DNA of 64,000 nt from Amoebophrya sp. A120 (taxonomy: Eukaryota; Protista; Dinoflagellata), in NCBI GenBank assembly GCA_905178155.1, contig CAJINV010000006.1, positions 316,398 through 380,397 on the forward strand. Direction: 5' to 3'. This document shows, piece after piece, positions 1 to 64,000 of this stretch; positions within the stretch are counted from its first letter, which is position 1; every line of letters starts with the position of its first letter. The position numbers were made by a program, and so were the translations under genes. The notes below the pieces were generated by a model. The model had not been told where the DNA came from. It searched no databases and was given only the letters and a program-made list of their open reading frames with translations.

Positions 1-3000
1 GCATCGCTGTCGTGCCGCCGGGAAGTAGTAGGAGATTCATCTGCAACAGATGCAGAAGCCCCCTCCTGCTGCGCGACCTCCTGCTCCAGAGGGTGGTAAT
101 ACACCGGCTTAATTTCCTGGTTGTTGCTTGCGTACACATGCCCCAGCAGCTGCCGGTGCGGTTCTGGAGGGGTTCTGACGGAGGTTTGATCTTCCTGGAT
201 TTTCTTTTGAGAGGCGTTAGGCTGCTGCTCTGGACCGCGGTGGTCCGCATCTTCGAGATGAATATTGGCCCAGAAGTTGTTCTCTGCTGCTTCATTGCGA
301 CCATCAACGCCGGTCGTAGGCCTTGTACTCTTCACGTAGTTCGTGTAGACTGTATCCACTACCTGTTCCGCATACTGCACGGCCTCAGTCAGTTGCCGCC
401 GCAAATTTTCCACTTCAAACTGGAACAGAGCCAAAGGGTTGACTCCGGCCTGACGACGGAGTGGGTGCGACGTCGACTCTTCTTTAGTTGTTGTAGTCTC
501 AGCGTGATTTTTGTTTTGCGTTCTGTTCATCACAAAGCCAAACCAGTACTCCCCTACGCTCAAATCGAAGAACCCGTTGCGACAGTGGTCCTGCACGCGC
601 CTCCCGAGAACGTATTCCGCCCGCTCCGAAAATGCGGCAAGCAAGACGCAAGAGTCGCGGAGCTCGCCGTTTCTGGTGTGTTCGAGGGGGGTAGAAGATG
701 AATCAAAGTTAAGGCTGATTTCATCTCCGACCTATCCTGTGCAAAAGCATCGTGCTCGTCGTAATCGCATTTCCTAAAGGTAAATCCGCAACATTACAAA
801 TTTCATTTTTCATGCTGAGGGATGAATTTGTCATGCGATTACTACTAGTACACTAGGCTGGAGGTGGTCCTCTTGCGCATCTTTTACTTCTCCCAGAGCA
901 CGATGTTCTTCCTGTGCAAAAGTGTCGCGCTCGTAGTAATTGCAGTCATGCATTACAAATTTTTTTTCTTAAGATTAATCCGCATTACAATTTTTTTTTC
1001 TGCTCATGCTGAGGAAATTTGTAATGCATTAATACTGTTACTACACGATGAGTACGATACTTGTGCAAGTCATAGTATGTAATCCTTCCGAACGCGCGGC
1101 TCCTCGTCTATTACGGGCGGGAAAACGCGGCAGATGGACGTTTTTCGTATTGTTTCCGCCTGGGACCACTGATTCTTCAACAGGGTAGTTGCCTCGTTCT
1201 GATGCAGAAGTAGGTGGGTATAGTGCCGCTGTTCTTGGTGGGAAATTGGAGTGGAGGTCCTCGCATTTTCAGCGGTAGGTGGACTGCTCCTGGAGGCCGC
1301 GCCTCCTCCGTCAGGGGGTTCATTTCTAGCCGTTGTTGCAGCAGCATCATCTTGATCCTGATGCCCCGGCGCGGCTGCAGCTCCGTTTATATTTTCACCC
1401 ACCCTGGCCGCCAGATGGACAAGAACCTTGTCGAACAAAAATTTGTTCTTCTTCGGAAACCTCCTATCCCGACGATAAAGAAGCCTGTCAGATTCGCTAT
1501 AGCCTTCGCCCCGTGCGAGCGAATTATCTTGCGCACTCGACAGCATGCGAGTTCTCGGTGGTCGCACGTGCGCCGGTATCATATTTGCTGTCGCTCTCGA
1601 GCGTAGTCCACCGTCCACACTATGACGCGCCTCTCCTCTTTCTCGGTCGTTAAGCTTCGAAGACAGAAAGCTGGACACCAAAACGTTCACCTTGTGTGGG
1701 AGAACGTGCCTGTAGCGCAGATTCATGTAGAGGGCAGTGGAGAAGGCAACACGGTCTGAAGAGGGCTCCTCTCGAAGATGATCCACAAGAATTTCGGGCA
1801 AGGAGGAGGTAGAGGACGCCTTGGTCGTACTAGTGCCTGGGGCAAAATTATCGTCCTCGTCCTCGTCTGTGCCACACACTGTGAACTTTGCGATTCTCGG
1901 CGATAGGCGGAGGAACGGTTTCGCGTCAAGCAATTCTTCCGGCCTGGGAGGAACGAGGCTGTTTATCTTGTAGGGGGATTTGTGGTCGTCGTCGTGGATA
2001 GTAAACTCCTTCCCGACCTGCTCCTCCTCATGCCGCTTTAGTAGAAGTAGATCGGGTCCTCGTTCTGGTACAGGCTGGTCTTCTTGCGCATCTTTTACTT
2101 CTCCCAGAGCACGATGTTCTTCTTGACCAGCAGAGTTTGTTACAGTAGAAGAAAAATGTTGAAAATACCGAACCGCATCCAAAAGCGTCGCAAAGTCTTC
2201 TGACAGGTCGAGGTAGTATAAAAATGTTCGCGGCCCCGGCTGCTCGTGGTCCTGCTGCTGCCCTTCGTGTCCGATCCGCTTCCGCTTGTTCCAGCCGACC
2301 GGATCTAGGACTTCCGCATCCAAAGTAGATCGACTGGTCTTCGTCTTGTTCGAAAGCAGCAGCTCAGCTAAGTTCCTGCTGCCCCAGATGACCGGAATAC
2401 AGTTTGCTTCCAGCAAACAGGAGAAAGTTTTGGGATGGATAAGATTGCGCGTGCCAATGTGTTCATCCGTTAAAACGAAGCTGAAGCGACAAGCAAATGG
2501 CTCTTCTTGTGCAGCATCTGCATTGATGTAGTCTGCACGGCGCCCAAGACGTTGAACTACACTGGAGGGATTCGTCTTTTCATCATTACCTGGACCACCA
2601 CCATCCGCTTCTTCTACTACTCTTGGCGGCGGAAGACCGAAGCGGTCACGGTCTGGAGAAGCGAAGTCCTCGTCGTGGTGCGCATTTATTCCCAGCGACA
2701 GTTGGGATGCACATGCGGTGGTGTGGGTGTGTTGTTCACCATCTGCAGGTCCTTCTACCAGGTTTTCCTGGAGGTTGTTCTTTGGGTCCAGGCGACGAGG
2801 ACTCAGTGATGTGACAGAAGAAGCTGCTCTCGTACTAGTAGTACAGCTACCCCCTTGCTGCAGGCGCTCCTCGGGGTTAATATTCGAGCTTGCGTTCGGC
2901 GGTGTGTTGTCTTTGTCAAAGTCACCCGCGACCTCGCCTCCCGAAGAAATATCGGAGGGCGAGGAATAACGTGATGAAGAGAATATAACCTGCTCAGGTG

Positions 3001-4512
3001 TTACAATCTCAAACGTTACAATAGAATATGGAAATCTGTGATGCAAGAGTGCATGATCTAGCCTCTTCCCACAGGATTGCGCATGACAAGTTTCGGAGCT
3101 CCAAACCGCACTATAATCTGGCGAGATTTGTATTGCAGAAAGTGGAACGCTCTGCGAGTCTGTCATGCTCATCATGCAGGACAAATCCCTGATTCTATTG
3201 TAACGCTTGAGATTGTAACGTTTGAGCAGGCCATAGAGAAACTCGGATTTTTTTCACCGCTGCTACCTGCTGAGGATGCAGTGGACGGCGTAGTTGTTTC
3301 GGGTTGTTGTAAACAAATGTTGTTCGTCGAAGCAGTGCCGCTGCTGTCTAGTTTTCGTCCGTTGGTATCTTTAATATCAACTGACAGAAGGGAAGATGCA
3401 ACTACAGGGGCACCAGCATTTTCATTGTGTCCTTTGCCTCCCCCAGGAGTAGCAGTGGTACTGCTACCCGAGAAGTGGTCTGGGCTTGCGTTCACGTTCT
3501 TCTTTTCACCGAGTTCTTGTTGTGGGACAGCAGTAGAACGGCCAGTATTAGCACCGCCACAGATGACCGGAATACAGTTTGCTTCCAGCAAACAGGAGAA
3601 AGTTTTGGGATGGATGAAATCGTCTGCCAGGTCACCAGCTGCAGCTCCTTCTACCAGGTTTTCCTGGAGGTAGTTTGGGTCCAGACCACGACTCCGGCCT
3701 CTGTCTACTTGTTTCATCTGACCCGCTAGTAGAACGATGGCCTGCTTCACCCTCTCCGCCTGCGCCCCCTCCACCACGTCAAAGTCGAGGCTGCAATAGC
3801 GTCGAGGAAGCGGAGCAGAAGTTCTCGGGGGCTCTACTCCTGCTTCAGTGGACGAGATAGTGGACCACGACGACGTGTTCTTCTGCCTAATAGAAGGCGT
3901 CTCAACATCGGCCACCTGTGCAGGAGCTGCACTGCTCGGGGCATGTTTTTCATTCTTGGCGAGCGGCCTTGTGCTTTCATCTACTCCGCCCCCATGGTGG
4001 GCATCATCGATGTCTTCTAGCCTTCCTACTTCATTCTCCTCCCCCTCTTCCAAGTCCTCAAACTCGCCAAGCTCCAAAATTCCCCGGGTCGTGATGGTCG
4101 TTTTTGGGGATTCGGAGTGCTTGAGCTCCATTTCATGATCGTCGTCCTCGCCGCTGGCTGCGGGGTCATGATGACGGTGGGTAAATACGCCAGAATTATT
4201 TTCATCCCCCTTATTTGCACCGGTAGCGTCCTCTTGAAAAATCGCATGCTCCAGTTCTACTTCTTCTTCCTTCGACGCTCGCAGGAGGTTCTGCAACTCC
4301 TGCTGCTCCCGGTCATTGACGGCGCAGAAGGAGGGAAATATGTCGTCGTCGACGACCACATGGTCACGCGGATGGGTCGATTGTTTTTGCAGCGTGCTCC
4401 TGTGATGAAGATCGCTTTTTAATACTTCCGGTTCTGCGGGAATTGTTTGTGACGTGCAGCAGAAGAGGACGACAGAGCGGAAGAACGGGAATTTTCTTGC
4501 GAAAATGGCCAT
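1..4512 (-). CDS. Hypothetical mosaic protein with degenerate glycosyltransferase family 10 (alpha-1,3-fucosyltransferase)-like motif; runs off left edge
   Basis: ORFs 3172-4572 and 1070-3184 join in frame (KNPSFS|SSRYSSP) when element 2984-3235 plus one GAGAA is removed. First ATG at 4512 gives MAIFARKFPFFRSVVLFCC. CRFSFVLTDEHIGTRNLIHPKTFSCLLEANCIPVIWGSRN resembles the GT10 YKFxLAFEN..YVTEK..NAL.AG.VPIV.G motif by eye. Junctions at 733-1074 unresolved. Confidence 0.55.
733..850. mobile_element. Introner family B, right end truncated
   Basis: Left TIR TATCCTGTGCAAAAGCATCG with GCATTACA/TGTCATGC motifs; no intact right TIR. Confidence 0.6.
908..1074. mobile_element. Introner family B, degenerate left end
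   Basis: CCTGTGCAAAAGTGTCG...ACGATACTTGTGCAAGTCATA; no clean DR. Confidence 0.65.
2984..3235. mobile_element. Introner family H
   Basis: TATAACCTGCTC...GAGCAGGCCATA; DR GAGAA; removal restores frame; absent from paralogous segment near 21530. Confidence 0.9.
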
Positions 4513-4759
4513 GAGGTCTTGGGGTTGACGCCCTCGAGCTGGACGACGTAAGTAGTACACGTGCTGGCTCACGCTTGTTTATAATGTTGAGGCTGCTCCT
4601 CTCACTCTCTGTTCTTTGTGATAGGCGCAACGCTGGTGACTACTCCTGTGCGTAGCACTGTAAGCAGGTAGTTCCAGCGAGATACAGTCCTACTGAGATG
4701 TGGTGGCGCTTCCGAAATGATAGTGCCCATACACGAAGAGCAAGTGGAGAGCGAAGCGG

Positions 4760-6900
4760 GGGCTAAACAATATCAGATGCTTCGCCTCGCAGCCTAGGAC
4801 CGACCCGGAGAACACGAAGGCGCACGGCGTCAGATTGCGCGTGACCCCACAACCGCCAGGCGTCTGTCACTTTATCACAAGACAGAGCTTCGCTTTTAAT
4901 ACAGAGGCACGGCGGCACTTTCTCCCCCGTTCGAAGACGATCGAGCACCGGCCAAGCAACATGGCTGATGCCGGCGGGAGCAGTGCAACACGCGGGCAAC
5001 GAAAACCGTGCCGGCCATGCAACGGGCAGGAAAATGCCCGCGCGCGCTGTTCGCGCGAACGGGACACACGAAGGCCCCGGGCCTGCGCACCGGCCACTGG
5101 ACTGAGAGAAACACCGGGCCGGCCAGCCCTTCACGCCTGGCAAACATACAATCCCAGCCAGCAGGCCCCGTCCTCTCATTGCAAGAAACAAGGCGGCCCA
5201 GGCCAGCTCGCGCGGGCTTCGGCAGGGGGGCCGCGCGCCGGCCGGCCCCAAGAGGTGGCGCGCGCCGGCATCAAAAAAACAAAGAAGCCCGCCAAGCGGC
5301 AAACCAAGGGCCACGGTGGTGGCGGCGGTGGCTTCCTTGCCGGCGTTCTCGCTCGCCTGGGCGTTCCGACGGTCTCGCTCCGTGTCGAAGCAACAGCCCC
5401 GCCGCTCTTTTACAACAGGGCACCGCCAACGCTTGGCCCCCTCTCCGTCCTTCGCCGGGCCACCCAGCTCGCAGCAGGCGAGCTGCTGCAGCCCTCCACA
5501 GGCTCGGCCGTAGAGGCAGCTGCGGGCTTCTCAAACTGCCGGCGGAACTGTAGCCGCCTCGCCCCGGCAAAGGCCGCACAGGAGTAAATCGCGCGCCGGG
5601 GGCCACCTAAACCGCTGCCCCGGGCGTCCGCCCCTCCTCCAGCCCAGTCGGCCCGCCGCCGCGGCAGCCCCTACTTCGCCAACAATGCCGGCGGGCGGGG
5701 CATGACGCGAGGCACACACAGCCCGGTCGCATATCAATCCGAGGGCGCTGCGCTCCTCCTGCGAAACCATACGGGCGAGCTTATGGACCTCCATAGCGAT
5801 CCGCCCTTTTCTTGCTGCATGCTTTTGCACCAGAGCGGAGAGCTACGGGGCAAAGGAAGCGCTCATAGTGTACTCGCTTCCCTGCCGGGCGGCTCCTTCA
5901 GGTCTCCGCCCCACAGCAAAAGGGCCGCGACGGCTTTCGTGCCACTGTGTCCGTTCTGACGCAGGCGCATCCTCAGGCGGCGGGCCTCCCCCTGCGTCTC
6001 GCCAGAAATAGCTGGGCCGCTTCACTCGCCCGGGCGCAGATCGCCGCCCGCCGCCCGGTCCGCCGGCCAATTGAGTCCGCCAAACGCGGCGGGCCCCAGG
6101 CGGGCGCGCTTCCTCACCGCTCTGGCAGGCGCCCTCGGCCTTTCCGGCGCAGGCAGCCAGGCCCGCCGTTCCGGCGCGGGCGGCCGCGGGGCGAGTGCCG
6201 CCGCCGGTGGCGGGGCGGGGCACTGCAAGGGCGCGGCGCTTGCCCTATTATCTGCCGGGAGCGGGGCGACCTGCGGCACCTCGAAGCCCGCCGGGTTCTG
6301 GAGCTTGCGCAGCCAGGCGCGCTGCCTTGGCGTTAGTTCGCGCAGACAAGGCGCCCACGCTAGGAACTCCGGCGCGTATTCAACGACCGAAAGCTTCCCG
6401 ACCTGTAGCGGCCAGTCGTATCGCTCGCCCACCAACACGCCGCGCAAAGAAAAGCCAACAACCACGGCCGCGCACTCGCCCCCGCAGCGCGGCGCCGCGC
6501 CTTTTCCTCCGCTTTCTTCCGCTCCTGCCGCGCCGCCGCCCGGGACCACGACGGGCGCGGCGCTGTACAAAGCCGGCAGGCCGATAAGTCAACCGGCGCG
6601 CAGAGCTTGCAAAATCTTCACACCTTCTGCGCCGCTCGCTCGCGGGGCGCCTGCGGTGGGCCGGCTTGCTGGAAGTCCCTGCCCCGCGGCGAACTGCAAC
6701 GGCAAGGGGGCCAGGGGTCTGGACGACACCCCTCCCGCATACCTCAAACCCCAGGGCGGGGGCATTGGCTGGGGCCTCGTGGCGTCGCCCCGGCGGCCCC
6801 GCGCGCGCAGCTGCGCTCGCAGGCACACGCGGCACCTTTGTCCACTGGAGGCAGTTCTTCTTCTTGATGTTGTACGATGAAACAACAAAGCGTCCATCTG
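4760..6900. other. GC-rich intergenic island, no recognisable gene
   Basis: Abrupt rise in GC with many overlapping Ala/Arg/Gly/Pro-rich ORFs on both strands; no introners. Confidence 0.6.
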
Positions 6901-7674
6901 TAGCGTGACGAGCTCTGCATGCGAACACCAGGTTGTAGCCCTCTATTTGCCATGTTTGCTCACAGCAATTTTTTCATCGAAGTCCTCGACTTTTGTTTTT
7001 TATTTTCTGATTTTTTTGCAATTTTTGTTTGAAAAGATGTAGTAATTGGGCCGTCGGTCGCGGTCCTAGTTCAGAAATTCGATCACAAAGAGGATCGATT
7101 CTTTGTGCCTCATCACCTCGGCTGTGCTTCATATTTGATGAAACATTTCAACAGACAATCCACACCTCTACAGGAAAGAAAACAATTCTATAATTCGCTC
7201 ACTTCATCATTGTAAGAAAATTATTTTTTTACGAAAAAAAACAACGTATATAATCTCCGCCATATTTTCAAAGCTATTTGTATTTCAAAGAAAATTTTTA
7301 TATCTGATGAAGTTGACTTTGACACGAGACGAAATAGAAATTGACAATAAGTATTCAGCCGGTGAACACGGAAGAAGGATCACCACCGCCGAATAAATGA
7401 TGCCCCGAACAAATAAATTGGTTCTCGTGAAATGTGTTCTTGTTGTCGCTAAAAACATAAATAAATTTGCAAAATGGGTCGTCGTCGGTAGTACTCAAAA
7501 TATCAGTATCACGCATAAGACGCATGATTGTTATTTAGCAAGCTTCACGGGTCTCTAAACTTTGAAAAAAGACTTTTCTCCTTTGATATCACGTGATATC
7601 ACGTGATATCAAAGAAGAAAAGGAGAAAAGTCGATTGTGCTGTTGATATCACAGCACGCGTGATATGTAGAAAA

Positions 7675-7863
7675 ATGCAAAAACAGAAGGAATTGATGCA
7701 AAAACAGAAGGAATCGATGCTAAGACAGAAGGAATTGATGCAAAAACAGAAGGAATCGATGCTAAGACAGAAGGAATTGATGCTAAAACAGAAGGATTTG
7801 ATGCTAAAGCAAAAGGATTTGATGCTAAAGCAGAAGGATGTGAAGCAAAAACAGAAGGACTTG
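7675..7863 (+). repeat. 21-bp tandem repeat (ATGCAAAAACAGAAGGAATTG), about 9 copies
   Basis: Visible period 21; translates as MQKQKEL/MLRQKEL heptads in ORF 7603-8142. Confidence 0.9.
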
Positions 7864-8164
7864 CGCCAGGAGCTGCTCGCTCTGGTATCAATCCAGCGGA
7901 CTTTTCTCCTTTGCAAGGAGAAAAGTCCGGACTTTTCTCCTTTGATCCATATCAAAGGAGAAAAGTCGTCTGATCCATATCAAAGGAGAAAAGTCCGACA
8001 TCGCGGACCCTCTGATCCATATCAAAGGAGAAACCCCGATACTTATCACGGACCCTATCCCACCCAAACCTTAGCCACCGAGCTCGTCTCCGCTCTGTTT
8101 CGCAGTGAAGATCAGAAGGAGCTTGCCTCCACTACGTGTTGACGCGGAGATCAGCGGCCGGCTC

Positions 8165-8500
8165 CTAAGGAAGAGATTTCCTATAAAGAAACGCGGAAAG
8201 CCCAGGGGCGAGCGATTTCCTAAAAGAAATCATGCGGAAAACCCGGACGAAGCGATTTCCCAAAGGAAATCATGCGGAAAGCCCAGGAGAAGGGATGTCC
8301 CAAAGAAAATCACGCGGAAAGCCCAGGAGAAGGGATTTCCCAAAAGAAATCACGTGGAAAGCCCAGGAAAGGGGATTGCCCAAAGGAAATCATGTGGAAA
8401 GCCCAGGAGAAGGGATTTCGCAAAGGAAGTCATGCGAAAAACCCAGGAGAAGGGAATTCCCAAAGGGAATCACGCGGAAAGCCCAGAAGAAGGGATGTCC
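8165..8500. repeat. 40-bp tandem minisatellite, about 8 copies
   Basis: Unit approx. CAAAGGAAATCATGCGGAAAGCCCAGGAGAAGGGATTTCC, head-to-tail without spacers. Confidence 0.9.
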
Positions 8501-8845
8501 CCTTCTGAAGGAAATCTCGAGAAGCCCCGACTGCCTAAGTAAGATGTTTGGAAAAGGGGGCTTCTTATAGAGAAAACGAGGGGCGAATGCGTTCAGGGCA
8601 CAAAAAAACGGTCTCCGGGAACAGGACCACTGCTACGGGGCCTCTCCCTACGCTACACTCACCGACCCCCCGCTACATTCGGAGGCAAAAATCGACCTCA
8701 AGACCCGCACCTTTCATGGGCAAGACGCGCCCAGGGTAGCCAGAATGCCCTATGCTAAACACTGCGCGACGGGAAAAACGCCCAGCGCCCTGCCCGAAGC
8801 CATTCTCTGCGCGAGGCCAATCAAAAACGCCTCCGCGGCAAGCCT

Positions 8846-8961
8846 GGGACTTATGGCAGCGGGTGAGCTGTTCCCAGGGTAGCCAGAGTGCACTTAGTGC
8901 ACTCTGAGAGTGCACTTAGTGCACTCTGCTGCCATAAGTCTCACCCGCTGCCATAAGTCCC
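8846..8961. repeat. 22-bp perfect inverted repeat enclosing two tandem palindromes
   Basis: GGGACTTATGGCAGCGGGTGAG (8846-8867) / CTCACCCGCTGCCATAAGTCCC (8940-8961); AGAGTGCACT-T-AGTGCACTCT at 8885-8905 and 8907-8927. Confidence 0.9.
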
Positions 8962-10618
8962 ATAGTGACTATGCTAAACACAGCACTGCGGGAAAAATAA
9001 AAGAAAGTAAGGAACGGCGAAAAAAAAGCGCAACACCAAGGACTCGCGGCACGCCGCCAGCACCCACCACCCACCCTAGGGCAACGCACGGTCCCTCCCT
9101 CGGGTAGCCGGCCCCCCATGTGTCACACACGCGCTGCAACCCGGCAAAGGCCCCACAACGAAATCAGCAGCGCCCACACGATCTAGGGCAGCAAGCAAGA
9201 ACGAACGAAAAACTTGTGGCCTTCGCCGGCCACGCAAGCGGGCGGACGAAATGCGCACGCGCGCGCGGCAGCGCGCGAAGAATTTTTTTTTTCTGGTACA
9301 GGGAACAAGGCCGCGGGTCCGGATAAAATTCCGGGCCACATGCGCATCGTCTTTGCTTTCGCCGTGCCGCGCAAGCAGAGTCAGCACCGCCTCGCGCACG
9401 CCATGCTGCCCCATCTCCGCCGAGCAGCAAATCAGAGCAGGCCCCCCCGCACGCAGAGAAAATAAACGCACGGGGGAAATTGCGCCAGCTCGGTGCGCTT
9501 CCGCGTGCGCGGTGTGCGAAAGAGATCTTTCAGACCCTCCCCCGCTCCCCAAGGAGACGAGGCTAGGCTGCGTGCCTGGTACGCGCGAAAAATACCAGGC
9601 GCCCTCCAACCACACAAGCACGGACATCAAAGGCCGCCTACGCAAAGCGGGTTCTGCACGGGCTTGCCCCCCAAAGAAGGGGCCCCAGGCTGTGTCTGTG
9701 TGCGTTGCGCGCGGCAACTTTTTTGTCGTCCCCTGCAGGCAGGAGGCCTCCGCGTGAACAAAAATCGGGCCAAAAGAAAGAGGGGGCTGGCAGCCAGCGC
9801 GCGCAGCGCGCGAGAAAAATTTTAGGCTTTCCACATGAATGGGAGGGGCCGGGGGGGGCCGCGGGCGCGTGCGGCGCACGGAGAAGAAGCAAGTTGCCCC
9901 ACAAGGAAGGCGCCCGAAGCGTGCCAAATGCGGAGAGTTGAGTTTGTCGAACCCCTTTCGCCCATTTCGAAACCCACACGACCTACGGTTCGGCTGCAAG
10001 AAATTTTCTCCGCGCGCGCAGCGCGCGCCGAGATTTTTTTTTCGGCCCTCCCTGGGTTCCGCTTTTTGCGGGCACCGGATCTGGCTTTGCGCCTTTCTTA
10101 CCTCAACGAGGCATCGCCGCCCGCGTCGGTGCAAAAGCGCAAAACCAAACACAACGCAAAACCCACCACCGAGCCTATCTTCATTCCGAGCAAGGCTTCC
10201 GATAGCCAGCCCCTTGACTTCGGGATGCGGGACCGGGAGCAACGGCAGCCAGAATCCGCCATCCGCCCCCTTCTCGGAAGTGAGAAGGGGGCCGATGAGT
10301 CGCGCAGATTCTTGGTGTATCCGGCGGCCTGAAAAGTATCGTCGCAAGAAATCGACGAAACGCGCACCCGTGCGCCATTGCTTTCATACCTGGTTGGAAG
10401 CCCTTGCACAGGTGCGGGGGCGCAAAAACTACCCCAATTGATTCGCGCGCCCCCAACATAATCATACTGCCAGTCCGACTAACAAGTGCGGAGGTTGGAG
10501 CACGCTACAGAAAATCTGAACGCTAGGGGCGAAATTTGTCCCGGTGCCTTTCTCCGCTGCCACTCCTCACGACAAAGAGCGGGACCAGTCCCCACACCGC
10601 GCGAGCTGTTGCACGCTC

Positions 10619-10718
10619 GGACTTTTTTCCTTTGGCTGGACTTTTTTCCTTTGGCTGGACTTTTCTCCTTGGCAGGACTTTTCTCCTTAGCAGCTTTGAC
10701 TTTTCTCCTTGCGTGATA
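10619..10718. repeat. 18-19 bp tandem repeat GGACTTTT(T/C)TCCTT(T)GGCT, about 5 copies
   Basis: Same core as the GACTTTTCTCCTTTG / AAGGAGAAAAGTC hairpins at 7570-8035. Confidence 0.8.
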
Positions 10719-11322
10719 ATTTATTTTTTTTTTCTGGACCCAGCTCCAGGAGAAGTAGTAGCATTTAAGAAAAAAACATACGCCACATCAAGAAGGCGGC
10801 GGTTTATGAAATCAGTAATTTTCCTACATGCTGTTTATTCCAGTGATTTTTTTTTGTTTTTAAAAAAGTCTAATGAATTTCAATACATAGGTACGTACAG
10901 GCATGATCAGTGCAGAAACAAATAAAAGAATTTCATCACCACAATCAAGATCCACTGAATCACCACAGGGACCGATGTAGATGAGTTCGAGATCATTAGC
11001 ATTGGTCCACGTCGTTCTTGCCTCCCCTAATCTCGTAGTTTTCGCCCCTCCTTCCGGCGTGAAAGCAAAACGTAGTTGGCCCGTCAAAGATTGTTTTTTT
11101 TCCTCTTTACAAGTGTGAAAGCAAAACGAGAATATATCGCCAAGAAACTTAGGTCGAAAATAAAACTTGTATCAAGGGCGGGCAAATTGATATATAGTAG
11201 TTTTTTGTTCGCTGAAGTACCAAATATGTTGAGGAGTTTCTTGATCTAGAGATTCTTCATTCGGTTTTGTTAATGTACAACAATGAAAAGAAAAATCTCA
11301 ATTTCCGGTACTATCTTCACGT

Positions 11323-14300
11323 TCACCCCTCCGTCCAGTCCTCCGAAACTACACAAGATGAACTCTGGCAGGATTCGGGCGTCAAAACATCTGAAAAGGC
11401 TTCCATTTATCAAATGCAAAAATGTCTGGGTCCGGAAGATTCTGAGATTTGTCCTGCATGTTTTGCATGACCCAGGATGTCTGTAATGCACGCCCTAGCA
11501 TCACAGATTTTTAGAGGGCTTCCTGATGCCTCTTCCGCATGACAAACGCCCTCCCCGCGTAGCACACACTAGACTCCCCTTGCTTGTCATGCAATACAGA
11601 TTTTTTTAGAGTCCAAAGTTAGCATCACAAGTTCCAATCTTCCAGACCCAGACATTTTTGCATTTCATACCATTTCCGCGTTCAATGCCTCCTCTTCCCG
11701 CATTTCCTCGTCAATCAATCGGTCCTCCTCGTCCGGGGCAAGAAAAGTTTCGGCTAAATTGCGACCGGACGTGCCCGGAGGGACAAAAATCACAGTGGTG
11801 GAAGAAGTGGTCGCAGTAGTGGTGATGGTGTTTTCACCGTTCTCTTGATTACTATTTTCGAATTGGTCGGTCTTGTCAACATTCTTGTTGTCGTTATTTT
11901 TCGGAGGCTCTTCTTGGTCCTGCTCCTGAACACGCTGCATGGTGTGCTTTTGGAAAATGTCAATCGATTTTCGGATATGAATCGCAAAAGCATCGCACCC
12001 TAGGTAGTACAAATCGCATGACAAATTTTTCAGCATGAAAATATGAAATTTGTAATGCGGACCTAGCTTGAGATAGAGATTTGTAATGCGTGAGTGCGAT
12101 GAAAATTTTGCAGTGCATATCGGATCCGTTTGGCCGATGGGCCGCGGGTTTCTTGTTCCTCTTCCTGCTGTAGTTTTTCCTGGTTAAAAATATTCTTTGT
12201 TAATACGCAGTGGCTCCTTTCGCGGTCGATTTCGTGGTCAACGCTTGTGCGATTCCGCAGCGAAGAAATAATAACGGGTCGTGATGCTGCTGTCGGAGCG
12301 GCAACAATTTCCGCTGCCGGTTGGACCACGTCCAGGGCGGCGGAAGAGGTACTAGTCAAGGATGTACTGCTAGTCGTGCTGGTCAGAGACAGGGTGCTAC
12401 TAACTTGTTGTGTTTGTGGTTGTAGTTCAGTATCGGAAGTAGAAACGACTTCCTGCTGGACAACTTCTGGTAAAGGGCTAAGAGTTGCATTGCTGGATGT
12501 TGCTCCGGTTGTAGTTGTATTCGTGGAGCAAGTAGATGTAGAACAAATCGAACTTTCGGATTCATTTTCTGCTGCAGAGATGGAAACAGTTGCAGTGGAA
12601 GACAAAGTGCTAGTTGTATTGGCCGCCGATAAAGACGATGATGCAGCCGCTGAACTACTTGGTGAAGGTAATGCAGCCGCTGTAGACGATGAAGGTAATG
12701 CTAATGCAGCCGCGGCTGGTACTGAAGATGACGTTGACATCAACGACGTCGATCTGGAAGAAGAACTGGCAGAAGTAGCGGTCGCCCGGTTCCGCTTGTT
12801 GGCGGGAAAATTGGAAGTTAAAATCAAGTTGTTACACGGGACAGAGATGGTCAAATTATCAGAGGTATGCATTGCAAAAGTATCGTAGTAGTATAAATTG
12901 CAATACAAATTTCCTTAGCATGAGAAATGGAATTTATCATGCGGATTTGCCATAGCAAAAAGATTTGTAATGCAAAACTTGCATTCATACGAGTACGATA
13001 CTTTTGCACAGGATAAGAGGTAGTACTCGATGTAGAAGTTGATGAGCTGATGTTGATATTACAACTGCTGGTGTTAGTTGTAGTAGTACCGGTCGTCGAA
13101 GTTGTACTACTAGAAGAAGATGAAACAGGTCCTTGCGGAACAGATCCAGATCCCGACGAGTTTGTTAAAAGCGAAGAGTTGATGTCATTATTTCTCAATT
13201 CTTGAATCGTCTGCACGGTGTCCGCATTACACATTTTTTTCCCCGTATGAAAGTGCACAAAATAACCCTCCTGCCCCCGTTCATTTGTCATTTGAGGTGC
13301 ACAGCTGTTTGTAGCTGCTGTTGGATTTTTGCCTTCTAATGCTACAACCACCCCAGGCGCCTTGCGTCACGAGCTCCTATAGCGCACCGAGCACAACCAC
13401 ACACATTAGTTGTACGAGAGCCAGTTTGTCGAGGCCGTGTGGTTCTTTATGCATTAAATAAAACCGGGGTAACAAGACGATAGTGCGCAGGATCAATCCC
13501 ATAGGCAGTCTGACACAACACCCAGTGACTGTATGCCGACATTGCCTCTTCCTGAGAGACGTTGCGCCTATGACGTTGCACAACCCGCCTCCCTCTAGTG
13601 TCTCGCTAGTCAGTTTGTCCCGTGCCACAATTGTAAGTGCAGTTAAACTTTATTTCGCATGAAGATCTAGTTCAGAAGTTGCAAAAATGCAACTGAAAAA
13701 GATCATGAAACGGGAGGAGTTTTTGTGCACTCTCATAGCGGCCGCGTGCCACTATTACAATGAAAAATGCCCCACCCCCAGCTTGGCAGCATTTGTATTG
13801 CAAACCTTTCCAACAGAAACATGCCCCGTCTTGCATATCTCAGCATCACAGATTTTCCATGCTGAATAGGTCAAATTTGTGTTGCGAAGTAGCCCAACAG
13901 CAGGCGGATCAGTTATGCACAAGGCACCGCGCGCACCCAGATTCTGCATCAGAAACGCTCGCAATCCTTTTATGCAAGACAAAAAGCTTTCATTTGGAAA
14001 CTTTGCATGACAAACTTCTGCAAATTCCGGGGGGGCATTTTTCACTGTAATAGCCACCTCGATTATTTTCCTTTCGCGGCGGAACGGGAGCGGCGTCGGT
14101 GGCCGTGCGTACGCAGATGCGTCACCCATACCCGTTCCTACCGGCAAGGTTATCCAAGAAAAAAACATTGTAGGTGTAACTTTCTTGGAGGATTAGCATG
14201 ACAAATATCTCTCGCATGAAAGCAAAAACCTGTCATGCGCAGATAGTACGGGAAAACGCCGTTGAATGGGCCCTACGATGCATGCCAAGCATGACAGACG

Positions 14301-17300
14301 CAATCCTCTTGCATGTTGCGCATCACAAATTTAAGTTTTTTTCTAGGATAAAGGTGGATGTAGTTGTACTAGAGGTGTTCTTATCAAATGCAAAAATGTC
14401 CGGATGTCTGGAAACTTGTGTTGCTGATACTTGCATTGCAAACTTGCTGCTTGTACGGCATAACAGCATGAGAAATTTCGCGAGGCTTATTCCAGATTCA
14501 TTCGTTTTTAGCATGACAAAGTACCATATCCAGCACGCCAAAAAAACTGGGCAATGGTATTCATGCATTACAGATCTTGTTATCCTTCAAGTCCTGCATC
14601 ACAAATCCAGACCCAGACATATTTGCACTACATATTTCTTCGCCTTTGTACCTCCTGTGTCTGCTGTGGTCGCGGTCGTCGTGTTCAGCACATTCGTTTC
14701 CTTGTTCGTGGTCGAGATATGCATTGCAAAAGTAAAAATATCGCTGTACCAGAACTAGTAGAAGACATCCCATTACAAATTGACTTTAGCACTACAACCT
14801 AGTTGTATTATGCGGATCGATAGCAGAAGCGCCGGCTCTGTAATTATGCACGTGCCACCAATTCCTATGAGTTGACAATACTTTTGCACAGGATATGAGA
14901 TACGAGGTCGTCCACGAAATCCCGGAGGCTGGAGAAATTTTTGTGATGTGTTTTTTCTAAGTATACAGGTGTAGGTTTTATCAATGAAAAAAGCGATACA
15001 TCATGCCGTTCTATGCATCAGTAATTTGAAAAACAATTTAGTAAATCTACCTTCGGTAACGCTTTCATCCGCGCTGCGTAATCTTCTTTCCCTTCCACCA
15101 GTCGCCTTCGATGCCGAAATCTTTCGTCCTTCTCCAATTCTTATCAAATGCAAAAGTGTCTGGGTCTGGAACAAAGCAACTTGCCATCCTGCACCTGAAT
15201 CATGTAAAAATTTGTGTTGCGTGATTACCAAAAGCTGCCCACTTTTGAGCCAATCGAGAGGCGGTTTCTCATGCACGATTAGGCATGATAGAACTCTCAC
15301 AGAATCTGTCATGCTATTTCTTACATACCAGACCTCATGGGTGATGGAAAACCTGCATGACAAGTCTTGCATTCTTCCAGACCCAGACATTTTTGCACTT
15401 GATAATTCTTTCAGCTTTTTCTTCTTCGCTTCTATTATCGACATTGCAAAAATAGTGTCGCACCACTACTACCCGTACGTAGGTTGAACTTGAAGTAAAA
15501 GTATGACAAATTTATCCTTCCGCCAGGATGCAAATTAATCGGAATTTGTAAGTGCGGATTGACCTTTACGCAGAGATTTGTGTTGCATGACTGCAAGTTG
15601 TACTAGTACGAGTTTAATAGCACGATGCTTTTGCAATGGATACCTTCGTCTTTTTCCCCCTCGATTTTCTTCACTCTTTTCTCCACCCTGGCGATGTTCT
15701 TTCGCACGTCGATATCCCGTCCAAAAACATCCACACCCCAGAGTTGTCATGCAATTCTGCATGCCAAAAAGGTTGCTCATGCGGAGCCCTATGAGAAGCA
15801 TTTTCTATGTGTGTTTTGGACTTTGTGATGCTAAAATCAGCATGCTATGCTAGATCTGTGATGCTTCTGAATGAACTAGCTCAATGGGATCACACTACGA
15901 GGACAAACCTGTCATGCCAAACAGCCACAGCTGGTTGATTTGTCTAGCAAATTTCCCATCTTGACTCTGGTGTGGGGACGTTTTTAATCAGGATAGTCGA
16001 ATGGCCGCAAGTGCAAAACCATCTTCGTTGCCTTTTTGTCCGGAAACAATGGGGGTTTCGCGCGTTTTGGGGGCGCGCTGAGCAGCAGATCCGCCTTGGA
16101 CTTTTCTTTGACTTTTTCCTTGTTCGGCTTCAACTGCGGCTCAGGGAGTGCGTTCATAGGAAGAGATAAAGAGGAGCTTGAAGAACCACTGCTGGTGCCA
16201 TTAGTTGTAGAAGTAGCACCTCCATCTCCCGATTGTAGTAGTGGTGAAGAATTCTGTTTCGGTTTCGGACCCTCATCATCGCTTTCCGATCGCTTTTTCA
16301 AGAAGGGCAGCATGAAGGGTTTCTTGGGTTGTGGTTTGGTTGGTTTCGCGTCATCTTTTTTCACCTCCTTGGGGGATTTTTTCGACTTTGGCCGCGAAGA
16401 AGATTTTGGCGGAGAACAAAGTGTCCGCTTTTCGTCTTTTTGTTTATCGTCGTGGTCCAGTGTCGTGGAGGTCGATAAAGGTAGCGGAGACGATGCTGAT
16501 CGTGTAGTAGTCACAGAATTTGTTGTGCCGCTACTCAAGGAAAGTAATTCGTTTTCCTGGTCGGTTGTATTGCGTGCAACTACTGGTACATTCGAAGACA
16601 GTGAAAATACACTGTTGCTGTCGTCCGTGGTCGTGGTCCCAGTACTAGGGGTCGATAACGTTGCTGGTTGTGGGGCCTCCTGTGTTTCTAAAACCGGTAC
16701 TTCTGCACCACTAGCGCCATCATCCTCTTCGGGAATACTGAAGAGGTCCGTCGCCAGCGGGAAGGACATGGACAATGCGTTGGAAAATAAATTACACGAG
16801 GCATCAAAAGGAAAAATCCCCCCTCCCCATATCAAAAGCAAGTGTCTGATGCTGGATTTGCGTACACAAATCAGCTTTGTACTGCAGAGAGGCATTGCGG
16901 GCAGATCTCCAGGCTCGATAGGGGCGTATGTGTCTAGTTGCTCAGCATGGCAAAGGGCTCCCCTTTAGGCTCAACAGCATGACAAATCGCCTCCGTAATG
17001 GGGCGAAAGCTCCTGGCCTTGTCTTCTTGCAAGATGAATATGATTTGTGACCTCAAATCAGCAACACAAATTTTCGGAAAGATACCTTTTCGATATGGGG
17101 AGGGGGGATTTTTCCTCTCAATACGAGGAACTCGAGCTGCTGGATGATGAACTGGACGATGAACCGCTGCTACTGGAACTGGACGAAGAGAAAAAAGAAC
17201 TGAAGGAACTGGAGGAAGCACTACTGTTCGAAGAAGAGCTACTGGAAGAAAAAGAGCTGCTCGAAGAAGAGCTGCTCGAAGAAAAAGAAGAAGAAGAGCT

Positions 17301-20300
17301 GCTCGAAGAGGAGGAAGCTGCTGCACCACCAGATGAAGAACTGCTACTCCCGCCAGTCATGGTCTCTTCAGAATTATTTTCCTCTTTGATGTTGTTCTCC
17401 CCATTGGAAAACAACGAGGACCCGCCAAACGACGCAGCAATTTGTATGGTGTTCTCAACTGTTACATTCTCAACTGTTACATGAATTTGTGATGCAAGAA
17501 TGGCAACAGTCAAACAGGCAAGCTTCCTGCTTTCGCATCACAGATTTGGCACAGATTTAGATGCTATTTAGCCTCTCGGATATTTGTCATGCGAAGCAGC
17601 TTGATCATCTGGCGGCTTAAGGTAGTCTTGCATGACAAATTCATGTAACAGTTGAGAATGTAACGTTTGAGAACTCCATAATTTGTTCCTGCATAGCCAC
17701 GTCGCGATCAAGTTGTTTCTGTTCCTTCTTATGCATTGCAAATATGTCTGGGTACTCTGGAGAAGTGCAAGGTTTGTCATGCTAGGCCAGCACGACTCTT
17801 AAGTCTGTCACGCACGTTAATACCCAAAAACCCTATTTCTCTGTGATGCAGAAACGCAGTTTGTCATGCAGAATAGACATCACTTAGAAGCTCAGAAACT
17901 TGTCATGCTGAGCCATCATCTGTGGCCTCCACATGCTAAGTCACTCAGCATTACAAGTTTCCAGACATCCAGGGATATTTGCATTTGATACTTCTCCAAC
18001 ATGGTTAAAAACTCTTCATTATGCTGTGCAAAAGTATCGTACTCGTATAAATGCAGGTCTTGCATTACAAATTTCTTTATCAAGGCAAATCAGCATTACA
18101 AATTTTATTTCTCATGCTAAGGAAATTTGTAATGCATTTATACGAGTACGATACTTTTGCAGTTCATATTCATGCTCGTCATCCTCCGCGGGTAGAATGC
18201 CAATAATCCCATTTCCAAACCCAACCACAATATCGTTGGCTGAAGTGACCGGCGACGCGATGTTCTCGTCATCTGACAAATTATTATTTTCCTCGTCCTT
18301 GTCATTGCTTATGCTTTTCGGAGGAGGAGGTGACGGAGGAGGTGACAGGGGTCTTTTCGGGTTTTTGTTTCTCACCGCCGTCGGCGTCTTGTCGTTTTTC
18401 ATTTTCTCCTCGTCTTCCCCTCCACTGTCCGCCCGACTTTGCTCTTCCTCGCTATCCGAACCGGAAGAGGAGGTCAAATGGTACCAAGTCGGACTAACAT
18501 CTTCATCGTCACTGAAGTTACAAGTGTCTCGACGGTTCATCATCTTTTCCGGGTCAATCAATTTCCCTTTGCAAATCTTGGCCGCCGGCAGCAGCGGAAA
18601 CTTCTTCTTGTCTAGCCGAATAGTCGTCCCCGTATTGGGCGCGGGGAGCGGAATCTGGATTTCGTAGTCGGTTTTGGACACGTCGTTCGGAATCTTCTCG
18701 TTGTTTTGCAGTTCTAAAAAAAATTTTGCACCAATGCTGTCGCCCATCTCCACCCGGTACACCGGGGCGGGGCCGTCAGAATCGTCTTCGTCGGGCGTTG
18801 GGTAGCAGCGACGAGTACTCAAGTATCAAAAGTAAAAACCCACCCACCCTAGATCAAAATTGAAATCTGTGATGCTGAATTGTGGCCACAAGTCAGCTTT
18901 GTCATGCTAGAAGGGAAGTAGAGATGCGGACTGTAGTGCTGGCTAACGCAGGAACGCCTTACGCCTTCAGCATGACAGGAAGCAACTGGAAATAACGGGA
19001 AACAGCACGACAAATTGCCTCCAAACACGGGAACACCTGCCTCGCTTGGCCTTCTAGCAATATATTTGTGTACTCAAATACAGCAACACAAATTTCGTTT
19101 ATCGATATGGGGAGGGGGGATTTTTCCTCGCAGTATCAACCGCTTTGGCTTCCTTGTCTCCGTATCCCCAATCACGTCCCGGTATCCCGAAGCAATTTGC
19201 CAAAAAGAACTTTTCTCAATTTCTTTACGGACCTTTTTTCGCTTTTGCTCATCCGCAAGCTCTTGCTGGTACTCCTCATCGGTCATGCGGCCGAAGAGCT
19301 GCTCCTGGTCCTGCTCCGGGGAGTTATTGTTGTTGTTGTTCGCGGTGCTGGTGCTGCTGTCATCTCCTTTTTTGTCCGCCACCTCCTGGTTATTTCCATT
19401 GTCACCTCCAGCTGCGCTAGATGAACCTGCCACACGTTCTTGCGCGTTCTCCGCACTTCTCTTGCCCTGCTGCGCCTGCGTCCTCTCCTGCGGCTCCACA
19501 GGAACAACTGGGCGGTCGGTATTTGTTCCGTTATTTTCACCATCTCCCGCAGTGGAAGTCGCTGCTGCAGCCGCTGCTGCTTCTCTCGCTTTCTTCTCCG
19601 CTATATCAAGTGTAAAAATGTCTGGGTCTGGAAGATCAAGATTCTGACACTTGTCATGCACGTTTTGCATGAGTCATGATGTCTGTGATGCATTCCCCAG
19701 CAATACAGATTTTTTGAGGGCTTCTTGATGCGTATTCCGCATGACAAATGCCATCTCAGCGTAGCAAAAATTGCATTTCCTTTGGTACTCATGCAATACA
19801 GATTTTTTTGGAATCCAAATGCAGCATCACAAGTTGCATTCTTCCCGACCCAGACATTTTTACAGTTGATACGCTATCAATTGTGCGAACCTCCCATTCG
19901 GATGGAATCCGAAGTCATCATCGTCATATCAAATGTATTCCACAGAAAAAGACCGACAGGTCATATTTGTAATGCAAAAATAAATACACAGGAAAATCTG
20001 TCATGGGCGAGGCCATAGCATCCTGTTTAGGGCATGCAATACAGATTTTTTTGTCTATTTATTTTTGCATTACAAATATGACCTGTCGGTCTTTTTCTGG
20101 GGGATAAAATGCAAATATGTCTGGGTCTGGAAACTTGTAATGCTGAGTTGTGAAGAATAGTGACTGCTCTGTAATGCACAACCAAGCATGCGAAATTTTT
20201 GCACGGCTAAGTGCTGCGTTTTGTGAATGACAATTTGTGTTTTTGCATGACAAGCAAAAGAGGTCTCTTCTTCAAAACGCATCGCAAACTCTTCAGTCAT

Positions 20301-23300
20301 GCCAGACAAGCATGACAAACCTTGCATCCTTCCAGACCCGGACATATTTGCAATGCATACAACTGAGCGCTTCCTCTTTTCGTCTTCCCCTGGTACCTTA
20401 CCCGCTGCCGCTAATCTCGCTAGATGCTCCGCCTTTAATTGTGCGAGTCTCCCAGGCGGGGTGGGTGGACTGAGGGAACGACGATATCAAAGGTAAAAGT
20501 GTCTGGGTCTGGAAGATTGCCAGGTTTGTCATGCACATTTTGCGTGACTCCTGATCGATCTGTGATATGCATGCCCTAGCATCACAGATTTTGTGAGGGC
20601 TTCCTAATGCCTATACCGCATGACAAATGCTCTTTCCGTGTAGCAAAATTTGGACTCTCTTTGCTGCTCATGCAATACAGATTTTTCTAGAATCCAAAAT
20701 CAGCATGACAAGTTGGATTCTTCCAGACATCCAGGGATTTTTACAGTTGATAGACGACCGTCGTCGTCGTCGGTGTTGGCGTTTTTATTTCGGGGCCGCA
20801 GGGTATCCCAGGAAAAAAGTGTTACAGTTACACATTGGTTGGGGTTTCTGCATCACAAAGTTGCTCGACATGGCAAAGAAAACCTCTGATGCGCAGACTA
20901 TAAGGCAAAACACGAATGAAATGCGGTTTGCAAGCATTTTCTGCATGACAGAGCTTGTCTGTCTTGCTAGTCTCCCACCAGAGTGCGTAACTATAAACAC
21001 TTTTTTCCCACGATACAGGGCTTGCTTCGGAGCTGCGGAGGACCGACCGCGAGTTGCAGACATCGTGGACGTTGTTGCGATCGGAGAAGATAACTGGGAG
21101 CTGCAGGTGCTTCCAACATTAACACCATCGCTGCTACTCCCTGCGGTACCGGTACTAGTTGTGGCAGAAGAAGCTGCTCTCGTACTAGTAGTACAGCTAC
21201 CCCCTTGCAGGCGCTCCTCGGGGTTAGTATTCAAGTTTAGGTTTGGCGGTGTATTGCTATTGTTTTTGTCAGTGTCACCCGCGGCGCGCTTACCTCCCGA
21301 AGAAATAACGGAGGGCGAGTATTGAGAGGAAAAATCCCCCCTCCCCATATCGAAAAGGTATGTTTCCGAAAATTTGCGTTGCTGATTTGAGGTCACAAAT
21401 CACGTCTGTCTTGCAAGAAGACAGGCGCAGAGGCTTCCACACCATTATGGAAGCGATTTGGCATGCTGTTGCGCCTAGGGGGCACCAGCAGGGGGGATTT
21501 TTCCTTTTGATAGCGAGGAATAACGTGATGAAAAACTCGGATTTTTTTCACCGCTGCTACCTGCTGAGGATGCGGTCGACGGCGTAGTTGTCTCCGGTTG
21601 TTGTAAACAAATGTTGTCCGTCGAACTCGAAGTAGTGTTGTCTACTTTTCTGTTGGTATCTTTACTACCACCTGACAGAAGGGAAGAAGATGCAACAGGG
21701 GCATCAGCATTGTTATTGCGGCCTTTACCTCCCCCAGGACCAGGAGTAGCAGAAGTACTGCCCGATAAGTGATCTGGGCTTGCGTTCTTCCTTTCACCAA
21801 GTTCTTGTTGTGGGACAGCAGTAGAACGGCCAGTATTACCACCGCCCGGAGATACCGCCGCGTCAGAAGAACGACCGCCAGTATTTTTACTTGCACTTCC
21901 CCCCAGTCCGCGCGGTCCACATTTTCCCAATCCTTTCTTGCAGACGTACGGTGGCGGCCGCTCGCCGGGCCGTCGCGGTCGCGGCCGGATGGGGGGCATG
22001 GGAGGAAACACGTTGGGGAGAGGCAAAACTTCATCTGTGATCGTACTATCTCTAGCTGCTGTGCCTGGAGTTGATGTTCCCGGTGGCTCTTGCGCGACTT
22101 GCGGCGCAGAAGGGAGAGTCACCGGCTGTACAGGAACTGGTCCAGCAGGAATTTGCTGCGATGCGGCCGGAGATGAGGGCGCAACTTCTACGGGGGTAGG
22201 AACTACTGGTCCAACGGGCTGCTGCGACGCGGCAGGAAAAAGCACCGGCGCCTGCCGGTTGTTTTTCCGTTTCGGGACCACGATGTTGTTGGTCATCAAG
22301 GTGGCAGAAGTTCTTGTTGTGCTGTTGGTACTAGTAGCAGTGGCGGTGTCCGTTGCGCCGTTCTTGTTTTGCCCCGTAGCTCTACTTTCGTCTCCAGAGC
22401 GGCTGGGTATCGTCGACGTCGTGTCCAGTACCGGGGCGACGACAACGTGATTATCGTTTTCGGTAGCCGATGACGTTTTGCTGTCAACCGGCACAACAAA
22501 CGATGCCGCAGTACTATCTTCCGGCGCAGGAGCAGCTGCGTTGAATCGGGAGTAAATATCAGAGCTGGTGGTCGTGGATTTCTTTTCTTCGCTCCCTGCA
22601 CCGGTGGAAGGACCATCTCCACCGCCAGGAGCAGCGCCGCTATCTTCCTGCTGCTTCTCCGAAGCCGAAGGAGGTTCACCAAGGTCGAATAAACCGGTCG
22701 AAGAAGTAACCGCATCTCCCGCCGTACTAGGAGAAGATGAGGCAATTGCAAGAACTGCAACACTCGGCAGTTCCTCTTGTAGCTGACGTTCATTTCCGTC
22801 TACAAGTTCGGGAGGAGCGGTCAAGGGTACAAGGCTCTCATCTCCTGCTGGCGGGTTGAGTAAGCTGTAGTTACAAGTTGTAGGTTTGTCCACCTTGTCG
22901 ACGTTTTTGGTGGTTTTCTTGTCGGTCTTCACTCCATCTTGGTTGGACGAAGTAGTAGTTGTTGGCAACTCATGTCGTGGTTCCACTGACAAGGAAGTTT
23001 CATCTTCCGCCTTAATACTCCGGGGTAACGAAGATTCAGTTTTGCTTTTCTTTTCCGCTAAATCGAAATCGTGATGTTCATCCGCCTGATCGTGTACCGG
23101 TGCTGCAGCATGGGTGGCAACGCACGCGTTATTCTCCTTAAAATCCACAACCCCACCGCGTCCGTCGGAAAGGATGTTCTCTGCTGGTGTTTTTTCCTGA
23201 AAAATCCGAACTGGTTCATCTTCGTCCCCCTCCAACGGTAACAAAGTCTCCTTTTTCTCCACCATTTTTTCCACGCGGGGCTGAAACTGGGTGGGCTGGC

Positions 23301-26009
23301 AAGCTGCAATCTCGTTTTGGTCAAATGAATCCGACTTGACGACGTCCTGGACAAGAACTGGCTCGGGTTCCTTCTTTTCGTTAGAATTTTCCACTTTTTT
23401 GGCAGCGCAGGAGCTTCCACCAGTTGGAATATTACCTGCTTGTTCCAAATGTACCCGGTCCACCTCCTTGTTCTCCTTTTTCTTTTCCTCGACCTTTTTC
23501 GAACTACTTTTGACCCCCTCCAACAGTTGCCTCTCAATTTGCTGCTTCAACTCCGCCTTTGCTTTGCTTACACTTTTATCCTGTGCAAAAGTTTCGTACC
23601 CGTTTCGTATGAATGGAAATGCAAGTCTTGCATTACAAATCTTTTTCTGAAGGTAAATCCGCATTAGAAACTTTATCTCTCATGCTGAGTGAATTTGTAA
23701 TGCATTTATACGAGTAGGAGGACGATACTTTTGCAGTTCATAGCTTTCCTCGTACTCGGCTAGTGTGTAGGTTCTGGACAAGTCGATCCCGCTGGGCACG
23801 TAGGTTAACTTTGCATTTGGCTGAGCTGGTGCGCCGTTAAGTAGATTTGGATGGCGGTCTCGTTTATTTTGACTCGTTTTACTGTCGTTCAACATCTGCA
23901 CACGGTTATTTTCCTTCTGCTCTTCACTCGTCTCCGCGGAGTTGCCCTGGTCGTGCTGCGCCGCAACCGGTGCGGCCAAAGCCTGCGCTTGGCTGAGAAA
24001 CATTGAAAAGTGAAAGAAGCATATCACACCAAAAATAAACGTATAGTGGTTCTCCGATACCGATTCTATGCGTCTCGAACTCGAGCATGTTGGATTTTAT
24101 CAAGTATATCATTCGTTGCTTATGAACTACACAAGATTCTACACAAATAAACATGAAGATTTTCTTGACGATACTATGCGCAAAAAATCTCGTCGTCCAC
24201 AAGTACTACACACATCAAAACCACAGTTCTGTACCGATCCTCCCACTGTCCTGGTCCACGGCGATTCACCTTTCCCTGTTTCACTTTCTGTCGGTTCTGC
24301 TTCAAGACCCGCAAGTGCGCACTGCAATACAGCTCCTCCGGGTTGGAAACGTGCATGAAGTCCTCGTCGTCTGCTGTCAATTCTATAACCGGGGGTTTGC
24401 TGGGAGTTGTGTAATTTTCGTCTTCATCGGAGTTGATTTCTTCTTCCTTTAATATTCCGTCGTCGTGTAGGAAATTTTTGTTTCGGCGTCCCACACGACG
24501 ACCAACAACCGTGTTTTCTAAATCCAAATCCATCTTGTCGGTAGTAGTGGTAAAAGAACCTCCCACGACAGGGACAGCCTGTGAAGAAAATGAGTTGTTC
24601 AGCATTTTTCGTCCGGCGTCCTTATCCCCCCGTTCTTGTTTCATCCGTTGATCATCATTTTCATTCCGGGCTAAAAAAGCCGCTACAAAATCCTCTGCTT
24701 CGGTCGATGTTTTGTGTTGTTTTTTAACACCAGATTTCTCCTCATTGTCGTTGTGGTTGATGCCCATGCCCTGCATCGAATATGCATTGCAAATATCCAC
24801 TCTGGATGTGTATTGGAAATGAACTGCAACTTGTCATGCGAAATCTGGATCCGACGCAAATAACTCTGTGTTGCATGAATACCAAAAGTTGTGGTCCGCT
24901 TTTGAGGACCACTGGTTGAGAGGGAGTTTTTACTTCTCATGCAGGATATTGGGCATGATACAGATCTCACAGAATCTGTCATGCTAGGTCCTGCATGATT
25001 CATCCAGCCCTCGTGGCTGATGGTAATCCTGCATGACAAGTCTTGCATTCTTCTAGACGCTTCTAGGAATTATATTTGCAATGGATACCAAATTCGTCAA
25101 AAGATCGTCGATCGTCATCTCGGTAGCTGCAATTGTAGTTGAATTTTTCCGGTCAACATTTTCTAAATTCTTCTCATCTGTGCTAGTAGTTGTGTTTACA
25201 GTTGTCAAAGTGGTCATCGCTACTTCCGAATAAAAATTGCCCTTCCTCCTCCCGTTCTCATCCAGTTTTCGATTCGTGCGGTTGGTTCTTTCATCGATAT
25301 CCTCAACCATCGGTGGCCGCCGCTTCAGGGAGGTAGTTGAGAGTTGTTGTAGTTGTTGGTCCTCCTCCTGTCCTGCTTGCACCCCCGTTGTATAAAAATT
25401 ACTGTTGTAGTCGTTGTGCAAAAGCGACGCCGCGCTACTATTGCTTTGATGTGATGCCTGCCCCGGGCGGATGAAGCTTGGAATAGAAGAACTCCCTGCA
25501 TCTGTGTTCATCTTCTCGTGTTTGTCACTGGGAAGGTTGCCCTGCGCTCGTCGCAGGTCTAACAAAAACGAAACCAGAGCAGCCTCGGGAGCGAAACTGC
25601 TGGTAGTGCACTTTGTAGGTCTACTACTTCCGGGGTCATGTTTCATCTGTAACACGGCAGGAGCGGGGGATTCTTCGACAGCAGGGGGTTCCTGCTCACC
25701 GCTCGGTTGGTTCTTGGGTTGTTGTTTATTTACTAGGCTGTTTTCAACATCATCTTGGGTAGTAGTTGTTGTTTTTTTGGACGAACTTGACGTGGTCCCA
25801 CGATCATCTCCTGCATTTGCTGGCTGTGTCGTGGACGAGTCGTGTGATACAATCGGTGCTGCAGCCCGGGTGGTCGTTTTCGTTGAATTGCTCAAGGTGG
25901 ATTTGGGGTTGGCGGCTTTACTAAGGGTAATATTGTCGGTCTGATCCTCTACATCCAGCAGGCATGGCGGATTGGGTACCGCTGCCGGCTTCGCCGGAGA
26001 CTCAGGCAT
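11323..26009 (-). CDS. Large Ser/Thr/Pro-rich hypothetical protein split by about 24 introners and at least 2 GT-AG introns
   Basis: Starts MPESPAKP at 26009. Frame restored by removing element plus 5 nt at tested junctions: RYSS|PSVISS (21320), QAL|RPRN (20804), KRSV|DDDF (19927), TTS|DNLTIS (12866), KRIR|KSIDIF (11976), NAEM|EAFSD (11408) ending WTEG-TGA. Not all junctions tested, so it could be more than one gene or extend further 3'. Confidence 0.6.
11408..11669. mobile_element. Introner family A
   Basis: TAT..ATA TIR; DR CCATT. Confidence 0.9.
11976..12119. mobile_element. Introner family B
   Basis: DR TCGGA; frame restored. Confidence 0.9.
12866..13015. mobile_element. Introner family B
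   Basis: DR AGAGG; frame restored. Confidence 0.9.
13246..13737. mobile_element. Introner family D, enlarged
   Basis: TATGAAAGTGCACAAAA...TTTTGTGCACTCTCATA; no DR; about twice the usual length. Confidence 0.6.
13753..14052. mobile_element. Introner family G
   Basis: TATTACAATGAAAAATGCCCC TIR; DR GCCAC. Confidence 0.9.
14151..14350. mobile_element. Introner family J
   Basis: DR AAGGT; similar to 53025-53252. Confidence 0.85.
14382..14634. mobile_element. Introner family A
   Basis: DR GTTCT/TTTCT (4/5). Confidence 0.85.
14718..14895. mobile_element. Introner family B (diverged)
   Basis: DR CGAGA/TGAGA (4/5). Confidence 0.8.
14929..15050 (-). other. Probable canonical GT-AG intron
   Basis: Minus strand AAG|GTAGAT...TTTCTCCAG|; AT-rich; frame not tested. 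Confidence 0.6.
15142..15404. mobile_element. Introner family A
   Basis: DR ATTCT. Confidence 0.9.
15433..15642. mobile_element. Introner family B (diverged)
   Basis: DR GCTTC/CCTTC (4/5). Confidence 0.75.
15713..15995. mobile_element. Introner family F
   Basis: DR GTCGA. Confidence 0.9.
16802..17123. mobile_element. Introner family C (left end CAT)
   Basis: DR CGAGG; internal orientation opposite to 21320 and 33410 copies. Confidence 0.9.
17445..17680. mobile_element. Introner family H
   Basis: DR ATTTG. Confidence 0.9.
17730..17990. mobile_element. Introner family A
   Basis: DR CTTCT. Confidence 0.9.
18020..18168. mobile_element. Introner family B
   Basis: DR TTCAT. Confidence 0.9.
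18824..19135. mobile_element. Introner family C (diverged, right end GTA)
   Basis: DR TCAAG/TCAAC (4/5). Confidence 0.8.
19604..19871. mobile_element. Introner family A
   Basis: DR CGCTA. Confidence 0.9.
19927..20359. mobile_element. Introner family A carrying nested family K element
   Basis: TATCAAATG interrupted at 19936, resumes AAATGCAAATATGTCTGGG at 20107; outer DR poor but frame restored. Confidence 0.85.
19936..20106. mobile_element. Introner family K nested in TIR of an A element
   Basis: About 50-bp TIR TATTCCACAGAAAAAGACCGACAGGTCATATTTGTAATGCAAAAATAAATA; DR AAATG. Confidence 0.9.
20485..20752. mobile_element. Introner family A
   Basis: DR GACGA; frame restored. Confidence 0.9.
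20804..21015. mobile_element. Introner family E
   Basis: DR CAGGG; frame restored. Confidence 0.9.
21320..21512. mobile_element. Introner family C, internally deleted
   Basis: DR GCGAG; empty site with single GCGAG near 2959. Confidence 0.9.
23577..23742. mobile_element. Introner family B
   Basis: DR ACTTT/GCTTT (4/5). Confidence 0.85.
23993..24060 (-). other. Probable canonical GT-AG intron
   Basis: Minus strand GTATCG...TGTTTCTCAG with pyrimidine tract; frame not tested. Confidence 0.55.
24781..25087. mobile_element. Introner family A (diverged)
   Basis: TATGCATTGCAAATAT...ATATTTGCAATGGATA; DR 3/5. Confidence 0.8.
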
Positions 26010-26321
26010 GGTTTGGGTTTTCTGGGTTGAATTTTTCCGGTAGTTTTATTTTGTCGCAATTCTATGTTTGACTCTGATGTCTCTTTTACTTTCTACAAAT
26101 AAGGAACAAAACCCGATGAAACATGTGAAATAAAGTTTGTATTCGACCGTTACCAGTCGTGGCACGCAAGAACAGATCGACGCAACATGGGTAATTATCA
26201 TTATGCGAGCGTGCCGGCACGCTGATGATTTATATTTAATAATTTGTAGTATGTATGTTTTTTTTCATCAGGAAATAAGCCGTCCGTGATTTCTTTCACA
26301 TAGGCCCAGAAACTGCTGGAC

Positions 26322-29300
26322 TTAGAAGAGGAATCCAGGCTGCTCGCCGTGACGGTTACAAGCACTTAAGCACACCACATCAATCTCCGCAACAATGCTA
26401 CCAGGTAACCAGTTGCTCAGCGGGACTTGAGTATCAATATACGGAAAACAGCAGGCAATCTTTTTTGGCATTCGCAGGGAACACTTACAGAGGACAACTC
26501 CCAAAACAGCAGGCTCGTGACATTCACAGATACACCTTCCCAGGCGGCGCGCCATCTGAGGAGAGAAACCACGCCGGCCCGCCGCGGGCGGGTGCGAAAA
26601 CGCTGCGGCCTGCGTACGAATGCACGGCGCCGCGCTGGCTGACTTGCTTCCAAGGCCAACGGGCGGGCCACCTCGCTCACTGAGGCTGGCCAGCTCGGCA
26701 CGCCGGCAGGACACAAGCGGGCGGCCACTCATCTCCAGGGCATGGGCGTGCCACGCCCCCCCCCTGGCGGGGGGGTGGCGAGGGGCCCTCGCGGGCGGTG
26801 GTGGCGAGAATGAACCAGCGCCGCCAGCCGGCAGGCGGTCCCGGACCGCCTGACCGGACCGGGTCCGGTCAGGTCTGCCTTGCGAGCGACCCGGCATACC
26901 TCGCAACGCGGAGAGGGAGCCTCCGCGCTGCCGGCAGCGGGGCGGGGGGGGGGGCCAAACTACCCAAAGCGCCGCCCCGCCGGGGGCGCTGCACACGGTC
27001 ACGGCGCTGCCCTTGCTCGGCGTTTGCAGCGGCCCGCTCTCGTGCTTCCGAGCTGGGCAGCATGAACAAAACCCACCACACAAGCCGCACGGGTGCCGGG
27101 TCCTATGCCCGTCCCAGCGCCAGGGGAGCACGGGCGCCGAATCGCATGGCGGGCCCGCTACCACATGCCTGCGGGCAGATGCCGGCCGGCGCCTTTTCGA
27201 CGAGCCCGGCAAGGGGCGCGGCTGACGGCGCAGGGCGCGCGCAAAGGGGCCGCGAAATCCCGCGCGCGCGGGGCGGGGTACTCAGGGCGGGGCGCCGTGC
27301 GCGTGGCCCGACACTCCCACAGGAGGGCGCGGGCAAACCGCGCCCGCGCCCTACAAATAGGCGCGGGGCGCGCGGGCCCGCCGCCCAGTCTCGCGGCCTC
27401 CGCTCAACTCGATCACGCGCGCGCGCCCCTCGGCATGCCCGTCGTCGACACTGTTGCCGGGGCCGCGCGCGCATCTGGAGCGCGCTGCATCACGCGGGCC
27501 GTGCACATCTTGGGCGTGCTGCACTTGATCCCGCGCGCCGCCCCGGAGCTATTTCGGCGCCTTTCACCGGAGCTATTTCGGCGCCTTTTATTTCGGCGCC
27601 TGATTCCGCCCGCCGCATTCACTCGCGGCCCCTGTTCGAATGGCATCAAGTTACAAGGTAGCAACTTTGCCCGCTGCTGGTTCATTTCGGCAGGATTCAT
27701 CTCCGTTCAATGTATGTAGAAATCTCTGATGAACACCACGCACCTCTTCGCGTTTGGGACGAGACAAAAACGTAGAAATAAGTTCATCTGCATTTTAAAT
27801 TCTCTTCGACGACGAAACTTCAATTAATCTTCGGTGCTGGGAGCTGTGTAATTCTCCCATGTTATCCACAGCTCTATCTTTAATACGACTTTTGCGGCGG
27901 CAGAAGCACCGGTTTTTTTAGTACTTATCGACCAGCACATCAATTGCGTTTCTTTCTCTTCTTCTTCTTCTTCTTCTTTCTCTTCTTCCAATCGGTGAAT
28001 TCAACAAAGTGCAAGTCTTGCAGGGTTCCTATTTGCGAGCAGCGACTACAAGAAGTCTACGACGAATTATACAATGTTTATGTTGAATGATGTCGTCCAC
28101 CTACGCTACTTATGTAAAATCAGAATCGGAAAGAAGAAAGCTGACTAAAAACGGATGGGATTCATACTTAATTTCATTTCTGATAGCCGGCACTGATCTT
28201 TGGAAAAAAAAGCTCCGCTACTTCTAAGCAGTGTCGTGAGAAAAATACAATCACTCAGTGTCTCAAGAGAGTACACGACCACGACAGCGATCACGTCGAC
28301 GACCTCTACAACATCAATAAGGAAGATGAACCAACGCCACTCTATACATCGCCACCAACCTTCCTGCTCAGCATCATCATTTTTATCTCCGCCGACAAAT
28401 TTTGATGCCTTAACCACGACCCGTGCATCGGCATCCCCAAGAACTCCCCGCCGAGGCCGACCCACTAATATCTGCATCAAGACCATTCGCAGCTCGGCAT
28501 TCTTATTTGTATATTGTGCAACATCTTCTCCTCAAAAACCTCCCGGTTGTTTTTTGCGTCGCCAACAACCGTGTTTGCTGTTTCCACTTCGCTTTTGTTT
28601 CATTGTGGTTCGTCGTGGTCGGTGTAGTTTGTTTATTGGGTTTTTCCGCACAGCCTTTCTAATAGAAAAATCGCAAACCTTGGGTGGAAGGTTCTTCCCT
28701 TGGGATCGTCAACATCCAATTCCGCCCCTAGCAGCTGGTTGTTGAAATTCAACATCTACGGAAATTTTCATCTCGATGTAGTTGTAGGAAAGTGGTTAGT
28801 GGTACTGGTTAGAGAGGGTTTGCAAGTTGCTGTTCATCGTAGGTGTTGAGAAATTCTAAATTTTTTGTTGTTTCCCCGTCCTGGGGCTGGGTAGTTGTAG
28901 TGGATTTCCATCCTCATCTACCTCCGAAACCGTGTGGCCACTTTCATCCGTATCTACCAACAACTCCTCCACCGCTGTTATTTAGTTGATCTCCGCTGTC
29001 ATTTTCATCCTGGGTAGTTGATTTTTTTTGCACCCGCTCGTCGCCCCAAGATCTCCTGCATCTGCTGGTCGTTTAGTTGACGAATCGCGTAATACAATCG
29101 GTGCTGCGGCCCGGGTCGTAAGCTCTATTATTTGCATTTTGGTTTCAAGCACGCGCAATTGAAGTAAGGGCAATTAAGGTTGTCTTTAACCGTTAATGCT
29201 GTTACTGTTATACACAAAAATAGATCGGATCGAAGATAATTACGCGAGTGACAGCCGCGGCTGCGCGCTGGTCTATTGCTTTGCGCTGTTTCTTTTTTCT

Positions 29301-31600
29301 CTGGAATATAATTGGATACACCGTGCGCGACTTGTGTCACAGCTGCTATGTTGAGAAGAGGAATCCAAGCGCCCCAGCTCATCATCGTCTTTCTTAATGA
29401 AAGGCATATAGAATGACAGAACGCAGTCACATCTAGCTCCGCAACAACGCTAGCTACCGGCCGTGGATATTCATTACGGACAACAGCTGCCGGCAAATTT
29501 TTTTGGCAGGGAACACTTACAGAGGACAAGTCGCCAAACATGCTGGCGACATCGATTGATACATCTTTCAAGGCGGCGCGCCGGCCATTAGAGGAGAGAT
29601 GCCACGCCGTCCCGCCCCGGGCGGGCGGGCGCGAAAAAGCTGCGACCTCCGTATGCTTGCGCGGCGGGCGCCGCACTTCCACGGCCAGCCGGCGGGCAGA
29701 CTGCAGCAGGGCGCAGACCACAGGCGGCCGGGGTGTTCGGTGGGCAAGGCTGGCCACCCTGGCAAGGCGGGCCAGCTCGGACGGCGGGCAAGGCCGGCGG
29801 CAGGCCCAGACAGCGCAGGGCACGGGCGAACGGCCCTCGCTAATTGATTGCCAGGGGCGCACCAAGCAAGGTAGGCGGCCGGCCCCCGCGGACATCGGCG
29901 GGCGGTGCTATTCCGCGCAGGCAATCGCCCGGGCAGCTACTGGCGCCGCGCCGCCCGCTTCTGTGGCCGCCCCGAAGGGCGGCCAGGCTGTCAATATCTG
30001 TCGCTGGCGCCCTCTCCTTCCTCCGGAACGCCCTGCCGGCGTTCCAGCAACGTTCCAACAACGGGCAGTCCCAGTTCCGAGTCAAACGGCCGGCCCGCTT
30101 TCATTTTCTTGCGGGGCGGCCAGATGCCGGCCGGCACCAACCTTGTCGAACCCCCCGGCAAGGGGCGCGGCGATGTCGCCGCGCGGCGCTTGGCAAGCGG
30201 GCGCCGCGCCTAGAAGGCCCGCCCAGGACTGTCGGGGCAGGCGGCGCGCAAAGGGGCCGCGAAAGCCCGCGCGCGCGGGGCGGGGTACTCCGGGCGGGGC
30301 GCCGGGGGCGTGGCCCGATATTCCTGCAGGAGGGTGCGGGCAAACCGCGCCCGCGCCCTACAAATAGGCGCGGGGCGCGCGGGCCCGAAGAGGGGGCGAC
30401 ATCAAGTTACAAGGCAGCAACATTGCCCGCTGCTGGTTCTCTTCGGCCGGACTTGTCTCCGTTCAATCTATGTCGTATTCTCCGAACACCACGCTCCTCT
30501 TCGCGTTTGGGACGAGACAAAAACGTAGCAACAAATTATCGTCGTTCTAATTTCTCTTCGACGACGACGACGAAACCTCCTCAATCTTTGATTATTCGGT
30601 TCTGTAGCGGTCGAATTCTCCCAAAACTCATATCACTAATACCACTTTTGCGCCAGCAGATGCACCTGTTTAGTACTTATCGACCAGGAGCACATCAATC
30701 GCGTTTCTTTTTCTTTTTGCAATCGCTATATAAATGCAACAAAGTTTCTATTTGCGGACAGTGCCAACAAGTCTGCGAATTTACAATGTTTTTATTGTTG
30801 TTCACCTATGCAGCTACGTATGTAAAATCAGAAGCGGAATAAAGAAGAAAGCTCACTACTTAACGGAGGGGGTCCCGTTTTGATAGCCGGCACTGATCTT
30901 TGGAAAAAAAAAGCCGCGCTGTTATCAAGTAGTGTCGTCAGAAAAATAGAATCACTCAGTGTGTTAAGAGAGTACAGCACCACACCAGCAACCACGTCGA
31001 CCTCTACAACATTAATAGAGAACCAACGTTACCCTTATACATCATCACCAACTACCCCTCACACCATCATCATGATCTGCGCCGATCTCAACCACGGCTC
31101 GCGCATCTCCACGACCCTCGTGCGCGTCTTCTAAAAAAGGTGCCAAAGCACAGCTCCCTTTCTTGTGCGCCCCCTTTGCATGCTTAACCTCCGATTCCGG
31201 CCAGGTACTAGTAGCTGCGCCCGTAGTTGGTAGTTGAAGCGATGTGCTGTTCGTGGTAGTAGCTGAGAAAAAAAATGTGTCTCGCATCAACCTCCGTTTT
31301 TAGTTGAAACTAAACACCTTTGTTTTTTTTCATCTCGTTGTAGTTGTAGGAGAGTGGTTACTGGAATTGGTAGTGGTTGAAAAGAGGGTTCATTGCGAAG
31401 ACGGCGCAACTTGCTGTTCATCATAGTAGTTGGGGTATTCGGTAAAAATCTTGTTATTTCCTCGTCCTGAATAGTTGTAGTGGATTTCCATCCTCAGCTG
31501 CCTCCGAAACCGTGTGGTCATTTTCATCTTCCGTATCTACCAACAACTCCTCCGGTGTTATTTCACACGCGTCTTTCATCTTGGGTAGTTGATCTCCGCT
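26322..31600. repeat. Diverged tandem duplication, about 26322-29010 vs 29352-31600, each with a GC-rich island and decayed coding fragments
   Basis: Collinear anchors: AGAAGAGGAATCCA (26324/29354), CGCGCCCTACAAATAGGCGCG (~27345/~30352), GGGACGAGACAAAAACGTAG (~27756/~30509), TGATAGCCGGCACTGATCTTTGG (28181/30881), TAGTTGTAGTGGATTTCCATCCTCA (28892/31472). Confidence 0.85.
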
Positions 31601-33409
31601 GTCATTTTCAGCTCGTTCGACCTCCACCTGCGTCACGGTTAACAAATCCTTCTCGTCTTCCAGAATTCGAATTCCTCTACTCCCAGGCTGTTCTTCCGGA
31701 AACAAAACCATCTCCTCTGCGAATTTTGAAAAAAGTCCAAACAAGCCGTTCTGTTCATTGCTGTTGTTTTATCCTCCGTGGGACAAACCTCATTTATCAG
31801 CAAAGCACCAGCACCGTCACGTTGTCTGGTTTTGGATTGTTGGTAGTTGTCTTTGCTGACAAACCAATCGTCAAGGTTGGATTGTTGGTTGTTTTTGTTC
31901 CCGTGGCCAAGACCATGGTTTTCCAAAGATGATTTTCCTCCTCCTCACGTTGGGACGTTGTTGCACAAAACCGCCGTTTTACTCAACTGCTGCAGTCCGC
32001 AGCTTGCCAATGCTCCTGCTGCAGTCCTCAACCCCTAACCTCCCCAGAGAAAACCCGACGCCGTGCCGTTGGCAAGTAAGTACCTAAATTTATTAAAAAA
32101 AATCAGAGCAGAGGACACGCGAGTACTAGCACTATAAACTTTTTCATGTGAGGAACCAGATCCATCCGCCGCTGTTGCGATAGCTATACCACGATGATGA
32201 TCTTGATCGCATGTAAACGGAAACTGCAATCAAACTTCACGATAGATCTTGAAAAAAGCGCGTACGAAAATGACAATTTTTGCATCTTTGCGTGAAGGCT
32301 GCGAGAGGTGGACTAAAGAGGACTAAACGCCGCTTTTTTCCATGGATTCCATTGATAAGCCGCTCGTGTTTGGAAAAACATATCGCACTGCCAATTTATC
32401 GTTTCTTCTAGGATCGGAAGCGCTGTTTCATTGTAGTATTACAGCGGTTTTCGTTTTTAATCGCTGCGAATTCTGCCTGGTAGTTATATCTTTCTTCCGA
32501 ATGGTTTCAATGCGTTTTCTTCTGGTTTGAACACAGCATCGCTTTTTTCCAAATAAAATCAGTAGCACCACGACGCCCACGCGGGACGAAATAGGAAGAT
32601 GGTAGCACTTTTCGTTGCGATGAGAAGGGTAAACGGTTTTCGTACATTTCATTCAATCAACGTTGTACTTGTACAGGGCTTATTCCACCTTAGCACGCAT
32701 AATACAAAAAGAAAATTCGGATTCATTGATCGCTCTAGCAAAGAGTCCTTGGGCAGCTGCAGTGGTCTGCTTTGGTTGTAGTTTATTTTGTACAGTTTTT
32801 ACATTCGTGGTCACAGATAGGCTCGAGGTGTGCTGTCTTTTTTTGTTTTTACCGGGCGATGTTTGAAACGGTGCATTTATTCTGTGCTAAATGGCCCTCG
32901 GCACTACGCACGACATCATGATCAATAGGCTCATGCCATGATGTTGATATCTGTGCTGTTTGATAAAAGGTATATTCAGTGTTTGCGAAACAAATAGTGA
33001 ACTCTTCGCGGTGTTTTATCTGGGAGATAGTAATCCATAGTTTTGCAGAAATAGGAAAGCCTACCGCTTTGCTTTGCAACGGTTCGAGATCACTTCCACC
33101 TCTCCGTGGTACATAAAAATCTTTAGGTTTTGCCGCCTGTTCGGCCTGCTAAAAACTCCTTCGTCTAAATTACGAAACTCTGGTTTTGCTGATGTTTAAA
33201 GTTAAACTCGAAATGGTGAAAATGCGATAAAATTCTTTTGTCTAAAATACGAAACTTCTGCTTGTGCTTTTCTGATGGCACTGTCACCAGTCAATCTGAT
33301 ATCATCAACGTTTGCTATTGTATTGTCTTGTTTTGCAGCAGCGCGTCTAAAATTACGAAATTCTGGTTGTAAAAAAGGGCGATACAAGTTTTGAGCTTGT
33401 TCCTTCTTC

Positions 33410-33735
33410 TATCAAAAGGAAAAATCCCCCTTCCCCATATCGAAAGGGTATGTTTCCGAAAATTTGTGTTGCTGATTTGAGGTCACAAATCGCATTTGTC
33501 TTGCAAGAAGACAAGGGCAGAAGCTTCCGCCCCATTATGGAAGCGATTTGTCATGCTGTTCTTGGGCCTAAAGGTGAGCCGTTTGCCGTGCTGCACAGCT
33601 AGACCCATACGCCCCTACCTAGCCTGGGGGTCTGGCCGCCGTGCCTTTCTGCAATACCAATCTGATTTGTGTACGCAAATTCAGCATCACAGATTTCCTT
33701 TTTGATATGGGGAGGGGGGATTTTTCCTTTCGATA
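33410..33735. mobile_element. Introner family C downstream of CFAP57 stop (probable 3' UTR)
   Basis: DR TCTTC; absent from paralogous flank near 52475. Confidence 0.9.
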
Positions 33736-33890
33736 TCTTCCGGAGGGAAGCGGAAGTGGAGCACAAACTCTGAAAAAAAGTCAGTACAAAGATGTTGATG
33801 TGTTTCTTTTGTTAGCCCGATTGTTAATACACTGTATTGTAATTTCATAACATTTTACTTGTTAGTTGCCTGTGCCTCCTCCGACCGCTA

Positions 33891-36800
33891 TTATTTGTTT
33901 TGCATGCTGATCATGAGCGGGAACCCATCAGCGGACGCGAATTCCTGCAATTGTTCCCTGGACTTCGCTATGGATTGCAAAAATGTCTGGGTCCTCTGGA
34001 AGATTGCAACTTGTCATGCTAAATCGGAATAATGCAAAAATCTGTGTTGCATGAGTGCCAAAAGCTGTCCACTTTCGACCAAATTGGGACGGAGTTTGAT
34101 TTCTCATGCAGGACAGGCATGGCAGAGACCTCGTCGCTGACTCTGTCATGCGAGGTCCCGCATTCCACACCTCATGGCTGGTCATGGAAAACCCGCATGA
34201 TAAGTTTACACTCTTCCAGACCCAGATGACATATTTGCATTTGATATTCGCATTGGGGAGCTGTTTGTTCTTGCTGTGTCCGATCGGGGGCATTTTTCCG
34301 TTGCTACCGCGGGTCCCATATGAACTGCAAAAGTATCGCACTCGTATAAATGCATTACAAATTTCCTCAGCATGACAGATAAAATTTGTAATGCTGATTT
34401 ACCTCAAGAGAAAGATTTCTAATGCATGATTGCAATACGAATACGATACTTTTGCACACGATATCCCAGGGGTGCGCGGGCCGGCGTTGATGCCGCCCCC
34501 GAGATTATTCGACGGCGTCATCTGGTTGGCGGCGCTGGCTTATCAAATGCAAAAATGTCTGGGTCTGGAAGAATGCAGACTTGCCATGCATGTTTTGTAT
34601 GATGATTGATGCCTCTAATGCATGATCTAGCAACACAGATTTTTCGAGGGCTTCCTAATGCCTATTCCGCATGAGAAATCTCTCCGCGTACCACAAACTG
34701 GAGTCCTGCTGCTGGTCATGCAATGCAGATTTTTTTGGAATCCAAAGACAGCATTACAAGTTGCAATCTTCCAGACCCAGACATTTTTGCAATCCATATG
34801 GCTCCGACGTTCCCGGCCTGCTCGTTCTTTAAAGACTTCAGCTCCATCTCCATTTGCTTTATCTGATAGTTTTTTTTGGCGTAGATTCTCATTTTGTCAT
34901 CCGCATCAACTACACATTGTTCCCATGGGATCTAATCTGTCATGATGCATGAAACAGAATCCACCCGGATCCATAAAACACCGTATAAAAATTTCAGAAC
35001 CGCTCCAAGAACATCATCAGTAAAAAAAGTACCTTGTCCGCGTAGTCCTTTTGACTTCTCCGCAATGCGTTAATTTCCTCAATCAGCATGTATCCACTGC
35101 AAAAGCATCGCACTCGTATAAATGCCAGTCTTGCATTACAAGTCTTGTTCCCAAGGCAAATCAGCATGACAAATTCCATTTCTCATGCTCAGCAAATTTG
35201 TAATGCAATTCATACTAGTACGTTGCTTTTGCAGTTCATAGCATGGAATTTTCCCCGATTTTCCGCAGGTTATTCACCTTTCCCATCTCCGTTTGCTGTT
35301 CGGACTTGGAGGAGAGTTTTTTCAAACTTCTGGACAGCTGCCTCTTCTGCCGGTCCATCTCCTCGATCCTATGTAAAAACGTCCCCATCCCGTAGTCAAG
35401 ATGGGGAATCGGCTAGACAAATCCACAAGCTTTGGCTGTTTTGCATGACAAATTTGGACTCGTAGCGTAGTGCTGCTTGAGCTAGCTCAGCAGCATCACA
35501 GATCTAGTATACCATGCTGATTGGAGCATGACAAATTCCAAAACACGACTAGACAACGCTTCTCATGGGGCTCGGCATGAGAAACATTTTCATCATGCAG
35601 ATTTGCATTACAACTCTGGGTTGGGGACGATTTTAAATACGATATCCTCGATTCCAGCCGCATCCGCCCCGCCGGAACTCGAAGCCGCGGAGTGTGACGT
35701 TCCACTGGTTCCTGGCGGTTTCTTATGCAGAGCAAAAGTATCGCAGTTGTAGTAATTGCAATCATGTATTACAGATGCAAATCTCTTCCCTCCCTCAGGG
35801 AAATCTGCATTACAAATTTCATTTCTCATGCTGAGAAAATCTGTCATGCGATGTATACTATAGTACGATGCTTTTGCATTTCATATTTCTTGGAACTCTG
35901 ACTGGTTCCCGAGCTTCCTTTGTTTCCTCCGCGACCACCTCCCGATGCGGTGCCCGGAACCGGATTGTCACTGGCATAGGTGCCGCTGTAGTCCTGGTAC
36001 AGCTGCCTCAAGTTTTGCAAACCGATCTTGGCTTCATCATTCCCCGCGAAGGTTTTCTCGTGCATCATGCCGTAGAGCTCCCGTTATCAACTGCAAATAT
36101 GTCTGGGTCTGGAAACTTGTGATGCTGGGTAGCGTTTCATGATGAGGCTACAGGTGCTGGCTTAGATCAGATCAGATCAGATAGTTTTTTGTAAATACTC
36201 ATAAAGAGTAAGTTTACAAATGCTCGCTCGAAAGCGGCGGTAGGGACGTTGTGTTTCTGAGCTTCTAGGTGTTGCCTATTCTGCGTGACAAACTGCGTTT
36301 CTGCATCACAGAAAAATGGAGCTTTTGGGGAACGTGCATGACAGATTTAAGAGTCATGTCAGACAAGCATGACAAACATGCATTCTTCCAGACCCACACA
36401 TTTTTGCACTTGATACCCGTTGAAATTTGTTGATGTACTTCTCTAAATCCCTCTTTTCCTCCTCCGTGTGCTTTATTGTGTCCTGCTGGTGCTTATGAAC
36501 TGCAAAAATCTCTGGATGTCTGGAAACTTGTGATGCAAGAAAGGAAATAGTGAGCACACTGTCATGCGCCCCCTAGCATGACAAGTTTTTCCGTAGTTCA
36601 GAGATGCGTGCCGCGCCTGAGAAACTGCGTTTTTGCATGACAGACAAGAGGAGCTCTTTGCGGCCACGCAATACAGAGTTCAGAGTTATTCCAGACTAGC
36701 ATGACAAGTCTCGCAATCTCCCAGACCCAGACATTTTTGCAGTACATAGTGCTTGATCGTGAGTTTCAAATTTTCCAGCGACTTCTGCTGGTTCTGCTCT

Positions 36801-39800
36801 AATTTTAGCTTCTGCACAAATTCTTTCCCCGCATCCTGTAGATGGCCTGTTAACTCTATCGTACGAAAAAACTGTTTCACTGGAAGGATGTTTTTGCAGG
36901 TTCTGCATCACAAGTTCGTTCTACATTGCACAGAGAAGATTTGCCATGCGAGATTCCTAAGGGAAATAAACATAGCTAAAAATCCACGTTCTTGCATATG
37001 AAGCAAGACAAATATTTCTGTGTTCCATTTTATGCATCACAAGTTTAATACAGTGACACAGTTTTTTCTTGCGATAAACTCCGTGATCTTCTGCTCCTTT
37101 GGGAAAATCCGCTCATTCAGAAACTTGAGCTCGGCCTGGTGGTTGGCGGGATTGGGATTGGTTTCGAGCGGTATAATTCCTCGCCTTGCGCTTTACAGTG
37201 CACAAGCATCAGCGATGATGTGTCATGCGGAACAAGCATGACAGATACATTGCACTCATGGAAAATATTAAATCGAGTAAAGTATACAAACTTTAAAATC
37301 ACCACTCTACTATAAATACCTCAAACGCATTCTTGTGCTTCTCTGTTTTCTCTACGGTTTGCTTCAAATCCTGAATTTCTTTGTCCTTCTTTTTCGACAC
37401 TTTTTCCGCCTCCGTCACCTGCGTCTTCAGTGTGGTTATCTGTTCTTGCAGCGCTCCCATCTCCTTGGTCATGCGCTGGGCGTTCTCTTCGTGCTCTTTC
37501 TGGAGGAGCGCGAACCTTGATGTTGTAGATTTTGCGCAGAAAAAAACATTGTTAGTGTAGGATTTTCGAAAATGCATGGATTTTTTTCTTGGTTCAATCA
37601 AAATTATTTCTAAAGCGAACCCCACCGGCCATCGTGCAGCTTCGGGGAGCTTGCGTTATAAATCTGAGCGGGCCAAACTTGCTTTCGTTGCTTTTGTGGA
37701 AGTGAAATAGTTAAGGAGGCTAGACTGCTCGCCAATGCCGCGAGGGGGAGGAGACGATCAGCGAGGCTGTGCCGCGAAGTCTGCTGACCCGCAGTCGCGG
37801 ATTGCTGGTCCTGTCTAATGCCCGAGGCCGGGCTTGCCTCCGACCGGGTCGGCCGCCAGTTACACGGCGCGCGACCACGCAAAGGCCTTCCGCAAAAAAA
37901 ATCGCATCATGCAAAAGTCCTGTAATGCAGAAAGTCCTGTAATGCAGAAAAGGCTGTAACGCGCAAAATCCTGTCATGCATCAAATCACTTTTCCCTTTC
38001 CGCAGCAAATCGCAATGGCTCAAGATCATTCAAAAAAAAAATGCTTCATGCGCAAATCCGAGCATGTCATGCAAATTTAAATGATCTGTCATGAGATCAT
38101 GAAATGCAAATTTTGAATGATCTGTCATGCAAATTTAAATGATCTGTCATGCAAATTTAAATGATCTGTCATGCAATGTCGTGAAATGATCTGTCATGAG
38201 ATCATAATGCATCGGGAAATCGCATCGGAACAAAAATTGCATGATCGGCATGCTTATCAAATGCAAAAATGTCTGGATCTGGAAGATTGCAAGGTTTGTC
38301 ATGCATATTTCGCATGATGTAATCGAGGCCTACATCACAGCGCGAACCTTGATGTTGTAGATGCGCAAAATTTTATTACTATTGAAACTGCAGCAACTAG
38401 CCAAAAATGGCATTCCTACCCTGGTTCCAGGGTAGGAAAAAATGCCCCAGATTTGTCATGCAGATAGAAATGTGCGCTTCCACTTGCATGACAGAAAAAA
38501 ACTGCATGACAAACATAGAATTTGTCATGCAGATTTGCATGCAGTTGCATGAGAGATGTATTTTTTGTCATGCAGATGCAGTTTTTTTGCATGAGAAACT
38601 TCAGGAGCGCGAACCTTGATGTTGTAGATGCGCAAAATTTTATTTGTCATGCAGAACAAATGTCAGCGCTAAAAGTAAAACCAACCCGTAATTCTAATTT
38701 TGTCATGCAGAACACCTACAAATAGTGAATAGTGCTGTAGTCTTGCAGAACCACCAAGAACTATACCTTTGCCTCTCCTTTTCCATAGCGTTTAACCCCC
38801 GTAGCAGCGTCTCTTGCTCTTTTTTCAGTGCGTTGACTTTGAACTGGGACTTATCCTGTGTAACAACGTCCCCCCGATGAACCCAGAGTCAAGATCACGA
38901 TTGTCGTGCAACACAAACCTGAAGGTTTTGGGAGTCCTCACGCATGACATCTTCAAGTTCCTCTCTGTATTGTAGTGCAGTTCGGCTTCGGCGGGAAGGA
39001 CAGCCGCATTACAAATTATCGATCTGCTTCTTTTATCCTTTTTGCACCATTACAAATTCCAGAACACGATTTTGGAATAAATGTCTAGCATGGGGACGAT
39101 GCGCATCACAAATGTTCCTGGTCTTGCAAATCTGCATGACAAGAAAAACTCCGGGGAGGTGCTGGGGACGTTTTTACACAGGATAGGACTCCTGCAAATT
39201 TTTCGTTGCTTGGTCCATCAAACCCGAGATCTCGTGGTCCCTGTCCTGTTCTTCATCCTTTAAAATTGTGTTGTACCGCTGCTCTTATCCCACGAAAAAA
39301 GTGTTACAGCTCCACATTTGTAGTGAATTCAGCAACACAAATTTCTCTGCATGAGAGAGAAAATTTGTAATGCAGAAATCCTGCGGGAAAACACCTATGG
39401 AACGAGGCTCCTATGCATATCCGGCATGACAGAGCTTGTCTGTCTTGCTCGGCCTGCAACACAATGTGTAACTGTAACACTTTTTTCTTGCGATAGCTCT
39501 ACGTACTTTATCAGCGCTTTGTACTTTGCAATTTCTTCTCCCTGGTATGCAAGTGCACAACTCTACTCCCTTCTCCTCATTTGAACGGTAACGGGGGCTT
39601 ATTATACAGCAATAGAAACACCAACGAATACGAACGACATGGAGCCTGTGCATGACAAGTCTCTACAACCGCGCCTCCTGGTGTAGAAGTTCCCCTGTTT
39701 GGGCTTTTGGAATTGGAATTTGTCATGCAAACAGTGCCAAAAGACAGCAGGAGGAACAATTGGCGTTTTGTCAATGACAAATGAGGAGAAGGGGGGGTTG

Positions 39801-42800
39801 TGGACCACCCTGATACCTTGTCCGCATTTTCGATTCTCAAGTCCTTTTCGGTTTTCTCCGCTTCGTTTTTCAAATCTTGCTTATCGAGAGCAAATATGTC
39901 TGGGTCTGGAGGAGTGTAACTGTAAACTTGTCATGCAGGTTTTCCATGATCCATGAGGTCTGGAATGCGAGACCTAGCATGACAGACTCTATGAGGTGGT
40001 CTCTGTCATGCCTATCCTGCATGAGAAACTCCTTCCCAACTTGGTCGAAAGTGGACAGCTTTTGGTAGTACTCACGCAACGCAGATTTTTGCATGCTTCG
40101 GATTTAGCATGACAAGTTGCAATCTTCCAGTCTCAGACATATTTGCAATCCATATTGCTTCGTTTTATCCAACTTTTCGGCCGCTTCCTCTCTCGCGATG
40201 TACATCTCCTTGGTCCGGTATGAGAGTGCACAAGAACTCCCCCTCCCCCACGTTTGTGTTGCATGAACAGCAACACAGGCGCTGCTAAAGATGCACCTTT
40301 TGCATGACAAATTTTATTGACAGGAGTGTAGTGCTGTTTTGACTTTCGGAGTGAGTCTGTCATGCAAAAGGTGCTAACAGGCAAACCGTAGATTTGGGAT
40401 TTTGCATGACAAATGAGGGGGAGGGGGAGCTATGTGCACTTTCATATCAGTTGCGAATACCGGTCGTTTTCCATTTGGAGTTTCGCAGAGTACATACCCT
40501 CCAGCTGCTCTTGTGCCGCGATGTGCTGGGCCTCTAACGCTTTCACCATCCGAACGGGTTCCTGTAGAAGTTTTATGTCGTGTTGCGAATGCGATTTCCA
40601 TTTCACGCAACACGCATTGCCATTGTCATGCGCAGCATCAAACTTCAACTTCATCTTTAACATTCCCCAGAAACAGCACCATTGTCACACTATTCTATAC
40701 CTGTTCCCTTTCCTGAATAATATCCTCCAATAGCACTATCCTTTCCTTCAATGCTTCCACTTCTGACTTCTCACTCGTATGGATTGTAAATATCTTTGGA
40801 CGTTTGGAAGATTCTGAGACTTGTCATGCACGCTTTGCATGAGCCATGATGTTTGTGATGCATGCCCTAGCATCAAAGTTTTTTTGAGGGCTTCTTGATG
40901 CCTATTCCGCATGACACATTATGTCCTCTTCATCGCGTAGCAAAAATTACATCCCCTTTGCTGCTTATGCAATAGAGATTGTTTCGGAGTCCAAATGTAG
41001 CATCACAAGTTCCGCTGTCCCAGACCCAGACATATTTGCATTCCATAACTCGTTATCTTCGTCGACTCTAATCTCGCCTCGTACGCGTACCTCTGTATGA
41101 CCTGCTCAAGCGGTACAATCTCAAACGTTACATAAAGAATCTGGAAATCTGTGATGCAAAAGGTGCATGACCTAGCCTACTCCCACAGCATTGCGCATGA
41201 CAAGTTCTGGAGTCCTCCCAAACCGCTCTAGAACAATCTGGCAGAATTTGCATTGCAGAAAGTGGAACGCTGCGCGGGTCTGTCATGCTCATCATGCACT
41301 ACAAAATCCAGATTCTACTGTAACGTTTGAGACTGTACCGTTCGAGCGGGTCATACTCTGCTGGTCTAGCTTCTGCATGCTATCCAACTCGATTTGCTTA
41401 ATCTCGTGGTTCAACTTCTCGACCTGATCTTCCAGTTTTACCAAGTCTTGTTTTTCAATCAAGCAAATCTCGTCGCCCTTCGGCTATCCTTTGCGAAAGC
41501 GTCTCCACCCCATAGTCAAGCTGCTGGTAAGTCCGCAACACAAATCTCCAAGCTTTGGGAGTTGTGCATGACAAGTTTCCCTCTGCAGTGTAGTGCTGGT
41601 TAGCAAGAAGGGAGGCCACAAGAGAAAGCTATTTTCTCATCCTGTTTACAGCATGACAAATTCGACAACACGATTGGAAATGCCTCTGCTCATGGAGCTG
41701 CGCATTACAAGTGTTCCTGTCATTGCGCATTTGCATCACAACTCTGGGGTGGGGATGTTTTTACTTGGGATATCGGCAATTTCTTCGCCATGTTGCTGTC
41801 CTTCGATGGACTGGAAGTTTTCTGCATTGCAAAAGTACTATCGTCGTAATTGTAATCACGCATTACAAATCGAAATCCTCATCCAAAGGTGGATTCGCAT
41901 GACAAATTCCATGCGTCTTCATACAGAGGCAACTTGTAATGCAAAGACTGCTAGTGCGATATTTTTGCAATGCATAGGTTTTCTGGGACTGCAGTTGCTT
42001 TTTCGACGTGGAAGAGGACGATGGTGTCTTCCCCGCTTGTATCCTAGGCAAAAACGTCTCCACCCTAGATTTGTGATGCATATTCGCATATCAGAAACGT
42101 TTCTCATGCGCAGCAACATACATGAGAGGCATTTTTTCATGCTCTTTTGCAGTTTGTCATGCTATTATCAGGATAAGGAAATCGATTTCTGATGCGGCTG
42201 CAGTACCTACCCGGCACTACGCTACAGATCGAAGCTTGTCATGCGTAGGTCCCACAACTAACAGCTGGCTGTGTGTTGCAAAATCCTCATCTTGACTCTG
42301 GGGTAAAAGCGTTCTTACACAGGATATCTTTCGCCGGTGAAGCCGCTGCGGCTTGCTGTTGCTGGGAAAAGGAGCTCCGGGTGGATTTGGTTTTGTCTAC
42401 CTCGAACTGGTCCTGGACGGATAACAGGAAGATGCTGCCATCCAAGTATCCCGAGGAAAAGCGTCCCCAACCCATAGTCACGATGGGAAATCTGCTAGAC
42501 AAATCTACAAGCTGAGGGCGTTGCGCATGACAAGTTCGGCCTCGTACTGTAATCCTGTTTACCTCGTTCAGAAGCATCACAAATCTAACCCACCATGCAG
42601 ATTCGAGCATTACAAATTCCAAATAAACCCGACTAGAAAATACCTGTCATGGGGCCCCGCATGAGAAACATTTAATTTTGAGCATGCGCTTTTGCGTGAC
42701 ACCACTGGGGTAGGTACGTCTTTACGCAGGATACTAAGGACGTGGTAACCATCCGATTCTCGCCGGGGAGTAAGGCGCAGAGAGTCGGACCCTTGCGTTA

Positions 42801-45800
42801 TTTGTACATAGCGTTTCCAACAAAATCAAAAAGATGAAAAACTACCGCTTGGGTCGTTCTTTGGAATAGATGTGATTACGGGAGGACATGACGATCGTTT
42901 GCGAGGGGATGTTCGAGCGTTATTTTTTCTAGTACTCGAAATGCATAAAGAAACCGAAAACAGTCTGGTGGTCCTGCATTGAAGAATGAGTCACTCCAAA
43001 AAATATTTTCTTCGCAAATTTGCCAAACAAGAAGCATGTCATGATTACAGTGACAGCACAAGTATATAGCAAATATCCAAATCCTGCTCCAACTGTTGTA
43101 TTGTTTCGTAGAACCATAAAGTATAGTACGTCCTTACCGACGCCCTGTTGTTTTTCCTCCTGACACAGTGCACGAAAAATTCCTCGTAACTCGCGCTTTT
43201 GCTGAGTGGAAACGGGTAACTCCAAAGCGTGCCGCTTGTTGTCGTCGCAAACAACGTGGTTCCCCCGTATGTCGTATCCTGTGCAAAAGCATCGCACTCG
43301 CATTGCAATCATGCATTACAAATCTTTTTCTTGAGGCAAGTCAGCACTACAAATGTTCTTTCTCATGCTGAGGAAATATATTTGTCATGCATTTCTACGA
43401 GTACGATACTTTTGCAATTCATATTTCGCCGCCGCGTTGGGTAAGGAGTCCAAATATCAAATGCAAATATGTCTGGGTCTGGAAGAATGCAACTTGTGAT
43501 GCTGCGTTTGGATGTCTAGAAAATTTGTGTTGCATGACCAGCAAAAGGAATCTAATTTTTGCTACGCGGAGAGGGCATTTGTCCTCATGCGGAACAGGCA
43601 TCAAGAATCCCTTCAAAAAATTGTGATGCCAGGGCATGCATTACAGACATCATCGCTCACGCAAACCATGCATGACAAGTCTCAGAATCTTCCAGACCCA
43701 GACACTTTTGCATTTGATACCAAATCCCGACTTGCCATCAACCAGGCCGAGTCTCGCTGTTCGTCACGGGACAGAGCGAGTAATTTCCTATCAAACGTGA
43801 CAGAGCAAATCGACTCTTTCGCGGCGTCGGGTAATTCCAACTTGCAGGCTAGCTCCACGTTCGCGAGTAGTTCGGGATTCGTGGCGGACTCGGAATTCGC
43901 TATTGGCGTCAAATACAGGTCGTACAACCTACCACAGTATCGACATTGCAAAAGTGCATCAGGCATGACTAGTCTCCCTCTCGAGCTGAACGTGAACTCG
44001 CATTAGCATTACAAATTCCATGATTTTGATCTTGATTTGTCATGCTACGAAAAATTTCTCATGTAGTTGCGCTTGACATACTTACGGTGCTTGATGTTCT
44101 CTTGCAATGCGTACGTACGTTTTCCCCAGCGATTCCTTCGTATTCAGCGTTTTGAAAGATAGCGCCACGACCCACCGTATCAAATGCAAAAATGTCTGGG
44201 TCTGGGAAAATTCAGACTTGTCATGCATATTTCGCATGCCCCATGACGTCAGGAATGCAGGACCTAGCATGACAGGTCCTGCGAAGTCTCTATCATGCCA
44301 ATCCTGCATGAGAAACTCCCGCTCATGTTGGTCAAAAAAGGACAACTTTTGGTGATCACGCAACACAGATTTTTGTGTGACCCACGGGACGCATCACAAG
44401 TTCCATCCTCCCAGACGTCCAGGGATTTTTGCATTTGATACATCGCCTCCGGTTCGTCGTCACGTCCCCGTCGAAGGCGATGGTCGCGTGGAAATTTTTA
44501 TCCTGTGCAAAAGTATTAATTGCGTTTATGCATTACAAATCTTTTTGCTAAAAAGGCAAATCCGCAGTACAAATTCAATCTGTAAAAATGCTAGGTCAAT
44601 TTGTAATGCAACAATTACACTAGTACGATACTTTTGCAGTTCATAATTTTCGTACAGGGAAAGTAACTGCGACCGTGCGCCCATGGATTTCTTGTCCTCT
44701 TCTATCCTGTGCAAAAGTATCGTGGTCGTAGTAATTGCATTTCTGCATTACAAATCTCTTTTTCAAGGTAAATCAGCATTACAAATCAAATTTGTAATGC
44801 TGGCCTAATTTGTCATGCAATTTATACTAGTACGATGCTTTTGCATTGCATATCTTCCGTTAGCAAACAATTTATCAACTGCAAATATCCCTGGATGCCT
44901 GGAAGATAATTGGGAGACTTGTCATGCAGGTTTTCCATGAGGACCCAGGAGGTCTGACGTGCAGGACATAGCATGACAGATTCTGATGTAAGATCTTTCT
45001 CATGCCTAGCCCGCATGAGGAACTTTTGCTCGCAAATTGATGGTCAACAAAAGTGGACATCAACTTTTGGTAATCACGCAACACAGATTTTTTCACAGTC
45101 CAGACTTCGCATGACAAGTTGCATCCTTCCAGACCCAGATGATATATTTGCAGTTGATACAATTCCCGTCGGTACAGTCTTTGTGCGGTTCGAGGTAATA
45201 CTCGGCGATTTTGTGGTAGTTTGACATGTCCCACACGTAGAACGACCCGTCGATGCCGACCGTCGCCATGGTAAGCGCCTGAAAGTCGAAACTCACGTCC
45301 GCGATGGGGGAGGTGTGCTTCTTGATGGTAACCTGGAAAAGTTTTTATGATGATCTTCATTTGGCAGCTACTTCTATTGAGTTTTTTGCATGACAGCGCA
45401 ACGTTATTATCTAGCTTCCCGCATCACAAGTTTTTACTTTTATTGTTCCACTTGTTCTCTATCAAAACCATATGCATATTTTTTTATACCAGTTTGTTCA
45501 GGTTCAGCGTCTCCAGCACGGTTAAGAACTTCCCATAAATCACCACCAAATAGTTCCCATTGGTCGGACTGTACACCACTTTTTTCAAATTTGCAAACCG
45601 GAGTTCTGCGTACTGCTGAATTTTGTTGGCGAGCAAGTATGGAGAGGAAAAAGTTTGTCACAGTCACGAACTTGCAGGTTTGGCATTACAAATTTTTTTT
45701 AGCATCGCAGCTTTTCCGTGTATTGCAGAAGCACTAGGGGAATCCCTTGAGAAGTTTTGGTGCTGTGATGCATTTTTACGCGTAGCAGGAAGCTTTGTAT

Positions 45801-48800
45801 TGCAAAGATGCGCAAGAGTGATCGTGACGAACTTTTTTTGTTTGATAGCAAGTGGAACATGCGCAAGGTTCCGTCCGCGAAGGCTACCGCGCAGCTGTAG
45901 CCGTCCGGGTGGATCGCGCATTGGATCGGCGCTTTTTCGCTGGTGAAAAACGTGCTCATATTGAGAGGAAAAATCCCCCCTCCCCATATCGAAACGTTAT
46001 AATCTTTCCGAAAATTTGTCTTGCTGATTTGAGACCACAAATCGCGTCTGTCTTGCAAGAAGACATTCATCCACAGGCTCTGCCGCATTATGCAGGCGGT
46101 TTGTGATGCTGTTGGGCCTACAGCATAGACGTTTCTCATCGACTAAGCGCCTAGGCGAAAAGCTTTCTACTCAGGCTTAGCAGGAGCCTGCTGGTGTCCT
46201 CTACTGCAAGACAAACCTGATTCGTATAGTACGCAAATCCAGCATCAGAAACTTGCTTTTGATATGGGGAGCGGGTATTTTTCCTTGTGATAGCTCAGTT
46301 CCAATTCCAGCGTCTCGTAGTTGTACAGCCTCAAAGAGTATCAAATGCAAATATGTCTGAATCTGGAAACTTGTAAATGCAAATCAGCGAACACTAAGCA
46401 CTCTGTAATGCACCGCCAAGCATGACAGGTTTTTTCGTCGCGCTGTGTAGTTGCGTATTCCGCATGACAGGCACAGGGAGCTGCTTGTGGCCACGCAACA
46501 CAGAGTCCAGAGTCATGCCAGACAAGCATGACAACTCTCGCAGTCTTCCAGGCCCAGACATATTTGCATTTGATAAAGAGCTGTCGTCCTTCGAACCGGC
46601 GCACGTTAAGAACAGTATGACAGTGCACAACTCGTCCCCCTCCCCCTCATTTGTTTAGCATGAACGGCAATACAGGCATCAGCAAGAATGCCGGTTCAGC
46701 ATGACAAATTCAAGTACACTGGAGTGTAGTACTATTTTGGGCTTCCAGAGCTTGTCATGCATGAGAGTGACAGGAGGGACACCAGTCTAGAGTTGGCGTT
46801 TTGCATGGGAAATGAGAACGAGGGAGTAGAGTTATGCACTCTGATAAACAGCGGTCGCAGTTCCGAATTCGCAGAGGACACAGACAACACCGGTCCAAAG
46901 TGCGCGGCGAGGGATATGGCGAAGTTCTCAGACGGGTTACATTCCCAACACTTACATGAATTTGTCATGCAGAATCACAATCACGCTTCTCACGATAAAG
47001 CTTCTTCGCATGACAAGTTTTCGACAAGCTAAACAGCATTACAACAGTCTGTGCCAAATCTGTAATGCAAGACGTGCAAGGGCAAGGCCCCCCCTTTTAC
47101 TTTTGCGTGTAGTTTTTGCATCACAAATTCATCATGTAACAGTTGAGAATGTAACGTTTGAGAACGCCATAAGGGATCGGTTGGCCGGGAAGGTGAGTTT
47201 CTCCTTCGCCAGATACAATTCCGCTAGATTCACGTAGCAAAAATCCCCATCCGCAAAGGCTTATGCATTGCAAAAGCATTGTAATCGCAGTAATTGCAAG
47301 CAGGCATGACAAATGTTGAACTTGAGCTGAATTTGCATATACAAATTGATGCTTTCATGCTAAGCAAATTGAAATTTGAAACTGCAAATTTTTATACCAT
47401 TTACTACTCGTACGACCACACTTTTGCGATGTATAAGGCCAACACCACTCCGGCCTGGCTGTTTGTGCCGGAGGTGTTTGAAGACGACTGCTATGAGAGT
47501 GCACAAGAACTCCCCCTCCCCCTCATTTGGATGGCAACATCCGTAGCAACACAAACGCTAGCAAAGATGCAGCTTTTGCATCACAAATTTGCGACCGATT
47601 GTTCTAGTGGTGACTCGGCTCCTTTCGGAACCTGTCATGCATAGTAGTGCCAAGAGGCAAAAGGTGGATTCGGTGTTTTGCACGACAAATGCGTTGGAGG
47701 AAGAGCTCCTGTGCACGACTCTCATAACTGCTGTTGGCTTTGCACAATGCCGGCGTTGGCAGTGTCGATGCCGTGCTGCTGCAAAATCTCCTTTCCGAAA
47801 AACAGTTCGTCGTCAACGGCAATGTCGATGGAAACCACGTTCGACTTCCTATGCATTGCAAATATGTCTGGGTCTGGAAAGTTCAAGTTGCAACTGGTGA
47901 TGCTGGATTTGGATTCCACAAGAAATCTGTATTGCCTGAACAGCAAAAGAGGTTCAGTTTTTGCCATGACGACAGGGCATTTCTGATGCGGTGTGGGCAT
48001 CAGGAAGCCCTCATAAAATCTGTGCTGCTAGGGCATGCATCACAGACATCAGAAGTCATGCAAAATGCGCATGACAAACCTTGCATCCTTCCAGACATCC
48101 AAGGATATTTGCAATGGATACTTCCTGCCGGTGTACAAGTTCCGGACGAACCGGTAGCTGTGCGAGTCCAGCCGCTCCCATATCAAAATGAAAAATCTCC
48201 CCTCCCCATGTTTCCGAAGATTTGTGTTGCTGATTTGAGGCCACAAATCACATGCGTTTTGCAAGACGACAAGGGCAGAAGCTTCGGCCCCATTATGGAA
48301 CCGATTTGTCATGCTGTCGGGCTTAAAGGGGAGCCGGTTGCCATGCTGAACAACTAGACCCATACGCCCCTGCCTAGCCTGGGGATCTGGCCTCGATGCC
48401 TTCCTGCAATACAAAGCTGATTTGTGTACACAAATCCAGCATCAGAAATTTCGTTTTGATATGGGGAGGGGGGATTTTTCCTTGCAATATCCCAAATCCC
48501 CAAGTACCCATCGCTCCCCGCAATGATAAACCCCTTCTGGAAGGTGCAGATCGCCAATGGTTTCACCTCTTCGGAGATCGTATCGTCAAAACAATCCTGC
48601 AGAACCTCTACGATTTTCAGTGTCTGAGAATCCACCAGGTAAATCTCCTGCTTCTGGCTGTTGACCGCCAGAATTTCCTTCTGCTTCGCCCACAACTTCT
48701 GCAGCAGCTGCAGACGCGGTTTTTCCTTGGAATTTATCGAAAGGAAAAATCCTCCCTCCCCATATTGAACCGGAAACCTGCTCTGTTGCTGGATTTGTGT

Positions 48801-51800
48801 ACACAAATCAGGTTTGTCTTGCTGGAGAGGACTGCAGACACATTTCAAGTCTGAGCCGAGAGGTATTGGCCTAGGCGCTTAGCGTGACAGACGTCTACGC
48901 TGTAGGAGCAAGAGCATGACAAACCGCCGGCAGAAAGCGGCGGAGCCTGTGGGGTTGCCTTCATGCAACACAGAGACCATTTGTGGTCACAAATCAGCAA
49001 CACAAATTTGCGAAAACGTACGTTGTCAATATGGGGAGGGGGATTTTTCCTTTTGATAGAGTTATTCGGAGCAGCGGGCTCCGTGTCGGAGGTGGTGTTA
49101 TTGTTGCCTCCAGAGGCGTATCAACTGTAAAAATGTCTGGGTCTGGAAATTTGTGATGCTGTGTGGCATATCATGAGGAGGCCACAATTGCTGGCTCGGC
49201 ATGACAAGTTTCTGAGCTTCTAGGTGTTGCCTATTCTGCATGACAAACTACGTTTCTGCATGACAGAAAAGTGGGGCTCTTTGGTAATGTGCATGACAGA
49301 CTTAAGAGTCATGCCAGACAAGCATGACAAACTTGCATTTTTCCAGACCCAGACATTTTTACATTTGATAAGGCGTTTTTCGCGGGCATCGGTATAGGGC
49401 TCTCAAACGTTATATTCTCGAACTGTTGCTGCATGGATTTGTGATGCAAGAATGGCAGAAGGGAACAAATACAAAGGTCGGATCTTGCAACTTTTACATT
49501 ACAACTTCGGCACAGATTTTTGATGTCCCCATGCTGGTAATACCCTTTTTGAAATTTGTCATGCGAAGTAGATTGGCCGTGTGGATGTTGATGTTCATTT
49601 TGCAAGACAAATTCATGTAGCAGTTGAGAAGGTAAAACCGATTTGTGAACGCCATAATCGGCCCGGTCCATGTGTAGGTGGAGAAGATGGTGGTTTCCGG
49701 ATTGATTTTGTCTCCCTCGAAGTCAGGAAACGGCCGGAGGTCGCGGGACGTGGTGTTGTACCTGTGATGGCGAGAGTAGCTAGTTTGTCATGCAGAAACC
49801 AGAAAAAGAGATTCATTTTGTCATGCAGAACCCTGGAAAAAAAACACATTTTGTTATGCAGAAACCAGAAAAAGAAATCCATTTACATTTTTTCATGCCG
49901 AACACCGGATAATAAAAAATTTCTCAAAAATAAGTAGTACTTGTAAAGCTTCAAGTAGCCCCCATTCCCGGACAGCAGCAACAAGTTCGAATCGTAGGGC
50001 GCGAACGCATCAAGTGCAAATATCGATGTGGGTGCTCTGGAAAGTTGCATGCAATTTGTCATGGTGGTCCTTGCATGCCAGACGCTTGTTCCTTTGTACA
50101 ACCCGCAGAACAGCATGACATCACGTGCTCCTCGGCAACTTACAAGAAGTTCTAGTGTGTTTACTGCATGACAAACTGAGTTATTTTTTCACAGCATGTG
50201 CATGACAAAAAAACGGGCCATGATCGTATCTATGCATCACACATCCTTGCTGTCCTTCCAATTTCGCATCACAAATCCAGACCCAGATCGATATTTGCCG
50301 TTGATAGAACGTGACTTTCTGCAACTCCAACGGCAAGGTTTGCTCGCACAGCACCGTCAACGAGTAATTCACCGTGTTCAACTATCCCACGAAAAAAGTG
50401 TTACAACAGTTACACACCCGTAGTGAATTGAGCAACACAAATTTCTCTGCATGACAGAGAAAACTTGTAATGCAGAAATCCTACTGGAAAACACCTATGA
50501 AACGAGGCTCCACCTATGCATATCCGGCATGACAGAGCTTGTCTGTCTTGCTTGGCCTGCAACACTACAATGTGTAACTGTAACACTTTTCTCTTGTTGC
50601 GATATCAACTCACAAAGCTGCAGAATCGTCCCCGTTCGCGCACTGAAAAACGTCGTGGGGTCTTCATACTGTGGGGTCAAAAGCGCTTATAACAGTGCAC
50701 AGCTCCCCCTCATTTGTACTCTAGCATGAACGGCAATACAAGCATCAGCAAGAATCAGAATGCCGGTTTTGCATGACAAAAAATTTGCACTGGATTGTAA
50801 TTCTATTCGGGCAGCTACCAGAACTTGTCATGCACAATAGTGACAGGAGGGAAAGCGTGGTTTTGGTGTTTTGCATGAGAAATGAGAACGAGGAGGAGTT
50901 CTTTTGCACGGCCATAGCGCTACCCGGGTGTGGTTGGCGTCGATGGCACAGCTCGTGTAGCCGCTTCTTTTCACATTCAACCCGAGGTTGTCGGTTGTGG
51001 TTCCCTGGAAACTGTTGTTACTCGTCAAGTTGTAAATCGTCACTTGGCCGCCGTTGGAGTTCGCGCTGGTACTTGAGCTGCTGCTGGTGCTTGTCGTGGT
51101 TTCGCAGGAGACGATGAAAGTTTTATCTAACGAAACCGCAAAACTGGTGATCGCCTCCACGCTCGTGCTCGCCGTGTATTACAGTGAAAAATGCCCCCCA
51201 CCGCTAAAAGTAAAATTGCAAAAAATTGTGATGCAAAGCTTCCAAATGAAAACTTTTTGTCATGCATGAAAGGAGTATGAATCTTTCTGATGCAGAGTGG
51301 AGGCGTGTATCGCATCGCTTGCATGACAAGCGCCGCTTTTGCTGGCGTATTTTGCAATACAAATTTTTGCTATTCACGATTGGAAACCTGTGATGCTGAT
51401 AGATGCAAGAGGGCGAAGGTTTCATTTGGAAAGGTTTGCAACACAAATGCTTCCAAGTTCGGGGGTGGGGGCATTTTTCATTGTAATACCGTGGTCGCTT
51501 GCTTCAGGAAGTAGCTGTCCGTTATCAAATGTAAAAATGTCTGGGTCAGGGGGATTTCTAGATTTGTCATGCATATTTTCCATGACCCATGATGTCTGTC
51601 ATGCATGCCTTAGCATCACAGATTTTTAGAGCGCTTTGTGATGCCTCTACAGCATGAGAAACGACCTCTCCGCGTCGCACAAACTGGAGTCCTCTTGCTG
51701 GTCATGCAATACAAATTTTTTCAGTATCCAGAGACAGCATCACAAGTTTAGAATGTTCCAGACCCAGACATTTTTACATTTGATATCCGTGTTGGTATAG

Positions 51801-51943
51801 ACATTCCGGATACACAAGTACCTCCCCACGGGGAAAATGATGTGCGCCGAGTCCAGAAACTTCACGTGCTCCTGGGACAGCAGCGCCTGGGAGTGGGACT
51901 GGGAGCCCCAGGCGTGGATGATGGAAAAGTTGTTCGACGCCAT
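33891..51943 (-). CDS. CFAP57: Cilia- and flagella-associated protein 57 (WDR65)-like; WD40 repeats plus C-terminal coiled coil; about 44 introners plus several GT-AG introns
   Basis: Reconstructed peptides match my recollection of CFAP57 in order: FLDSAHIIFPVGRYLCI, VEAITSFAVSLDKTFIVSCE, HFGPVLSVS..TCAG..LRLYNYETLELE, IQCAIHPDGYSCAVAFADGTLRMFHLL, KHTSPIADVSFDFQALTMATVGIDGSFYVWD, LFATTTSGTLWSYPFPL, MLIEEINALRRSQK. Ends GFPLMISMQNK-TAA at 33891. A few canonical-intron boundaries (~37200, ~40600-40700, ~42800-43170) unresolved. Confidence 0.88.
33969..34246. mobile_element. Introner family A
   Basis: DR TTCGC; removal gives frame to the stop. Confidence 0.9.
34319..34463. mobile_element. Introner family B
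   Basis: DR TCCCA. Confidence 0.9.
34541..34798. mobile_element. Introner family A
   Basis: DR TGGCT. Confidence 0.9.
34863..35032 (-). other. Canonical GT-AG intron
   Basis: AAG|GTACTT...TATCAG|ATA gives YADK|IKQMEMELK. Confidence 0.8.
35091..35240. mobile_element. Introner family B
   Basis: DR GCATG. Confidence 0.9.
35365..35644. mobile_element. Introner family F (left end GAT)
   Basis: DR TCCTC. Confidence 0.85.
35724..35885. mobile_element. Introner family B
   Basis: DR TTTCT. Confidence 0.9.
36085..36415. mobile_element. Introner family A with internal insertion
   Basis: DR CCCGT; extra segment starting with (AGATC)n at ~36163-36250. Confidence 0.85.
36494..36748. mobile_element. 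Introner family A
   Basis: DR GTGCT. Confidence 0.9.
36857..37076. mobile_element. Introner family E
   Basis: DR AACTC. Confidence 0.9.
37516..38766 (-). other. Long GT-AG intron with triplicated acceptor, octamer arrays and truncated A element (38255)
   Basis: AG|GTATAG...CATCAAG|G gives MEKERQR|FALLQKEHEE. Confidence 0.7.
38065..38205. repeat. About 22-bp tandem repeat ATGATCTGTCATGCAAATTTAA
   Basis: 5-6 copies built on the introner octamer TGTCATGC. Confidence 0.85.
38852..39185. mobile_element. Introner family F
   Basis: DR GGACT; frame restored. Confidence 0.85.
39286..39495. mobile_element. Introner family E
   Basis: DR GCTCT. Confidence 0.9.
39546..39815. mobile_element. Introner family D
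   Basis: DR CCTGG/CCTTG (4/5). Confidence 0.85.
39882..40154. mobile_element. Introner family A
   Basis: DR TTGCT. Confidence 0.9.
40219..40446. mobile_element. Introner family D
   Basis: TATGAGAGTGCACA...TGTGCACTTTCATA; DR 3/5. Confidence 0.85.
40778..41047. mobile_element. Introner family A
   Basis: DR ACTCG; empty site at 52999-53003. Confidence 0.92.
41096..41355. mobile_element. Introner family H
   Basis: DR CTCTG; empty site at 53275-53279. Confidence 0.92.
41485..41772. mobile_element. Introner family F
   Basis: DR TCGGC; same insertion site in paralogue at 53665. Confidence 0.9.
41821..41976. mobile_element. Introner family B (left end TCT)
   Basis: DR AGTTT/GGTTT (4/5). Confidence 0.85.
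42040..42326. mobile_element. Introner family F
   Basis: TIR clear; DR GCTTG/TCTTT (3/5). Confidence 0.8.
42447..42733. mobile_element. Introner family F
   Basis: DR CCAAG/CTAAG (4/5). Confidence 0.85.
43275..43423. mobile_element. Introner family B
   Basis: DR TGTCG/TTTCG (4/5); frame restored. Confidence 0.9.
43455..43719. mobile_element. Introner family A
   Basis: DR CCAAA; frame restored. Confidence 0.9.
43929..44085 (-). other. Hybrid intron: canonical GTAAGT...TAG around a decayed B-type introner (43938-44080)
   Basis: Removal gives REHQAP|LYDLYLTP and skips an in-frame TAA. Confidence 0.75.
44178..44440. mobile_element. Introner family A
   Basis: DR CACCG/CATCG (4/5); frame restored. 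Confidence 0.9.
44499..44645. mobile_element. Introner family B
   Basis: DR ATTTT; frame restored. Confidence 0.9.
44703..44852. mobile_element. Introner family B
   Basis: DR TCTTC; frame restored. Confidence 0.9.
44873..45159. mobile_element. Introner family A
   Basis: DR CAATT; frame restored. Confidence 0.9.
45333..45489 (-). other. Canonical GT-AG intron containing introner octamers
   Basis: CTG|GTATAA...TTTTCCAG|GTT gives NLNKL|VTIKKHTSP. Confidence 0.85.
45638..45847. mobile_element. Introner family E-like
   Basis: DR GCAAG. Confidence 0.85.
45959..46292. mobile_element. Introner family C
   Basis: DR GCTCA. Confidence 0.9.
46339..46575. mobile_element. Introner family A
   Basis: DR AAGAG. 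Confidence 0.9.
46616..46846. mobile_element. Introner family D
   Basis: DR AACAG. Confidence 0.9.
46915..47171. mobile_element. Introner family H
   Basis: DR AGGGA. Confidence 0.9.
47262..47435. mobile_element. Introner family B (diverged)
   Basis: DR AGGCT/AGGCC (4/5). Confidence 0.8.
47492..47726. mobile_element. Introner family D
   Basis: DR ACTGC. Confidence 0.9.
47850..48120. mobile_element. Introner family A
   Basis: DR CTTCC. Confidence 0.9.
48181..48489. mobile_element. Introner family C
   Basis: DR TCCCA. Confidence 0.9.
48735..49058. mobile_element. Introner family C
   Basis: DR GAATT/GAGTT (4/5); opposite orientation to 48181 copy. Confidence 0.88.
49119..49370. mobile_element. 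Introner family A
   Basis: DR AGGCG. Confidence 0.9.
49393..49656. mobile_element. Introner family H
   Basis: DR ATCGG. Confidence 0.88.
49762..49940 (-). other. Canonical GT-AG intron made of tandem octamer-containing repeats
   Basis: AA|GTACTA...CATCACAG|G gives YLKLYK|YNTTSRDL; internal repeats TTTTGTCATGCAGAAACCAGAAAAA. Confidence 0.8.
50008..50306. mobile_element. Introner family A (diverged, left end CAT)
   Basis: DR GAACG. Confidence 0.8.
50383..50604. mobile_element. Introner family E
   Basis: DR TCAAC; very similar to 39286-39495. Confidence 0.9.
50688..50916. mobile_element. Introner family D
   Basis: DR GCGCT. Confidence 0.9.
51177..51488. mobile_element. Introner family G
   Basis: DR CCGTG; frame restored; reverse orientation of 13753 copy. 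Confidence 0.9.
51523..51785. mobile_element. Introner family A
   Basis: DR TCCGT; frame restored. Confidence 0.9.
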
Positions 51944-51960
51944 TGTCGTTAGTAGAAGCG

Positions 51961-52069
51961 TACTCAGTGCAAATGTGTCTGGGTCTGGAAGATTTTTATT
52001 TTTTGGAATCCAAGACGAGTAGCATCACAAGTTCCATCTTTCAACACCCAGACACTTTTGCATTTGATA
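51961..52069. mobile_element. Short (109 bp) family A derivative just upstream of the CFAP57 ATG
   Basis: TACTCAGTGCAAATGTGTCTGGG...TTTGCATTTGATA; DR AAGCG/AAGCA. Confidence 0.8.
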
Positions 52070-53024
52070 AAGCAAGTAGTGGTGACGAGATTTCTTCTAC
52101 CCCGTGGTATTCAGCGTCGTCGAACAACAGATTCCTTCGCGGAGAGTGGTGAAGCTTTTCACTGTGTGAATGTAGTCGTTTTTGAGGCAGTAGTCGGCGA
52201 CGAGCTGTCTTCACGCATCGTTTTGACTTGCTCTATAACATTCTTTCCCGCGCACTGACTCTACTCACGACAGCCGCACAGCTACCCATTTTTTCACGAC
52301 TGCTGTTCCCGTATAGTTCTATAAAGAAGTTTTCATTTTGGTGAACAAGTCGAGATAGGAAAAATAACGAAATTCTGGTTGTAAACAAATTACGAAATTC
52401 TGGTTGTAACAAAGGTGCGTGAATAAAATGTATTTTTCCAGCAGTGCGATACAAGTTATTTTGAGTTCGTTCCTTTTTCCGGGGGGAAGCGAAAGTGGAG
52501 CAGAAACTCTGAAAAAAAGTCAGTACAATGAAGTTGTGTTTCTTTTATTAGCCATAGCCCGCTTGTTAATACACTTACTATCATTTCATAACATTTTGCT
52601 TGTTAAGTAGCTGCCTCCTCCGACCGCTATTATTTGTTTTGCATGCTGATCATGAGCGTTTTGTCAATGACGAATGAGGAGAAGGGGGGGTTGTGGACCA
52701 CTCTGATACCTTGTCCGCATTTTCGGTTCTCAAGTCCTTCTCGGTGCTGCGCCTCTAACGCTTTCACCATGCGGACGGGTTCCTGGAGAAGTTTTATTTC
52801 GTGTATTTTTTTTGTTGCGAATGCGATTTCACGCAACATGCATTGTCATTGTCATGCGCAACATCAATCTTTAACTTCATCTTTAACGTTCCCCAGAAAC
52901 AGCACCGTTGCCACCATATTCTATACCTGTTCCCTTTCCTGAATGATATCCTCCAATAGCACTATCCTTTCCTTCAATGCTTCCACTTCTGACTTCTCAC
53001 TCGTTATCTTCGTCGACTCTAGTC

Positions 53025-53252
53025 TATCCAAAGAAAAAGATTGTAGCTGTGACTTTCATCTTGCTGGAACAGCATGACAAATCCGTCTGGCATGGGACGA
53101 GCAACGACCTGTTATGCGCAGATAGTACGCGAAAAGGAAAACGCCACTGGCATTGAATGGGCGCTACTATGCATGCCCAGCATGACAGACGCACTCATCT
53201 TGCAGGTTGCGCATCACAAAGTTACAGGCTAACAATGTTTTTTTCTTCGATA
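53025..53252. mobile_element. Introner family J
   Basis: DR TAGTC; empty site (TAATC) at 41069. Confidence 0.92.
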
Positions 53253-53292
53253 TAGTCTCGCCTCGTACGCGTACCTCTGCTGGTCTAGTTTC

Positions 53293-53548
53293 TCTCAAAT
53301 GCAAAAGTGTCTGGGTCTAGAAACTTGTAATGCTCGGTTGGGCATAGTGAATGCTCTGTAATGCAGAGCCAAGCATGAGAAATATCTGCGCTGCTTAGTG
53401 TTGCGCTGTTCGCATGACAAAATGCGTGTTTGCAACGTGATAGGCAAAAGGCTCTCTTCTTGGTCACGCATCACAAACTCTTCAGTCATGCCAGACAAGC
53501 ATGACAAACCTTGTATTCTTCCAGACCCAGACATATTTGCAATCCATA
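53293..53548. mobile_element. Introner family A (left end TCT)
   Basis: DR GTTTC; empty site (GCTTC) at 41369. Confidence 0.9.
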
Positions 53549-53664
53549 GTTTCTGCATGCTGTCCAACTCGATTTGCTTAATCTCGTGGTTCAACTTCTC
53601 GACCTTATCTTCCAGTTTTACCAAGTCCTGTTTCTCAATCAAGCAAATCTCGTCCCCCTTCGGC

Positions 53665-53785
53665 TATCCTTTGCGAAAGCGTCCCCATCCCATAGTCAAG
53701 CTGCTGGTAAATCCGCAACACAAATCTCCAAGCTTTGGGGTGGGGACGTTTTGACTATGGGGTGGGGACGTTTTTACATATGATA
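53665..53785. mobile_element. Chimeric family F element
   Basis: Left flank TCGGC equals the 41480 site, right flank GCGTC equals the 45507 site. Confidence 0.8.
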
Positions 53786-53825
53786 GCGTCTCCAGGACGG
53801 TTAAGAACTTCCCATAAATCACCAC

Positions 53826-54094
53826 TATCAAATGCAAGTGTGTCTGGGTCTGGAACAAGGTTGGAACCTGTCATGCAGCCTTCACCTGACCCGTGACGTC
53901 TGTGATGTATTCCCTAGCATCACAGAAGATTTTCTGAGTGCTTCTTGATGCCTATAATTCTGCATGACAAATAACCTCCCCGCGTAGGACAAACTGCACT
54001 CCTCTTGCTGGTCATGCAATACACATTTTTTTAGAATCCAAAGTTAGCATCACAAGTTCCAACTTTCCAGACACAGACATGTTTGCACTTGATA
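53826..54094. mobile_element. Introner family A
   Basis: DR ACCAC; empty site at 45542. Confidence 0.92.
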
Positions 54095-54161
54095 ACCACC
54101 AAATAGCTCCCATTGGTCGGACTGTACACCACTTTTTTCAAATTTGCAAACCGGAGTTCTG

Positions 54162-54430
54162 TATGAACTGCCAAGGTATCGTACTCGTATAAATGCATTA
54201 CAAATCTTAATCTCCACAGCATGTAAAACAAATTTCTCTGCATGACAGAGAAAACTTGTAATGTAGCAGATTCTGACTATCCGCATACTTCGTCGCGTAT
54301 CCAGCCTCTTTCGATGCCGCGTTGCAGTTGTACATGTCTAACTCTCCGTAGTTCAAGTAGATGTGATATCCTGTGCAAAAGTACCGCACTCGTATTCCAG
54401 TCATGCATTACAAATCTTTTTCTTAAAAGC
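54162..54430. mobile_element. Two truncated family B left halves (54162, 54367)
   Basis: TATGAACTGCCAAGGTATCGTACTCGTA and TATCCTGTGCAAAAGTACCG without matching right TIRs. Confidence 0.65.
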
Positions 54431-55199
54431 TGTTCTATAAAGAAATTTTCATTTTGTTGAACAAGTCGAGATAGGAAAAATAACAGCATCCGTAAACAGT
54501 CAAGCCGCTTTTGCTCTCAAGCTACTTTTGCTCTCAAACCACTTTTATCCTCCCTCATGCTGAACTACTAGCACCACAGAAGCCCTTCGTCCCTCACCAC
54601 ATACTGCGTTTTTTGTTCACTCAGAAACGTCGCCGTGCGACAGCCCGTAACATCTTCACAATATCAAGTGTAAGTTAACACGTCGTATTCCAGGTTTGCC
54701 CGTTGCGTGTGCAGTGGTAACTCCTTACATTTGTACTCATCTCTCGCAGCGCCAGCCCCTAGCTCTAAACACGGCGAAGATAGAAGAAGAAAAGGGCGAA
54801 CAAAGTGAAGCCTTAGCCTACAACTTCGGCCACAATTTTTCCGAAGCAATAGAATTGCTGAAGTTCATTCAAAGAACCCGCTTTACCGGGGCAGCAAGAG
54901 CCTGCTTGCTGATGAGTTTGCTGGTATTCCTCGAAGATAAAGATGAGTTCGCTGACGTTTGCACGCAGGGTTTTCTAGCACCATCATCATTGCAGCCAGA
55001 AGCAGCACGCTTGCAACTACTTTCGACCCGTCGCGGGCTGGGACCGCGAGTGCAAGGGAGTCGGTGTCAACCGCCCGGGGGTCCTCTGTAAGTGCTTATG
55101 CAAGGAAAAAGCACGACAGCGCTCAGTAAGTGCTGTGGTGGAGTACTTCTTGTGCTTCATCTGGTGTCCAATTCATATCACAAATTGCACAAAACACAC

Positions 55200-56300
55200 C
55201 CTCCACCAACTGCACTTACAGGCGGCTGATCGGCTTGACAGCTGGATATCAAACTTCTCCCAGGCCTGCGGCAGGCTCTACTTCGCCACGGCGTTGGTCT
55301 GCACGGTGTGGCGGAGCATGCACGGCGGTCGAAGGTTTTGCAGCTGGCGACGACGAACGAAAGCGCCTCGCGCTGCCGCTTCGCCGCGGTCCGGCGGCAC
55401 TGCGTCACGCCGTAGAATATGAGTGGGCAGCTCGCTTTGGTGTCCTCGCGCGGGAGAAGACACTACGGGCGCCGGGGGGACGGAGGATCGAACGACGCAG
55501 GGTCCACCCATGTCTGACGCCGGTCAAGAAATCGCTGGCGCGGGGCCCAAGCCCGGGGCCAGAAAATTGCGGAAGAGCCCGCGGCGGGCGGGCCAAGCTA
55601 GCGATGGGCCCCATCGGCCTGGCGCGGCCGCCGGCCCTATCCGGCCCCGGCGCTGCGCCTCGCCCGCCGGGAATTGGGCCGGGCGGTGGCGCGGGGGGCG
55701 TGAGGCGCGCGCGGGCCGCAAGCTAGCTGGCAGCCAAGCGTGGCCGGCGGGCCGAGGCCAGCGAGCACCATCGGCCCGCCCCCCCGCGGTCCAATCAGGC
55801 CGCGGGCAGGGAGCGGGCGCAAAAGGCCGGCGGCCGCGCCGCGCGGGCACTGCCAAGGCCGCCCGGTCGGCGGCTTCTTCTCCGTCTTCATTGCCGAGGA
55901 CGCCGCCACGCCACGCGCGCGCGCCAAACCCTTCCGGACCTGCAAAGCCCCGGCGCCGCGTCTCCTGGCCCTTTGGCCTGTGGCTTGCACCTGGCTAAAC
56001 GTAGGCGCTGCGCCGTAAACTTGCAACCCAAACCCCTACGCCTTCAATCTGCTCCCCTAAACTCCCAATCCGCTCCCCTAAACTCTCAACCCTGGCCACT
56101 AAACTCGCAACCCTAGGCCCGAGAGTCTCAACCTGGGCCCCGAAACCCAGAACGTCGCTTGCCGCGTCGTCGCTCCGCACCTCTGGAGACCCTTCCAGCC
56201 CTGGCGCACCGCGCGGCGTCCGTCGCGCGTCCGAATAGTGGCGCCGCCGGCTGAGGAGAGGCCGGCGCCGCGGAGGCGCGGGGCGCCGAGCGCGGTCAAT
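55200..56300. other. GC-rich intergenic island
   Basis: Very high GC, no introners, ORFs uninformative. Confidence 0.6.
56034..56150. repeat. Degenerate 21-bp tandem repeat starting CCCTAAA
   Basis: CCCTAAACTCCCAATCCGCTC / CCCTAAACTCTCAACCCTGGC / CACTAAACTCGCAACCCTAGG / CCCGAGAGTCTCAACCTGGGC. Confidence 0.75.
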
Positions 56301-57085
56301 CTCTGCCGTCTGCTATGTTTGTGAGAAAACGGAATTGAAACGCATAAAACGCACCGAGCCACTCGAGCTGGGAAAATGAAAATGAAAAGAGGATCTTGCA
56401 TTCATTTTTCTCGCTTCGCAGCACTGCCACTGTCCTTTGCTCGCGTGATCTGTACTTTTTTAGTTGAGCAAAGACATGATCCTCGTTTCATCTGTTCTTT
56501 GGAACAAGTGCGGTTCTGTCCGAAAACATTGTGAGCGTCCGAACACGATGTTACAGGTTTATCAATGTATTCACTTCCTCCAGTTTTCATGCTGCAGCGC
56601 ATCCAAGACGGTGCGGCCATGCATCTAGCTTTATTTTTCGACAAAGAAACTAGTACTAGAACTAGTAGACAATCTTGCACACATCACATCCACACTAAAG
56701 CAGTCGAATTTATTTTTCCGACTCAGGTGGTCCAGGTGCATACCAGCCTCACTTTCCAATCACCGCCAAACGACAGAGGCTGGAAAAAAGAAAAAATCGT
56801 GCTGGGTCTTCGTGCAAGCATCAAGACTTGTTCCTTTTGCTCCATCCAATGATAATGAAGTTGAAGCCACAAGTTTAATATTATAACACTCCAGACCACA
56901 GGCACAGTTTGATGAGTTCGAAACAATCGTACAAAAATGATTTATTTCTTTCTGCTGCCGAGCGACGTACGAGTAGTTGTAAGTACGTTGTTGTCTTCCT
57001 TTTCGCCAATTATTTCGGAATTCCTCCTTCTAAAATCAGACTACTAGTACTCCCCTACAGAAGATGAAGATGATCACCATCCGAA

Positions 57086-60000
57086 TTAAAAGCAATCTGC
57101 CAAATTCCGCGTTCCCGGTCTCAAACTCCCAAACCGATTCGCCACGAGCAGCAATTTCCGATGCGCCTCAGAGTTCGAAACGCTTCCCAAATAGCTCGGG
57201 TAGACCGCGCGGTTGCTTACCAAGAGGTTTTTGTACTCGTACGTCTTAGCGGTGGGCAGGATTTTGTTGTCCTCTATGCATTGCAAATACCGATTCTGAT
57301 CTGGGTCTGGATTTGCAATGCAAAATTTATTAAATGAAGAAAGCAAGACTAAGGTCTAGTACTTCTGTGGTGCATGAATATGAAAAATACGTAGTAGTTG
57401 GTGGACCCAGTTTTTTTGTCGTGCCGGAAGCTTGTTTGTCATGCACTGATTTCCAGAAGACCGAGATCGATAATTTGCATTTCTATTCGTATCCTCCATC
57501 AAAACCCTGTTCCTCGTCTCGTGCAGTTTGTTAAGCGGCGAGTTTCCGTGCTGTATCCTCTGATTTGCGAATAGCCACTCCTTCCTCTCGTTTTGTTGGT
57601 TTATTTTCTGGCGGAAAAGAAGAGCAGATGATGCGGGGGGAGCAGTAGTAGTTTCCTGCTCGTCGTTCTGCGTCCTTGTCCTAATACCGTTTCTTATCCC
57701 ACCAGCGATGAAGTAGTAGCCTTGTGCTCGTCTACTTGTAATACTTCCACCTCCTCCTTTAGAAGTACCACTACCGCAGTTCATTGCGTTGTCGTAGATT
57801 TGGCCTATTTTGTGGTCGAATTCCGCCCTATCCACCTTAAATTCCGTCAAATTCCTCCCGGTTTCGTTGTGGAGCAATTGGTTCACTTTTTTCTCGTAAT
57901 CTTCTGTCCGTTCAACCGAAAGTAGTAGATTCTTGAGGAACGACGGAACAACTTCTGCGCCGGAGTCTATCAAAGTGAAAAATCCCCCCTCCCCATATTG
58001 AAACGAAAACTTCTGTTGCTGGATTTGTGGACACAAATCAGCTTTGTCTTGCAGTATAGGACTGCAGGCAGATGCAAAGCCTAGACGGGCCTGGCTAGAG
58101 GTGGGCGCTCAGCATGGCAGACGTCTACCCTGTTGGTGCAGCAGCATTACAAATCGCCTGCGTAAAGCGGCGAAAGCTCTGGCTTTGCTCTTTTGCAGGA
58201 CAGACCTCATTTGTGACTACAAATCAGCATCACAAATTTTCAAAAGGATGCCTTTTCGATATGGGGAGGGGGGATTTTTCCCTTTGATACCGTCGTCGTT
58301 GTACTTAACGGCAGAGGAACCTGCAGCAACTCCTGTGCCGTTCAGGCCCCCGGCTCGTAGTGAGTAGCTGTCGGGAAGGGAGTGGTATGACGGAGCGGTA
58401 GCTGTACTAGTAGCGGACCTCCTGGAAATAACATTATTACTGTTCTTCCCCGCACGACTTCCTGCTCCTTTCTCTACGTAGCTCGATACACTGGTGGAAA
58501 CGAGAGGCGGCGTCAGCTTCGTTTTCAACAAACTCTCCTCGTATGTCGCGGACTCCAGCCCAATTTTTCTTGCGGTGGGTCTGTCGAATTCCGCTGTGGA
58601 ACGGTAGGATTTCTTTCCATGGTAGACTTGCAGGCCCGCAGCGGCCCGCGCGAAATGCATCGGGGACACATCCTGAGTAGATTTTTGGATTTGTTTTTGA
58701 GATATTTTTTGTCAAGGAAAAGGAAATCAAAAAGTTGGGGATTCTGATTATTTTTGCGCGGAAAACAAAGAGAATGCTGATCGCAAAAATTATCGGTGGG
58801 ATCCTGGTGCCCGCCATGAGGAACGGCTTGGCATCTCAATTTTGAGTGCGACAGAACTTCCAAGAGGGTGGAGCAAATAAAGTTATACTACGAACTAATC
58901 TGGAACTACTGGACCTACTTCATCTTCTTGAATGCTGGTCCATTGCCGTAGTTATCGAGACTTCCAAGTGGCACGGGGATGAATTCGATAATTGGTCTAA
59001 AAATCAGAATGTTCTAGTGGCGTTTATTGGCAATGGCAACGCACGGCTAGTTGTACACAACTACGCGTTCCAACAATGAATCTGTTATGCAGAGTTCGCA
59101 AGTATTATGCTTATCTGGATAGAGTTATAATTTGTAATTCTCTAAGAGCAAAACCAAAAGCAAACATGAAATTGAAATCCTCTAGTATAGGTTTTTTACC
59201 CGCATCACGCGGTTCCCGACATCTCCTGCCGAACGCGCTCGCGGTGCCGAAAACGACGCGACGGAGGGTGAGTAGCAGTCAATGTGCGGCGAGGCTAGAT
59301 CTAAGTCGGTATCAAATGCAAACATGTCTGGGTCTGGAAGGCTGCAACTTGTGATGCTAAATCTGAAGCATGCAAAAAGTCTGTGTTGCATGATTACCAA
59401 AAGCTGTCCACTTTCGACCAAGTTGGGAGGGAGAGTTTCTCATGCGTGATACACATGACGGAGGCCTCTTCACAGAGTTTGTCATGCTAGGTCCCACATT
59501 TTTCCGCACCTCATGGGTCATGGAAAACATGCATGACAAGTTTCTACTCTTCCAGACCCAGACATATTTGCACTGAATAGTCGGTGAAACCAGACAAAAA
59601 CTTTCGCCTGCCGCCCACAAAAAACCGATCCAGCTGGTAGTCTTTAGAAACCGGCGGGTTGAGGCTTTCACCTATCCTGTGCAAAAACATCGTACTCGTA
59701 TTGCAATCATGCATTACAAATCTTTTTCTTGAGGCAAATCAGCATTACAAATTTTCTTTCTCATGCTGAGAAAATTTGTCATGTGAATCGGTTCGAGAGT
59801 GTACCCCAGTTCACGAACTAGCTCGTGAAGGTTCCGGGCATACGAAAAAGGACAGAACCATACGTAGTGCACCTGCCAAACCCCGAAAAAAAGAGCGGGC
59901 AACGGGAGAAAATAATCCCGATGAGCTGCAGAGCATATCTTGCGGGCACCATATGTCGCAAAAAGTATGCGCACGCAACAAGCCCCGAAGGGTCTTGTAT

Positions 60001-63000
60001 TTTGGCGCGCGCGCGCGCGCGATTTTGGTTTGTGAGGCGCGAAGCGCTGCGCGACTATTGTTTACGGTGGGACGGCTGACGGTCGTAGGATTTAGGGGCG
60101 CTGCTTCCGATCAATGGGCGCACGAAGACCGAAGCTGTGCGCGCGGCGCTGGTTTCAAACAGAAAGCGGGCGAACGCAAGGGCCGATCGCAGTCATGGCT
60201 ACTGTTTTCTGTAATGACAGACTTGAGGCCTTTGGCGCCCATCACGGTGCGCGCAGCTGTGCTGCAGCACCATCTAAAACGACGACGCTGCGGCATTGCA
60301 GGTACAGAGCCGAACCGGGGGCCAGGTAATACCTGGCCCCCCGGATCGACTAAGTACCACTGAGATCAGGAGCGTACCTTTGGGTCAGGAACGCCCCCCC
60401 TACTCCTTCCTCCACCTGCATATTTTTTTGGCGCCGAGCATATCAAATGGCCTGTTTGTTCTAGGATATTTAGGCCCCGGGGCGGTATTGAACTGGTAGG
60501 TACATTGTTGAACCGCGGGCCCTGTTGAACTGATACACATGCATTTATACGAGTACTATCAAATGTAAAAATGTCTGGGTCTGGAAGAGTGCTAGACTTG
60601 TCATGCAGATTTTACATGACATATGACGTCTGTAATGCATCGCCTGGCATCACAGATTTTTAGCAAGCTTTCTGATGCCTATCCCGCATGAGAAATACCC
60701 TCTCCATGTAGCACAAACTGGACCCTTCTTGCTGGTCGTGCAATACAGATTTTTTTAGAATGCAGAGACAGCATGACAAGTTGCATTCTTCCAGACCCAG
60801 ACATTTTTACATTTGATAAGTACGATACTTTTGCAATGCATAACAAAAAACCGATCCAGCTGGTAGTCTTTAGAAACCGGCGGGTTGATATGAGAGTGCG
60901 CAACTCCCCCTCCCCCTCATTTAATTGGCACGCACAGCAACACAAGTGCTGACACAGATGCACGCTTTGCATTACAAATTCGCGATCGGTTCTAGTGCTG
61001 TTTCGGCTTCGGGAATCTGTCATGCAAGGAGCGCCACAGGGCAAAGGTTGGACTTGGCATTTTGCATGACAAATGAGGGGGAGGGGGAGTTGTGCACTCC
61101 CATAGTTGAGGCTTTCACCTTTCCGCGCCTTGGACTGGTAATGCGGATGAAGGTCGAGGTCAAGGCCGTCGAGGACTCCTGCTATGTTTCTTTCTTTATC
61201 TGGAACTGCTATATCGGAATACGCGAATCTCTGATTGCCGTCCACTTTTCGCACGTCGAGGCCGTGGCGTTTGGATGATGAGAAAGATGATCCTACTATC
61301 CTGTCAAACGTCCGCCCGCCCGCCTCGAACAAGCTCGCCGGGGAAAACTGGTAGCCGGTACCCGGCCCGCTTCGGTAAGTTGCCGCCTTGTGGTAATTAT
61401 GCATTGCAAATATGTCTGGGTCCGGAAGGATACAACCTGTGATGCTGTCTTTGGATTCTAAAAAAGTTTGTCTTGCATGATCAGGAAGACGGTTCCAGTT
61501 TTTGCTACGCGGAGATGGAATTTCTCATGCGGGATAGGCATCAAAAAGGCCACAGATTAAATCTGTGATGCTAGAGCATAGATCACAGGTGTCATGGATT
61601 TATACAAAATGTGCATGACAAACTCAGGCTCTTCCAGACCCAGACATATTTGCAGTTGATAGTAATATCCTCCACTGGTTGAAGGGGATTTGGGTAGAGT
61701 ACCCGTCTTGGCCGGAGTCCACTTGTGAGTGCCGTGGGAAAGCGGCTTGAAACCCGGGCGAAAGACAGTGGAGGAGCTGATTTTGGATTTCGGGTTTACT
61801 TATCATGCGAGGGTTTACTAGGGTTGAGGGTTTAATATGCGAGGCCAATTTCAAAAATTTTCAGACAAAGAGAGAATCGTTCAACAGTGCCACGAAGGTC
61901 GCTTCTTTGCAATAGATATGTTCCTTACCCGTGGCTCGCGTGTCCTCGTTTCGCAACCTCTTCCCGGTGCTGCGCGATTTCCCCCATGATACTTTCTGCG
62001 TAGTGCTTCTCAATCGGCGACTTATATTCTGCCAACTCCTGCGTGCTGTTTACCCTTTTCAAAAACCGCAGGTCCGCGTCGTTCCTACTGCATTTCTCGA
62101 AAAAATCGTCGTACTGCTTCACCAGATATGCGGTTTTGAAATGTGCGGCGTACATTTTGCCACTCACCGGGAACTCGGTCGGCTTTTTTCGGATGAAGTG
62201 CATAATCTTCTGGTCTAAAAACACGTCCGGGTCGGAAGGGAGTTGTAACAGGTCTTGTTCGGTATCGGTGCGGAAATTTCTAGTACCTTTGGACAACATC
62301 ATGTTGGAACTACTCCTCTTTCTCGTCGGAAGGAGCAAATGCGGGATTCTCCTTGCTGGGTCAAATTCGTAGTTCCGGGAAAAGTTGTCGTATTTTGCGT
62401 TGCCCGAGGACGCGGCGCGGCTCGTCCGGGTGGCGGGTGAAATTGATCCACCCGCTCGGTCGTCTAATATTAACGGGAAGACTCTGCCCCGTGCGAGGGT
62501 CAAGTTTCGACTTTGGGTACTACTAACAGGTGCTTTTTTCCTCGTGGAGCCTGTGTGACTGCTCTTCCTATCGTCAATTGCACGACCACGAGTTGTTGTA
62601 CTACTACCTGGAAGCTATGGAAGTGTCAGGATTGAAATCGACAAAGTTGAAATAATCTGTCATGCATAAAATGCAAGGCACGAAGCGAGTGTCTTGCAGA
62701 GATTGCAAATGAGGCGGATTGTGAGCCTATTTCGGGTTTGGGATAGAGCTGCGAACGTAGCATGACAAAGGACGCCTTCTTTCGCTAACCAGCATGACAA
62801 ACTGGATTTAGACGGTATCGAAATTTGTCATGCGCGGCCTAGAAATTGGGCTTCCAACTGGTATCCATTTCATGCATCACAAATCGTTTCAACTTTGTTG
62901 ATTTCAAACCTGACGCTTCCATAGAAGCTGCTGCCCGGGTAGTTCTTCAGTTAATATTCCGGAGGTGAGCGCAACCTCTTCGACCAGCTGCGCCGTCTGC

Positions 63001-63452
63001 GCCATCCGTTCCGCGACCGTGAGAGCAGGTCGTGGCGGCCTCGTCGTCCCGAAAGGAGCTCCTGCTCCGAGCGCGGAAGAACTAGAGGACGTTGGTTCTG
63101 TAGTTTTTTGTCCTGGTGCTCTTGCGTCGGAGTGGTGGTTATGAACTGCAAATATGTAGTCTGGGTCTGGAAGATTCTTACATTTGTCCTGCATGTCTGA
63201 CATGACTCGAGAATCTGTGATGCATAGAGGCATCGGAAAAGCCTCGCCTATCTGTCATGGAAAAACGAAGTTTCTCATGCGGAATACGCAACACATAGCA
63301 GCTCAAAAATTTGTCATGCTGGGCTGCGTATTGCAGTCCGGCTATCATCCACTTCTCGCATCACAAGTTTCCAAACCCAGACATTTTTGCAGTTGATAGT
63401 GGTCGTAGGGGCTCCGCTCGAGCACTTGCTGGATGAAGGGAGAGGTGTCCAT
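57086..63452 (-). CDS. Hypothetical protein with 9 introners and probable GT-AG introns
   Basis: Starts MDTSPFIQQVLERSPYDH|HSDARA (junction 63140); GESLN|PPVSK (60889); SGFTD|LDLAS (59310); VLME|DNKIL (57275) to stop at 57086. Some internal junctions not traced. Confidence 0.65.
57275..57491. mobile_element. Introner family A, strongly diverged
   Basis: DR TCCTC; frame restored. Confidence 0.75.
57968..58289. mobile_element. Introner family C
   Basis: Clear TIR; DR GAGTC/CCGTC (3/5). Confidence 0.85.
59310..59579. mobile_element. Introner family A
   Basis: DR GTCGG; frame restored. Confidence 0.9.
59784..60537. mobile_element. 754-bp TG...CA element with 4-bp TSD (solo LTR or Ginger/TDD-like non-autonomous element)
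   Basis: Ends TGAATCGGTTC / GAACTGATACA (9/11 inverted match); CATG duplicated at 59780-59783 and 60538-60541. Confidence 0.75.
60557..60818. mobile_element. Introner family A nested in right TIR of a B element
   Basis: DR AGTAC. Confidence 0.92.
60889..61104. mobile_element. Introner family D
   Basis: DR GTTGA; empty site in duplicate at 59658-59662. Confidence 0.92.
61398..61661. mobile_element. Introner family A
   Basis: DR GTAAT. Confidence 0.9.
62616..62923. mobile_element. Introner family L (single copy here)
   Basis: About 37-bp TIR TATGGAAGTGTCAGGATTGAAATCGACAAAGTTGAAA; DR GAAGC. Confidence 0.9.
63140..63398. mobile_element. Introner family A
   Basis: DR GTGGT; frame restored. 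Confidence 0.9.
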
Positions 63453-64000
63453 GATGGAAGACTTCTTCCAACAAATTCAGTAGTTACAGGGCATCATGAA
63501 CGACATGGGTGGATAGTTGAATCTTAGTAGGTTTGTTGTTCCATAAAACGCGTACAGGAGATAAAGGTTGAATACTCACGGGCGAGTGGAGTTTTTATTA
63601 CGGGCGAGTGAAGATATTTCATCTTTCGTGCACAAGAAGAACCACGTAAGCTTGGCTCATTATGCAGGCACAGTACGTTTCTATTTTTCGTGTTCTCCAC
63701 TAGTACCTACCGAGTTCGAGATGGTCGCAAAAATTGTTTTCGAAGCAGTCTTTACGACCGCTTTTAGGGGTAAAAATGGGGTGAAGACAAATGGTAGACG
63801 TAAATCGCACTTCTAAAAGCCTATAGGGGAAAAGAGGAGTGGGAGAAAGTTGTGATTGTGAAGTTCAACGAAAGCCTACTAGACTTTCGTGTTCTGCTGA
63901 TTTTCTTTGTCGTTTCGTGAATTGTTTTGTTGAGTGGTCCACAAAACCGATGATATCGATATGCGACGTACTTTATTTTTCCGCTATAAAAATCAGGCGA

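Follow-up and report, generated by a model that had tools for sequence, protein, structure and literature searches.

The closest described systems to the elements considered here are the introners of the marine parasite Amoebophrya sp. A120, of which 29,850 copies with TAT-started inverted repeats have been reported (Farhat et al. 2021, PMC7789003). Their inverted repeat consists of TAT and seven variable nucleotides, followed by at least three A residues; the direct repeats are 3-5 nt long, 5 bp being given in the legend of Fig. S19. These introners measure about 240 nt, have non-canonical ends, are supported by RNA and contain no internal transposase, nor was a transposase found in A120 by these authors. 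They are fewer in translation genes. The introner border is left "unknown" there, and the legend of Fig. 3 calls the sites "variable". In Table S4, T is found at +2 in each of the nine A120 non-canonical site types that occur most often. U1 snRNA and snRNP27 were not detected, while U2, U4, U5, U6, U2AF, SF1 and U1-70K were (PMC7789003). In the excerpted literature on yeasts, loss of SNRNP27K accompanies a preference for U at +4.

The window, the whole stretch of 64,000 nt that was analysed, contains two exons with 100 % matches to proteins that carry the name Amoebophrya sp. A120. Because of this match and the description by Farhat et al. (2021), the window elements are the published A120 introners. 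The sequence-only reading had pointed to the introners described in Amoebophrya; the elements are not merely similar to those introners but are those introners themselves, and the observation is real and already known. Organism label, location in A120 genes, TAT + 7 nt + AAA ends, non-canonical borders with RNA support (21 of the 21 joints listed, ten multi-copy clusters) and lack of an internal transposase all agree, and the repeat of 5 bp lies within the published 3-5 nt. The commonest A120 repeat geometry has been described otherwise, whereas here the 5-bp repeat directly abuts TAT and ATA (Farhat et al. 2021, PMC7789003). New with respect to that study are a cut that fits one register and removal that continues after the repeat has decayed.

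A strict scan for TAT...ATA elements of 50-700 bp with an exact 5-bp flanking repeat and an inverted match of at least 11/20 yielded 56 elements in the window and 0-2 in any one of 20 local shuffles, confirming the proposed boundaries. Among 81 TAT/ATA pairs with an inverted match of at least 14/20, a 5-bp direct repeat was seen in 48 and a 4-bp repeat in one, and none had a repeat of 6-9 bp. The list curated by hand from an end-library scan of the window holds 82 paired elements and about 11 unpaired ends, which bears out the earlier estimate of 85-90 copies. Most repeat and base counts cover 81 elements, the 82nd being 13246-13737; 59673/60842, tried as one pair, was rejected as two half-elements and left out before counting. 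Positions 733-1074, previously read as an element, turned out to be decayed debris without a matching repeat. The median length is 259 bp (range 109-492 bp), and both TAT and ATA are present in 73/81 elements. The 5-bp repeat is perfect in 61 of these 81 and has one mismatch in 13, two in five and three in two. A residues occupy positions 11-13 from each element end in 66-73 of 82 elements. Clustering at 65 % interior identity gave 10 multi-copy families and 16 singletons, and at 60 % 6 and 10; the suggested minimum of 11 inverted-repeat families is thus reasonable but not sharp, as the number shifts with the cut-off.

Insertion duplicates 5 bp: seven paralogous empty sites each carry a single copy of the 5-mer, in support of the proposed transposon-like origin. 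The elements are short, non-coding and flanked by inverted repeats, with a target duplication of fixed length made on insertion, as in MITEs. No Pfam match was obtained for any of 20 scanned ORFs and proteins of the window, and no transposase was present in the ORFs scanned. A DNA transposase encoded elsewhere would spread such MITE-like elements by cut-and-paste.

A CFAP57-like gene lies on the minus strand at 33893-51943 (start codon at 51943, stop at 33893). Its 52 exons encode 1,534 amino acids, with WD40 repeats followed by a coiled coil, and the product matches PDB CFAP57 chains with E values of 3.5e-16 and 4.5e-15 over the WD40 stretch only. The coding region is interrupted by 44 elements, as the sequence-only reading had estimated, and by seven GT-AG introns; one more element is present in each UTR. 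The element in the 3' UTR (33410-33735) is removed as element plus 5 nt (735 raw reads, run X8), and that in the 5' UTR is at 51961-52069. Perfect repeats flank 33969-34246, 34319-34463, 34541-34798, 35091-35240, 35365-35644 (left end GAT), 35724-35885, 36085-36415, 36494-36748, 36857-37076, 38852-39185, 39286-39495, 39882-40154, 40778-41047, 41096-41355 and 41485-41772. RNA joints are listed for 11 of these 15; 36857 is represented by a loose end, and 34319, 35365 and 39286 are absent among the joints listed. Further elements occupy the WD40 half, at 43455-43719, 44499-44645, 44703-44852, 44873-45159, 45638-45847, 45959-46292, 46339-46575, 46616-46846, 46915-47171, 47262-47435, 47492-47726, 47850-48120, 48181-48489, 48735-49058, 49119-49370, 49393-49656, 50008-50306, 50383-50604, 50688-50916, 51177-51488 and 51523-51785, with exons down to 15 and 17 nt in between. 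The elements from 43455 to 52069 were placed by two listed joints and a length sum over one RNA contig. The GT-AG introns, likewise on the minus strand, are 34863-35032, 37136-37319, 37516-38766, 40562-40700, 42792-43137, 45333-45489 and 49762-49940; four were placed by RNA joints, two via the length sum and one via the frame. Their donors read GTAC (two), GTAT (four) and GTAA (one).

The prediction that mRNA junctions would lack the element plus exactly 5 nt was borne out by all 21 element joints listed. An RNA contig of 3,103 nt is explained to the base by 25 elements, each removed as its length plus 5, and two GT-AG introns; the first three elements fit without a free parameter, and the two intron lengths were solved for and the introns later found. 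Removal of each element with one repeat restored the frame, as had been claimed: the spliced frame of 1,534 amino acids is identical to the annotated protein P0001. Retention of a single element truncates the CFAP57-like protein in 43 of 44 cases, and removal of 4 or 6 instead of 5 extra nt truncates it in 44 of 44. The expected lack of GT-AG sites was also seen, GT..AG being readable in any of six registers in only 1 of 46 copies and GA..AG in two more.

As copies with a mutated duplication are informative, the cut border can be fixed here. In the register k=1, the intron is N+TAY...ATA+NNNN, the 5' cut preceding the first TAT by 1 nt and the 3' cut following the last ATA by 4 nt. Element 39546-39815, with a repeat mismatch, allows k 0-3 and is the sole copy of 46 that reads GT..AG, which it does at k=1. 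The two repeat mismatches of 40219-40446, seen as a loose end and not as a listed joint, allow k 0-2, as does 44178-44440. Element 41821-41976, whose sense 3' end is AGA, requires k of at least 1 and 42040-42326 allows k 1-4, while 43275-43423 requires k of at most 1 and 42447-42733, with 1 nt shared at the joint, allows k 0-1. The old element 43938-44113 (sense 5' end TAC) also allows k 0-1 and, although its repeat matches at 2/5 positions, still leaves the RNA together with 5 nt. These seven listed mismatched-repeat joints and one loose end have just k=1 in common. The k=1 splice reproduces P0001, which no other k does; at a second locus, with an element of another family (57968-58289), P0002 is compatible with k=1 alone. 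The informative copies come from five families. The register k=1 is thus the sole one fitting all informative joints, and the cut position is likely fixed at one offset. The bound k≥1 rests on two joints and k≤1 on three, in assembled contigs from two samples of one study; the analysis presumes a single register, and all genes here are on one strand. A rule set by element orientation might hold instead, since 42040 and 42447, of one family and in opposite orientation, would fit a 1/4 flip.

Other loci carry similar insertions. A large minus-strand gene (11200-24096) contains 22 outer elements as well as a GT-AG intron (14929-15050) and has a frame of 2,328 codons once the elements are removed, judged by frame only; no Pfam match was found in the two of its ORFs that were scanned, and retention of any single element truncates its product (22/22). 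For the 492-bp element at 13246-13737, whose repeat matches at 1/5 positions, the evidence is that its removal with 5 nt lengthens this frame from 1,901 to 2,328 codons. Within the sense 3' inverted repeat of element 19927-20359, 9 nt in, sits a second element with a perfect repeat (19936-20106), and 24781-25087, with two repeat mismatches, lies within a minus-strand frame of 519 codons (26045-24177). Empty sites occur both ways between the CFAP57-like gene and its decayed partial duplicate on the minus strand (52477-54161; elements 53025-53252, 53293-53548, 53665-53785 and 53826-54094), which carry different element sets. Likewise, the paralog near 21530 is empty at the site of 2984-3235, an element in the minus-strand frame 4578-1073, and the copy carrying the latter is empty at the site of 21320-21512. 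Further elements were found at 59310-59579, 60557-60818, 60889-61104, 61398-61661, 62616-62923 and 63140-63398, next to the half-elements at 59673 and 60842.

Under k=1, TAY stands at intron positions +2 to +4 in all 82 elements. The canonical donors found in the window read GTA in 8/8 and GTAY in 6/8 cases, so that the element donor resembles the host G-TAY donor minus its G. At the sense 5' ends T and A are kept in 82/82 elements and TAT in 80; the sole change is TAT>TAC (two). At the sense 3' ends the matching two bases are altered in 5/82, an asymmetry that is not significant (two-sided p 0.06). All four letters occur as the first and as the last intron base (first base in 81 elements: C 23, A 21, G 19, T 18), and 10 of 81 introns end in AG. 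No invariant adenosine near the 3' end was found, ATA varying to ATG, ATC, AGA and GTA. G at repeat position 4, which at k=1 is both the last exon and the last intron base, occurs in 33/82 compared with 27 % (p 0.009 before correction), and position 2 shows no mirror effect. The enrichment is lost once 20 cells are corrected for, and codon third positions are a confounder (13/19 phase-0 sites). In predicted folds, 45 of 46 elements pair end to end, as expected from inverted repeats.

In our view the probable explanation of the removal is a putative relaxed spliceosome of U2 type, with the terminal hairpin as its guide. The hairpin would draw the intron ends together, substituting for U1- and AG-based site finding; TAY would be read like the host donor by the U6 ACAGA box; and distance from the stem, instead of sequence, would set the 3' cut. 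As both ends carry the same motif, either orientation could splice, and as 1+4=5 the message would be unchanged, so that exon insertions would be tolerated. The stronger form, to which we give somewhat less than an even chance, is that the spliceosome needs no set base at either end: the hairpin would define the intron, UAY at +2 to +4 would be its sole signal in the sequence, and the 3' cut would be measured off at 4 nt from the stem. Any TAT-ended transposon duplicating 5 bp could then enter exons freely, in either orientation and in all families. In known spliceosomes G+1 and AG are important to catalysis, which counts against a spliceosome here (G+1 in 19/81, AG in 10/81). The donor TAY is paired within the stem in 33/46 predicted folds and would have to open to pair with U6, and TAT conservation may serve the transposase alone.

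A hairpin with short direct repeats is a classic setting for reverse-transcriptase template switching, and all RNA data are cDNA. That the joints arose in this way from mRNAs retaining the elements is nevertheless very improbable, given the truncated proteins that would result (43/44 and 22/22), exact removal at 42447 and 43938, where the joint shares only 1 nt, and 735 reads across the joint at 33404 against a nearby depth of 843. Removal that persists after decay of the duplication also argues against such an artefact. Excision from DNA before transcription, as for ciliate IESs, draws on the resemblance of the element ends to transposase sites and on the contig runs X1, X2 and X4 being only presumed RNA; the GT-AG introns, however, are also absent from those contigs and from X8, a run recorded as RNA, all elements are kept in the assembly, and a 1/4 cut is asymmetric around a symmetric end motif, which makes this scarcely credible.

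A cut that slides within the repeat between copies or families, with k=1 merely the commonest, would accord with the variable sites of Farhat et al. (2021, PMC7789003), with mixed co-opt and carry calls and repeat lengths of 2-5 in 21 of the 58 A120 family rows listed in the consulted part of the later, automated table of Gozashti 2025, and with four of eight RNA-informative copies allowing three or four registers. Apparent variability is expected, however, because aligners slide within a perfect repeat; k=1 is excluded by no informative copy and is the only register permitted by 57968, k=4 is excluded by six copies and at least one register by all eight, and we consider a variable cut improbable. 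A spliceosome-independent route in the same register, in which an endonuclease or RNP reads the terminal stem and cleaves at 1 nt on its 5' side and at 4 nt on its 3' side before ligation, deserves more credit, albeit as an unlikely option. A route of this kind is suspected for euglenid nonconventional introns. The free terminal bases, the lack of an evident branch motif, the end-to-end folds, the undetected U1 (PMC7789003) and the release of euglenid inverted-repeat introns as circles without lariats, in the excerpted account of PMC11282704, speak for it. The cut, however, places TAY exactly as in the canonical host donors, the sole copy reading GT..AG does so at k=1, TAT>TAC is the only change at sense 5' ends, and such an enzyme is not known in Amoebophrya from the literature consulted. 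Of the single shared non-standard machinery proposed from the sequence, the one rule across families stands (five were informative); "non-standard" is unproven, and the register favours a relaxed standard spliceosome over a separate machine.

The elements were published with their cut unplaced, and a single register makes their removal testable chemistry. It names the bond to be sought in a lariat or circle, at intron base +1, one before TAT, and predicts that mutations in TAY and the stem matter while those in the duplication do not. The borders of genes could be corrected with this rule in tens of thousands of cases. If the removal is spliceosomal, it would be a natural example of introns spliced with no constraint on either terminal base, with implications for the limits to which GU/AG chemistry can be relaxed and for the bulk conversion of transposons to introns. 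The 44 insertions in an intact CFAP57-like frame would fit near-neutral insertion into exons, but the lower number of introners in translation genes (Farhat et al. 2021) speaks against it.

Among other systems, the DNA transposons IS3EU and GingerRoot, which have an integrase-like DDE transposase, share the TA..TA termini with inverted repeats, while their target duplication is usually 6 bp, according to the excerpts of PMC10045372, against 5 bp here (6-bp repeat in 0/81 pairs); they offer no more than a clue to the missing autonomous element. The introners of Micromonas, Aureococcus, Symbiodinium and Polarella are alike in their DNA-transposon origin, in the neutralization of insertions by splicing and in sites derived from the element or its duplication, but they use or recruit GY/GA-AG sites (PMC9860276, in part), whereas G[TCA]..AG occurs in any register in 3/46 copies here. 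In euglenid nonconventional introns, too, a terminal stem joins the ends, with duplication-like repeats and variable borders; as excerpted in PMC11282704, their stem spans +4 to +6 and -8 to -6, their junctions are Y|R and the excised RNA is circular, whereas the A120 stem extends from +2 to -5, the first base takes all four letters, and no full-length-circle joint was present among the RNA joints listed, from libraries of mRNA-derived cDNA. Fritillaria borealis, in the parts of PMC11282704 and PMC13326754 consulted, differs in its preferred AG-AC/AG-AT ends and conserved U1, in contrast to the free terminal bases and undetected U1 snRNA of A120. Its introns are nonetheless similar in being MITE-derived and mostly non-GT-AG, with inverted repeats and target duplications, and there they are reportedly removed by a U2 spliceosome that has adapted to them (Henriet et al. 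2019).

In a strict scan of the window, 56 segments are bounded by TAT...ATA and flanked by an exact 5-bp repeat; each of 20 local shuffles yielded 0–2. Scanning the whole window with an end library, followed by hand curation, yielded 82 elements with both ends paired, plus about 11 ends without a partner. The repeat is 5 bp long in 48 of 81 inverted-end pairs and 6–9 bp long in none; TAT and ATA are both present in 73/81 counted elements, and 61/81 have a perfect 5-bp repeat. Two pairs of duplicated regions provided seven empty sites, each with one copy of the 5-mer, which identifies the repeat as a target-site duplication. The sequence-only reading had described the elements in this way, and its description stands with two corrections: 733–1074 is debris, and the pairing of 59673 with 60842 (elements are named by start position) was rejected because each is a separate half-element.

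At 65 % identity the interiors form 10 multi-copy clusters and 16 singletons; these clusters and the 7-mer counts over all elements include the false pair 59673/60842 and omit 13246. Both orientations occur within large families, including the two largest, while a family of five copies (40219–60889) has the same orientation in 5/5. A 7-mer family (CATGACA and variants, either strand) clusters within elements, with counts of, for example, 132 inside versus 27 outside even though elements occupy about one third of the window; possible roles are sub-terminal binding sites or internal stems. The element at 19927–20359 harbors a second one, nested within its sense 3' inverted repeat at a depth of 9 nt, and this pair may need two-step (twintron-like) removal. 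Short tandem arrays are present in the GC-rich intergenic stretches 7675–8501 and 8852–8955, together with a small TAT...ATA inverted repeat that lacks a target duplication.

One exon has a 100 % match to a protein of 1,534 aa labeled Amoebophrya sp. A120, and a second matches a 425-aa A120 protein. The A120 introners described by Farhat et al. (2021; PMC7789003), 29,850 copies from 1,954 families, have direct repeats of 3–5 nt and inverted repeats that open with TAT, followed by seven variable bases and then three or more A. The exon matches and this agreement show that the elements are the published A120 introners, a relation to Amoebophrya introners that had been proposed from the sequence. 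The available part of the same paper states that a transposase was not found in A120; here, none of 20 window ORFs and proteins matched Pfam, so that no transposase match was among them, and Rfam gave no matches. The main host gene (33893..51943, minus strand) is CFAP57-like, with eight PDB matches over the WD40 stretch only, two of them named CFAP57 (E 3.5e-16 and 4.5e-15); its single exons had no match in PDB and sub-threshold WD40/coiled-coil scores in Pfam. Just upstream lies a decayed, rearranged partial duplicate of this gene (52477–54161, pieces of 75–98 %) with element insertions of its own. A tandem duplicate pair at 26440–31593 combines a GC-rich upstream region with a decayed gene (pieces of 72–92 %), the scanned ORFs of which had no Pfam match. 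An annotated protein for the large gene at 11200–24096 was searched for and not found.

Public RNA was aligned to 33000–52900, where the best 15 of 88 joints were considered (12 element, three canonical), and to 41380–44700, where 2 of 12 joints (41577–41689 and 43326–44615; depths 6 and 10, one run each) were set aside because they connect element interiors; these likely stem from other copies. At 21 of 21 element joints among those listed, the element and exactly 5 nt are skipped, as had been predicted; 12 are supported by hundreds of raw reads of the recorded RNA run X8 and nine by contigs. Four GT-AG introns are spliced out in the same RNA records, which places the CFAP57-like gene on the minus strand. 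A 3,103-nt contig is explained to the single base by 25 elements, each at its length plus 5 nt, and two GT-AG introns, matching the solved lengths. It adds 20 elements, bringing the count to 41/46 of the transcription unit; two more are seen as loose ends. Splicing opens a 1,534-aa frame, which is truncated by retention of any single element in 43/44 cases and by removal off by one base in either direction in 44/44. Only 1/46 elements reads GT..AG in any of six registers, in accordance with the earlier proposal that removal proceeds without GT-AG sites.

Coverage by X8 ends at 41443 in letters that resemble a library adaptor, and this run may derive from few molecules; at 33370, in a run of the 3' UTR, 797/843 of its reads have an extra A, either an assembly slip or an allele. 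In contigs of X1 and X2, runs presumed to be RNA, depth is much greater over the coiled-coil (3') half of the transcript than over the WD40 half (about 260 vs 30), contig depth being a poor measure. One X2 contig passes from spliced downstream exons into the canonical intron 42792–43137, as far as 42975. Possibly, an internal start produces a short isoform. The 1,251-nt GT-AG intron 37516–38766 is packed with debris of elements and also holds an acceptor-like stretch in three copies; contigs of X1 and X4 (also presumed RNA) extend into it, and X8 depth is absent in 37648–38311.

A perfect repeat leaves six possible cut positions, and copies with mutated repeats discriminate between them. With k as the number of bases before the sense TAT that leave with the intron, RNA joints allow k ≥ 1 at 41821, 1–4 at 42040, 0–1 at 42447 and 43938, ≤ 1 at 43275, 0–2 at 44178 and 0–3 at 39546; a loose end at 40219 allows 0–2. 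The sole register compatible with all informative copies is k = 1, i.e., 1 nt before and 4 nt after the element. As X8 stops near 41443 and the low-cover runs X9 and X10 have 158 and 1 reads on the gene, this register is based on contigs of X1 and X2 (one sample) and X4. P0001, the protein annotated for this gene, is identical to the k = 1 splice and to no other; it was probably made from similar RNA, so this agreement is not independent. At 57968, the annotated protein P0002 is compatible with k = 1 alone. P0002 apparently begins, as judged by eye, within half-element 59673 (about 59700), so its N-terminus may be mis-annotated.

The intron at k = 1 reads N-TAY...ATA-NNNN. Its first base is C in 23, A in 21, G in 19, and T in 18 of 81 elements, and 15 different dinucleotides occur at its end. 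G at +1 occurs in 8/21 elements with a decayed repeat vs 11/61 others (p 0.08). The duplication is not needed for removal: in 43938 the repeat matches at 2/5 positions, yet removal in RNA is exact, and in 13246 it matches at 1/5 and removal restores the frame (frame evidence only).

Removal by a relaxed U2-type spliceosome is favored with moderate confidence. Under k = 1, the element TAY would fill positions +2 to +4, matching the canonical donors of the host, which here read GTA in 8/8 and GTAY in 6/8. The T and A of sense 5' ends are never altered, the sole change being to TAC, while the corresponding two bases of sense 3' ends are altered in 5/82 (p 0.06 vs 5' ends). Table S4 of Farhat et al. 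(2021; PMC7789003) has T in second place in all nine of the commonest A120 non-canonical site types and TT at the start of nine of nine A25 types, and A25 repeats begin with TTA; this would place T and A at +2 and +3 in both strains. The part of that paper available reports U1 snRNA and snRNP27 as undetected in Amoebophrya, and in yeasts, loss of SNRNP27K accompanies a +4U preference (PMC10581693). Exons of 15–17 nt separate some elements and 45/46 elements fold end to end, which fits intron definition by a hairpin. Two observations count against the spliceosome: the donor TAY lies inside the stem, and no invariant A was found near the 3' end of the elements. A branch adenosine fixed at position −7 or −5 was rejected because neither is invariant, and the statistics that favor the spliceosome are weak. 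Spliceosome-independent removal, as suspected in euglenids (PMC11282704, as far as available), would be a distinctly weaker candidate.

A cut position that varies between copies would agree with a figure legend that describes the border as variable and unknown (Farhat et al. 2021, PMC7789003); with one register accommodating every informative copy, such variation seems improbable. Joints between direct repeats might also arise by template switching of reverse transcriptase, or the elements might be excised from DNA. Both are unlikely, because retention of elements breaks the frame and removal outlasts loss of the repeat.

The introner system itself has been published before. Neither the fixed 1/4 register nor its independence from the duplication turned up in the literature searched, though subscription journals, theses, or the 2021 figures S19–S25 may show them; for a published phenomenon, one window offers a fresh way to approach the question of removal.

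The element ends do not qualify as those of GT-AG introns. Canonical sites are described in other Amoebophrya strains (PMC12005148) and recruitment of GY-AG sites in other introners (Gozashti et al. 2022). Of 58 A120 rows in one dataset of Gozashti et al. (2025), 21 were covered; most of these are classed as TIR DNA with no superfamily assigned, and their site calls are mixed. TA..TA ends are shared with IS3EU/GingerRoot (PMC10045372), but the duplication there is usually 6 bp and here 5; this is a lead, not membership. The TIR/TSD introns of Fritillaria, as relayed in PMC11282704 and PMC13326754, work alike, but both terminal bases are free here. With the introners of A120, the elements agree on every feature tested.

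Follow-up and report, generated by a model that had tools for sequence, protein, structure and literature searches.

One octamer core in helically phased arrays is shared by the introner families of Amoebophrya sp. A120 and is a putative site for a DNA-binding protein

Introduction

Why does one short word recur, in both orientations, inside families of elements whose bodies mostly differ? We addressed this question in a 64-kb window of Amoebophrya sp. A120 (the whole stretch of DNA that was analysed), counting the motif TGTVATGC on both strands. According to the excerpted text of PMC7789003, A120 carries about 30,000 introners, and neither U1 snRNA nor a transposase was detected in it.

Results

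The octamer is concentrated in elements

The octamer occurred 266 times in the window, 117 times on the plus and 149 times on the minus strand (TGTCATGC 148, TGTGATGC 62 and TGTAATGC 56 copies). Shuffled sequences gave 7.61 ± 2.73 copies with a maximum of 15, and 0 of 100 shuffles reached 266. The fourth position used C, G or A and avoided T, the TGTTATGC variant being present in only 5 copies. Nearly all copies lay in one span:

11408..63398, containing 259 of all 266 exact octamers

The remaining 7 were found at 829-3161, within like kinds of element. By class of DNA in the window, 235 octamers fell in 20.0 kb of TIR elements, 7 in 0.7 kb of element fragments and 22 in 2.3 kb of GT-AG introns without TIR, compared with 0 in 4.4 kb of RNA-supported exons, 2 in 19.7 kb of other genic DNA (1.2 expected) and 0 in 16.9 kb of intergenic DNA including GC islands (1.1 expected). 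At least one exact octamer was carried by 79 of the 83 elements in the window and at least two by 70, with means per element of 2.9 exact octamers and about 4.6 matrix sites. The octamer proved to be the core of a degenerate site of about 13 bp, RRYYT[G/C]TV[A/T]TGCW, with 366 sites over 78 elements. In a second assembly the same families were present, with 1,502 exact octamers in 493 kb.

A preliminary description of this DNA had proposed that an exact octamer, rare in exons and GC islands, recurs in both orientations in otherwise unrelated families. Recurrence and enrichment are borne out (266 copies against 7.6 expected; 235 in elements, none in RNA-supported exons or intergenic DNA), and a mere background frequency is excluded by the shuffles. 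The zero counts in exons and intergenic DNA also stand, although they match the background level and do not establish a depletion. An exon-avoidance count by synonymous shuffling (38 observed, 14 expected) was discarded, its frames running through unremoved introns. The octamer is not confined to elements, as 22 copies lie in other GT-AG introns, and the true motif is wider and more degenerate than the octamer, which survives as its core.

The families are introners removed from RNA at a fixed register

The families correspond to the published introner elements of A120, with TAT…ATA inverted ends and a 5-bp target duplication. Representative copies were as follows.

11408..11669, family S0, about 262 bp, inner TIR ATGTCTGGGTCTGGAAG, 18 copies in the window in both orientations; consensus sites forward at 42 and 74, reverse at 90, 129, 183 and 215
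49119..49370, family S1, about 253 bp, TIR like that of S0 with another body, spliced; five same-direction sites spaced by 31, 33, 20 and 39
35091..35240, family S2, about 150 bp, inner TIR AGTATCGTACTCGTA, RNA joint 35084>35240
39286..39495, family S3, about 210 bp, the sole family strongly biased in its orientation with respect to transcription
42040..42326, family S4, about 280 bp, sites all on one strand, spliced
45959..46292, family S5, about 320 bp, inner TIR ATCCCCCCTCCCCATATC, joint 45953>46293
39546..39815, S6-type element, joint 39540>39816
62616..62923, family S8, about 308 bp
2984, 13753, 17445, 40219 and 45638, further families
19936, a further family nested within the TIR of the element at 19927-20359

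The word "unrelated" fits these families only in part: their bodies mostly differ, but some align remotely (S0 with S1, 68% over 243 nt; S10 with S6, 75% over 111 nt), and the ends of all are alike, of TAT-N7-AAA type with flanking direct repeats, some families ending instead in TAT-N7-CAA or TAT-N7-AGG. Deep common ancestry of some families is likely. TAT opened 805 of 824 element ends, partly owing to the search rule. Insertion duplicated 5 bp of near-random sequence in either orientation, and nine elements in the window had empty paralogous sites; reciprocal empty and filled sites with the 5-bp duplication were seen in a duplicated gene segment:

52250..54430, minus strand, partial duplicate of the WD40 gene described below

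With TIRs, a target duplication of fixed length, empty sites and no coding capacity, the elements have the features of MITEs. CACTA elements are known by their own ends with a 3-bp target duplication, hAT elements by an 8-bp and Tc1/mariner elements by a TA duplication. Membership in these superfamilies was rejected on the TAT ends and the 5-bp near-random duplication.

In all 18 single-element RNA joints examined, the element and 5 nt were skipped, so that each element left the RNA together with one copy of the target duplication. In all joints examined the splice sites were fixed, one lying 1 nt ahead of TAT and the other 4 nt past ATA (-1/+4), with non-GT-AG borders; at 39546..39815, the target duplication supplies GT and AG exactly at these positions, and the element looks like a canonical intron. 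The proposal that the octamer binds a factor marking sequence for removal has to be restricted to RNA splicing, the route by which the elements are removed. DNA elimination of the ciliate type (internally eliminated sequences) was rejected: the joined form was found in RNA reads and spliced contigs, whereas all 8 listed RNA joints had zero support in the genomic-type run X5 (life stage unrecorded). The idea of a constant distance between octamer and splice site was likewise discarded, the first site varying in distance and direction; the splice position would be set by the element ends and not by the octamer.

Sites are paired at about 32 bp and phased to the element ends

In 15 of 16 families a spacing of 30-33 bp separated same-direction sites, and such spacings made up 25 of 90 at the family level (null for the best window: mean 8.6, maximum 16, 5,000 draws). 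Counted from the element end, the first site stood at 32-33, 39-44 or 52-55 bp, on a 10.5-bp ladder. After related families were collapsed into 13 clan values (32, 32, 32, 33, 33, 33, 40.5, 42, 43, 43, 43.5, 52.5 and 55), the vector strength at period 10.5 was 0.85, a value reached in 0 of 20,000 uniform draws; the 18 uncollapsed values gave 0.74 (p=0.0001), poorly separated from the 0.72 obtained at period 11. Since independence among the families is incomplete, some of the phasing may come from common descent. The remaining spacings were phased weakly (0.30 at 10.4, n=60), indels between paired sites were slightly fewer (3.4 vs 4.8 per kb), and 7 of 25 distinct first sites pointed outward. 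The motif is thus repeated and conserved near the ends and phased to them, in the manner of subterminal binding repeats.

The motif is better conserved than its spacers

Motif columns were 0.89-0.99 identical and spacers 0.68-0.90, with the motif ahead in 16 of 17 families. Private substitutions, counted over 361 copies of 9 families, affected 219 of 8,864 core positions (2.5%) and 1,727 of 25,851 spacer positions (6.7%); in the most diverged quartile the values were 3.3% and 12.9%. Spacers between paired sites held almost no information common across families. The excess of old over young copies was 0.012 in the core and 0.020 in spacers, and post-insertion decay was not clearly below neutral. 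Mismatches between target duplications provided a post-insertion clock of 4.2% per site over two copies, and the core rate lies near this clock, as would be predicted were selection to operate mainly during copying.

Introns without TIR in a WD40 gene also carry the motif

The host gene and four of its introns were as follows.

33894..51943, minus strand, gene encoding a WD40 beta-propeller protein of 1534 aa (P0003 of Amoebophrya sp. A120); the whole protein maps here, and an exon in the window is 100% identical to it
37516..38766, minus strand, GT-AG intron without a TIR pair, 1251 nt, 15 exact octamers
49762..49940, minus strand, GT-AG intron without TIR, 179 nt, 33-bp unit in 3.1 tandem copies
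45333..45489, minus strand, GT-AG intron without TIR, 157 nt, exact octamer pair 33 bp apart
42792..43137, minus strand, GT-AG intron, 346 nt, GTAAG donor, no octamer and no matrix site

The exact octamer was present in 49 of the 51 introns of this gene, namely in all 44 TIR introners and in 5 of the 7 GT-AG introns without TIR, and in none of its exons. In the 1251-nt intron the octamers belong to locally repeated tandem units (17, 22 and 36 bp), beside one S0 end fragment; every 33-bp unit of the 179-nt intron bears the site or a variant; and the spacers of the 157-nt intron have no family homology. All six tandem-repeat rows inside TIR-less introns contained the motif or a variant. Since the 346-nt intron has neither octamer nor matrix site, the motif is unnecessary for ordinary splicing. 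PDB sequence searches with three exons and a homolog search with exon 45159-45330 returned no matches, and Rfam gave none.

Discussion

We give about even credence to the view that the octamer core is the putative site of one sequence-specific dsDNA-binding protein which aids the copying complex on the ends of every family. Its protomers would sit on one face of the helix, at a distance from the end of 32-33, 39-44 or 52-55 bp and once more 31-33 bp inward, and would cooperate with an enzyme that recognises TAT-N7-AAA and cuts with a 5-bp stagger. Only copies with intact arrays would found new families, a filter that would preserve the site even as spacers and inner TIRs diverged. Candidates for the binder, which is probably part of the shared copying machinery, are a domain of a transposase, an accessory protein of the CACTA TnpA kind and a host factor that has been co-opted. 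Strand symmetry, the degenerate fourth position, conservation, 31-33-bp pairing and the ladder from the ends support the common binding site for a dsDNA binder that had been suggested at the outset. What counts against this reading is that no source for the machinery was found: a Pfam scan of open frames (the 117 longest out of 252) gave housekeeping domains alone, with no transposase domain among them, the 557 kb covered (<1% of the genome) held neither a cognate autonomous element nor a transposase sharing these ends, only one TIR pair exceeded 700 bp (834 bp), and two TIR patterns and one motif-array pattern had no match in viral contigs. Farhat et al. likewise report no transposase in A120 (PMC7789003). 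A candidate helper is family 38 of Gozashti et al. (PMC12130899), which has integrase-like frames between TIRs.

A role in copying meets a counterpoint in the five TIR-less introns of the WD40 gene, where the motif persists although a transposase site should have decayed. A possible but less probable explanation makes the spaced pair a mark of introns at the DNA level, read by a host dsDNA-binding factor that would recruit or license co-transcriptional splicing or hold intron-rich genes in an active state; the lineage is one in which U1 snRNA is reported to be lacking, and introners would spread because they bring this mark with them. The near-complete occupancy of introns and empty exons of the WD40 gene would suit such a mark, as would the local tandem amplification of motif-bearing units, the strong core conservation in the most diverged quartile and the report, in the excerpted PMC7789003, that U1 is undetected in A120. 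The spacers of 2 of 4 tested TIR-less introns had no family homology beyond the motif, with 2 marginal; most TIR-less introns bearing the motif, however, start with GTAT, as an old element preceded by G would, and one, L040, is a decayed S2 copy (E 9e-14). Outside masked elements 28 of 110 sites had a partner at 30-35 bp (7.3 expected), but these anchors include some unmasked elements (window 50008-50306). Also against a host mark, in the second assembly the motif was at no more than 10 of the 62 non-TIR junctions that an automatic GT-AG search near motif pairs, unreliable as to strand, had predicted (3% by chance; many are perhaps not introns); introns 42792-43137 and 34863-35032 lack the exact word; the element at 13569-13737 has no matrix site, yet hand reading of its excision restores the frame; exons do not demonstrably avoid the octamer; and a mere mark would not predict phasing to the ends.

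Action in RNA is unlikely, whether through a word bound by a protein or through stems in which forward copies pair with reverse ones and so fold up the intron for excision. In 8 of 9 families predicted pairing was more frequent for motif bases (0.68-0.84) than for spacers (0.56-0.65), element bodies mostly folded better than shuffles, 173 of 196 stranded copies carried both orientations (23 only one), and an 11-bp RNA helix would suit the periods of 22 and 33 seen among tandem repeats of ordinary introns. Such pairing is, however, a trivial consequence of inverted copies. Family S4, with sites in a single orientation, has a motif-motif pairing of 0.07, a body z near 0 and an unfavourable covariation term (+7.32, 5 copies), and is spliced either way round: the copy at 42040..42326 lies opposite to those at 41485-41772 and 42447-42733, both also spliced. 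An RNA word is disfavoured for this reason, and of the two options first proposed, a dsDNA binder or an orientation-proof RNA signal, the former is the one retained. RNA-sense strand use was even (491 vs 447), without the bias of a single-stranded RNA splicing element, terminal stems showed no excess of G-U over A-C (83:71, 190:187), and covariation of the arms at end positions 4-8 was absent in 5 of 6 families. UGCAUG is the RBFOX-like word; it was rejected, 2 of the 3 octamer variants lacking it. Far less probable still is a neutral relic, in which all families descend from one ancestor of ~32-bp units and the motif is functionless. The remote alignments, the common end pattern and a post-insertion decay not clearly below neutral would fit. 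The strict form of this explanation, which the preliminary description had named as its own alternative, is refuted by the excess conservation of the motif over adjacent spacers; in addition, the fourth position varies among C, G and A while avoiding T, paired-site spacers share next to nothing across families, and the orientation and order of sites vary by family.

A doubtful combination of the copying and intron-mark readings has one dsDNA-binding protein read the pair spaced by three turns, both mobilising all A120 introner families and marking introns on DNA for co-transcriptional excision at -1/+4, in place of the lost U1 step. If true, introns would be defined in DNA helical geometry, and that definition would be borne by transposons.

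The excerpted text of Farhat et al. 2021 (PMC7789003) describes, in the same organism, introners with inverted repeats of TAT, 7 variable nt and AAA, direct repeats, non-canonical splicing and genic insertion; it describes no internal motif or phasing, and splice sites there vary relative to the hairpin, whereas the elements of the window have a 5-bp duplication and, at every joint examined, a cut fixed at -1/+4. Gozashti et al. 2025 (PMC12130899) list short TIR DNA families of 150-320 bp with no superfamily assigned and, within 22 of the 58 A120 rows of Dataset S2, no shared internal motif. Short repeated protein-binding motifs inside the ends are described for CACTA (TnpA, subterminal repeats), hAT (Hermes) and IS607-family elements (IS1535, 9-bp motifs in helical phase at 20-60 bp from the end) in excerpts of PMC2613891 and PMC6188088. 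Those motifs are family-specific and vary within species, whereas one A120 motif serves about 12 TIR clans, fills the whole element with three-turn spacing and occurs in host introns, with ends and a 5-bp duplication unlike all of them. The apicomplexan ApiAP2 site TGCATGCA (PMC4797266, in excerpt) is likewise an alveolate, highly over-represented non-coding octamer with GCATG bound on dsDNA, but it is palindromic and lies upstream of genes; the A120 motif is asymmetric, tolerates GCATCA, GCATTA and GCAACA and is absent from intergenic DNA of the window. By sequence likeness, the ApiAP2 link is a lead only. C. elegans PATCs, which are 10-bp periodic, and plant intron-mediated enhancement are intronic signals thought to act at the DNA level, and differ in having no discrete 13-bp sites in mobile introns. 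Neither TGTCATGC nor GCATGACA occurs in four Amoebophrya and introner papers that were searched, and in John 2019 (PMC6482013) GCATGACA appears once; the 30-33-bp pairing and the end-phased 10.5-bp ladder were not found in the papers searched.

For A120, the fixed -1/+4 register is a testable splice-site rule and an aid to re-annotating these genes, and one shared, helically phased site offers a concrete bait for a protein serving all families. Should the site also serve the host as a mark of introns, these would be defined at the DNA level by a sequence-specific factor.

Introner identity and distribution of the octamer

One exon in the window was 100% identical to an Amoebophrya sp. A120 protein, the WD40 protein of the list below. 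The inverted-repeat elements interrupting the coding sequence start with TAT, end with ATA and carry a 5-bp duplication on their flanks, which agrees with the A120 introner signature in the portions of Farhat et al. (PMC7789003) available to us. When each element and 5 further nt were taken out, reading frames joined to as many as 1776 codons. Empty paralogous sites exist in the window for nine elements. The elements themselves are already known introners. Mosaic partial duplicates of nearby genes, with introners reciprocally present or absent and truncated elements, were observed at 52250-54430, 700-4600 and 59600-60900.

Gene and tandem arrays in the window
33894-51943, minus strand: WD40 protein gene, 1534 aa (colinear protein mapping, 51 introns)
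7675-7863: 21-bp tandem array, intergenic
8193-8501: 40-bp tandem array, intergenic
10619-10710: 19-bp tandem array, intergenic

Three variants of the octamer TGTVATGC had 148, 62 and 56 copies in the window with both strands summed, against 7.6 for the three together in shuffled sequence, and a fourth variant, TGTTATGC, had only 5. With class borders that were partly hand-drawn, 83 inverted-repeat elements contained 235 octamers, element fragments 7, GT-AG introns lacking inverted ends 22 and the remaining genic DNA (19.7 kb) 2, while none was found in 4.4 kb of RNA-supported exon or in 16.9 kb of intergenic DNA. The octamer is thus restricted to introns, and its recurrence in the elements on both strands and its rarity in exons and GC islands relative to the elements, as claimed in the preliminary description, were both borne out. 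An iterated matrix broadened the word to approximately RRYYT[G/C]TV[A/T]TGCW (366 sites in 78 elements). The intergenic stretches 4600-11320, 26050-33200, 54430-57080 and 63600-64000 (16.9 kb) contained neither introner nor octamer, and the elements appear restricted to coding sequence, which is unusual among MITEs. GC-rich islands were observed at 26279-27800, 29300-30500, 5000-6900, 9000-10400 and 55300-56300; two of them are diverged copies of each other, and none matched Rfam or Pfam.

Removal by RNA splicing in a fixed register

Among the joints listed for run X8, eight were each backed by 396-617 raw RNA reads that jump over an element (six cases) or a GT-AG intron (two cases), the X8 joints outside these eight being mostly repeat cross-mapping, whereas the genomic-type run X5, which carries the unspliced form, supported none of the eight. 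X1 and X2 contigs, presumed to be RNA, provided at least 15 further joints. Removal is therefore RNA splicing, and in the earlier proposal that the octamer marks sequence for removal, the removal would have to be that from RNA. The skipped length equaled the element plus 5 nt in 18 of 18 single-element joints examined (45631 by hand check). Furthermore, at five informative joints (41479-44172; two contig sets from one study), the cut ranges allowed by imperfect duplications intersected at one value, -1 from TAT and +4 past ATA in the RNA sense. The copy at 39546-39815 (joint 39540-39816) is consistent with this register, since its duplication provides G-T and A-G exactly at these positions. 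An intron start 1 nt before TAT makes the second intron base always T, as in GT donors, with a mild excess of G as the final intron base (72-74 of 196); a relaxed spliceosome may be used for these introns. The splice position of A120 introners is described as variable in the portions of PMC7789003 available to us, but here it was fixed at -1/+4 in the joints examined. At 43938-44113 the duplication has decayed, yet the register is retained.

Micro-exons of ~15 nt separating adjacent introners (44853-44872 and 49371-49392) were kept in spliced contigs. An S16 family copy was nested within the TIR of an S1-type copy (19927-20359) and an S0 copy within an S2 remnant (60557-60818); restoration of the outer frame implies ordered splicing of nested elements. 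A decayed S6-like element at 13569-13737 has intact ends and lacks a motif site, and by hand reading its removal restores the frame. RNA reads of run X9 at 35394-35447 and 36167-36254 covered element interiors only, with several differences, which suggests related elements in transcripts of another strain or locus.

Families and motif conservation

Scanning metagenome contigs with one TIR pattern yielded at least 165 loci, all from a single assembly; those listed merged to 493 kb and contained these families again, with identity reaching 95%, and at least 1,502 exact octamers. The sole named match in a protein search from this assembly was Amoebophrya A25 (55%). From at least 588 candidate pairs, at least 412 clean copies were kept, giving 17 families with three or more members; as the loci were chosen by an S0/S1 TIR word, conservation of the inner TIRs is biased upward, whereas that of the motif is not. 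With motifs masked, consensus matches were confined to TIR-sharing families plus a single 19-nt match, but unmasked consensuses aligned remotely (S0-S1, S10-S6 and S6-S7). The families, previously called otherwise unrelated, form ~12 clans that are probably distant relatives with diverged spacers. One locus of the second assembly (L023:581-2080) holds a gene with a C-5 cytosine DNA methylase domain; in element spacers, the rate of change was not raised at CpG (6.5% vs 6.7%).

Motif columns were 0.89-0.99 identical to consensus and spacers 0.68-0.90, the motif being higher in 16 of 17 families (the exception, S14, has 4 copies). In addition, private substitutions amounted to 2.5% at the five invariant positions but 6.7% across spacers, a difference of the same direction in each of 9 families, so the motif is better kept than its flanks. 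Duplication mismatches, a clock since insertion, were 4.2% per site over two copies; therefore, the core rate is not clearly under neutral post-insertion decay. Selection at copying explains a core rate near this clock, and so does redundant host selection.

Helical phasing and the role of the motif

The spacing between neighbouring same-direction sites was most often 31-33 bp (87 pairs from copies in the window). Counted by family, distances of 30-33 bp made up 25 of 90 same-direction spacings and occurred in 15 of 16 families, whereas the best window in 5,000 random placements held at most 16; spacings outside the peak were loosely phased only. Across families, paired sites were separated by sequence with almost zero shared information; the one exception was a weak half-site, in inverted orientation, at +15 to +17. 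The first inward-pointing site lay 32-33, 39-44 or 52-55 bp from the element end, with a vector strength of 0.85 at 10.5 bp over 13 clan-collapsed values, a period inseparable from 11 bp using end distances alone. Seven first sites face outward, and indel constraint was slight.

The mean pair spacing of ~31.7 bp corresponds to 10.6 per turn, so the geometry appears nearer to B-DNA than to A-RNA. Strand symmetry had been taken to fit either a double-stranded-DNA binder or an RNA signal. Both motif strands were equally common in the RNA sense (23 of 196 copies had one strand only), and most families were inserted both ways relative to transcription. Most families besides S4 could fold through inverted motif copies, as action in RNA would have it, but S4, whose sites all lie on a single strand and for which no motif pairing is predicted, undergoes splicing in either orientation. 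Terminal stems also showed no excess of G-U over A-C, and in 5 of 6 families the end variants were freely combined between the two arms of an element, which again argues against the RNA signal. S3 (14151, 20804, 36857, 39286, 50383 and 53025, plus second-assembly loci) was strongly biased in its orientation to transcription, 12:2 and 16:2 in two counts; S1 was 17:7, and most families were even.

From phasing and conservation, we consider it likely that the motif is a double-stranded-DNA binding site, which supports that part of the earlier idea of a common site for a host factor or shared transposase. Between these two users, phasing to the element end favours a complex assembled on the ends, by analogy with IS1535, in which helically phased motifs lie 20-60 bp inside the ends (accessible parts of PMC6188088), and with CACTA TnpA sites (accessible parts of PMC2613891). 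A host intron mark would account for the exact word in 5 of 7 WD40-gene introns without inverted ends, for the word or a variant in 6 of 6 tandem-repeat rows inside introns without inverted ends, and for the clustering at 30-35 bp of pairs outside masked elements (28 of 110 vs 7.3, some anchors being unmasked elements). In the second assembly, however, just 10 of the 62 junctions predicted outside elements had the word, and it was missing from a GTAAG intron of 346 nt; the motif is thus not universally required. Duplications of 5 bp are typical of integrase-type enzymes. No transposase was detected among 117 open frames scanned. In the parts of each paper available to us, Farhat et al. (PMC7789003) found none in A120 and Gozashti et al. 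(PMC12130899) report a family in A120 whose TIRs enclose integrase-like frames.

Neither the shared internal site nor its helical grammar nor the fixed splice register turned up in the portions of the Amoebophrya and introner literature searched. We give copying about an even chance of being the main role of the motif in these introners and regard a host intron mark as rather unlikely to be it, and a copying role and a host-mark role may coexist.

What the first reader, a model, noticed from the sequence alone, without database searches (positions are those of the whole stretch)
16802..51488. Removal is orientation-independent; RNA splicing or ciliate-IES-like DNA excision?
Seen: same-family copies lie in opposite orientation within minus-strand genes (C: 16802 vs 21320 and 48181 vs 48735; G: 13753 vs 51177). 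Known: spliceosomal introns are polar, whereas ciliate IESs are excised from DNA leaving one copy of a flanking direct repeat (pointer). Inference: either a symmetric non-spliceosomal RNA excision or a stage-specific DNA elimination. The sequence alone cannot distinguish them.
Basis: partly seen in the sequence, partly recalled or inferred. Interest (0 to 1): 0.78.

Follow-up and report, generated by a model that had tools for sequence, protein, structure and literature searches.

The report
Two-way transposon introns, one fixed cut
The genes of this marine parasite are packed with already-described transposon-like inserts that sit in either direction, stay in the DNA and are missing from the RNA, so they are likely spliced out of the RNA at one fixed offset rather than cut out of the DNA as in ciliates.

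Summary
The window is from Amoebophrya sp. A120; the repeats are its published introner elements (PMC7789003). In detail: the three named pairs are inverted, and 8 of 10 families occur both ways round. RNA reads and contigs lack elements of both orientations, plus exactly one 5-bp target duplication, while a DNA-like run keeps them. DNA elimination is unlikely (about 3%). Either-way insertion does not exclude the spliceosome: it is known for Polarella and Aureococcus introners, and these elements have the same ends both ways. Added here: a deposited 1534-aa protein matches my 44-element model without error only if each intron starts one base before TAT and ends four bases after ATA. The donor then reads N-T-A-Y, like this genome's GTA donors, with no GT-AG needed (2 of 82). 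Removal survives a 2-of-5 duplication. Orientation is biased about 2:1. Weak points: one site fixes the upper bound of the cut; polarity by transcript versus by element is unresolved; a test for selected RNA pairing was negative; 13753, 16802 and 21320 rest on reading frame only.

The parts
13753..14052 (.). family G element, 300 bp, perfect 5-bp duplication, inside gene B
   Evidence: removal inferred from reading frame only
16802..17123 (.). family C element, 322 bp, perfect 5-bp duplication; transcript-3' end has lost one base of the terminal triplet
   Evidence: removal inferred from reading frame only
21320..21512 (.). family C element, internally shortened (193 bp), opposite to 16802, same gene
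   Evidence: removal inferred from reading frame only
48181..48489 (.). family C element, 309 bp, minority orientation
   Evidence: RNA-like contig piece ends at 48490; absent from deposited protein
48735..49058 (.). family C element, 324 bp, opposite to 48181; duplication 4 of 5, upstream copy kept at the mismatch
51177..51488 (.). family G element, 312 bp, opposite to 13753; removed with exactly 5 extra bases
33891..51943 (-). gene A: 1534-aa WD40/beta-propeller plus coiled-coil protein, 44 elements and 7 GT-AG introns; identical to deposited A120 protein P0001 at cut register 4
11323..24003 (-). gene B: inferred 2317-aa low-complexity protein, 23 elements (one with a nested element) and one GT-AG intron; start and the GT-AG intron chosen by frame
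   Evidence: no deposited protein found
42040..42326 (.). family F element, minority orientation, duplication 3 of 5; the only site that bounds the cut from above (hybrid of both copies in the deposited protein)
   Evidence: bridged by a DNA-like contig
43275..43423 (.). family E element, duplication 4 of 5; bounds the cut at 4 or more bases from the upstream copy
43938..44113 (.). element with only 2 of 5 duplication matches, still removed as length plus 5
40562..40700 (-). canonical GT-AG intron, joined in RNA reads
49762..49940 (-). canonical GT-AG intron, kept in the DNA-like run, skipped in the RNA-like contig; carries the repeated GCA-NN-ACA motif at 32 and 65 nt from its end
24781..25087 (.). 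family A element in the minority orientation with an informative 3-of-5 duplication; the untested site that would separate transcript polarity from element polarity
   Evidence: no deposited protein found
19927..20359 (.). element with a second element (19936-20106) nested 9 bp inside one end
52443..54161 (.). rearranged partial duplicate of gene A giving six empty paralogous sites

Best explanation
These inserts are the A120 introner elements, which stay in the DNA, sit either way round and are missing from the RNA; they are likely spliced from pre-mRNA at one fixed offset, probably by a relaxed spliceosome. Step 1 (shown): a short element with TAT...ATA ends inserts into DNA and duplicates 5 bp of nearly any sequence; six paralogous empty sites hold one copy. 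Step 2 (shown for gene A): the transcript loses the element plus 5 bases in either orientation. Step 3 (shown at few sites, inferred as a rule): the intron starts one base before TAT and ends four bases after ATA, so 4 duplication bases come from the upstream copy and 1 from the downstream copy. Step 4 (inferred): the 5' site then reads N-T-A-Y, the local donor G-T-A-Y with its first base freed; the 3' site has no fixed sequence and is set by distance from the element end. Because both ends carry the same motif, a polar machine meets the same signals in either orientation. Step 5 (inferred, untested): the catalyst is the U2/U6 spliceosome, which in this strain reportedly lacks U1; what recognises the ends (a protein on the end motif, or the hairpin) is open.
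For: RNA joints skip length plus 5 (39882: 278 nt, 484 reads; 41096: 265 nt, 397 reads; 39546: 275 nt, 429 reads) with depth 0 in the DNA-like run X1. Two RNA-like contigs account exactly for 15 more elements (424 of 424, 585 of 585, 867+181, 1620+179). X1 contigs bridge six elements and one canonical intron unjoined. Model versus deposited protein: 6, 4, 3, 1, 0, 1 differences for registers 0 to 5; those gene models were built from transcript alignments (PMC7789003 section 25). Upstream copy kept at all 6 mismatched duplications readable in RNA. Transcript-5' end TA in 82 of 82, third base T80/C2; last two bases at the 3' end altered in 5 of 82. All 8 modelled canonical donors start GTA. G at duplication position 4 (last exon base and last intron base) in 32 of 82 against 26% background (p 0.012 uncorrected), 18 of 44 and 10 of 23 in the two orientations. 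Published top A120 boundary classes are all NT-NN and top A25 classes all TT-NN, where the repeat starts TTA. Nearly all spliceosomal proteins and U2, U4, U5, U6 reported for A120.
Against: Only one site (42040) excludes register 5, and it comes from an annotation, not from reads I saw. All six RNA-read mismatches, and the five broken 3' ends, are in the majority or a matching orientation, so a cut polar to the element (4 one way, 1 the other) is not excluded by them. No sign that the RNA hairpin is selected on the transcribed strand: G-U versus A-C mismatches 56 vs 53, sense more stable in 42 and antisense in 38, and end positions 4-8 pair in only 40-58 of 82. Only 2 of 82 read GT-AG in any register, far from any described spliceosomal substrate. 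No lariat or branch point was seen. X9 looks like few amplified molecules (one 5' end with an adapter-like tail, recognised from memory). X1 is not on record as DNA, some of its joints were not counted, contigs drop rare variants, and its life stage is not given. The published boundary table depends on aligner placement and lists CT-AC as a class, so it is not independent proof.
Confidence: 0.62

Rival explanations
1. Removal is at the RNA level but not by the spliceosome: a dedicated endonuclease and ligase, or another new machine, cuts at fixed distances from the two element ends, as proposed for euglenid nonconventional introns.
For: No terminal dinucleotide rule (2 of 82 GT-AG); elements fold into long end-to-end hairpins (z -6.6 and -3.7); U1 not found in this strain; euglenid precedent with circles and no lariat (review PMC11282704 section 6).
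Against: The 1-base and 4-base offsets place T and A exactly where the canonical donors have them; no strand-specific selection on pairing; euglenid pyrimidine|purine borders are not seen.
Confidence: 0.33
2. Stage-specific DNA elimination like ciliate IES excision: elements are cut from the DNA of an intracellular stage, leaving one repeat copy.
For: Symmetric ends starting TAY, one repeat's worth left, either orientation, exact frame restoration; motif spacing of 31-33 bp in 65 of 161 neighbours suits a DNA-binding protein; intracellular-stage DNA was not examined.
Against: DNA-like run keeps the elements and shows no joined form at 4 of 4 listed RNA joints; no separate germline in the described cycle, trophont to sporont to dinospores; the terminal TA is removed, not kept as in Paramecium; removal is exact with 2 of 5 or 3 of 5 repeat matches and gives a hybrid of both copies at 42040; canonical introns are lost in the same molecules.
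Confidence: 0.03
3. Only one orientation is removed well; the other is leaky and tolerated.
For: Orientation bias 44:23 by family and 43:19 by element; two families are 5:0.
Against: 10 minority-orientation elements lie in gene A's frame and none can be kept; 41096 (minority) is joined in 397 reads beside 39882 (majority) in 484; the bias could come from insertion, as a similar bias is reported in Polarella.
Confidence: 0.1

Closest known systems
Amoebophrya A120 introner elements (Farhat et al. 2021, PMC7789003)
   Same: Same organism, inverted repeats starting TAT with an A run, 3-5 nt direct repeats, many families, RNA-supported removal, non-canonical borders.
   Different: Nothing in kind. 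That paper leaves the border position unknown (Fig. 3 legend) and, in the main-text and supplement passages searched, does not mention element orientation or excision. The fixed register, orientation bias, repeat-independent removal and 31-33 bp motif arrays are additions here.
Either-orientation introners of Polarella glacialis and Aureococcus anophagefferens (bioRxiv 2020.10.14.339549)
   Same: DNA-transposon origin, target duplication, introns made in both orientations with a bias to one.
   Different: Those recruit GT/GC/GA and AG sites from the element or from a constrained target; here the target is nearly random and 80 of 82 have no GT-AG reading.
Fritillaria borealis MITE-derived non-canonical introns (via review PMC11282704)
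   Same: Inverted repeats, target duplications, non-canonical ends, removal credited to an adapted spliceosome.
   Different: Fritillaria has preferred AG-AC and AG-AT ends; here neither terminal base is fixed.
Euglenid nonconventional introns (via review PMC11282704)
   Same: End-to-end hairpin, duplication-like repeats at borders, unknown catalyst.
   Different: Pyrimidine|purine borders and released circles are reported there; borders here do not follow that rule and circles were not tested.
Paramecium IESs (PMC6143343)
   Same: Transposon origin, inverted end consensus starting TAY, precise frame restoration.
   Different: Excised from DNA of a somatic nucleus, one TA kept, 93% under 150 bp; here the TA goes with the element, DNA keeps it, most are 145-335 bp, and no nuclear dimorphism is described.

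Membership tests
A120 introner elements | Inverted repeat starting TAT and holding an A run | tested here: met
   logos: TAT at 1-3, A in 53-72 of 82 at positions 11-15, both ends
A120 introner elements | 3-5 nt direct repeat at the borders | tested here: met
   5 of 5 in 61 of 82 (partly selected on this), 39 of 67 unselected end pairs
A120 introner elements | Repeated families | tested here: met
   10 families of 2-18 members in the window
A120 introner elements | Absent from transcripts | tested here: met
   for gene A; gene B not examined in RNA
Non-autonomous TIR DNA transposon (MITE-like) | Empty sites with one copy of the target | tested here: met
   six paralogous empty sites
Non-autonomous TIR DNA transposon (MITE-like) | Cognate transposase elsewhere in the genome | not testable with these tools
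   no genome held; PMC12130899 reports an A120 family with an integrase-like putative transposase, link to these families untested
Canonical U2 spliceosomal intron | GT/GC-AG ends | tested here: not met
   2 of 82 in any register
Canonical U2 spliceosomal intron | Donor core +2 T, +3 A as in local canonical introns | tested here: met
   82 of 82 at register 4; 8 of 8 canonical donors GTA
Canonical U2 spliceosomal intron | Cut polar to the transcript | tested here: inconclusive
   upstream copy kept 6 of 6, but no informative flipped element read
Canonical U2 spliceosomal intron | Branch point and lariat | not testable with these tools
   no lariat data; the GCA-NN-ACA motif lies on both strands and is not shown to be a branch site
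Ciliate IES | Element-free DNA in a somatic genome | tested here: not met
   one DNA-like run keeps the elements; other stages not available
Ciliate IES | One terminal TA kept (Paramecium type) | tested here: not met
   TAT and ATA both removed; variable 5 bp kept
Ciliate IES | Matching pointer repeats guide the join (spirotrich type; definition recalled) | tested here: not met
   exact removal with 2 of 5 (43938) and 3 of 5 (40219, 42040) matches
Ciliate IES | Separate germline and somatic nuclei | not testable with these tools
   life cycle passage in PMC6176090 describes one nuclear line
Euglenid nonconventional intron | Ends brought together by a hairpin | tested here: inconclusive
   folds exist but no strand-specific selection on pairing
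Euglenid nonconventional intron | Pyrimidine|purine borders | tested here: not met
   duplication positions 4 and 5 are A21 C13 G32 T16 and A21 C24 G19 T18
Euglenid nonconventional intron | Full-length circles, no lariat | not tested
   no back-joint among the 15 joints shown of about 2000; not a test

The most novel reading that the evidence does not exclude
A120 has a splicing machine that needs neither terminal G nor AG nor a matching repeat: it reads only the two ends of a DNA transposon, cuts 1 base before and 4 bases after them, and so undoes any insertion in either direction without a trace. The same end-and-array signal (GCA-NN-ACA every 31-33 bp, also found in canonical introns) may serve both the transposase on DNA and the splicing step. 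This would be either a U1-free spliceosome with a ruler-set 3' site or a new RNA cut-and-join enzyme.
Probability: 0.45. Interest if true: 0.8.

Novelty: already known. Interest (0 to 1): 0.45.

Why it matters
The elements are published, and either-way introners are known elsewhere, so the finding as posed is not new and its DNA-elimination branch is unlikely. But how A120 removes tens of thousands of introns without GT-AG is an open question, and the original paper leaves the border position unknown. Mismatched target duplications give a cheap genome-wide way to read the exact cut from existing RNA-seq. If the register found here (1 before, 4 after) holds in both orientations, the apparent diversity of borders reduces to one rule, N-T-A at the donor, which would also cover strain A25 (repeats starting TTA), and it defines a sequence-independent, scarless splicing cassette.

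Tried and rejected
G-U versus A-C test for selected RNA pairing: no excess (45 vs 34, 56 vs 53, 80 vs 82 for 10, 15, 20 end positions), so a hairpin ruler is not supported. Stop-codon test of registers: all six registers keep both frames open, uninformative; frame fixes the extra bases only modulo 3 (2 and 8 also work). Searches for deposited proteins of gene B (targets up to 2000 aa only) and of the gene holding 24781 found nothing, which left the flipped-element test open. No whole genome is held. Base skew in elements: none. The GCA-NN-ACA motif as branch point: considered, not adopted, since it lies on both strands and is antisense only in one canonical intron. Several canonical acceptors were first mis-chosen and corrected by frame. 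Elements 53665 (duplicate of 41485) and 59673 (composite) were dropped from the 84 catalogued before counts; fragments at 733-1074, 38255, 54162, 54367 and 57298 were not catalogued. Element 43938 and the 179-nt intron were identified after the contig arithmetic left those remainders. Literature: five searches listed no paper on orientation, exact cut register or DNA elimination in Amoebophrya; subscription journals are mostly not held. Term look-ups in PMC6221363 found nothing and PMC13326754, PMC12235515, PMC12005148, PMC11453091, PMC9860276 added little. Two look-ups of earlier scan findings returned nothing.
Full report
Identity. An exon of the window matches, at 100% identity, a protein named Amoebophrya sp. 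A120. The repeats fit the introner elements described for that strain: inverted repeats starting TAT, 3-5 nt direct repeats, non-canonical borders supported by RNA-seq, U1 not found, mechanism unknown (PMC7789003 sections 10, 11, 12, 16 read whole).

Anatomy. I catalogued 84 elements and analysed 82 after dropping one duplicate and one composite. Each runs TAT...ATA, 109-433 bp, with a 5-bp duplication outside the ends: 5 of 5 in 61 of 82 (partly selected on this), and in 39 of 67 end pairs chosen on inverted-repeat score alone, against 4 of 1977 random pairings. The duplicated bases are close to random. A rearranged partial copy of gene A at about 52440-54160 lacks three elements of the original, and the original lacks three of the copy; each empty site has one copy of the 5 bases. 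So they are DNA insertions with a 5-bp stagger.

Observation. The three named pairs are inverted, and 8 of 10 families occur both ways. Cutting out each element plus 5 bases gives a 2317-aa frame with 23 elements, including 13753, 16802 and 21320, and a 1534-aa gene with 44 elements, including 48181, 48735 and 51177. In 23 of 23 and 41 of 41 elements tested, keeping the element or cutting 0, 1, 3, 4, 6 or 7 extra bases loses the stop-to-stop frame; 2 and 8 mostly keep it. Orientation is not even: the motif-rich strand is antisense in 44 and sense in 23 of 67 family-assigned elements (p 0.014), and 43 against 19 with 20 ties per element. All genes examined are on one strand, so gene strand and chromosome strand cannot be separated.

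RNA versus DNA. On 39000-54150 raw RNA run X9 joins across 39546, 39882 and 41096 (429, 484, 397 reads) and across a canonical intron; each element skip equals length plus 5. Two contigs of RNA-like run X4 account exactly for 15 more elements, among them family A in both orientations within one contig, 51177 and 48735; one of the 15 (43938) and one canonical intron were located after the arithmetic left their lengths over. Run X1 keeps a canonical intron and so behaves as DNA; it has depth 0 at the four RNA joints and six of its listed pieces' spans bridge whole elements (39546, 41821, 42040, 47262, 49393, 51961). Limits: X1 is not on record as DNA, some of its joints were not counted, contigs drop rare variants, only 15 of about 2000 joints and 16 of about 20700 pieces were shown, and X9 looks like few amplified molecules. 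No RNA was laid on gene B.

Where the cut falls. With a perfect duplication the junction is ambiguous; with a mismatched one it is not. Let k be the number of duplication bases taken from the transcript-upstream copy. RNA boundaries give k at least 4 (43275, 43938), 3 (48735, 40219), 2 (39546) and 1 (51961). My model of gene A differs from the deposited protein at 6, 4, 3, 1, 0 and 1 residues for k 0 to 5; those gene models were built from transcript alignments (section 25). So a single k must be 4, with 42040 alone excluding 5. The intron then begins N-T-A-T. All 8 modelled canonical donors begin GTA; the elements' transcript-5' TA is intact in 82 of 82, both third-base variants are C as in GTAC donors, and the last two bases at the other end are altered in 5 of 82. 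Duplication position 4, which is both last exon base and last intron base, is G in 32 of 82 (p 0.012 uncorrected), at like rates in both orientations. The published top boundary classes are NT-NN for A120 and TT-NN for A25, whose repeats start TTA; this agrees but depends on aligner placement. Only 2 of 82 can be read GT-AG. Element 43938 is removed exactly with 2 of 5 matches, so the join does not need the repeat.

Against my reading. The informative RNA sites and the broken 3' ends are all in the majority or a matching orientation; 42040 is flipped but allows k from 1 to 4. A cut polar to the element is therefore not excluded; the test site 24781 could not be read. The elements fold end to end, yet pairing shows no bias to the transcribed strand and positions 4-8 pair poorly, so the ends look more like sequence motifs than a selected stem. 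No lariat or circle data exist here.

Polarity of the spliceosome does not forbid two-way elements: passages of bioRxiv 2020.10.14.339549 describe Polarella classes, and Aureococcus, making introns in either orientation with a bias to one. DNA elimination needs a soma; the described cycle is a uninucleate trophont whose nuclear divisions yield the dinospores (PMC6176090 passages), so excisions would be inherited and the elements lost (inference). Paramecium IESs keep one TA (PMC6143343 passages); here it leaves with the element. I put RNA-level removal at about 95%, split about 62% spliceosome and 33% other, and DNA elimination at about 3%.

A further feature. The motif GCA-[TA]-[GCT]-ACA occurs 334 times, 298 inside elements, on both strands, spaced 31-33 bp in 65 of 161 neighbours; it is also found 7 times in 1140 bp of short canonical introns against 3 in 11758 bp of exon (first-pass borders). 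Three DNA turns suggests transposase sites (inference); its presence in canonical introns is unexplained.

What was read. PMC7789003: outline, sections 10, 11, 12, 16, 20, 25, term passages, and supplement text passages (figures not visible; Figs S14-S25 may bear on the cut position and snRNAs). PMC11282704: section 6 and passages. Passages only: PMC12130899, PMC9860276, PMC12005148, PMC6176090, PMC11453091, PMC13326754, PMC6143343, PMC12235515, bioRxiv 2020.10.14.339549 (its supplements are closed). PMC6221363: no term found. The original Fritillaria, Aureococcus and euglenid-circle papers were not read. Searches listed no paper on orientation, exact register or DNA elimination in Amoebophrya. 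The name CFAP57 for gene A is recalled and untested; Pfam gives WD40 propellers and a coiled coil, with only WD40 passing its cut-off. Family letters are working labels.

Verdict. A real feature of a published system. The DNA-excision idea is unlikely; the open question is the RNA machine, and the fixed register makes it testable with data that already exist. Interest 0.45.

Noticed in passing
window 19927-20359 and 59673-60842: Both nested insertions (19936-20106, 60557-60818) hit the outer element within its terminal repeat, not its interior; precise removal of the inner one would rebuild the outer end.
   Followed up: partly
window genes A and B versus 4600-11300, 26100-33300, 54500-57300: Elements are dense in coding sequence (44 in 4.6 kb, 23 in 7 kb) but none was catalogued in 2548 bp of canonical introns or in three long element-free stretches, and only 2 lie in about 21 kb of element DNA: target choice or decay.
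   Followed up: partly
window 52443-54161: Rearranged DNA-level partial duplicate of gene A (85-98% identical pieces) that keeps a canonical intron and has gained three elements of its own.
   Followed up: partly
window 59600-60890: A composite element with about 770 bp of GC-rich insert is flanked by a repeat of about 50 bp of exon; cutting it plus 5 bases keeps the frame with a duplicated 17-residue peptide, although no 5-bp duplication matches.
   Followed up: no
window 37516-38766: A 1251-bp canonical intron holds three copies of its own acceptor region, an element fragment, 22-bp tandem repeats and 15 motif copies; only the last acceptor keeps the frame and matches the deposited protein.
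   Followed up: partly
window 51961-52069: Short element upstream of gene A's start codon that also appears removed in the RNA-like contig, so removal is not limited to coding sequence.
   Followed up: partly
window 13246-13503 and 13569-13737: Decayed elements with no strict motif copy and weak duplications that must still be removed for the frame of gene B.
   Followed up: partly
window 7571-8541: Tandem arrays of 21-bp and 40-bp units with inverted copies, unrelated to the elements.
   Followed up: no
window 24003-24240: Gene B and the upstream frame 24177-26009 may be one gene joined by a canonical intron; not tested.
   Followed up: no

Follow-up and report, generated by a model that had tools for sequence, protein, structure and literature searches.

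The ends of probable A120-type introners carry a fixed-geometry motif with a non-pairing spacer, suggesting read-out by a protein

The window (the whole stretch of DNA analysed, 64 kb long) contains 78 elements of about 110 to 335 bp, bounded by TAT and ATA and flanked by a 5-bp duplication; individual elements are listed with their host genes in Table 1. The flanking repeat was perfect for 62 of the 78 elements and measured 5 bp throughout, a 6-bp duplication being found at none of them. These elements are introns, of a class already published; the preliminary description of this DNA missed this. They are too short to encode a transposase; no autonomous or coding element was found in the window, and a comparison of 26 window frames with Pfam gave nothing transposase-like, only weak WD40 matches in two host exons. 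An Rfam search of the window matched no family. Counting both strands, TAT-N5-GCAAA is present 77 times; 30 first-order Markov simulations gave 3.2 on average and never more than 7. The end pattern had no match in viral contigs or in prokaryotic genomes.

Table 1. Elements, host genes and one ordinary intron of the window (N5, positions 4 to 8 of an end)
Feature	Positions	Strand	Size	Ends and duplication	Remarks
Element	14382..14634	.	253 bp	mismatched duplication	one X3 contig, joint 14377>14636, depth 3.4
Host frame	15021..24096	-	1810 aa		low-complexity; after in-silico removal of 14 catalogued elements plus the outer one at 19927, each with 5 nt
Element	17730..17990	.	261 bp	N5 GCATT/CAAAT; duplication CTTCT	~260-bp group; removal keeps the 1810-aa frame
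Element	18020..18168	.	149 bp	N5 GCTGT/GAACT; duplication TTCAT	~150-bp family
Element	18824..19135	.	312 bp	unlike ends, one TAC; duplication TCAAG/TCAAC	joint 18818>19136, one X3 contig
Element	19604..19871	.	268 bp	GT at positions 9-10 of both ends; duplication CGCTA	
Outer element	19927..20359	.		left end split after position 9 by nested 19936-20106; no matching duplication	~260-bp group; removal inferred from open frame only; excluded from statistics
Nested element	19936..20106	.	171 bp	duplication AAATG	interrupts the outer element's end motif
Element	20485..20752	.	268 bp	duplication GACGA	
Element	20804..21015	.	212 bp	GA at 9-10, then A-run; duplication CAGGG	
Element	21320..21512	.	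193 bp	duplication GCGAG	single GCGAG at the empty site in the paralogous stretch at 2949
Element	23577..23742	.	166 bp	N5 CCTGT/GAACT; duplication ACTTT/GCTTT	~150-bp family
Intron	23993..24234	-		ordinary GT-AG	fixes transcript strand; X3 contig joint 23992>24235, ends checked
Element	24781..25087	.	307 bp	duplication with 2 mismatches	
Host gene stretch	33300..41900	-			expressed, coiled-coil-like product; its elements absent from RNA reads
Element	33410..33735	.	326 bp	GG at 9-10	exact RNA removal, joint 33404>33736: 739 X9 reads and X3 contig, none in X5; empty site 52465
Element	33969..34246	.	278 bp	N5 GGATT/CAAAT, 3 mismatches	exact RNA removal
Element	34319..34463	.	145 bp	N5 GAACT/CGTGT, 4 mismatches	removal inferred from read depth
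Element	34541..34798	.	258 bp	N5 CAAAT/GGATT; duplication TGGCT	read depth
Element	35091..35240	.	150 bp		orientation opposite to 34319-34463, same gene
Element	35365..35644	.	280 bp	GAT replaces TAT at one end	probable removal, from depth and reading frame
Element	35724..35885	.	162 bp	N5 GCAGA/GAAAT	
Element	36085..36415	.	331 bp	duplication CCCGT	
Element	36494..36748	.	255 bp		exact RNA removal, joint 36488>36749: 518 X9 reads and X3 contig, none in X5
Element	40219..40446	.	228 bp	mismatched duplication	103 X9 reads with loose end at 40447

Removal from RNA is exact: reads lack the element together with one duplicate (5 nt), even where the two N5 differ by 3 mismatches. Three such joints were covered by 739, 518 and 617 X9 raw RNA reads, and by none in X5, the contigs of which run through the elements. 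The 617 reads belong to element 38852-39185, whose N5 is perfectly paired. Five further exact joints were each found in a single X3 contig; the X3 joints 12867>13028 and 21304>21513 were set aside as not exact or not interpretable, and several others were discounted as joining repeats. In the X9 and X11 raw reads the 11-25 kb gene is uncovered, and X10 yielded stray element reads only. The element at 17730 is accordingly without an RNA joint, which has no bearing on expression. At 33969..34246, 141 X9 reads pass from 33968 into letters beyond the second duplicate. The loose ends at 40219..40446 restrict the 5' cut to 0-2 nt before TAT, and the joint at 14382..14634 suggests a cut at least 1 nt before it. 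From these two informative junctions only, one a set of loose ends and the other a low-depth contig, excision would cut 1-2 nt upstream of TAT and 3-4 nt downstream of ATA.

Several features are those of MITE-like insertions, namely terminal inverted repeats (TIRs), a target duplication created on insertion, and insertion in either orientation. Nine empty-site pairs exist within the window, each with a single copy of the 5-mer. Both orientations are represented in the families (37:49, 26:18 and 16:21), which argues against reverse splicing into mRNA, and elements of opposite orientation also occur within one gene. Insertion may proceed through a 5-bp staggered cut made by a DDE enzyme.

For the analysis of the ends, a larger set of 306 elements served in place of genome-wide logos. 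It combined the window with 231 elements from 165 metagenome loci, in which no long stretch exceeds 75% identity to the window; for many of the latter elements, one end had been picked by a search pattern in which N5 stood as wildcards. Families were built anew in this analysis, and 11 of them had at least 4 members. The N5 words are family-typical, with an identity of 0.62 as against 0.39 across families.

Among the 75 paired window elements, left/right identity was 0.97 at positions 1-3, 0.62 at positions 4-8 and 0.89 at positions 9-15. The preliminary description had stated that positions 4-8 often differ between the two ends, quoting three end pairs (17730-17990, 33969-34246 and 34319-34463) that are indeed present as written. 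At least two mismatches were found there in 43 of the 75 elements, and none in 11. The unmatched part consists mostly of positions 4, 5 and 7; position 8 is T in 471 of 612 ends and matched between ends in 87% of cases. Nor is N5 random. It draws on a small vocabulary, for example GCATT, CCTGT, GGATT and CAAAT, the commonest word, with C or G at position 4 in 585 of 612 ends and T at position 5 in merely 4 of 612. Of the 41 copies of the ~150-bp family, 24 have CCTGT at one end; the word is absent among the common words of the opposite end, so the mismatch is inherited. The idea that N5 is left over from the site into which the element itself inserted was rejected, identity being at chance level.

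The tip and the G/A-run were also said to be kept across families. This proved true of TAT, found in 148 of 156 window ends, and less so of G9, present in 118 of 150 ends and in none of the 10 ends of one group; 105 of 156 window ends show the complete TAT-N5-G-N-AAA motif, and 120 show TAT-N7-AAA. TAT is not absolute, as 8 of 156 ends differ and the element with a GAT end (35365-35644) seems to be spliced, judging from depth and frame. The distance between tip and core is nearly invariant: all 69 TAT-bearing cores of the window have a spacer of exactly 5 nt, as do 187 of 190 at the other loci, and the first left/right gap falls within positions 1-13 for 10 of 267 elements and within 14-40 for 132. 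Further inside, a GCA-NN-ACA site is common to all larger families, with about four copies per element. The terminal motif as a copy of this site was rejected, since only the word GCATT fits and the commonest, CAAAT, does not; a loose resemblance remains.

The preliminary description had proposed that a lack of compensatory covariation within N5 would support reading of the ends by a protein. This check was performed on 267 elements by within-family permutation (3000 permutations). At positions 4-7, the left/right match was 0.55 for 0.56 expected, that is, no covariation within families, and position 4 pairs at chance (CC 79 compared to 81.6 expected, CG 71 compared to 65.3). Positions 10 and 14, in contrast, matched in 0.80 and 0.81 of elements for 0.68 expected in both cases, values reached by none of the 3000 permutations, and the class of double mismatches comprised 8 elements where about 37 were expected from end frequencies. 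The inner repeat is therefore kept matched, as a stem would be. This is unexpected if each end is bound independently and points to pairing or to end-to-end homogenisation; concurrent changes of the two ends at 10 or 14, looked for in close pairs, were not significant (p = 0.12 and p = 0.09).

Divergence within 50 close pairs was 0.017 at positions 1-3 and 11-13, 0.022 in the internal site cores and 0.083 in the interior. The tip and core thus change about 5 times more slowly than the interior, while positions 4-7, at 0.233, change 2.8 times faster. These changes keep C or G at position 4 and never involve T at position 5. Such restricted letters could also stem from few master copies and reshuffling.

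Non-pairing letters of fixed length inside each end suggest that a protein, likely a transposase, reads the ends separately. We consider it reasonably probable that these are ends of A120-type introners read on DNA by a putative transposase, with an RNA fold-back positioning their removal. The MITE-like ends would likely be read by a cut-and-paste DDE enzyme of the integrase fold, through a signal of fixed geometry made of the TAT tip, the 5-nt spacer, a G-Y-AAA core and further internal GCA-NN-ACA sites; the protein would contact tip, core and internal sites. At the RNA level, the inner repeat likely folds back and so places an excision devoid of polarity; the machinery would see a stem of two-fold symmetry whose internal loop lies at 4-7. 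End variants may be reshuffled among copies via recombination or conversion. The initial observation is confirmed in part, and its interpretation as protein read-out, for which no binding protein was found, is partly supported: the absent covariation at 4-7, the chance pairing of C/G at position 4, the constant spacer and the lack of G.U excess speak for it, and the covariation of positions 10 and 14 speaks against reading that is purely end by end.

Alternatively, the pattern could be an RNA structure signal made up of a 3-bp terminal helix, a fixed-size symmetric internal loop and a long stem. The excision enzyme would read it much as bulge-helix-bulge introns are read, and it would be maintained by selection on splicing, not on transposition. 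This is in keeping with the elements being real introns, with the covariation at 10 and 14 and the scarcity of double mismatches, and with a predicted in-register pairing of about 0.9 at positions 9-13, 0.6 at 4-7 and 0.7-0.8 at 1-3. A fixed-length symmetric internal loop in RNA would likewise give a fixed unpaired spacer. We nevertheless hold this alternative to be unlikely. In transcript orientation, G.U-type mismatches did not exceed A.C-type ones (76 v 70 at positions 4-8, 152 v 164 at 9-24); nominal deviations at position 15 (14 v 36) and position 21 (18 v 4) arose among 24 positions tested, and the test has little power if master copies must function in both orientations. Predicted fold energies are equal in sense and antisense (-92.8 and -92.6 kcal/mol), the predicted pairing probability of the terminal TAT is just 0.56 with at least 3 N5 mismatches, the loop-free element 38852-39185 is spliced too, and pairing offers no reason for the limit to C/G at position 4.

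DNA transposons often have imperfect TIRs, and the ends could be ordinary MITE inverted repeats without bipartite read-out, their mismatches being ancestral accidents and decay beside the tip; the copies are old and diverse, and their N5 words family-typical. The contrasting rates at positions 4-7 and at 1-3 and 11-13, the confinement of changes at positions 4 and 5 and the fixed spacer length make this improbable. More improbable still is a relaxed U2 spliceosome with hidden polar signals, such as an internal GCA-U-N-AC as branch point: U-N-A-C occurs in the outermost internal site, 42-56 nt from the end, and the available text of PMC7789003 reports the presence of U2, U4, U6 and most spliceosomal proteins, but conservation of the candidate does not exceed that of the 5'-end mirror copy (12.15 v 12.57 bits, p = 0.28) and the candidate was rejected for lack of polarity, the 5' and 3' logos are alike at the tip, and neither a GT-AG donor/acceptor bias nor a GT or AG bias in the duplications was found.

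Going beyond the preferred reading of transposase-read ends, a joint reading can be proposed tentatively, doubtful as it is: a non-spliceosomal enzyme, blind to 5'/3' sequence polarity, would remove these introns, and the same signal would serve one mobiliser. The enzyme would dock on the two-fold symmetric fold-back (inner stem and shared GCA-NN-ACA helices) and measure a fixed distance past a tolerated loop, cutting 1-2 nt ahead of TAT and 3-4 nt beyond ATA; the mobiliser would move thousands of unrelated families, and end variants would swap between copies faster than interiors mutate.

Two questions raised in the available text of PMC7789003 (Farhat et al. 2021) are concerned, namely by what route non-GT-AG introns, tens of thousands in number, leave the RNA of a lineage in which U1 snRNA was not detected, and by what means A120 introners move, for which no transposase is reported there; our literature search found no paper settling either. 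The position map reduces the matter to mutations that can be tested (spacer length, letter 4, 10/14 pairing, internal site, orientation), and the internal site and end motif may be used as baits for the protein sought.

The ends had been likened initially to recombination signals, a likeness that stands as an analogy only. Signals of RAG and Transib have a conserved tip, a variable spacer of fixed length, an A-rich inner element and a 5-bp duplication on transposition, and the analogy fits DDE transposon ends in general. Their CAC tip, 12/23-bp spacers and asymmetric signal pairing do not hold for the window elements, which have a TAT tip and a 5-nt spacer. A literature search found no paper on bipartite TIRs. 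IS3EU and GingerRoot elements, as far as described in the available text of PMC10045372 and PMC12730594, have integrase-fold DDE enzymes, duplications of 4-6 bp and the same TA..TA (TAY..RTA) termini as the window elements; their duplication, however, is usually 6 bp, compared to 5 bp here, and they are not described there as introns. Euglenid non-conventional introns (PMC11282704), whose excision mechanism is unknown, are alike in having ends joined by a TIR-based RNA stem, TSD-like junction repeats and a likely MITE origin. They differ by a CAG/CTG pair at +4..6/-8..-6 and a pyrimidine|purine junction bias, where the window elements have TAT/ATA tips and no junction bias.

The closest match is with the Amoebophrya A120-type introners, so that the element class and end motif are already in print; this match was made by motif and features. 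Gozashti et al. 2025 (PMC12130899) class the A120 families as 'TIR DNA, unknown superfamily', with automated TSD calls of 2-5 bp and with lengths of 149, about 256-261, 305 and about 320 bp for their TIR elements, sizes like those in the window; their family 38 carries an integrase-like ORF between its TIRs, unlike any element found in the window, the likeness being one of description. In PMC7789003, as far as its text is available, A120 introners are non-canonical introns of about 240 nt on average, without internal transposase, with inverted repeats, 3-5-nt direct repeats at exon/intron boundaries and a motif of a TAT triplet, seven less-conserved nt and at least three A, in genes clustered on one strand. 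The window elements likewise combine a TAT-N7-A-run inverted repeat, a direct repeat, non-canonical removal from RNA and repeated families without internal transposase, the likeness resting on motif, sizes and the one-strand gene cluster. Relative to that description, in the text available, what is added is position by position: non-pairing positions 4-7, matched positions 10 and 14, a fixed spacer, the GCA-NN-ACA site, a strict 5-bp duplication with empty sites, and the absence of polarity.

About 31% of the window's bases, in eukaryotic, gene-rich DNA, lie within short elements. Scanning for TAT...ATA pairs flanked by a repeat, and then with a profile for ends that had been missed, catalogued 78 paired elements of about 110 to 335 bp; two pairs without a matching duplication, a likely chimera and several unpaired ends were excluded (see the table for coordinates). 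A perfect 5-bp direct repeat surrounds 62 of the 78, and a 6-bp repeat none. Empty sites for nine elements were found in duplicated stretches of the window, each with a single copy of the 5-mer, and the flanking repeat is therefore a target duplication. The elements are strongly biased to genes, and the median gap between them within gene bodies is about 120 bp.

The preliminary description had read the ends as TAT, five variable bases (N5, positions 4 to 8 counted inward from each end), G(C) and an A-run, with an N5 that often fails to pair between ends; the three end pairs it quoted are confirmed. The window contains TAT-N5-GCAAA 77 times, where 3.2 would be expected. The motif is real, but looser than stated: TAT is present at 148 of 156 ends, TAT-N7-AAA at 120 and TAT-N5-G-N-AAA at 105, and G9 is absent from all 10 ends of one group. 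Per-position counts were made on 75 elements, three with shifted ends being dropped. The left and right ends of an element are identical at a rate of 0.97 for positions 1 to 3, 0.62 for 4 to 8 and 0.89 for 9 to 15, and 43 of the 75 have at least two mismatches within positions 4 to 8.

Metagenomes scanned with wildcards in place of N5 yielded 165 loci, holding 231 distinct elements. Host strand was assigned for 192 of these by a 4-mer model, which was right for 15 of 16 held-out window chunks and not contradicted by frame length. Covariation was assessed by shuffling ends within family, for the 267 of 306 elements (window and loci) in families of four or more. Identity at positions 4 to 7 was 0.55, compared to 0.56 expected, whereas positions 10 and 14 reached 0.80 and 0.81, compared to 0.68 for each, values attained by none of 3000 shuffles; finer family division gave the same outcome. 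C and G at position 4 combine randomly between ends (main group of 162 elements: CC 79 versus 81.6 expected, CG 71 versus 65.3). Mismatches in the same group numbered 38 at position 10 (73 expected) and 31 at position 14 (72 expected). We conclude from the within-family covariation and these mismatch counts that no pairing is maintained in the outer spacer, while the inner repeat is kept matched. Read-out by a protein rather than purely as an RNA stem, as had been proposed, is accordingly plausible for the outer end, given the fixed spacer and the lack of covariation at 4 to 7, but incomplete for the inner stem, where covariation at 10 and 14 is strong.

The spacer looks read, not ignored. From TAT to the core it measures 5 nt in all 69 TAT-bearing window cores (6 further cores lack TAT) and in 187 of 190 locus ends not chosen by the search pattern (15 further lack TAT), whereas deeper inside the elements the two ends often differ by gaps. 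Of 612 ends, 585 carry C or G at position 4, and 4 have T at position 5. Among 50 independent close element pairs, divergence is fast at positions 4 to 7 (0.233), 10 (0.28) and 14 to 15 (0.235), compared to 0.083 in the interior, 0.088 at 16 to 24 and 0.017 at 1 to 3 and 11 to 13; whole-word N5 switches slightly exceed expectation (9 of 100 versus 4.2, P = 0.024). This pattern, together with the switches, suggests that copies exchange end variants within the allowed alphabet. Of 41 copies in the 150-bp family, 24 have CCTGT at one end and GCATT or GAACT at the opposite one, so the mismatch was inherited from active copies.

The elements are introns. In-silico removal of each with five bases opens an 1810-aa minus-strand frame, which runs across 14 catalogued elements as well as the outer nested one, and further frames in other window genes. 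Among the matches listed for X9, a set of raw RNA reads, three joints skip an element and 5 nt exactly; none of these is found in the RNA run X5, whose contigs continue through the elements. Exact joins for two further elements came from loose read ends. Since removal is exact despite N5 mismatches, N5 pairing is not required for it. Two other elements of the region are likely removed as well, since implied depth on non-element bases is 497 to 594 in three of five depth bins, near the 568 to 643 measured for exons; the other two bins (273 and 293) probably contain further unannotated introns. At 11-19 kb, five more exact joints each come from single low-depth contigs of the RNA set X3, and two X3 joints are inexact.

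The cut normally cannot be placed, because both duplicate copies are alike. The reads at 40219-40446 place the 5' cut 0 to 2 nt before TAT, and the contig at 14382-14634 at least 1 nt before it. If the register is fixed, this thin evidence puts the cuts 1 to 2 nt before TAT and 3 to 4 nt after ATA.

No polarity was seen. On the transcript strand, tip logos are alike at 5' and 3' ends, neither GT nor AG is favoured in the duplications, and G.U-type mismatches do not outnumber A.C-type ones (76 versus 70 at positions 4 to 8, 152 versus 164 at 9 to 24), positions 15 and 21 deviating nominally in opposite directions. Both orientations occur per family (37:49, 26:18, 16:21), and sense and antisense fold energies are equal. 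Internally, 267 elements carry 1102 copies, on both strands, of a GCA-NN-ACA site, most often as GCATKACA or GCATCACA, and its outermost copy lies 42 to 56 nt from each end; better conservation on the 3' side was not found in these elements. For a stricter form of the site, the window has 234 occurrences within its roughly 20 kb of elements and 37 in the remaining 44 kb, most of the latter in element fragments. Divergence of the site's core is 0.022 in close pairs.

Coordinates of elements, RNA joints and other features
Position	Feature	Observation or reading
33404>33736	X9 joint	739 reads
36488>36749	X9 joint	518 reads
38846>39186	X9 joint	617 reads
33969-34246	Element, 3 N5 mismatches	Exact join, 141 reads
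36857-37076	Element	Exact join, 90 reads
34319-34463	Element, 4 mismatches	Likely removed
35365-35644	Element, GAT end	Likely removed
40219-40446	Element, duplicate copies differ	Upstream copy kept through third base, 103 reads
14382-14634	Element	Fifth base of downstream copy kept, one contig
23993-24234	GT-AG intron	Confirms transcript strand
18824-19135	Element; ends from different groups, or duplication not matching	Likely recombinant between elements; exactly removed in one X3 contig
13246-13737	Excluded pair; ends from different groups, or duplication not matching	Likely recombinant between elements
19927-20359	Excluded pair, outer element	End motif interrupted by 19936-20106; inner likely leaves RNA first, if both removed
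60514-60842	150-bp-family element	60557-60818 nested in subterminal part; likely same order, again if both removed
53665-53785	Likely chimera	Excluded
15433, 46915, 57275	Elements, shifted ends	Dropped from per-position counts
3236-11407 (8.2 kb), 25088-33409 (8.3 kb), 54095-57274 (3.2 kb)	Largely intergenic	Zero catalogued elements
37900-38740	Tandem degenerate copies of GCATGACA-type internal site	Beside unpaired left end at 38255; RNA depth zero across 37969-38635
41443	196 X9 reads diverge into sequence absent from the stretch compared	Another upstream exon, paralogue or assembly join; depth zero past 41970
52316-54500	Mosaic of fragments from gene at 33.7-45.6 kb, without its elements; three own elements, at sites empty in that gene	Resembles a copy derived from cDNA or purged of elements, with later re-invasion
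7570-10717	Separate repeat system: inverted GACTTTTCTCCTT arrays about 3 kb apart, enclosing 21-bp and 40-bp tandem arrays	May be a long transposon, non-coding and TAT-like at its ends; zero Pfam matches in its frames
42000-52200 (-)	WD40-repeat frames (weak Pfam WD40 matches) upstream of 33-41 kb coiled-coil stretch	Together possibly a CFAP57/WDR65-like protein
26400-31600	Diverged tandem duplication, about 3-kb unit, GC-rich blocks	72-92% identity in parts
1070-4578, 20785-23679	Paralogous low-complexity frames, shared blocks 82-83% identical	Elements 2984-3235 and 21320-21512 each have an empty site in the other stretch

The 5-bp duplication, TA..TA tips, insertion in either orientation, nested insertions and shared-site arrays lead us to propose that the elements would be mobilised at the DNA level by a cut-and-paste enzyme of the DDE type. 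Such enzymes typically recognise the tip in order to cleave, and bind at an inner site. Folding of the RNA of either strand predicts a long stem that begins near position 8 and leaves positions 4 to 7 loose. An RNA-level enzyme measuring from this symmetric fold-back could remove elements exactly whichever way they lie, with no need of donor or acceptor signals; matching at positions 10 and 14 would fit stem selection, or homogenisation between ends. Neither a transposase (Pfam, 26 window frames) nor an RNA-removal enzyme was found in this analysis.

The feature is real and belongs to a known class with a motif already published. [quoted passage not shown] Among the 21 of 58 A120 table rows covered, most families are TIR DNA of unknown superfamily, one has an integrase-like ORF, and published lengths (149, about 256-261, 305 and ~320 bp) are similar to those of the window elements (PMC12130899). 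Such introns are restricted to part of the genus (PMC12005148), and introners generally are enriched in genes (PMC9860276). The host of the window is thus probably an Amoebophrya of A120 type. Non-pairing of the spacer, matching of the inner positions, the internal site and non-polarity are absent from the published text searched, although figures may show some. IS3EU/GingerRoot elements share the TA..TA tips, but their duplication is usually 6 bp and not 5 bp (PMC10045372, PMC12730594), so that kinship is a lead only. For euglenid introns, removal via a symmetric stem without donor or acceptor signals has likewise been proposed (PMC11282704).

Follow-up and report, generated by a model that had tools for sequence, protein, structure and literature searches.

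Elements that lie within other elements and are removed from the inside out are familiar from the group II/III twintrons of Euglena chloroplasts, which are catalytic organellar introns, and from the nested IESs of ciliates, which are excised at the DNA level. In Amoebophrya A25 and A120, more than 60% of introns are reported to be without GT-AG ends, no U1 snRNA could be found, and how splicing works is stated to be unknown (PMC7789003). The introners of Amoebophrya sp. A120 are defined by a direct repeat of 3-5 nt at their borders, and as described they share with the elements considered here ends made up of TAT, seven variable nt and a run of A, 5-nt direct repeats, a length of about 240 nt, a very dense distribution, co-orientation with their host genes and removal in RNA (Farhat et al. 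2021, PMC7789003). Introners inside introners, as found here, have already been reported in Micromonas CCMP1545; this is a different alga with a different class of element, and the part of that report considered here mentions neither the order of removal nor an end signal as the site of insertion (Verhelst et al. 2013, PMC3879977).

Here we analyse a nested pair of introners in a window of 64 kb (the window being the whole stretch of DNA that was analysed). The original prediction held that an element termed K lies 9 nt inside the terminal inverted repeat of an element termed A, with AAATG duplicated around K. Both the coordinates and the letters agree with this, and the nesting of K 9 nt within one end of an older outer element is confirmed. 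The prediction did not include that the duplication of the outer element is not intact, that the gene lies on the minus strand, or that there is a second in-frame exit (429 nt). As the host gene runs along the minus strand, the arm that K interrupts is the 3' (acceptor-side) arm of the outer element. The features of the nested unit are as follows.

19922..20359, minus strand: compound unit, the 438 nt skipped by contigs (outer element, K within it and 5 nt)
19927..20359, minus strand: outer A introner with TAT...ATA ends, 257 nt once K and one AAATG are taken out
19936..20106, minus strand: inner K introner, 171 nt, of a young family
19927..19935, minus strand: final 9 nt of the outer 3' arm, split from the remainder of the arm by K
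19931..19935, strand not applicable: left copy of the K target-site duplication AAATG
20107..20111, strand not applicable: right copy of the K target-site duplication AAATG
19922..19926, minus strand: 5-nt spacer past the outer ATA, which leaves with the intron and matches the upstream 5 nt at 2 of 5 positions
53293..53548, minus strand: nearest un-nested sibling of the outer element

The arms of K match at 48 of their first 50 positions, and five siblings with 98-99% identity to K (168-170 of 171 nt) each stand alone with a perfect 5-nt duplication. Judged from these copies, K is evidently young, with independent copies elsewhere. (Of 15 metagenome matches to K, 10 were dropped that share only 20-28 nt with it; a search of viral contigs with the A-arm pattern gave no match.) One sibling (170/171, record L007) interrupts RPL26 (Pfam PF16906), and removal of this sibling and of the first intron, each with 5 nt, yields a protein identical to P0001, which is annotated for Amoebophrya sp. 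A120. These findings, which come from a near-identical copy and an annotated protein, support the view that K can be spliced by itself. Note that at RPL26 intron 1 the upstream and downstream 5-mers match at only 1 of 5 positions and 5 nt are still removed.

When K and one AAATG are taken out, the outer element is 257 nt long; its first 30 nt are identical at 29 positions to many family ends, and it aligns end to end with its un-nested sibling at 82.6% identity. Its flanks are CGTCA on the left and CAACT on the right, so its own 5-nt duplication is not intact. This match of 2/5 is the minimum for the window, where the other 79 elements comprise 61 with a perfect duplication, 13 with four matches and 5 with three. 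The downstream 5-mer has diverged beyond expectation (P about 0.002 at the mean rate for the window, and 0.04 at 17% divergence). We infer a history in which the outer element would have been inserted first, its downstream duplication would then have been lost, by substitutions or by an in-frame deletion, and a copy of K would later have been pasted into the outer element with a 5-nt duplication.

About 80 inverted-repeat elements with TAT...ATA ends fill the genes of the window. (The set was made up of 68 pattern candidates, less 7222-7459, whose ends were likely paired falsely, and 13 elements added by hand.) Pairs of TAT...ATA ends with a perfect 5-nt duplication number 52 in the window, as against 0-1 per block shuffle (n = 20), and are therefore not due to chance. 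A is found at element positions 11-13 in 67-70 of 79 elements, where for most the search itself demanded TAT/ATA, and both K and the rebuilt outer element fit the introner end of TAT, seven variable nt and three or more A. Their border repeats match at 5/5 positions for K and 2/5 for the outer element, and both are repeated, K through its five close siblings and the outer element through its 82.6% sibling and many related ends. Of 80 elements, 72 have a run of T at 11-15 nt from their end, while 17445-17680 has none, and gaps between the arms occur near the ends in 16/80. Mismatches between the arms, read on the transcript strand, were G-U in 73 cases versus A-C in 74 (64/80 elements); there is no bias towards G-U, and thus no sign of selection for RNA pairing. 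One A-family element, in record L005, has an insert of about 130 nt in its loop.

The window holds a second nesting, known from sequence:

59673..60842, minus strand: outer element of the second nesting, with an A-family element in its donor-side arm

Here the inner element (60557-60818) has an AGTAC duplication and lies 20-24 nt within the donor-side arm, and the frame is still open after the whole unit is taken out with 5 nt. Nested insertions are rare, with 2 found, both in end arms, versus 14-20 expected. (Two other apparent nestings, at 2177-2952 of record L006 and 733-1074 of the window, look like separate adjoining elements.)

The K-bearing unit lies in a gene for a low-complexity protein, whose largest exon has no match in Pfam; the transcript contig likely extends below 15606.

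15606..24096, minus strand: host frame of 1776 codons from stop to stop, with 12 elements removed, each with 5 nt
20360..20479, minus strand: upstream exon of 120 nt, from contig joints
19872..19921, minus strand: downstream exon of 50 nt, from contig joints
19604..19871, minus strand: adjoining A-family introner, 273 nt being skipped with the extra 5 nt (joint 19598^19872, in 4 of 4 runs)
20485..20752, minus strand: adjoining A-family introner, 273 nt being skipped with the extra 5 nt (joint 20479^20753, in 2 of 4 runs)

A joint at 19921^20360, which skips 438 nt corresponding to both elements plus 5 nt, was found in X3, X4 and X6 of four likely-RNA runs; X5 has no piece there. (X3-X6 are one sample from one study, their RNA nature is a tool's guess, and the data are assembled contigs.) Removal of the whole unit is thus supported by likely-RNA contigs, and the 438-nt skip is most likely splicing rather than IES-like loss of DNA. 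The position of the cut has an ambiguity of 1 nt, such that the ends in the transcript are TA..CG or GT..AC, that is, non-GT-AG. The frame KRSV-DDDFGF-LIAEKK had been predicted to be open once both elements are removed; KRSV-DDDFGF is indeed open after the 438-nt removal, and LIAEKK follows when 19604-19871 is out as well. By itself the frame permits 2, 5 or 8 extra nt, and the contigs show 5. (A removal of 435 nt by way of a 2-nt repeat would keep the frame, but the contig joint is a different one, of 438 nt.)

A 5388-nt contig of X3 carries two further joints of the element-plus-5 type and a 69-nt sum that fits three others, and the rule of an element plus 5 downstream nt holds at five joints. 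With K present the frame allows an exit at the end of K (429 nt) and another, 9 nt away, at the end of the outer element (438 nt), and the contigs carry the outer exit, not that of K. Because 5 nt leave at the outer site (2/5) and at RPL26 intron 1 (1/5) despite their broken repeats, the position of the cut is likely set by distance (ATA plus 5) and not by the direct repeat. The same two broken duplications pin the removed unit as the element plus 5 downstream nt, to within one base, and suggest that removal uses a 5-nt acceptor spacer and does not require the direct repeat. Among the six joints listed, from contigs, which drop rare forms, there was neither a K-only joint (19930^20107 to 19935^20112; 19963-20064 is uncovered) nor a 429-nt joint (19930^20360). 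(Joints 20132^20327, 20153^20241 and 20359^20500, with sides of 20-23 nt, were not counted, as they likely stem from copies at other loci. From the raw RNA runs came 65 partial reads in X9, which belong to another copy of the element, and none in X10.)

K separates the T-run of the outer element from the outer ATA, so that the exit of K has a T-run and the outer exit has none until K is removed. Across six settings, pairing between the TAT and ATA of the outer element is predicted at a probability of 0.01-0.57 with K and 0.90-0.99 without it, and with K present the outer TAT is predicted to pair with the ATA of K at 0.00-0.76. Separate folding put outer end pairing at 0.15 with K versus 0.98 without. 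Removal of K is thus predicted to restore both the T-run and the end pairing of the outer element. The main stem of the outer element (positions 8-30) has a predicted probability near 1 even when K is there, and making the outer ends pair in its presence costs 1.2 kcal/mol, a cost exceeded by 12 of 75 other elements folded likewise. The element at 18824-19135 is skipped in X3 though its predicted end pairing is near 0, and for 17730-17990, where removal fits by length sum only, the prediction is 0.09.

We think it somewhat probable that K is spliced out first and that its removal rebuilds the outer end before the outer cut. Inner-first removal is favoured by the predicted end pairing, by the standalone siblings of K and the copy in RPL26, and by the T-run, which the exit of K has and the outer exit lacks until K is gone, although the contigs use the outer exit. 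On the 5' side the splicing machinery would cut at the TAT or one base ahead of it; on the 3' side it would measure out a distance of 5 nt (or 4) from the closing ATA of that element. K, complete in the transcript 14 nt ahead of the outer 3' site, would be an intact substrate; its removal with 5 nt would rebuild the outer arm exactly, and the remaining 262 nt would then be spliced as the neighbouring introns are. In its strictest form, which we put forward only tentatively, the unit would be an obligatory twintron of a hairpin-ended, non-canonical class, in which a ruler, like that in the unrelated code of Euglena, places the 3' site 5 nt beyond the ATA of the donor-paired element and a correct outer cut is impossible before K is removed.

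The 438-nt unit might instead be a single intron with K as a passenger, either because the K hairpin is looped out, joining the outer TAT with the last ATA, or because the last ATA plus 5 is picked by signals on the exon side. We regard such single-step removal as possible but doubtful. It predicts an identical 438-nt joint, and the observations that count against inner-first removal speak for it: the outer stem is predicted to form with K in place; a three-way junction in which the outer ends are paired lies only 1.2 kcal/mol above the ensemble; poor end pairing is tolerated at 18824-19135 and 17730-17990; a missing T-run is tolerated at 17445-17680; small indels are tolerated in the arms of other elements; and the L005 element carries its loop insert. 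(The lack of a G-U bias and the origin of the four likely-RNA runs from one sample also count against inner-first removal.) However, a single step would have to bypass the intact in-frame exit of K, 9 nt upstream, which pairs about equally with the outer TAT, and to leave the 5' site of K itself unused, even though in the annotated RPL26 protein a near-identical copy has been removed.

That the outer intron is now spliceosomal and defined by its donor and acceptor (GT...AC, after a shift of one base), with neither hairpin mattering, seems to us quite improbable. The ambiguity of the joint does allow a reading with a 5' GT and a 3' AC, and the excess divergence of the downstream 5-mer would fit, but the cut sits exactly where the element-plus-5 rule predicts, G is not enriched ahead of TAT (17/79), and U1 and the minor spliceosome are reported as not detected in these strains (PMC7789003). 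We give next to no weight to an IES-like, inner-first removal of DNA, in which the skipped contigs would be rearranged DNA. Terminal inverted repeats and target duplications are marks of DNA transposons, and X3-X6 were classed as RNA by a guess; against this, the X1 contigs, which are DNA-like and identical to the window, run from exon into element without differences and cover 30/30 bins, whereas X3 covers 27/30 bins, unevenly, and joins exons, and the class of element has been published with junctions supported by RNA-Seq (PMC7789003).

Splicing with K removed first, if true, would make this locus a natural test of how intron ends are recognized without the usual GT-AG signals. The locus is a ready-made experiment, with two in-frame 3' exits 9 nt apart, only one of which has an intact arm, and a broken direct repeat at the outer site that pins down the place of the cut; it tells direct-repeat, end-pairing and ruler models apart and bears on whether a splicing order can be imposed by introns that originate from DNA transposons. 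With removal in a single step, the locus would be of modest interest, as a nested transposon insertion of the ordinary kind.

Twintrons and nested IESs had both been offered as analogies. The twintron is the better one, the whole unit being skipped in likely-RNA contigs; the nested IES is not supported, since X1 keeps the neighbouring exon-element borders (among the X1 pieces listed, none spans the nested site) and the class is published as RNA-Seq-supported introns. The features found here point neither to catalytic organellar introns nor to DNA-level excision. The stwintrons of fungi, which are spliceosomal twin introns, are similar in that the inner intron interrupts or adjoins an end signal of the outer one, that inside-out removal would rebuild the signal, and that copies proliferate (PMC8469720). 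They differ in being canonical U2 introns with verified intermediates, whereas here neither K nor the outer element has GT-AG ends, both are non-canonical and hairpin-ended, and the intermediate is a predicted one. The nonconventional introns of Euglena (N3CDG / CHG N5-6), for which an origin from MITEs has been proposed (PMC3935182), likewise have 3-base complementary motifs near their ends and a 5-nt spacer ahead of the 3' splice site, the length of which matters experimentally there and equals that of the acceptor spacer suggested here; their motifs are CAG/CTG versus TAT/ATA here, and their donor-side spacer is 3 nt versus 0 or 1 (Nomura et al. 2025, PMC12501133). The lineage is unrelated, and the likeness is presumably convergent. 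As for Amoebophrya itself, the K siblings occur in records whose RPL26 equals the annotated A120 protein; this indirect link makes it likely that the host is this marine parasite (A120 type). The word "nested" is absent from the main text and supplement text of PMC7789003, and we found no description of nested Amoebophrya introners in the literature covered, which included that paper, PMC12130899, PMC11282704 and bioRxiv 2020.10.14.339549 (texts outside subscription journals, figure images aside). The locus is a variant on the introners and twintrons already known.

The features on which the analysis turns lie in a host gene on the minus strand:

19936-20106: K, the inner introner
19927-20359: the outer element, of the A family to which many neighbours in the window belong

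The arms of K are alike at 48 of their first 50 positions, AAATG flanks K on both sides, and the letters agree with the original prediction that K is nested in the outer element with AAATG duplicated. Given the minus-strand orientation of the host gene, K sits in the acceptor-side arm. Without K and one AAATG the outer element comes to 257 nt, matches 53293-53548 at 82.6% in alignment, and over its first 30 nt matches many family ends at 29 positions; of its own duplication an unusual two of five letters are left. The host frame, predicted to be open once the elements are removed, indeed runs for 1776 codons across 12 elements, each removed with 5 downstream nt (element+5).

Of 15 loci matched in a scan with the K arm, ten are short, chance-like matches; the other five are complete standalone copies of K (168-170 of 171 nt), all flanked by perfect 5-nt duplications of their own. 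One K copy interrupts the RPL26 gene (L007:2940-3863, minus strand; two TAT...ATA introns), and removing this copy and the first intron, with 5 extra nt each, yields exactly the annotated protein P0001, named Amoebophrya sp. A120 by its source, which makes Amoebophrya the likely organism of the window as well. K's family appears to be spliceable on its own. Note that K differs from its closest siblings (in L007 and L009, records outside the window) solely at window position 19939, 4 nt from the transcript 3' end; this difference could weaken K's 3' splice site, or may be chance.

Perfect 5-nt duplications around TAT...ATA number 52 pairs in the window, compared to 0-1 in each of 20 shuffles. 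We list 80 elements besides the outer one, together about 31% of the window; the list comes from a search biased to TAT/ATA ends, from which we removed one candidate and to which we added 13 manually. Long minus-strand frames open once each element is removed with 5 nt. In PMC7789003, A120 introners are described as beginning with TAT, followed by seven variable bases and then an A-run, and as being flanked by short direct repeats; the element ends fit this description. Eight elements have a changed end triplet, at the transcript 3' end in six (ATA becoming ATG or AGA, for instance) and at the 5' end in two (TAC):

16802-17123: skipped at element+5 in X3, a likely-RNA run
18824-19135: likewise skipped at element+5 in X3
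53293-53548: changed triplet
41821-41976: changed triplet
50008-50306: changed triplet
51961-52069: changed triplet
35365-35644: changed triplet
57275-57491: changed triplet

Also in the window is a 492-nt candidate unit (13246-13737) whose ends pair and which contains a further TAT-like start at 13569; taking out the whole unit with 5 nt keeps the frame. Short TGTCATGCA-type repeats cluster at 37900-38720, where an orphan element end lies at 38255; this is perhaps a decayed or longer element. A long minus-strand gene (34997-52096), split by dozens of elements, encodes WD40-like and coiled-coil-like stretches; it has only a weak beta-propeller match (E 0.036), and presumably resembles a ciliary WD-repeat protein. 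In translation, two genes share near-identical low-complexity stretches (3250-3700 and 21500-21860).

In X1, a DNA-like run, there are no differences from the window and exon-element borders are retained; elimination of the elements from DNA is scarcely credible. X3 contains a 5388-nt contig with exons joined. The contig joint 19921^20360 (438 nt, 1 nt ambiguity) is present in X3, X4 and X6, X5 having no piece at this site, and each of the two flanking elements is missing together with 5 nt (268+5, 273 nt in all), one in four of four runs and the other in two of four; X3-X6 are contigs of one sample whose RNA nature is only a guess. These joints argue, therefore, that the whole nested unit leaves the transcript. 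The nested pair is real and most likely spliced, and conversion of the outer intron to GT-AC is very unlikely.

While K is in place, the frame can be kept through either of two exits, K's ATA+5 (429 nt) or the outer ATA+5 (438 nt), and the contigs use the outer one. Of 80 elements, 72 carry a T-run at a distance of 11-15 nt from their end; K's exit has one, and the outer exit regains its own only once K is removed. Predicted pairing of the outer TAT is ambiguous while K is present (0.01-0.57 to the outer ATA, 0.00-0.76 to K's ATA) and firm after K is removed (0.90-0.99 to its own ATA). Were K removed first by the element+5 rule, the outer end would be rebuilt exactly. We consider removal of K before the outer element to be probable as the usual route and doubtful as an obligatory order. 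Removal of the nested unit in a single step seems rather unlikely. Several observations nevertheless speak against the inner-first order or are neutral to it: the outer main stem is predicted to form with K still in place, forcing the outer ends together costs 1.2 kcal/mol, 18824-19135 is skipped despite predicted end pairing near zero, arm mismatches lack an RNA-strand G-U bias (73 vs 74), and 16 of 80 elements have arm gaps near their ends.

Of the two 5-mers at the nested site, the upstream one is retained, and the downstream one, a 2/5 match to it, is removed. The 5-mers around RPL26 intron 1 (372 nt) match at 1/5, and element+5 fits the annotated protein. Since both sites with broken repeats fit element+5, the direct repeat seems dispensable, and what positions the 3' cut is likely its spacing from the closing ATA: 5 nt, or 4 if the donor lies one base further upstream.

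By the junction test 2 of 80 elements lie inside another, K and 60557-60818, compared to about 14-20 expected from random sequential insertion; old or large nestings can escape the test. The element 60557-60818 is set 20-24 nt into the donor-side arm of 59673-60842, so both are located in end arms; removing that 1175-nt nested unit whole leaves the host frame open. (The outer element there also contains a GC-rich insert of ~760 nt. On either side of this outer element stands one copy of a 56-nt direct repeat, at 59617-61119; the left copy has no intron, the right one holds element 60889-61104, and a 17-residue tandem repeat arises in the spliced frame.) Genes in the window are packed with elements, and no listed element starts in 4600-11300, 25100-33300 or 54200-57000, where there are no obvious genes. 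These stretches are partly GC-rich, with tandem repeats in units of 21 and 40 nt around 7650-8540 and one orphan element end at 54367. Elements are strongly biased to exons, and the nesting pattern is consistent with either preferential insertion at exons and their edges or the disappearance of most nestings. Outside the window, an A-family element (L005:2262-2660) carries a ~130-nt loop insert that we assign to a different kind of insertion because it is apparently bounded by a 9-nt duplication.

The nested pair belongs to the A120 introner class, or comes close to it. Amoebophrya introners are already known, as are nested introners in Micromonas (part of PMC3879977) and fungal stwintrons, with verified intermediates (part of PMC8469720). 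In the literature searched, images S19-S25 of PMC7789003 (which may bear on splice position) excluded, no report of nesting among Amoebophrya introners, or of the order in which nested ones are removed, turned up. The locus is of value chiefly for probing a splicing mechanism that is still unsolved. If the inner-first order holds, the pair works like an acceptor-side twintron, while falling outside the definition of a U2 stwintron. The unrelated non-canonical introns of Euglena likewise combine a pair of 3-base motifs with a 5-nt spacer on the acceptor side, the length of which was shown to matter (part of PMC12501133).

Follow-up and report, generated by a model that had tools for sequence, protein, structure and literature searches.

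Introner differences between a CFAP57-like gene and its collapsed tandem copy in Amoebophrya sp. A120

Introners of Amoebophrya sp. A120 are described as carrying inverted repeats of 8-20 nt that start with TAT, an A-run, and direct repeats of 3-5 nt (PMC7789003). How quickly such introns turn over between close copies of a gene, and whether they do so by gain or by loss, is the question raised by a locus on contig CAJINV010000006.1. The window, i.e., the whole stretch of DNA that was analysed, comprises 64,000 nucleotides. The initial annotation had described two CFAP57 paralogues here that differ by five introners.

The main gene and its shortened neighbor

33891..51943, minus strand: main CFAP57-like gene (protein P0001), from the tblastn map; WD40 propellers and coiled coil

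The host is Amoebophrya sp. A120, which is also the source label of P0001 (1534 aa), the one protein that a 42-residue exon of the main copy matched at 100%. P0001 was mapped by tblastn to 51943-33894 on the minus strand. The full protein gives WD-propeller Pfam hits, and a Pfam scan of seven single exons returned weak WD40-type hits only, all below the cut-off. Eight solved structures match the gene at E ≤ 1e-5 with their best stretches within the WD40 part, and two of the matches are named CFAP57 (E 3.5e-16 and 4.5e-15). Judged by its sequence, the main gene is CFAP57-like, with WD40 propellers followed by a long coiled coil and with CFAP57 as its best structure matches. It holds 43 introners within the coding span and one in the 3' UTR. 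These 44 elements carry inverted repeats at their termini and are flanked by 5-nt direct repeats (identical 5-mers in 35 of them); they occupy 11,172 of 18,565 bp and are missing from P0001, i.e., removed from the annotated protein.

Sequencing runs X4 and X5 were taken as RNA since their contigs are spliced; none of the runs listed as containing the sequence is recorded as RNA. The leader of the main gene contains an internally deleted A introner (51961-52069, 109 bp), spliced as 114 nt in X4 and X5. An ordinary intron at 37512-38760 (about 1.25 kb) contains part of an A introner as well as internal repeats, compared to a length of about 160 bp in the metagenomic relative L001 introduced below. 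In X5, the 3' contig of the main gene has a depth of 281 and the 5' contig a depth of 30 (33873-41443 region). Reads of run X9 over the main gene stop at 41443, where 196 of them end in a sequence that we take to be a cDNA adapter. The skew of X5 and X9 toward the 3' part may reflect 3' bias or an internal start.

The second copy lies upstream of this gene and comprises the following parts:

52316..52368: end of the duplicated unit, 53 bp, 51/53 identical to 54432-54484; its T-run on the minus strand is a putative promoter box
52361..52415: junction of the duplication, with imperfect microhomology (about 8 bp) and 28 bp duplicated locally
52416..52658, minus strand: copy of the last codons, stop, and 3' UTR, homologous to 33380-33919, without the C introner
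52710..52781, minus strand: fused exon, 39816-39852 plus 40524-40560, deletion junction near 52745
52782..52925, minus strand: ordinary GT-AG intron, also present in the main gene (about 40561-40700); an RNA contig specific to the copy has it spliced
54162..54260: broken B-type introner (45608 site), copy only, unspliced in RNA; provides the ATGs of the remnant ORF (54243, 54222, 54198)
54261..54431, minus strand: foreign piece, a P0002 exon fragment and half a B introner
54432..54484: second 53-bp unit end; ancestral flank from 54485

The copy is a tandem duplicate of a unit at about 33350-52368, of which the upstream member has collapsed from 19 kb to 2.1 kb and is bounded by the 53-bp direct repeat. 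It retains homologues of about 980 of the 19,019 bp in four collinear blocks (33350-33919, 39763-39852, 40523-41559, and 45506-45608 of the main gene), whose similarity is not due to chance given blastn E-values of 1e-13 to 1e-95. As a gene, the term paralogue does not hold: 138 aligned codons plus the last 8 of 1534 are kept, which makes the copy a collapsed remnant and not a full-length gene. Both copies of the 28-bp duplication match 33349-33378, and deletion junctions at 52657 and 52745 show microhomology of 2-3 bp. The foreign piece aligns at 54261-54365 to residues 1268-1305 of P0002, another A120 protein encoded on a different scaffold (84% over 38 aa, two in-frame gaps). Its 26-codon part at 54288-54365 has no homologue within the window or in P0001. 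A 42-bp match (95%) between 54225-54266 and an element at 50434, which could mark a third introner common to both copies or a motif inside B elements, was left out of the counts.

Could the copy be an assembly artefact, or a second haplotype wrongly placed in tandem? Exact DNA contigs at single-copy depth cross its main junctions and speak for real DNA. The contig 51761-52658 (depth 29.7 in X1 and 44.7 in X2) runs from the first main exon across the duplication junction; others cover 52629-52975 (depth 42), 52975-53326 (three pieces, 43-46), and 54234-54800 (44). The exact main-copy pieces listed have depths of 22.8-40.8 (vs 29.7) and 43.5-47.7 (vs 42-46). A second haplotype is disfavoured because full-depth contigs would not connect it to the main gene. 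The artefact reading gains something from the fact that X1 and X2 come from one sample, from which the assembly itself may have been built, and that among the DNA pieces listed none bridges 53326-53378 or 53471-54050. Against it, the full-depth contigs span the main/copy junction and two deletion junctions, and RNA contigs cross both the 52745 junction and the joint that connects the exons on either side of the hybrid F element described below. We therefore consider an artefact highly improbable.

The window contains further repeated stretches, i.e., a degenerate tandem duplication at 25750-29022 and 29005-31593 (blocks 72-92% identical, with GC-rich stretches) and a very GC-rich stretch followed by short imperfect tandem repeats at 55500-56300, similar in make-up to 29900-30400.

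Introner differences, their rate, and their direction

40778..41047: A introner (ACTCG), main only; both copies aligned
41096..41355: H introner (CTCTG), main only; both copies aligned
53025..53252: J introner (TAGTC), copy only; main empty site TAATC; DNA contigs bridge both ends
53293..53548: A introner (GTTTC), copy only; main empty site GCTTC; left terminus TCTC, not TATC
53826..54094: A introner (ACCAC), copy only; main empty site near 45546
33410..33735: C introner (TCTTC), 3' UTR of the main gene; missing from the copy and from L001
41485..41772: F introner (TCGGC), main; first 75 bp common to the copy, with 3 differences
39546..39815: G introner, common to both; last 53 bp kept in the copy at 52656-52708, with 2 differences

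All five coding introners named in the initial annotation were recovered where it had placed them, flanked by identical 5-nt direct repeats and bounded by terminal inverted repeats, and each is missing from the aligned exon of the other copy. The single 5-mer that it had ascribed to every empty site is exact at three of the five, the other two carrying one synonymous change each. The F introner, which it had called shared, is common to both copies for its first 75 bp; the copy's version (53665-53785) is a hybrid. G is a second shared introner that had been overlooked. The proposed spacing of all differences within a few hundred coding bases needs correction for A 53826, whose site lies 4 kb away in the main gene and which is near the others in the copy because the intervening sequence was deleted there. 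The difference at C 33410 in the 3' flank is confirmed as an element of the main copy's 3' UTR; it sits 480 bp beyond the stop, and X9 reads cross the empty form of its site. Two more copy-only elements are broken, namely the end of a reverse F (45507 site) and the start of a B (45608 site), and each has one edge that coincides exactly with an inverted-repeat terminus, next to the 5-mer expected there. This brings the differences to five complete and two broken coding sites plus one UTR site. In the six private complete elements, 10-15 of 16 terminal bases pair, five start with TAT (A 53293 with TCT), and the 5-mers are identical in all six, which is not the case for the hybrid F. The elements are repeated elsewhere in the genome: each has relatives in the window at 75-86% identity, and the roughly 48,000 DNA contigs placed on 15 kb were swamped by such introner relatives. 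The claim that several families were active holds, as four (A, H, J, and C) changed within a dS of 0.16.

Over 138 codons, 12 synonymous changes (83 sites) and 3 non-synonymous ones (331 sites) separate the main gene from the copy (dS 0.16, dN 0.009, dN/dS 0.056), and 7% of the positions in non-coding blocks differ (36/514). One scan of metagenome contigs yielded 134 candidate stretches, among which L001 is the only relative. It covers residues 1125-1534 and the 3' flank, with 408 of 409 codons aligned, a dS of 0.187, and a dN of 0.009 relative to the main gene; two of its nine non-synonymous changes lie at intron edges and are probably alignment artefacts. Six coding introners are common to L001 and the main gene, four are found in the main gene only and five in L001 only, with clean empty sites. 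Turnover is thus not peculiar to the duplicate, since this orthologue, from a sister lineage, differs at 9 of 15 coding introner sites. The five L001-private introners (579-841, 1164-1484, 1908-2060, 2548-2787, and 3300-3607 of that contig) resemble families of the window, so the same families were active in both lineages. A second coding pair in the window, 2810-3558 and 21160-21846 (83% identical), provides another within-genome difference, with H at 2984-3235 (GAGAA) in the former and a short C at 21320-21512 (GCGAG) in the latter, at sites about 15 bp apart.

Altogether, 15 complete filled/empty site pairs were found, with elements that lack an ORF. The 14 complete coding differences, when pooled, give a rate of 0.047 per coding site per synonymous substitution (95% interval 0.026-0.079), or 0.054 with the two broken elements added. 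The initial annotation had called this turnover fast relative to point mutation. Per site that is not so, as the rate is about 20 times slower than synonymous change. The claim does hold against amino-acid change (14-16 intron differences vs 10-12 amino-acid differences) and against other eukaryotes, as gauged by a fungal rate. Roughly one intron change has occurred per 100 coding bases within 16-19% synonymous divergence. Neurospora figures of 5.8-6.9e-13 gains per site per year vs 8.0e-9 synonymous substitutions, as given in PMC4317165, correspond to 8e-5, compared to which the A120 value would be about 600-fold higher if all changes are gains.

We infer that most of the differences are gains. 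The outgroup L001 covers one of the eight main/copy differences, C 33410, and there polarises it: the element is missing from both the copy and L001, so that parsimony, on these sequences, favors a gain in the main lineage (one gain vs two losses). For the other seven, precise excision repaired on the 5-nt repeat leaves identical empty sites. Clean empty sites can remain after the excision of cut-and-paste elements that have target-site repeats, and the differences could in principle be mostly losses, in which a transposase removed ancestral introners and the site was mended on the 5-nt repeat. Several features would fit such losses: direct repeats are mismatched in three of the five L001-only elements, as expected of old elements lost from A120; the terminus of A 53293 is mutated; and a 157-bp single-copy contig inside J indicates that this element has no near-identical sibling in the DNA contigs. 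On the other hand, C 33410 would require two losses, the sequence at two empty sites matches neither repeat of the filled site, and the ancestor would have needed 9 introners in about 414 coding bases, compared to the gene's 1 per about 105. No transposase is reported for A120 in the sections of PMC7789003 covered here, which weakens excision and transposase-driven gain alike. Loss mediated by cDNA is disfavoured because ordinary introns are unchanged at four of four sites and because the private elements interleave 13-18 bp apart (copy A, main H 13-18 bp off, copy J, main A); complete introners, by comparison, differ at 15 of 23 sites and ordinary introns at 0 of 4 (Fisher p = 0.028). Decay of the direct repeats in the main gene (11/220 sites, in 9 of 44 elements) implies a mean introner age close to the age of the split, so that about half of the elements should be younger, as found. 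Mismatches in 3 of the 15 private complete elements fit gain and loss alike (about 2-3 expected under gain, about 5 under loss). Mostly precise loss is an explanation to which we give little weight.

Transcripts of the remnant and the splice register

53665..53785: hybrid intron, 75 bp of the shared F and the end of an inverted second F (45507 site); 5-mers TCGGC/GCGTC
52162..52709, minus strand: new GT-AG intron, 548 nt; donor in the G remnant, acceptor in the main gene's leader
52097..54243, minus strand: predicted remnant ORF upstream of the main gene, which presumes removal of J and both A elements

X4 contains exact copy-specific spliced contigs at a depth of 23-27 (20.7 for the main gene's 5' contig) with joints at 53660/53787, 52781/52926, and 52161/52710. 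The first removes the hybrid F as 126 nt and joins a WD40 exon in frame to a coiled-coil exon. The two F elements that make up the hybrid come from sites 4 kb apart, and its hairpin is predicted at -55.1 kcal/mol (z = -5.35, 0/200 shuffles). A single X4 contig crosses the 52745 junction, removes the shared ordinary intron, and then the 548-nt intron, the joint of which carries 28 nt on its short side. RNA depth is zero inside J and both copy A elements, which may point to their splicing; no copy-specific joint is listed for them. The stretch 54178-54399 is unspliced. None of the RNA contigs seen covers the G remnant.

With the 548-nt intron spliced, the predicted ORF encodes 171-186 aa and ends at 52097-52099, in frame with the ATG of the main gene; with the intron retained, it encodes 176-191 aa and reaches the native stop codon (52630-52632). 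The stop at 52097-52099 lies between the remnant ORF and CFAP57 and rules out that the two are fused in frame. In X5, 52070-52641 is joined to main mRNA and 54178-54436 is present at a depth of 4-7, with no contigs for the copy's middle exons. X9 reads over shared blocks carry main-copy letters (228/228 at 52466 and 94/94 at 52945). Run X10 has no reads at 51900-54800. The contigs cannot place the remnant and the main gene on one molecule.

The splice register was narrowed at introners whose two direct repeats differ. The only split that fits all nine such introners of P0001 and both informative RNA joints is 1 nt ahead of the inverted-repeat element and 4 nt behind it, as read along the transcript strand; the count leans on the annotated protein. 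Under this register the donor/acceptor pairs vary widely across 47 elements, and the ends are not GT-AG. This suggests that cuts are measured from the hairpin and not from GT-AG or matching direct repeats, and the hybrid intron would still be spliced because its cuts are so measured. The main text of PMC7789003, as far as covered here, leaves the position of the intron border relative to the hairpin open. The hybrid intron thereby offers a natural experiment on non-canonical splicing, in which matching repeats and GT-AG are unneeded and cut sites become placeable. To our knowledge, U1 has not been found in the A120 lineage.

Origin of the copy and relation to known systems

In the block common to the main gene, the copy, and L001 (233 ungapped columns), unique changes number 11, 9, and 9, respectively, i.e., a star. 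Because the three are equidistant, the copy is probably a diverged allele that was placed in tandem; this origin is drawn from one 233-column block and the equal dN, and the equal distances may be coincidence if L001 is another species. The alternative already named in the initial annotation, that alleles would turn the result into presence/absence polymorphism, is borne out to the extent that the differences probably lie between old alleles or lineages, with both copies now on one chromosome. Neutral evolution of the copy since duplication predicts about 27 non-synonymous changes where 3 are observed (binomial p = 0.0003), and the copy's branch has room for no more than about 2% of neutral change, a quarter of its length. 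A long-lived full-length upstream duplicate is less likely because the unit ends inside the 3' UTR, as 236 X9 reads continue past 33350. A sexual stage of A120 is probable according to bioRxiv 10.1101/2025.04.10.648098, as far as that source was covered.

On balance, we lean toward a real tandem duplicate that was cut from 19 kb to 2.1 kb and whose introner differences are independent transposon-like insertions into two functional lineages, probably diverged alleles that were later joined on one chromosome. Introners would have inserted by cut-and-paste or copy-paste in both lineages, duplicating 5 nt, while purifying selection would have acted on each of the two during three quarters or more of the time since they parted. 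The two diverged haplotypes may then have been joined by microhomology-mediated unequal or template-switch recombination, and the joined copy would have collapsed late. Deletions, most of which end inside introners, left the four collinear blocks and the fragment of another gene. One RNA run shows transcription of the remnant and the removal of introns assembled from introner halves that do not match. If the distance from the inverted-repeat hairpin determines where splicing occurs, a deletion between two introners could yield a working intron that fuses distant exons.

A different history would have the duplication be old, the collapse early, and the product a selected mini-gene of 170-190 residues (one WD40 strand group and the first 93 coiled-coil residues) or an upstream-ORF regulator of the main gene, with introners gained after duplication. 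The retained blocks lack stops and frameshifts and have a dN/dS of 0.056, two of them are joined in frame by the hybrid F intron, and retention of the 548-nt intron brings translation back into the frame of the native last codons and stop, the two frames together having about 1 chance in 9; the depth of the copy contigs in X4, moreover, equals that of the main 5' contig. Working against this history are start codons that lie inside a broken introner, the frame shift introduced by the 52745 junction, X5 and its lack of the middle exons, the main-copy letters of the X9 reads, and a search of proteins of 75-2000 aa that returned no such protein. The 3 non-synonymous changes in the copy equal the 2.1 expected between functional orthologues, so selection after the collapse is unneeded. 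We deem this history unlikely, though worth keeping in view.

Extending it, and offered tentatively as a speculation that we doubt, introners may act as exon-fusion modules: hairpin-measured splicing would let any deletion between introners leave a working hybrid intron, and in this way distant CFAP57 exons could have been combined with a captured leader and a start taken from an introner into an expressed, selected mini-gene, which would regulate or partner the full-length cilia protein, with half of the genome's introners younger than about 8% synonymous change. The locus illustrates a route from introner invasion to new gene structures and provides a calibrated intron-turnover rate in a genome under current invasion, which makes gain vs loss testable with few strains.

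FoSTeS/MMBIR template-switch duplications show short microhomologies and small duplications at their junctions. The locus resembles them in its microhomology, local duplication at the junction, collinear skipped segments, and the piece from another scaffold, and a one-event origin of this kind is indistinguishable here from several later deletions.

By their sequence, the elements are members of the A120 introners of Farhat et al. 2021 (PMC7789003), with which they share TAT repeats, the A-run, non-canonical splice sites, lengths of about 150-330 nt, and tens of copies per gene. These introners are already known from that work, as is presence/absence polymorphism from Micromonas (PMC3879977, PMC4540971). 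In the parts covered here, PMC7789003 compares strain A25 with A120, whose families are strain-specific, and gives no dS-based rate and no closely related pair. What the present locus adds to it is one register (1+4) that fits and spliced hybrids of two elements. Our literature search turned up neither a hybrid introner nor a rate for close lineages of A120; subscription papers (Roy et al. 2023) and the supplement of PMC7789003 were outside its scope. Several DNA-transposon introner families are active in A120 according to PMC12130899, and the elements share terminal inverted repeats, target-site duplication, and lack of coding capacity with the MITE-like introners treated there. Aureococcus is such a MITE-like case as described in PMC7789003; the splice ends found here, unlike those of the MITE-like system, are not GT-AG. 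As in the Neurospora study (PMC4317165), gain was scaled to dS between close lineages. Micromonas likewise has repeated introns that differ between close strains and metagenomic sequences (PMC3879977, PMC4540971), with 31 common vs 149 and 66 private IE-C sites in PMC3879977. Its introners, as these two sources describe them, lie in sense orientation, whereas those of A120 occur in either orientation with inverted repeats, and the differences at this locus, unlike those of Micromonas, amount to about 1 per 100 coding bases of one gene.
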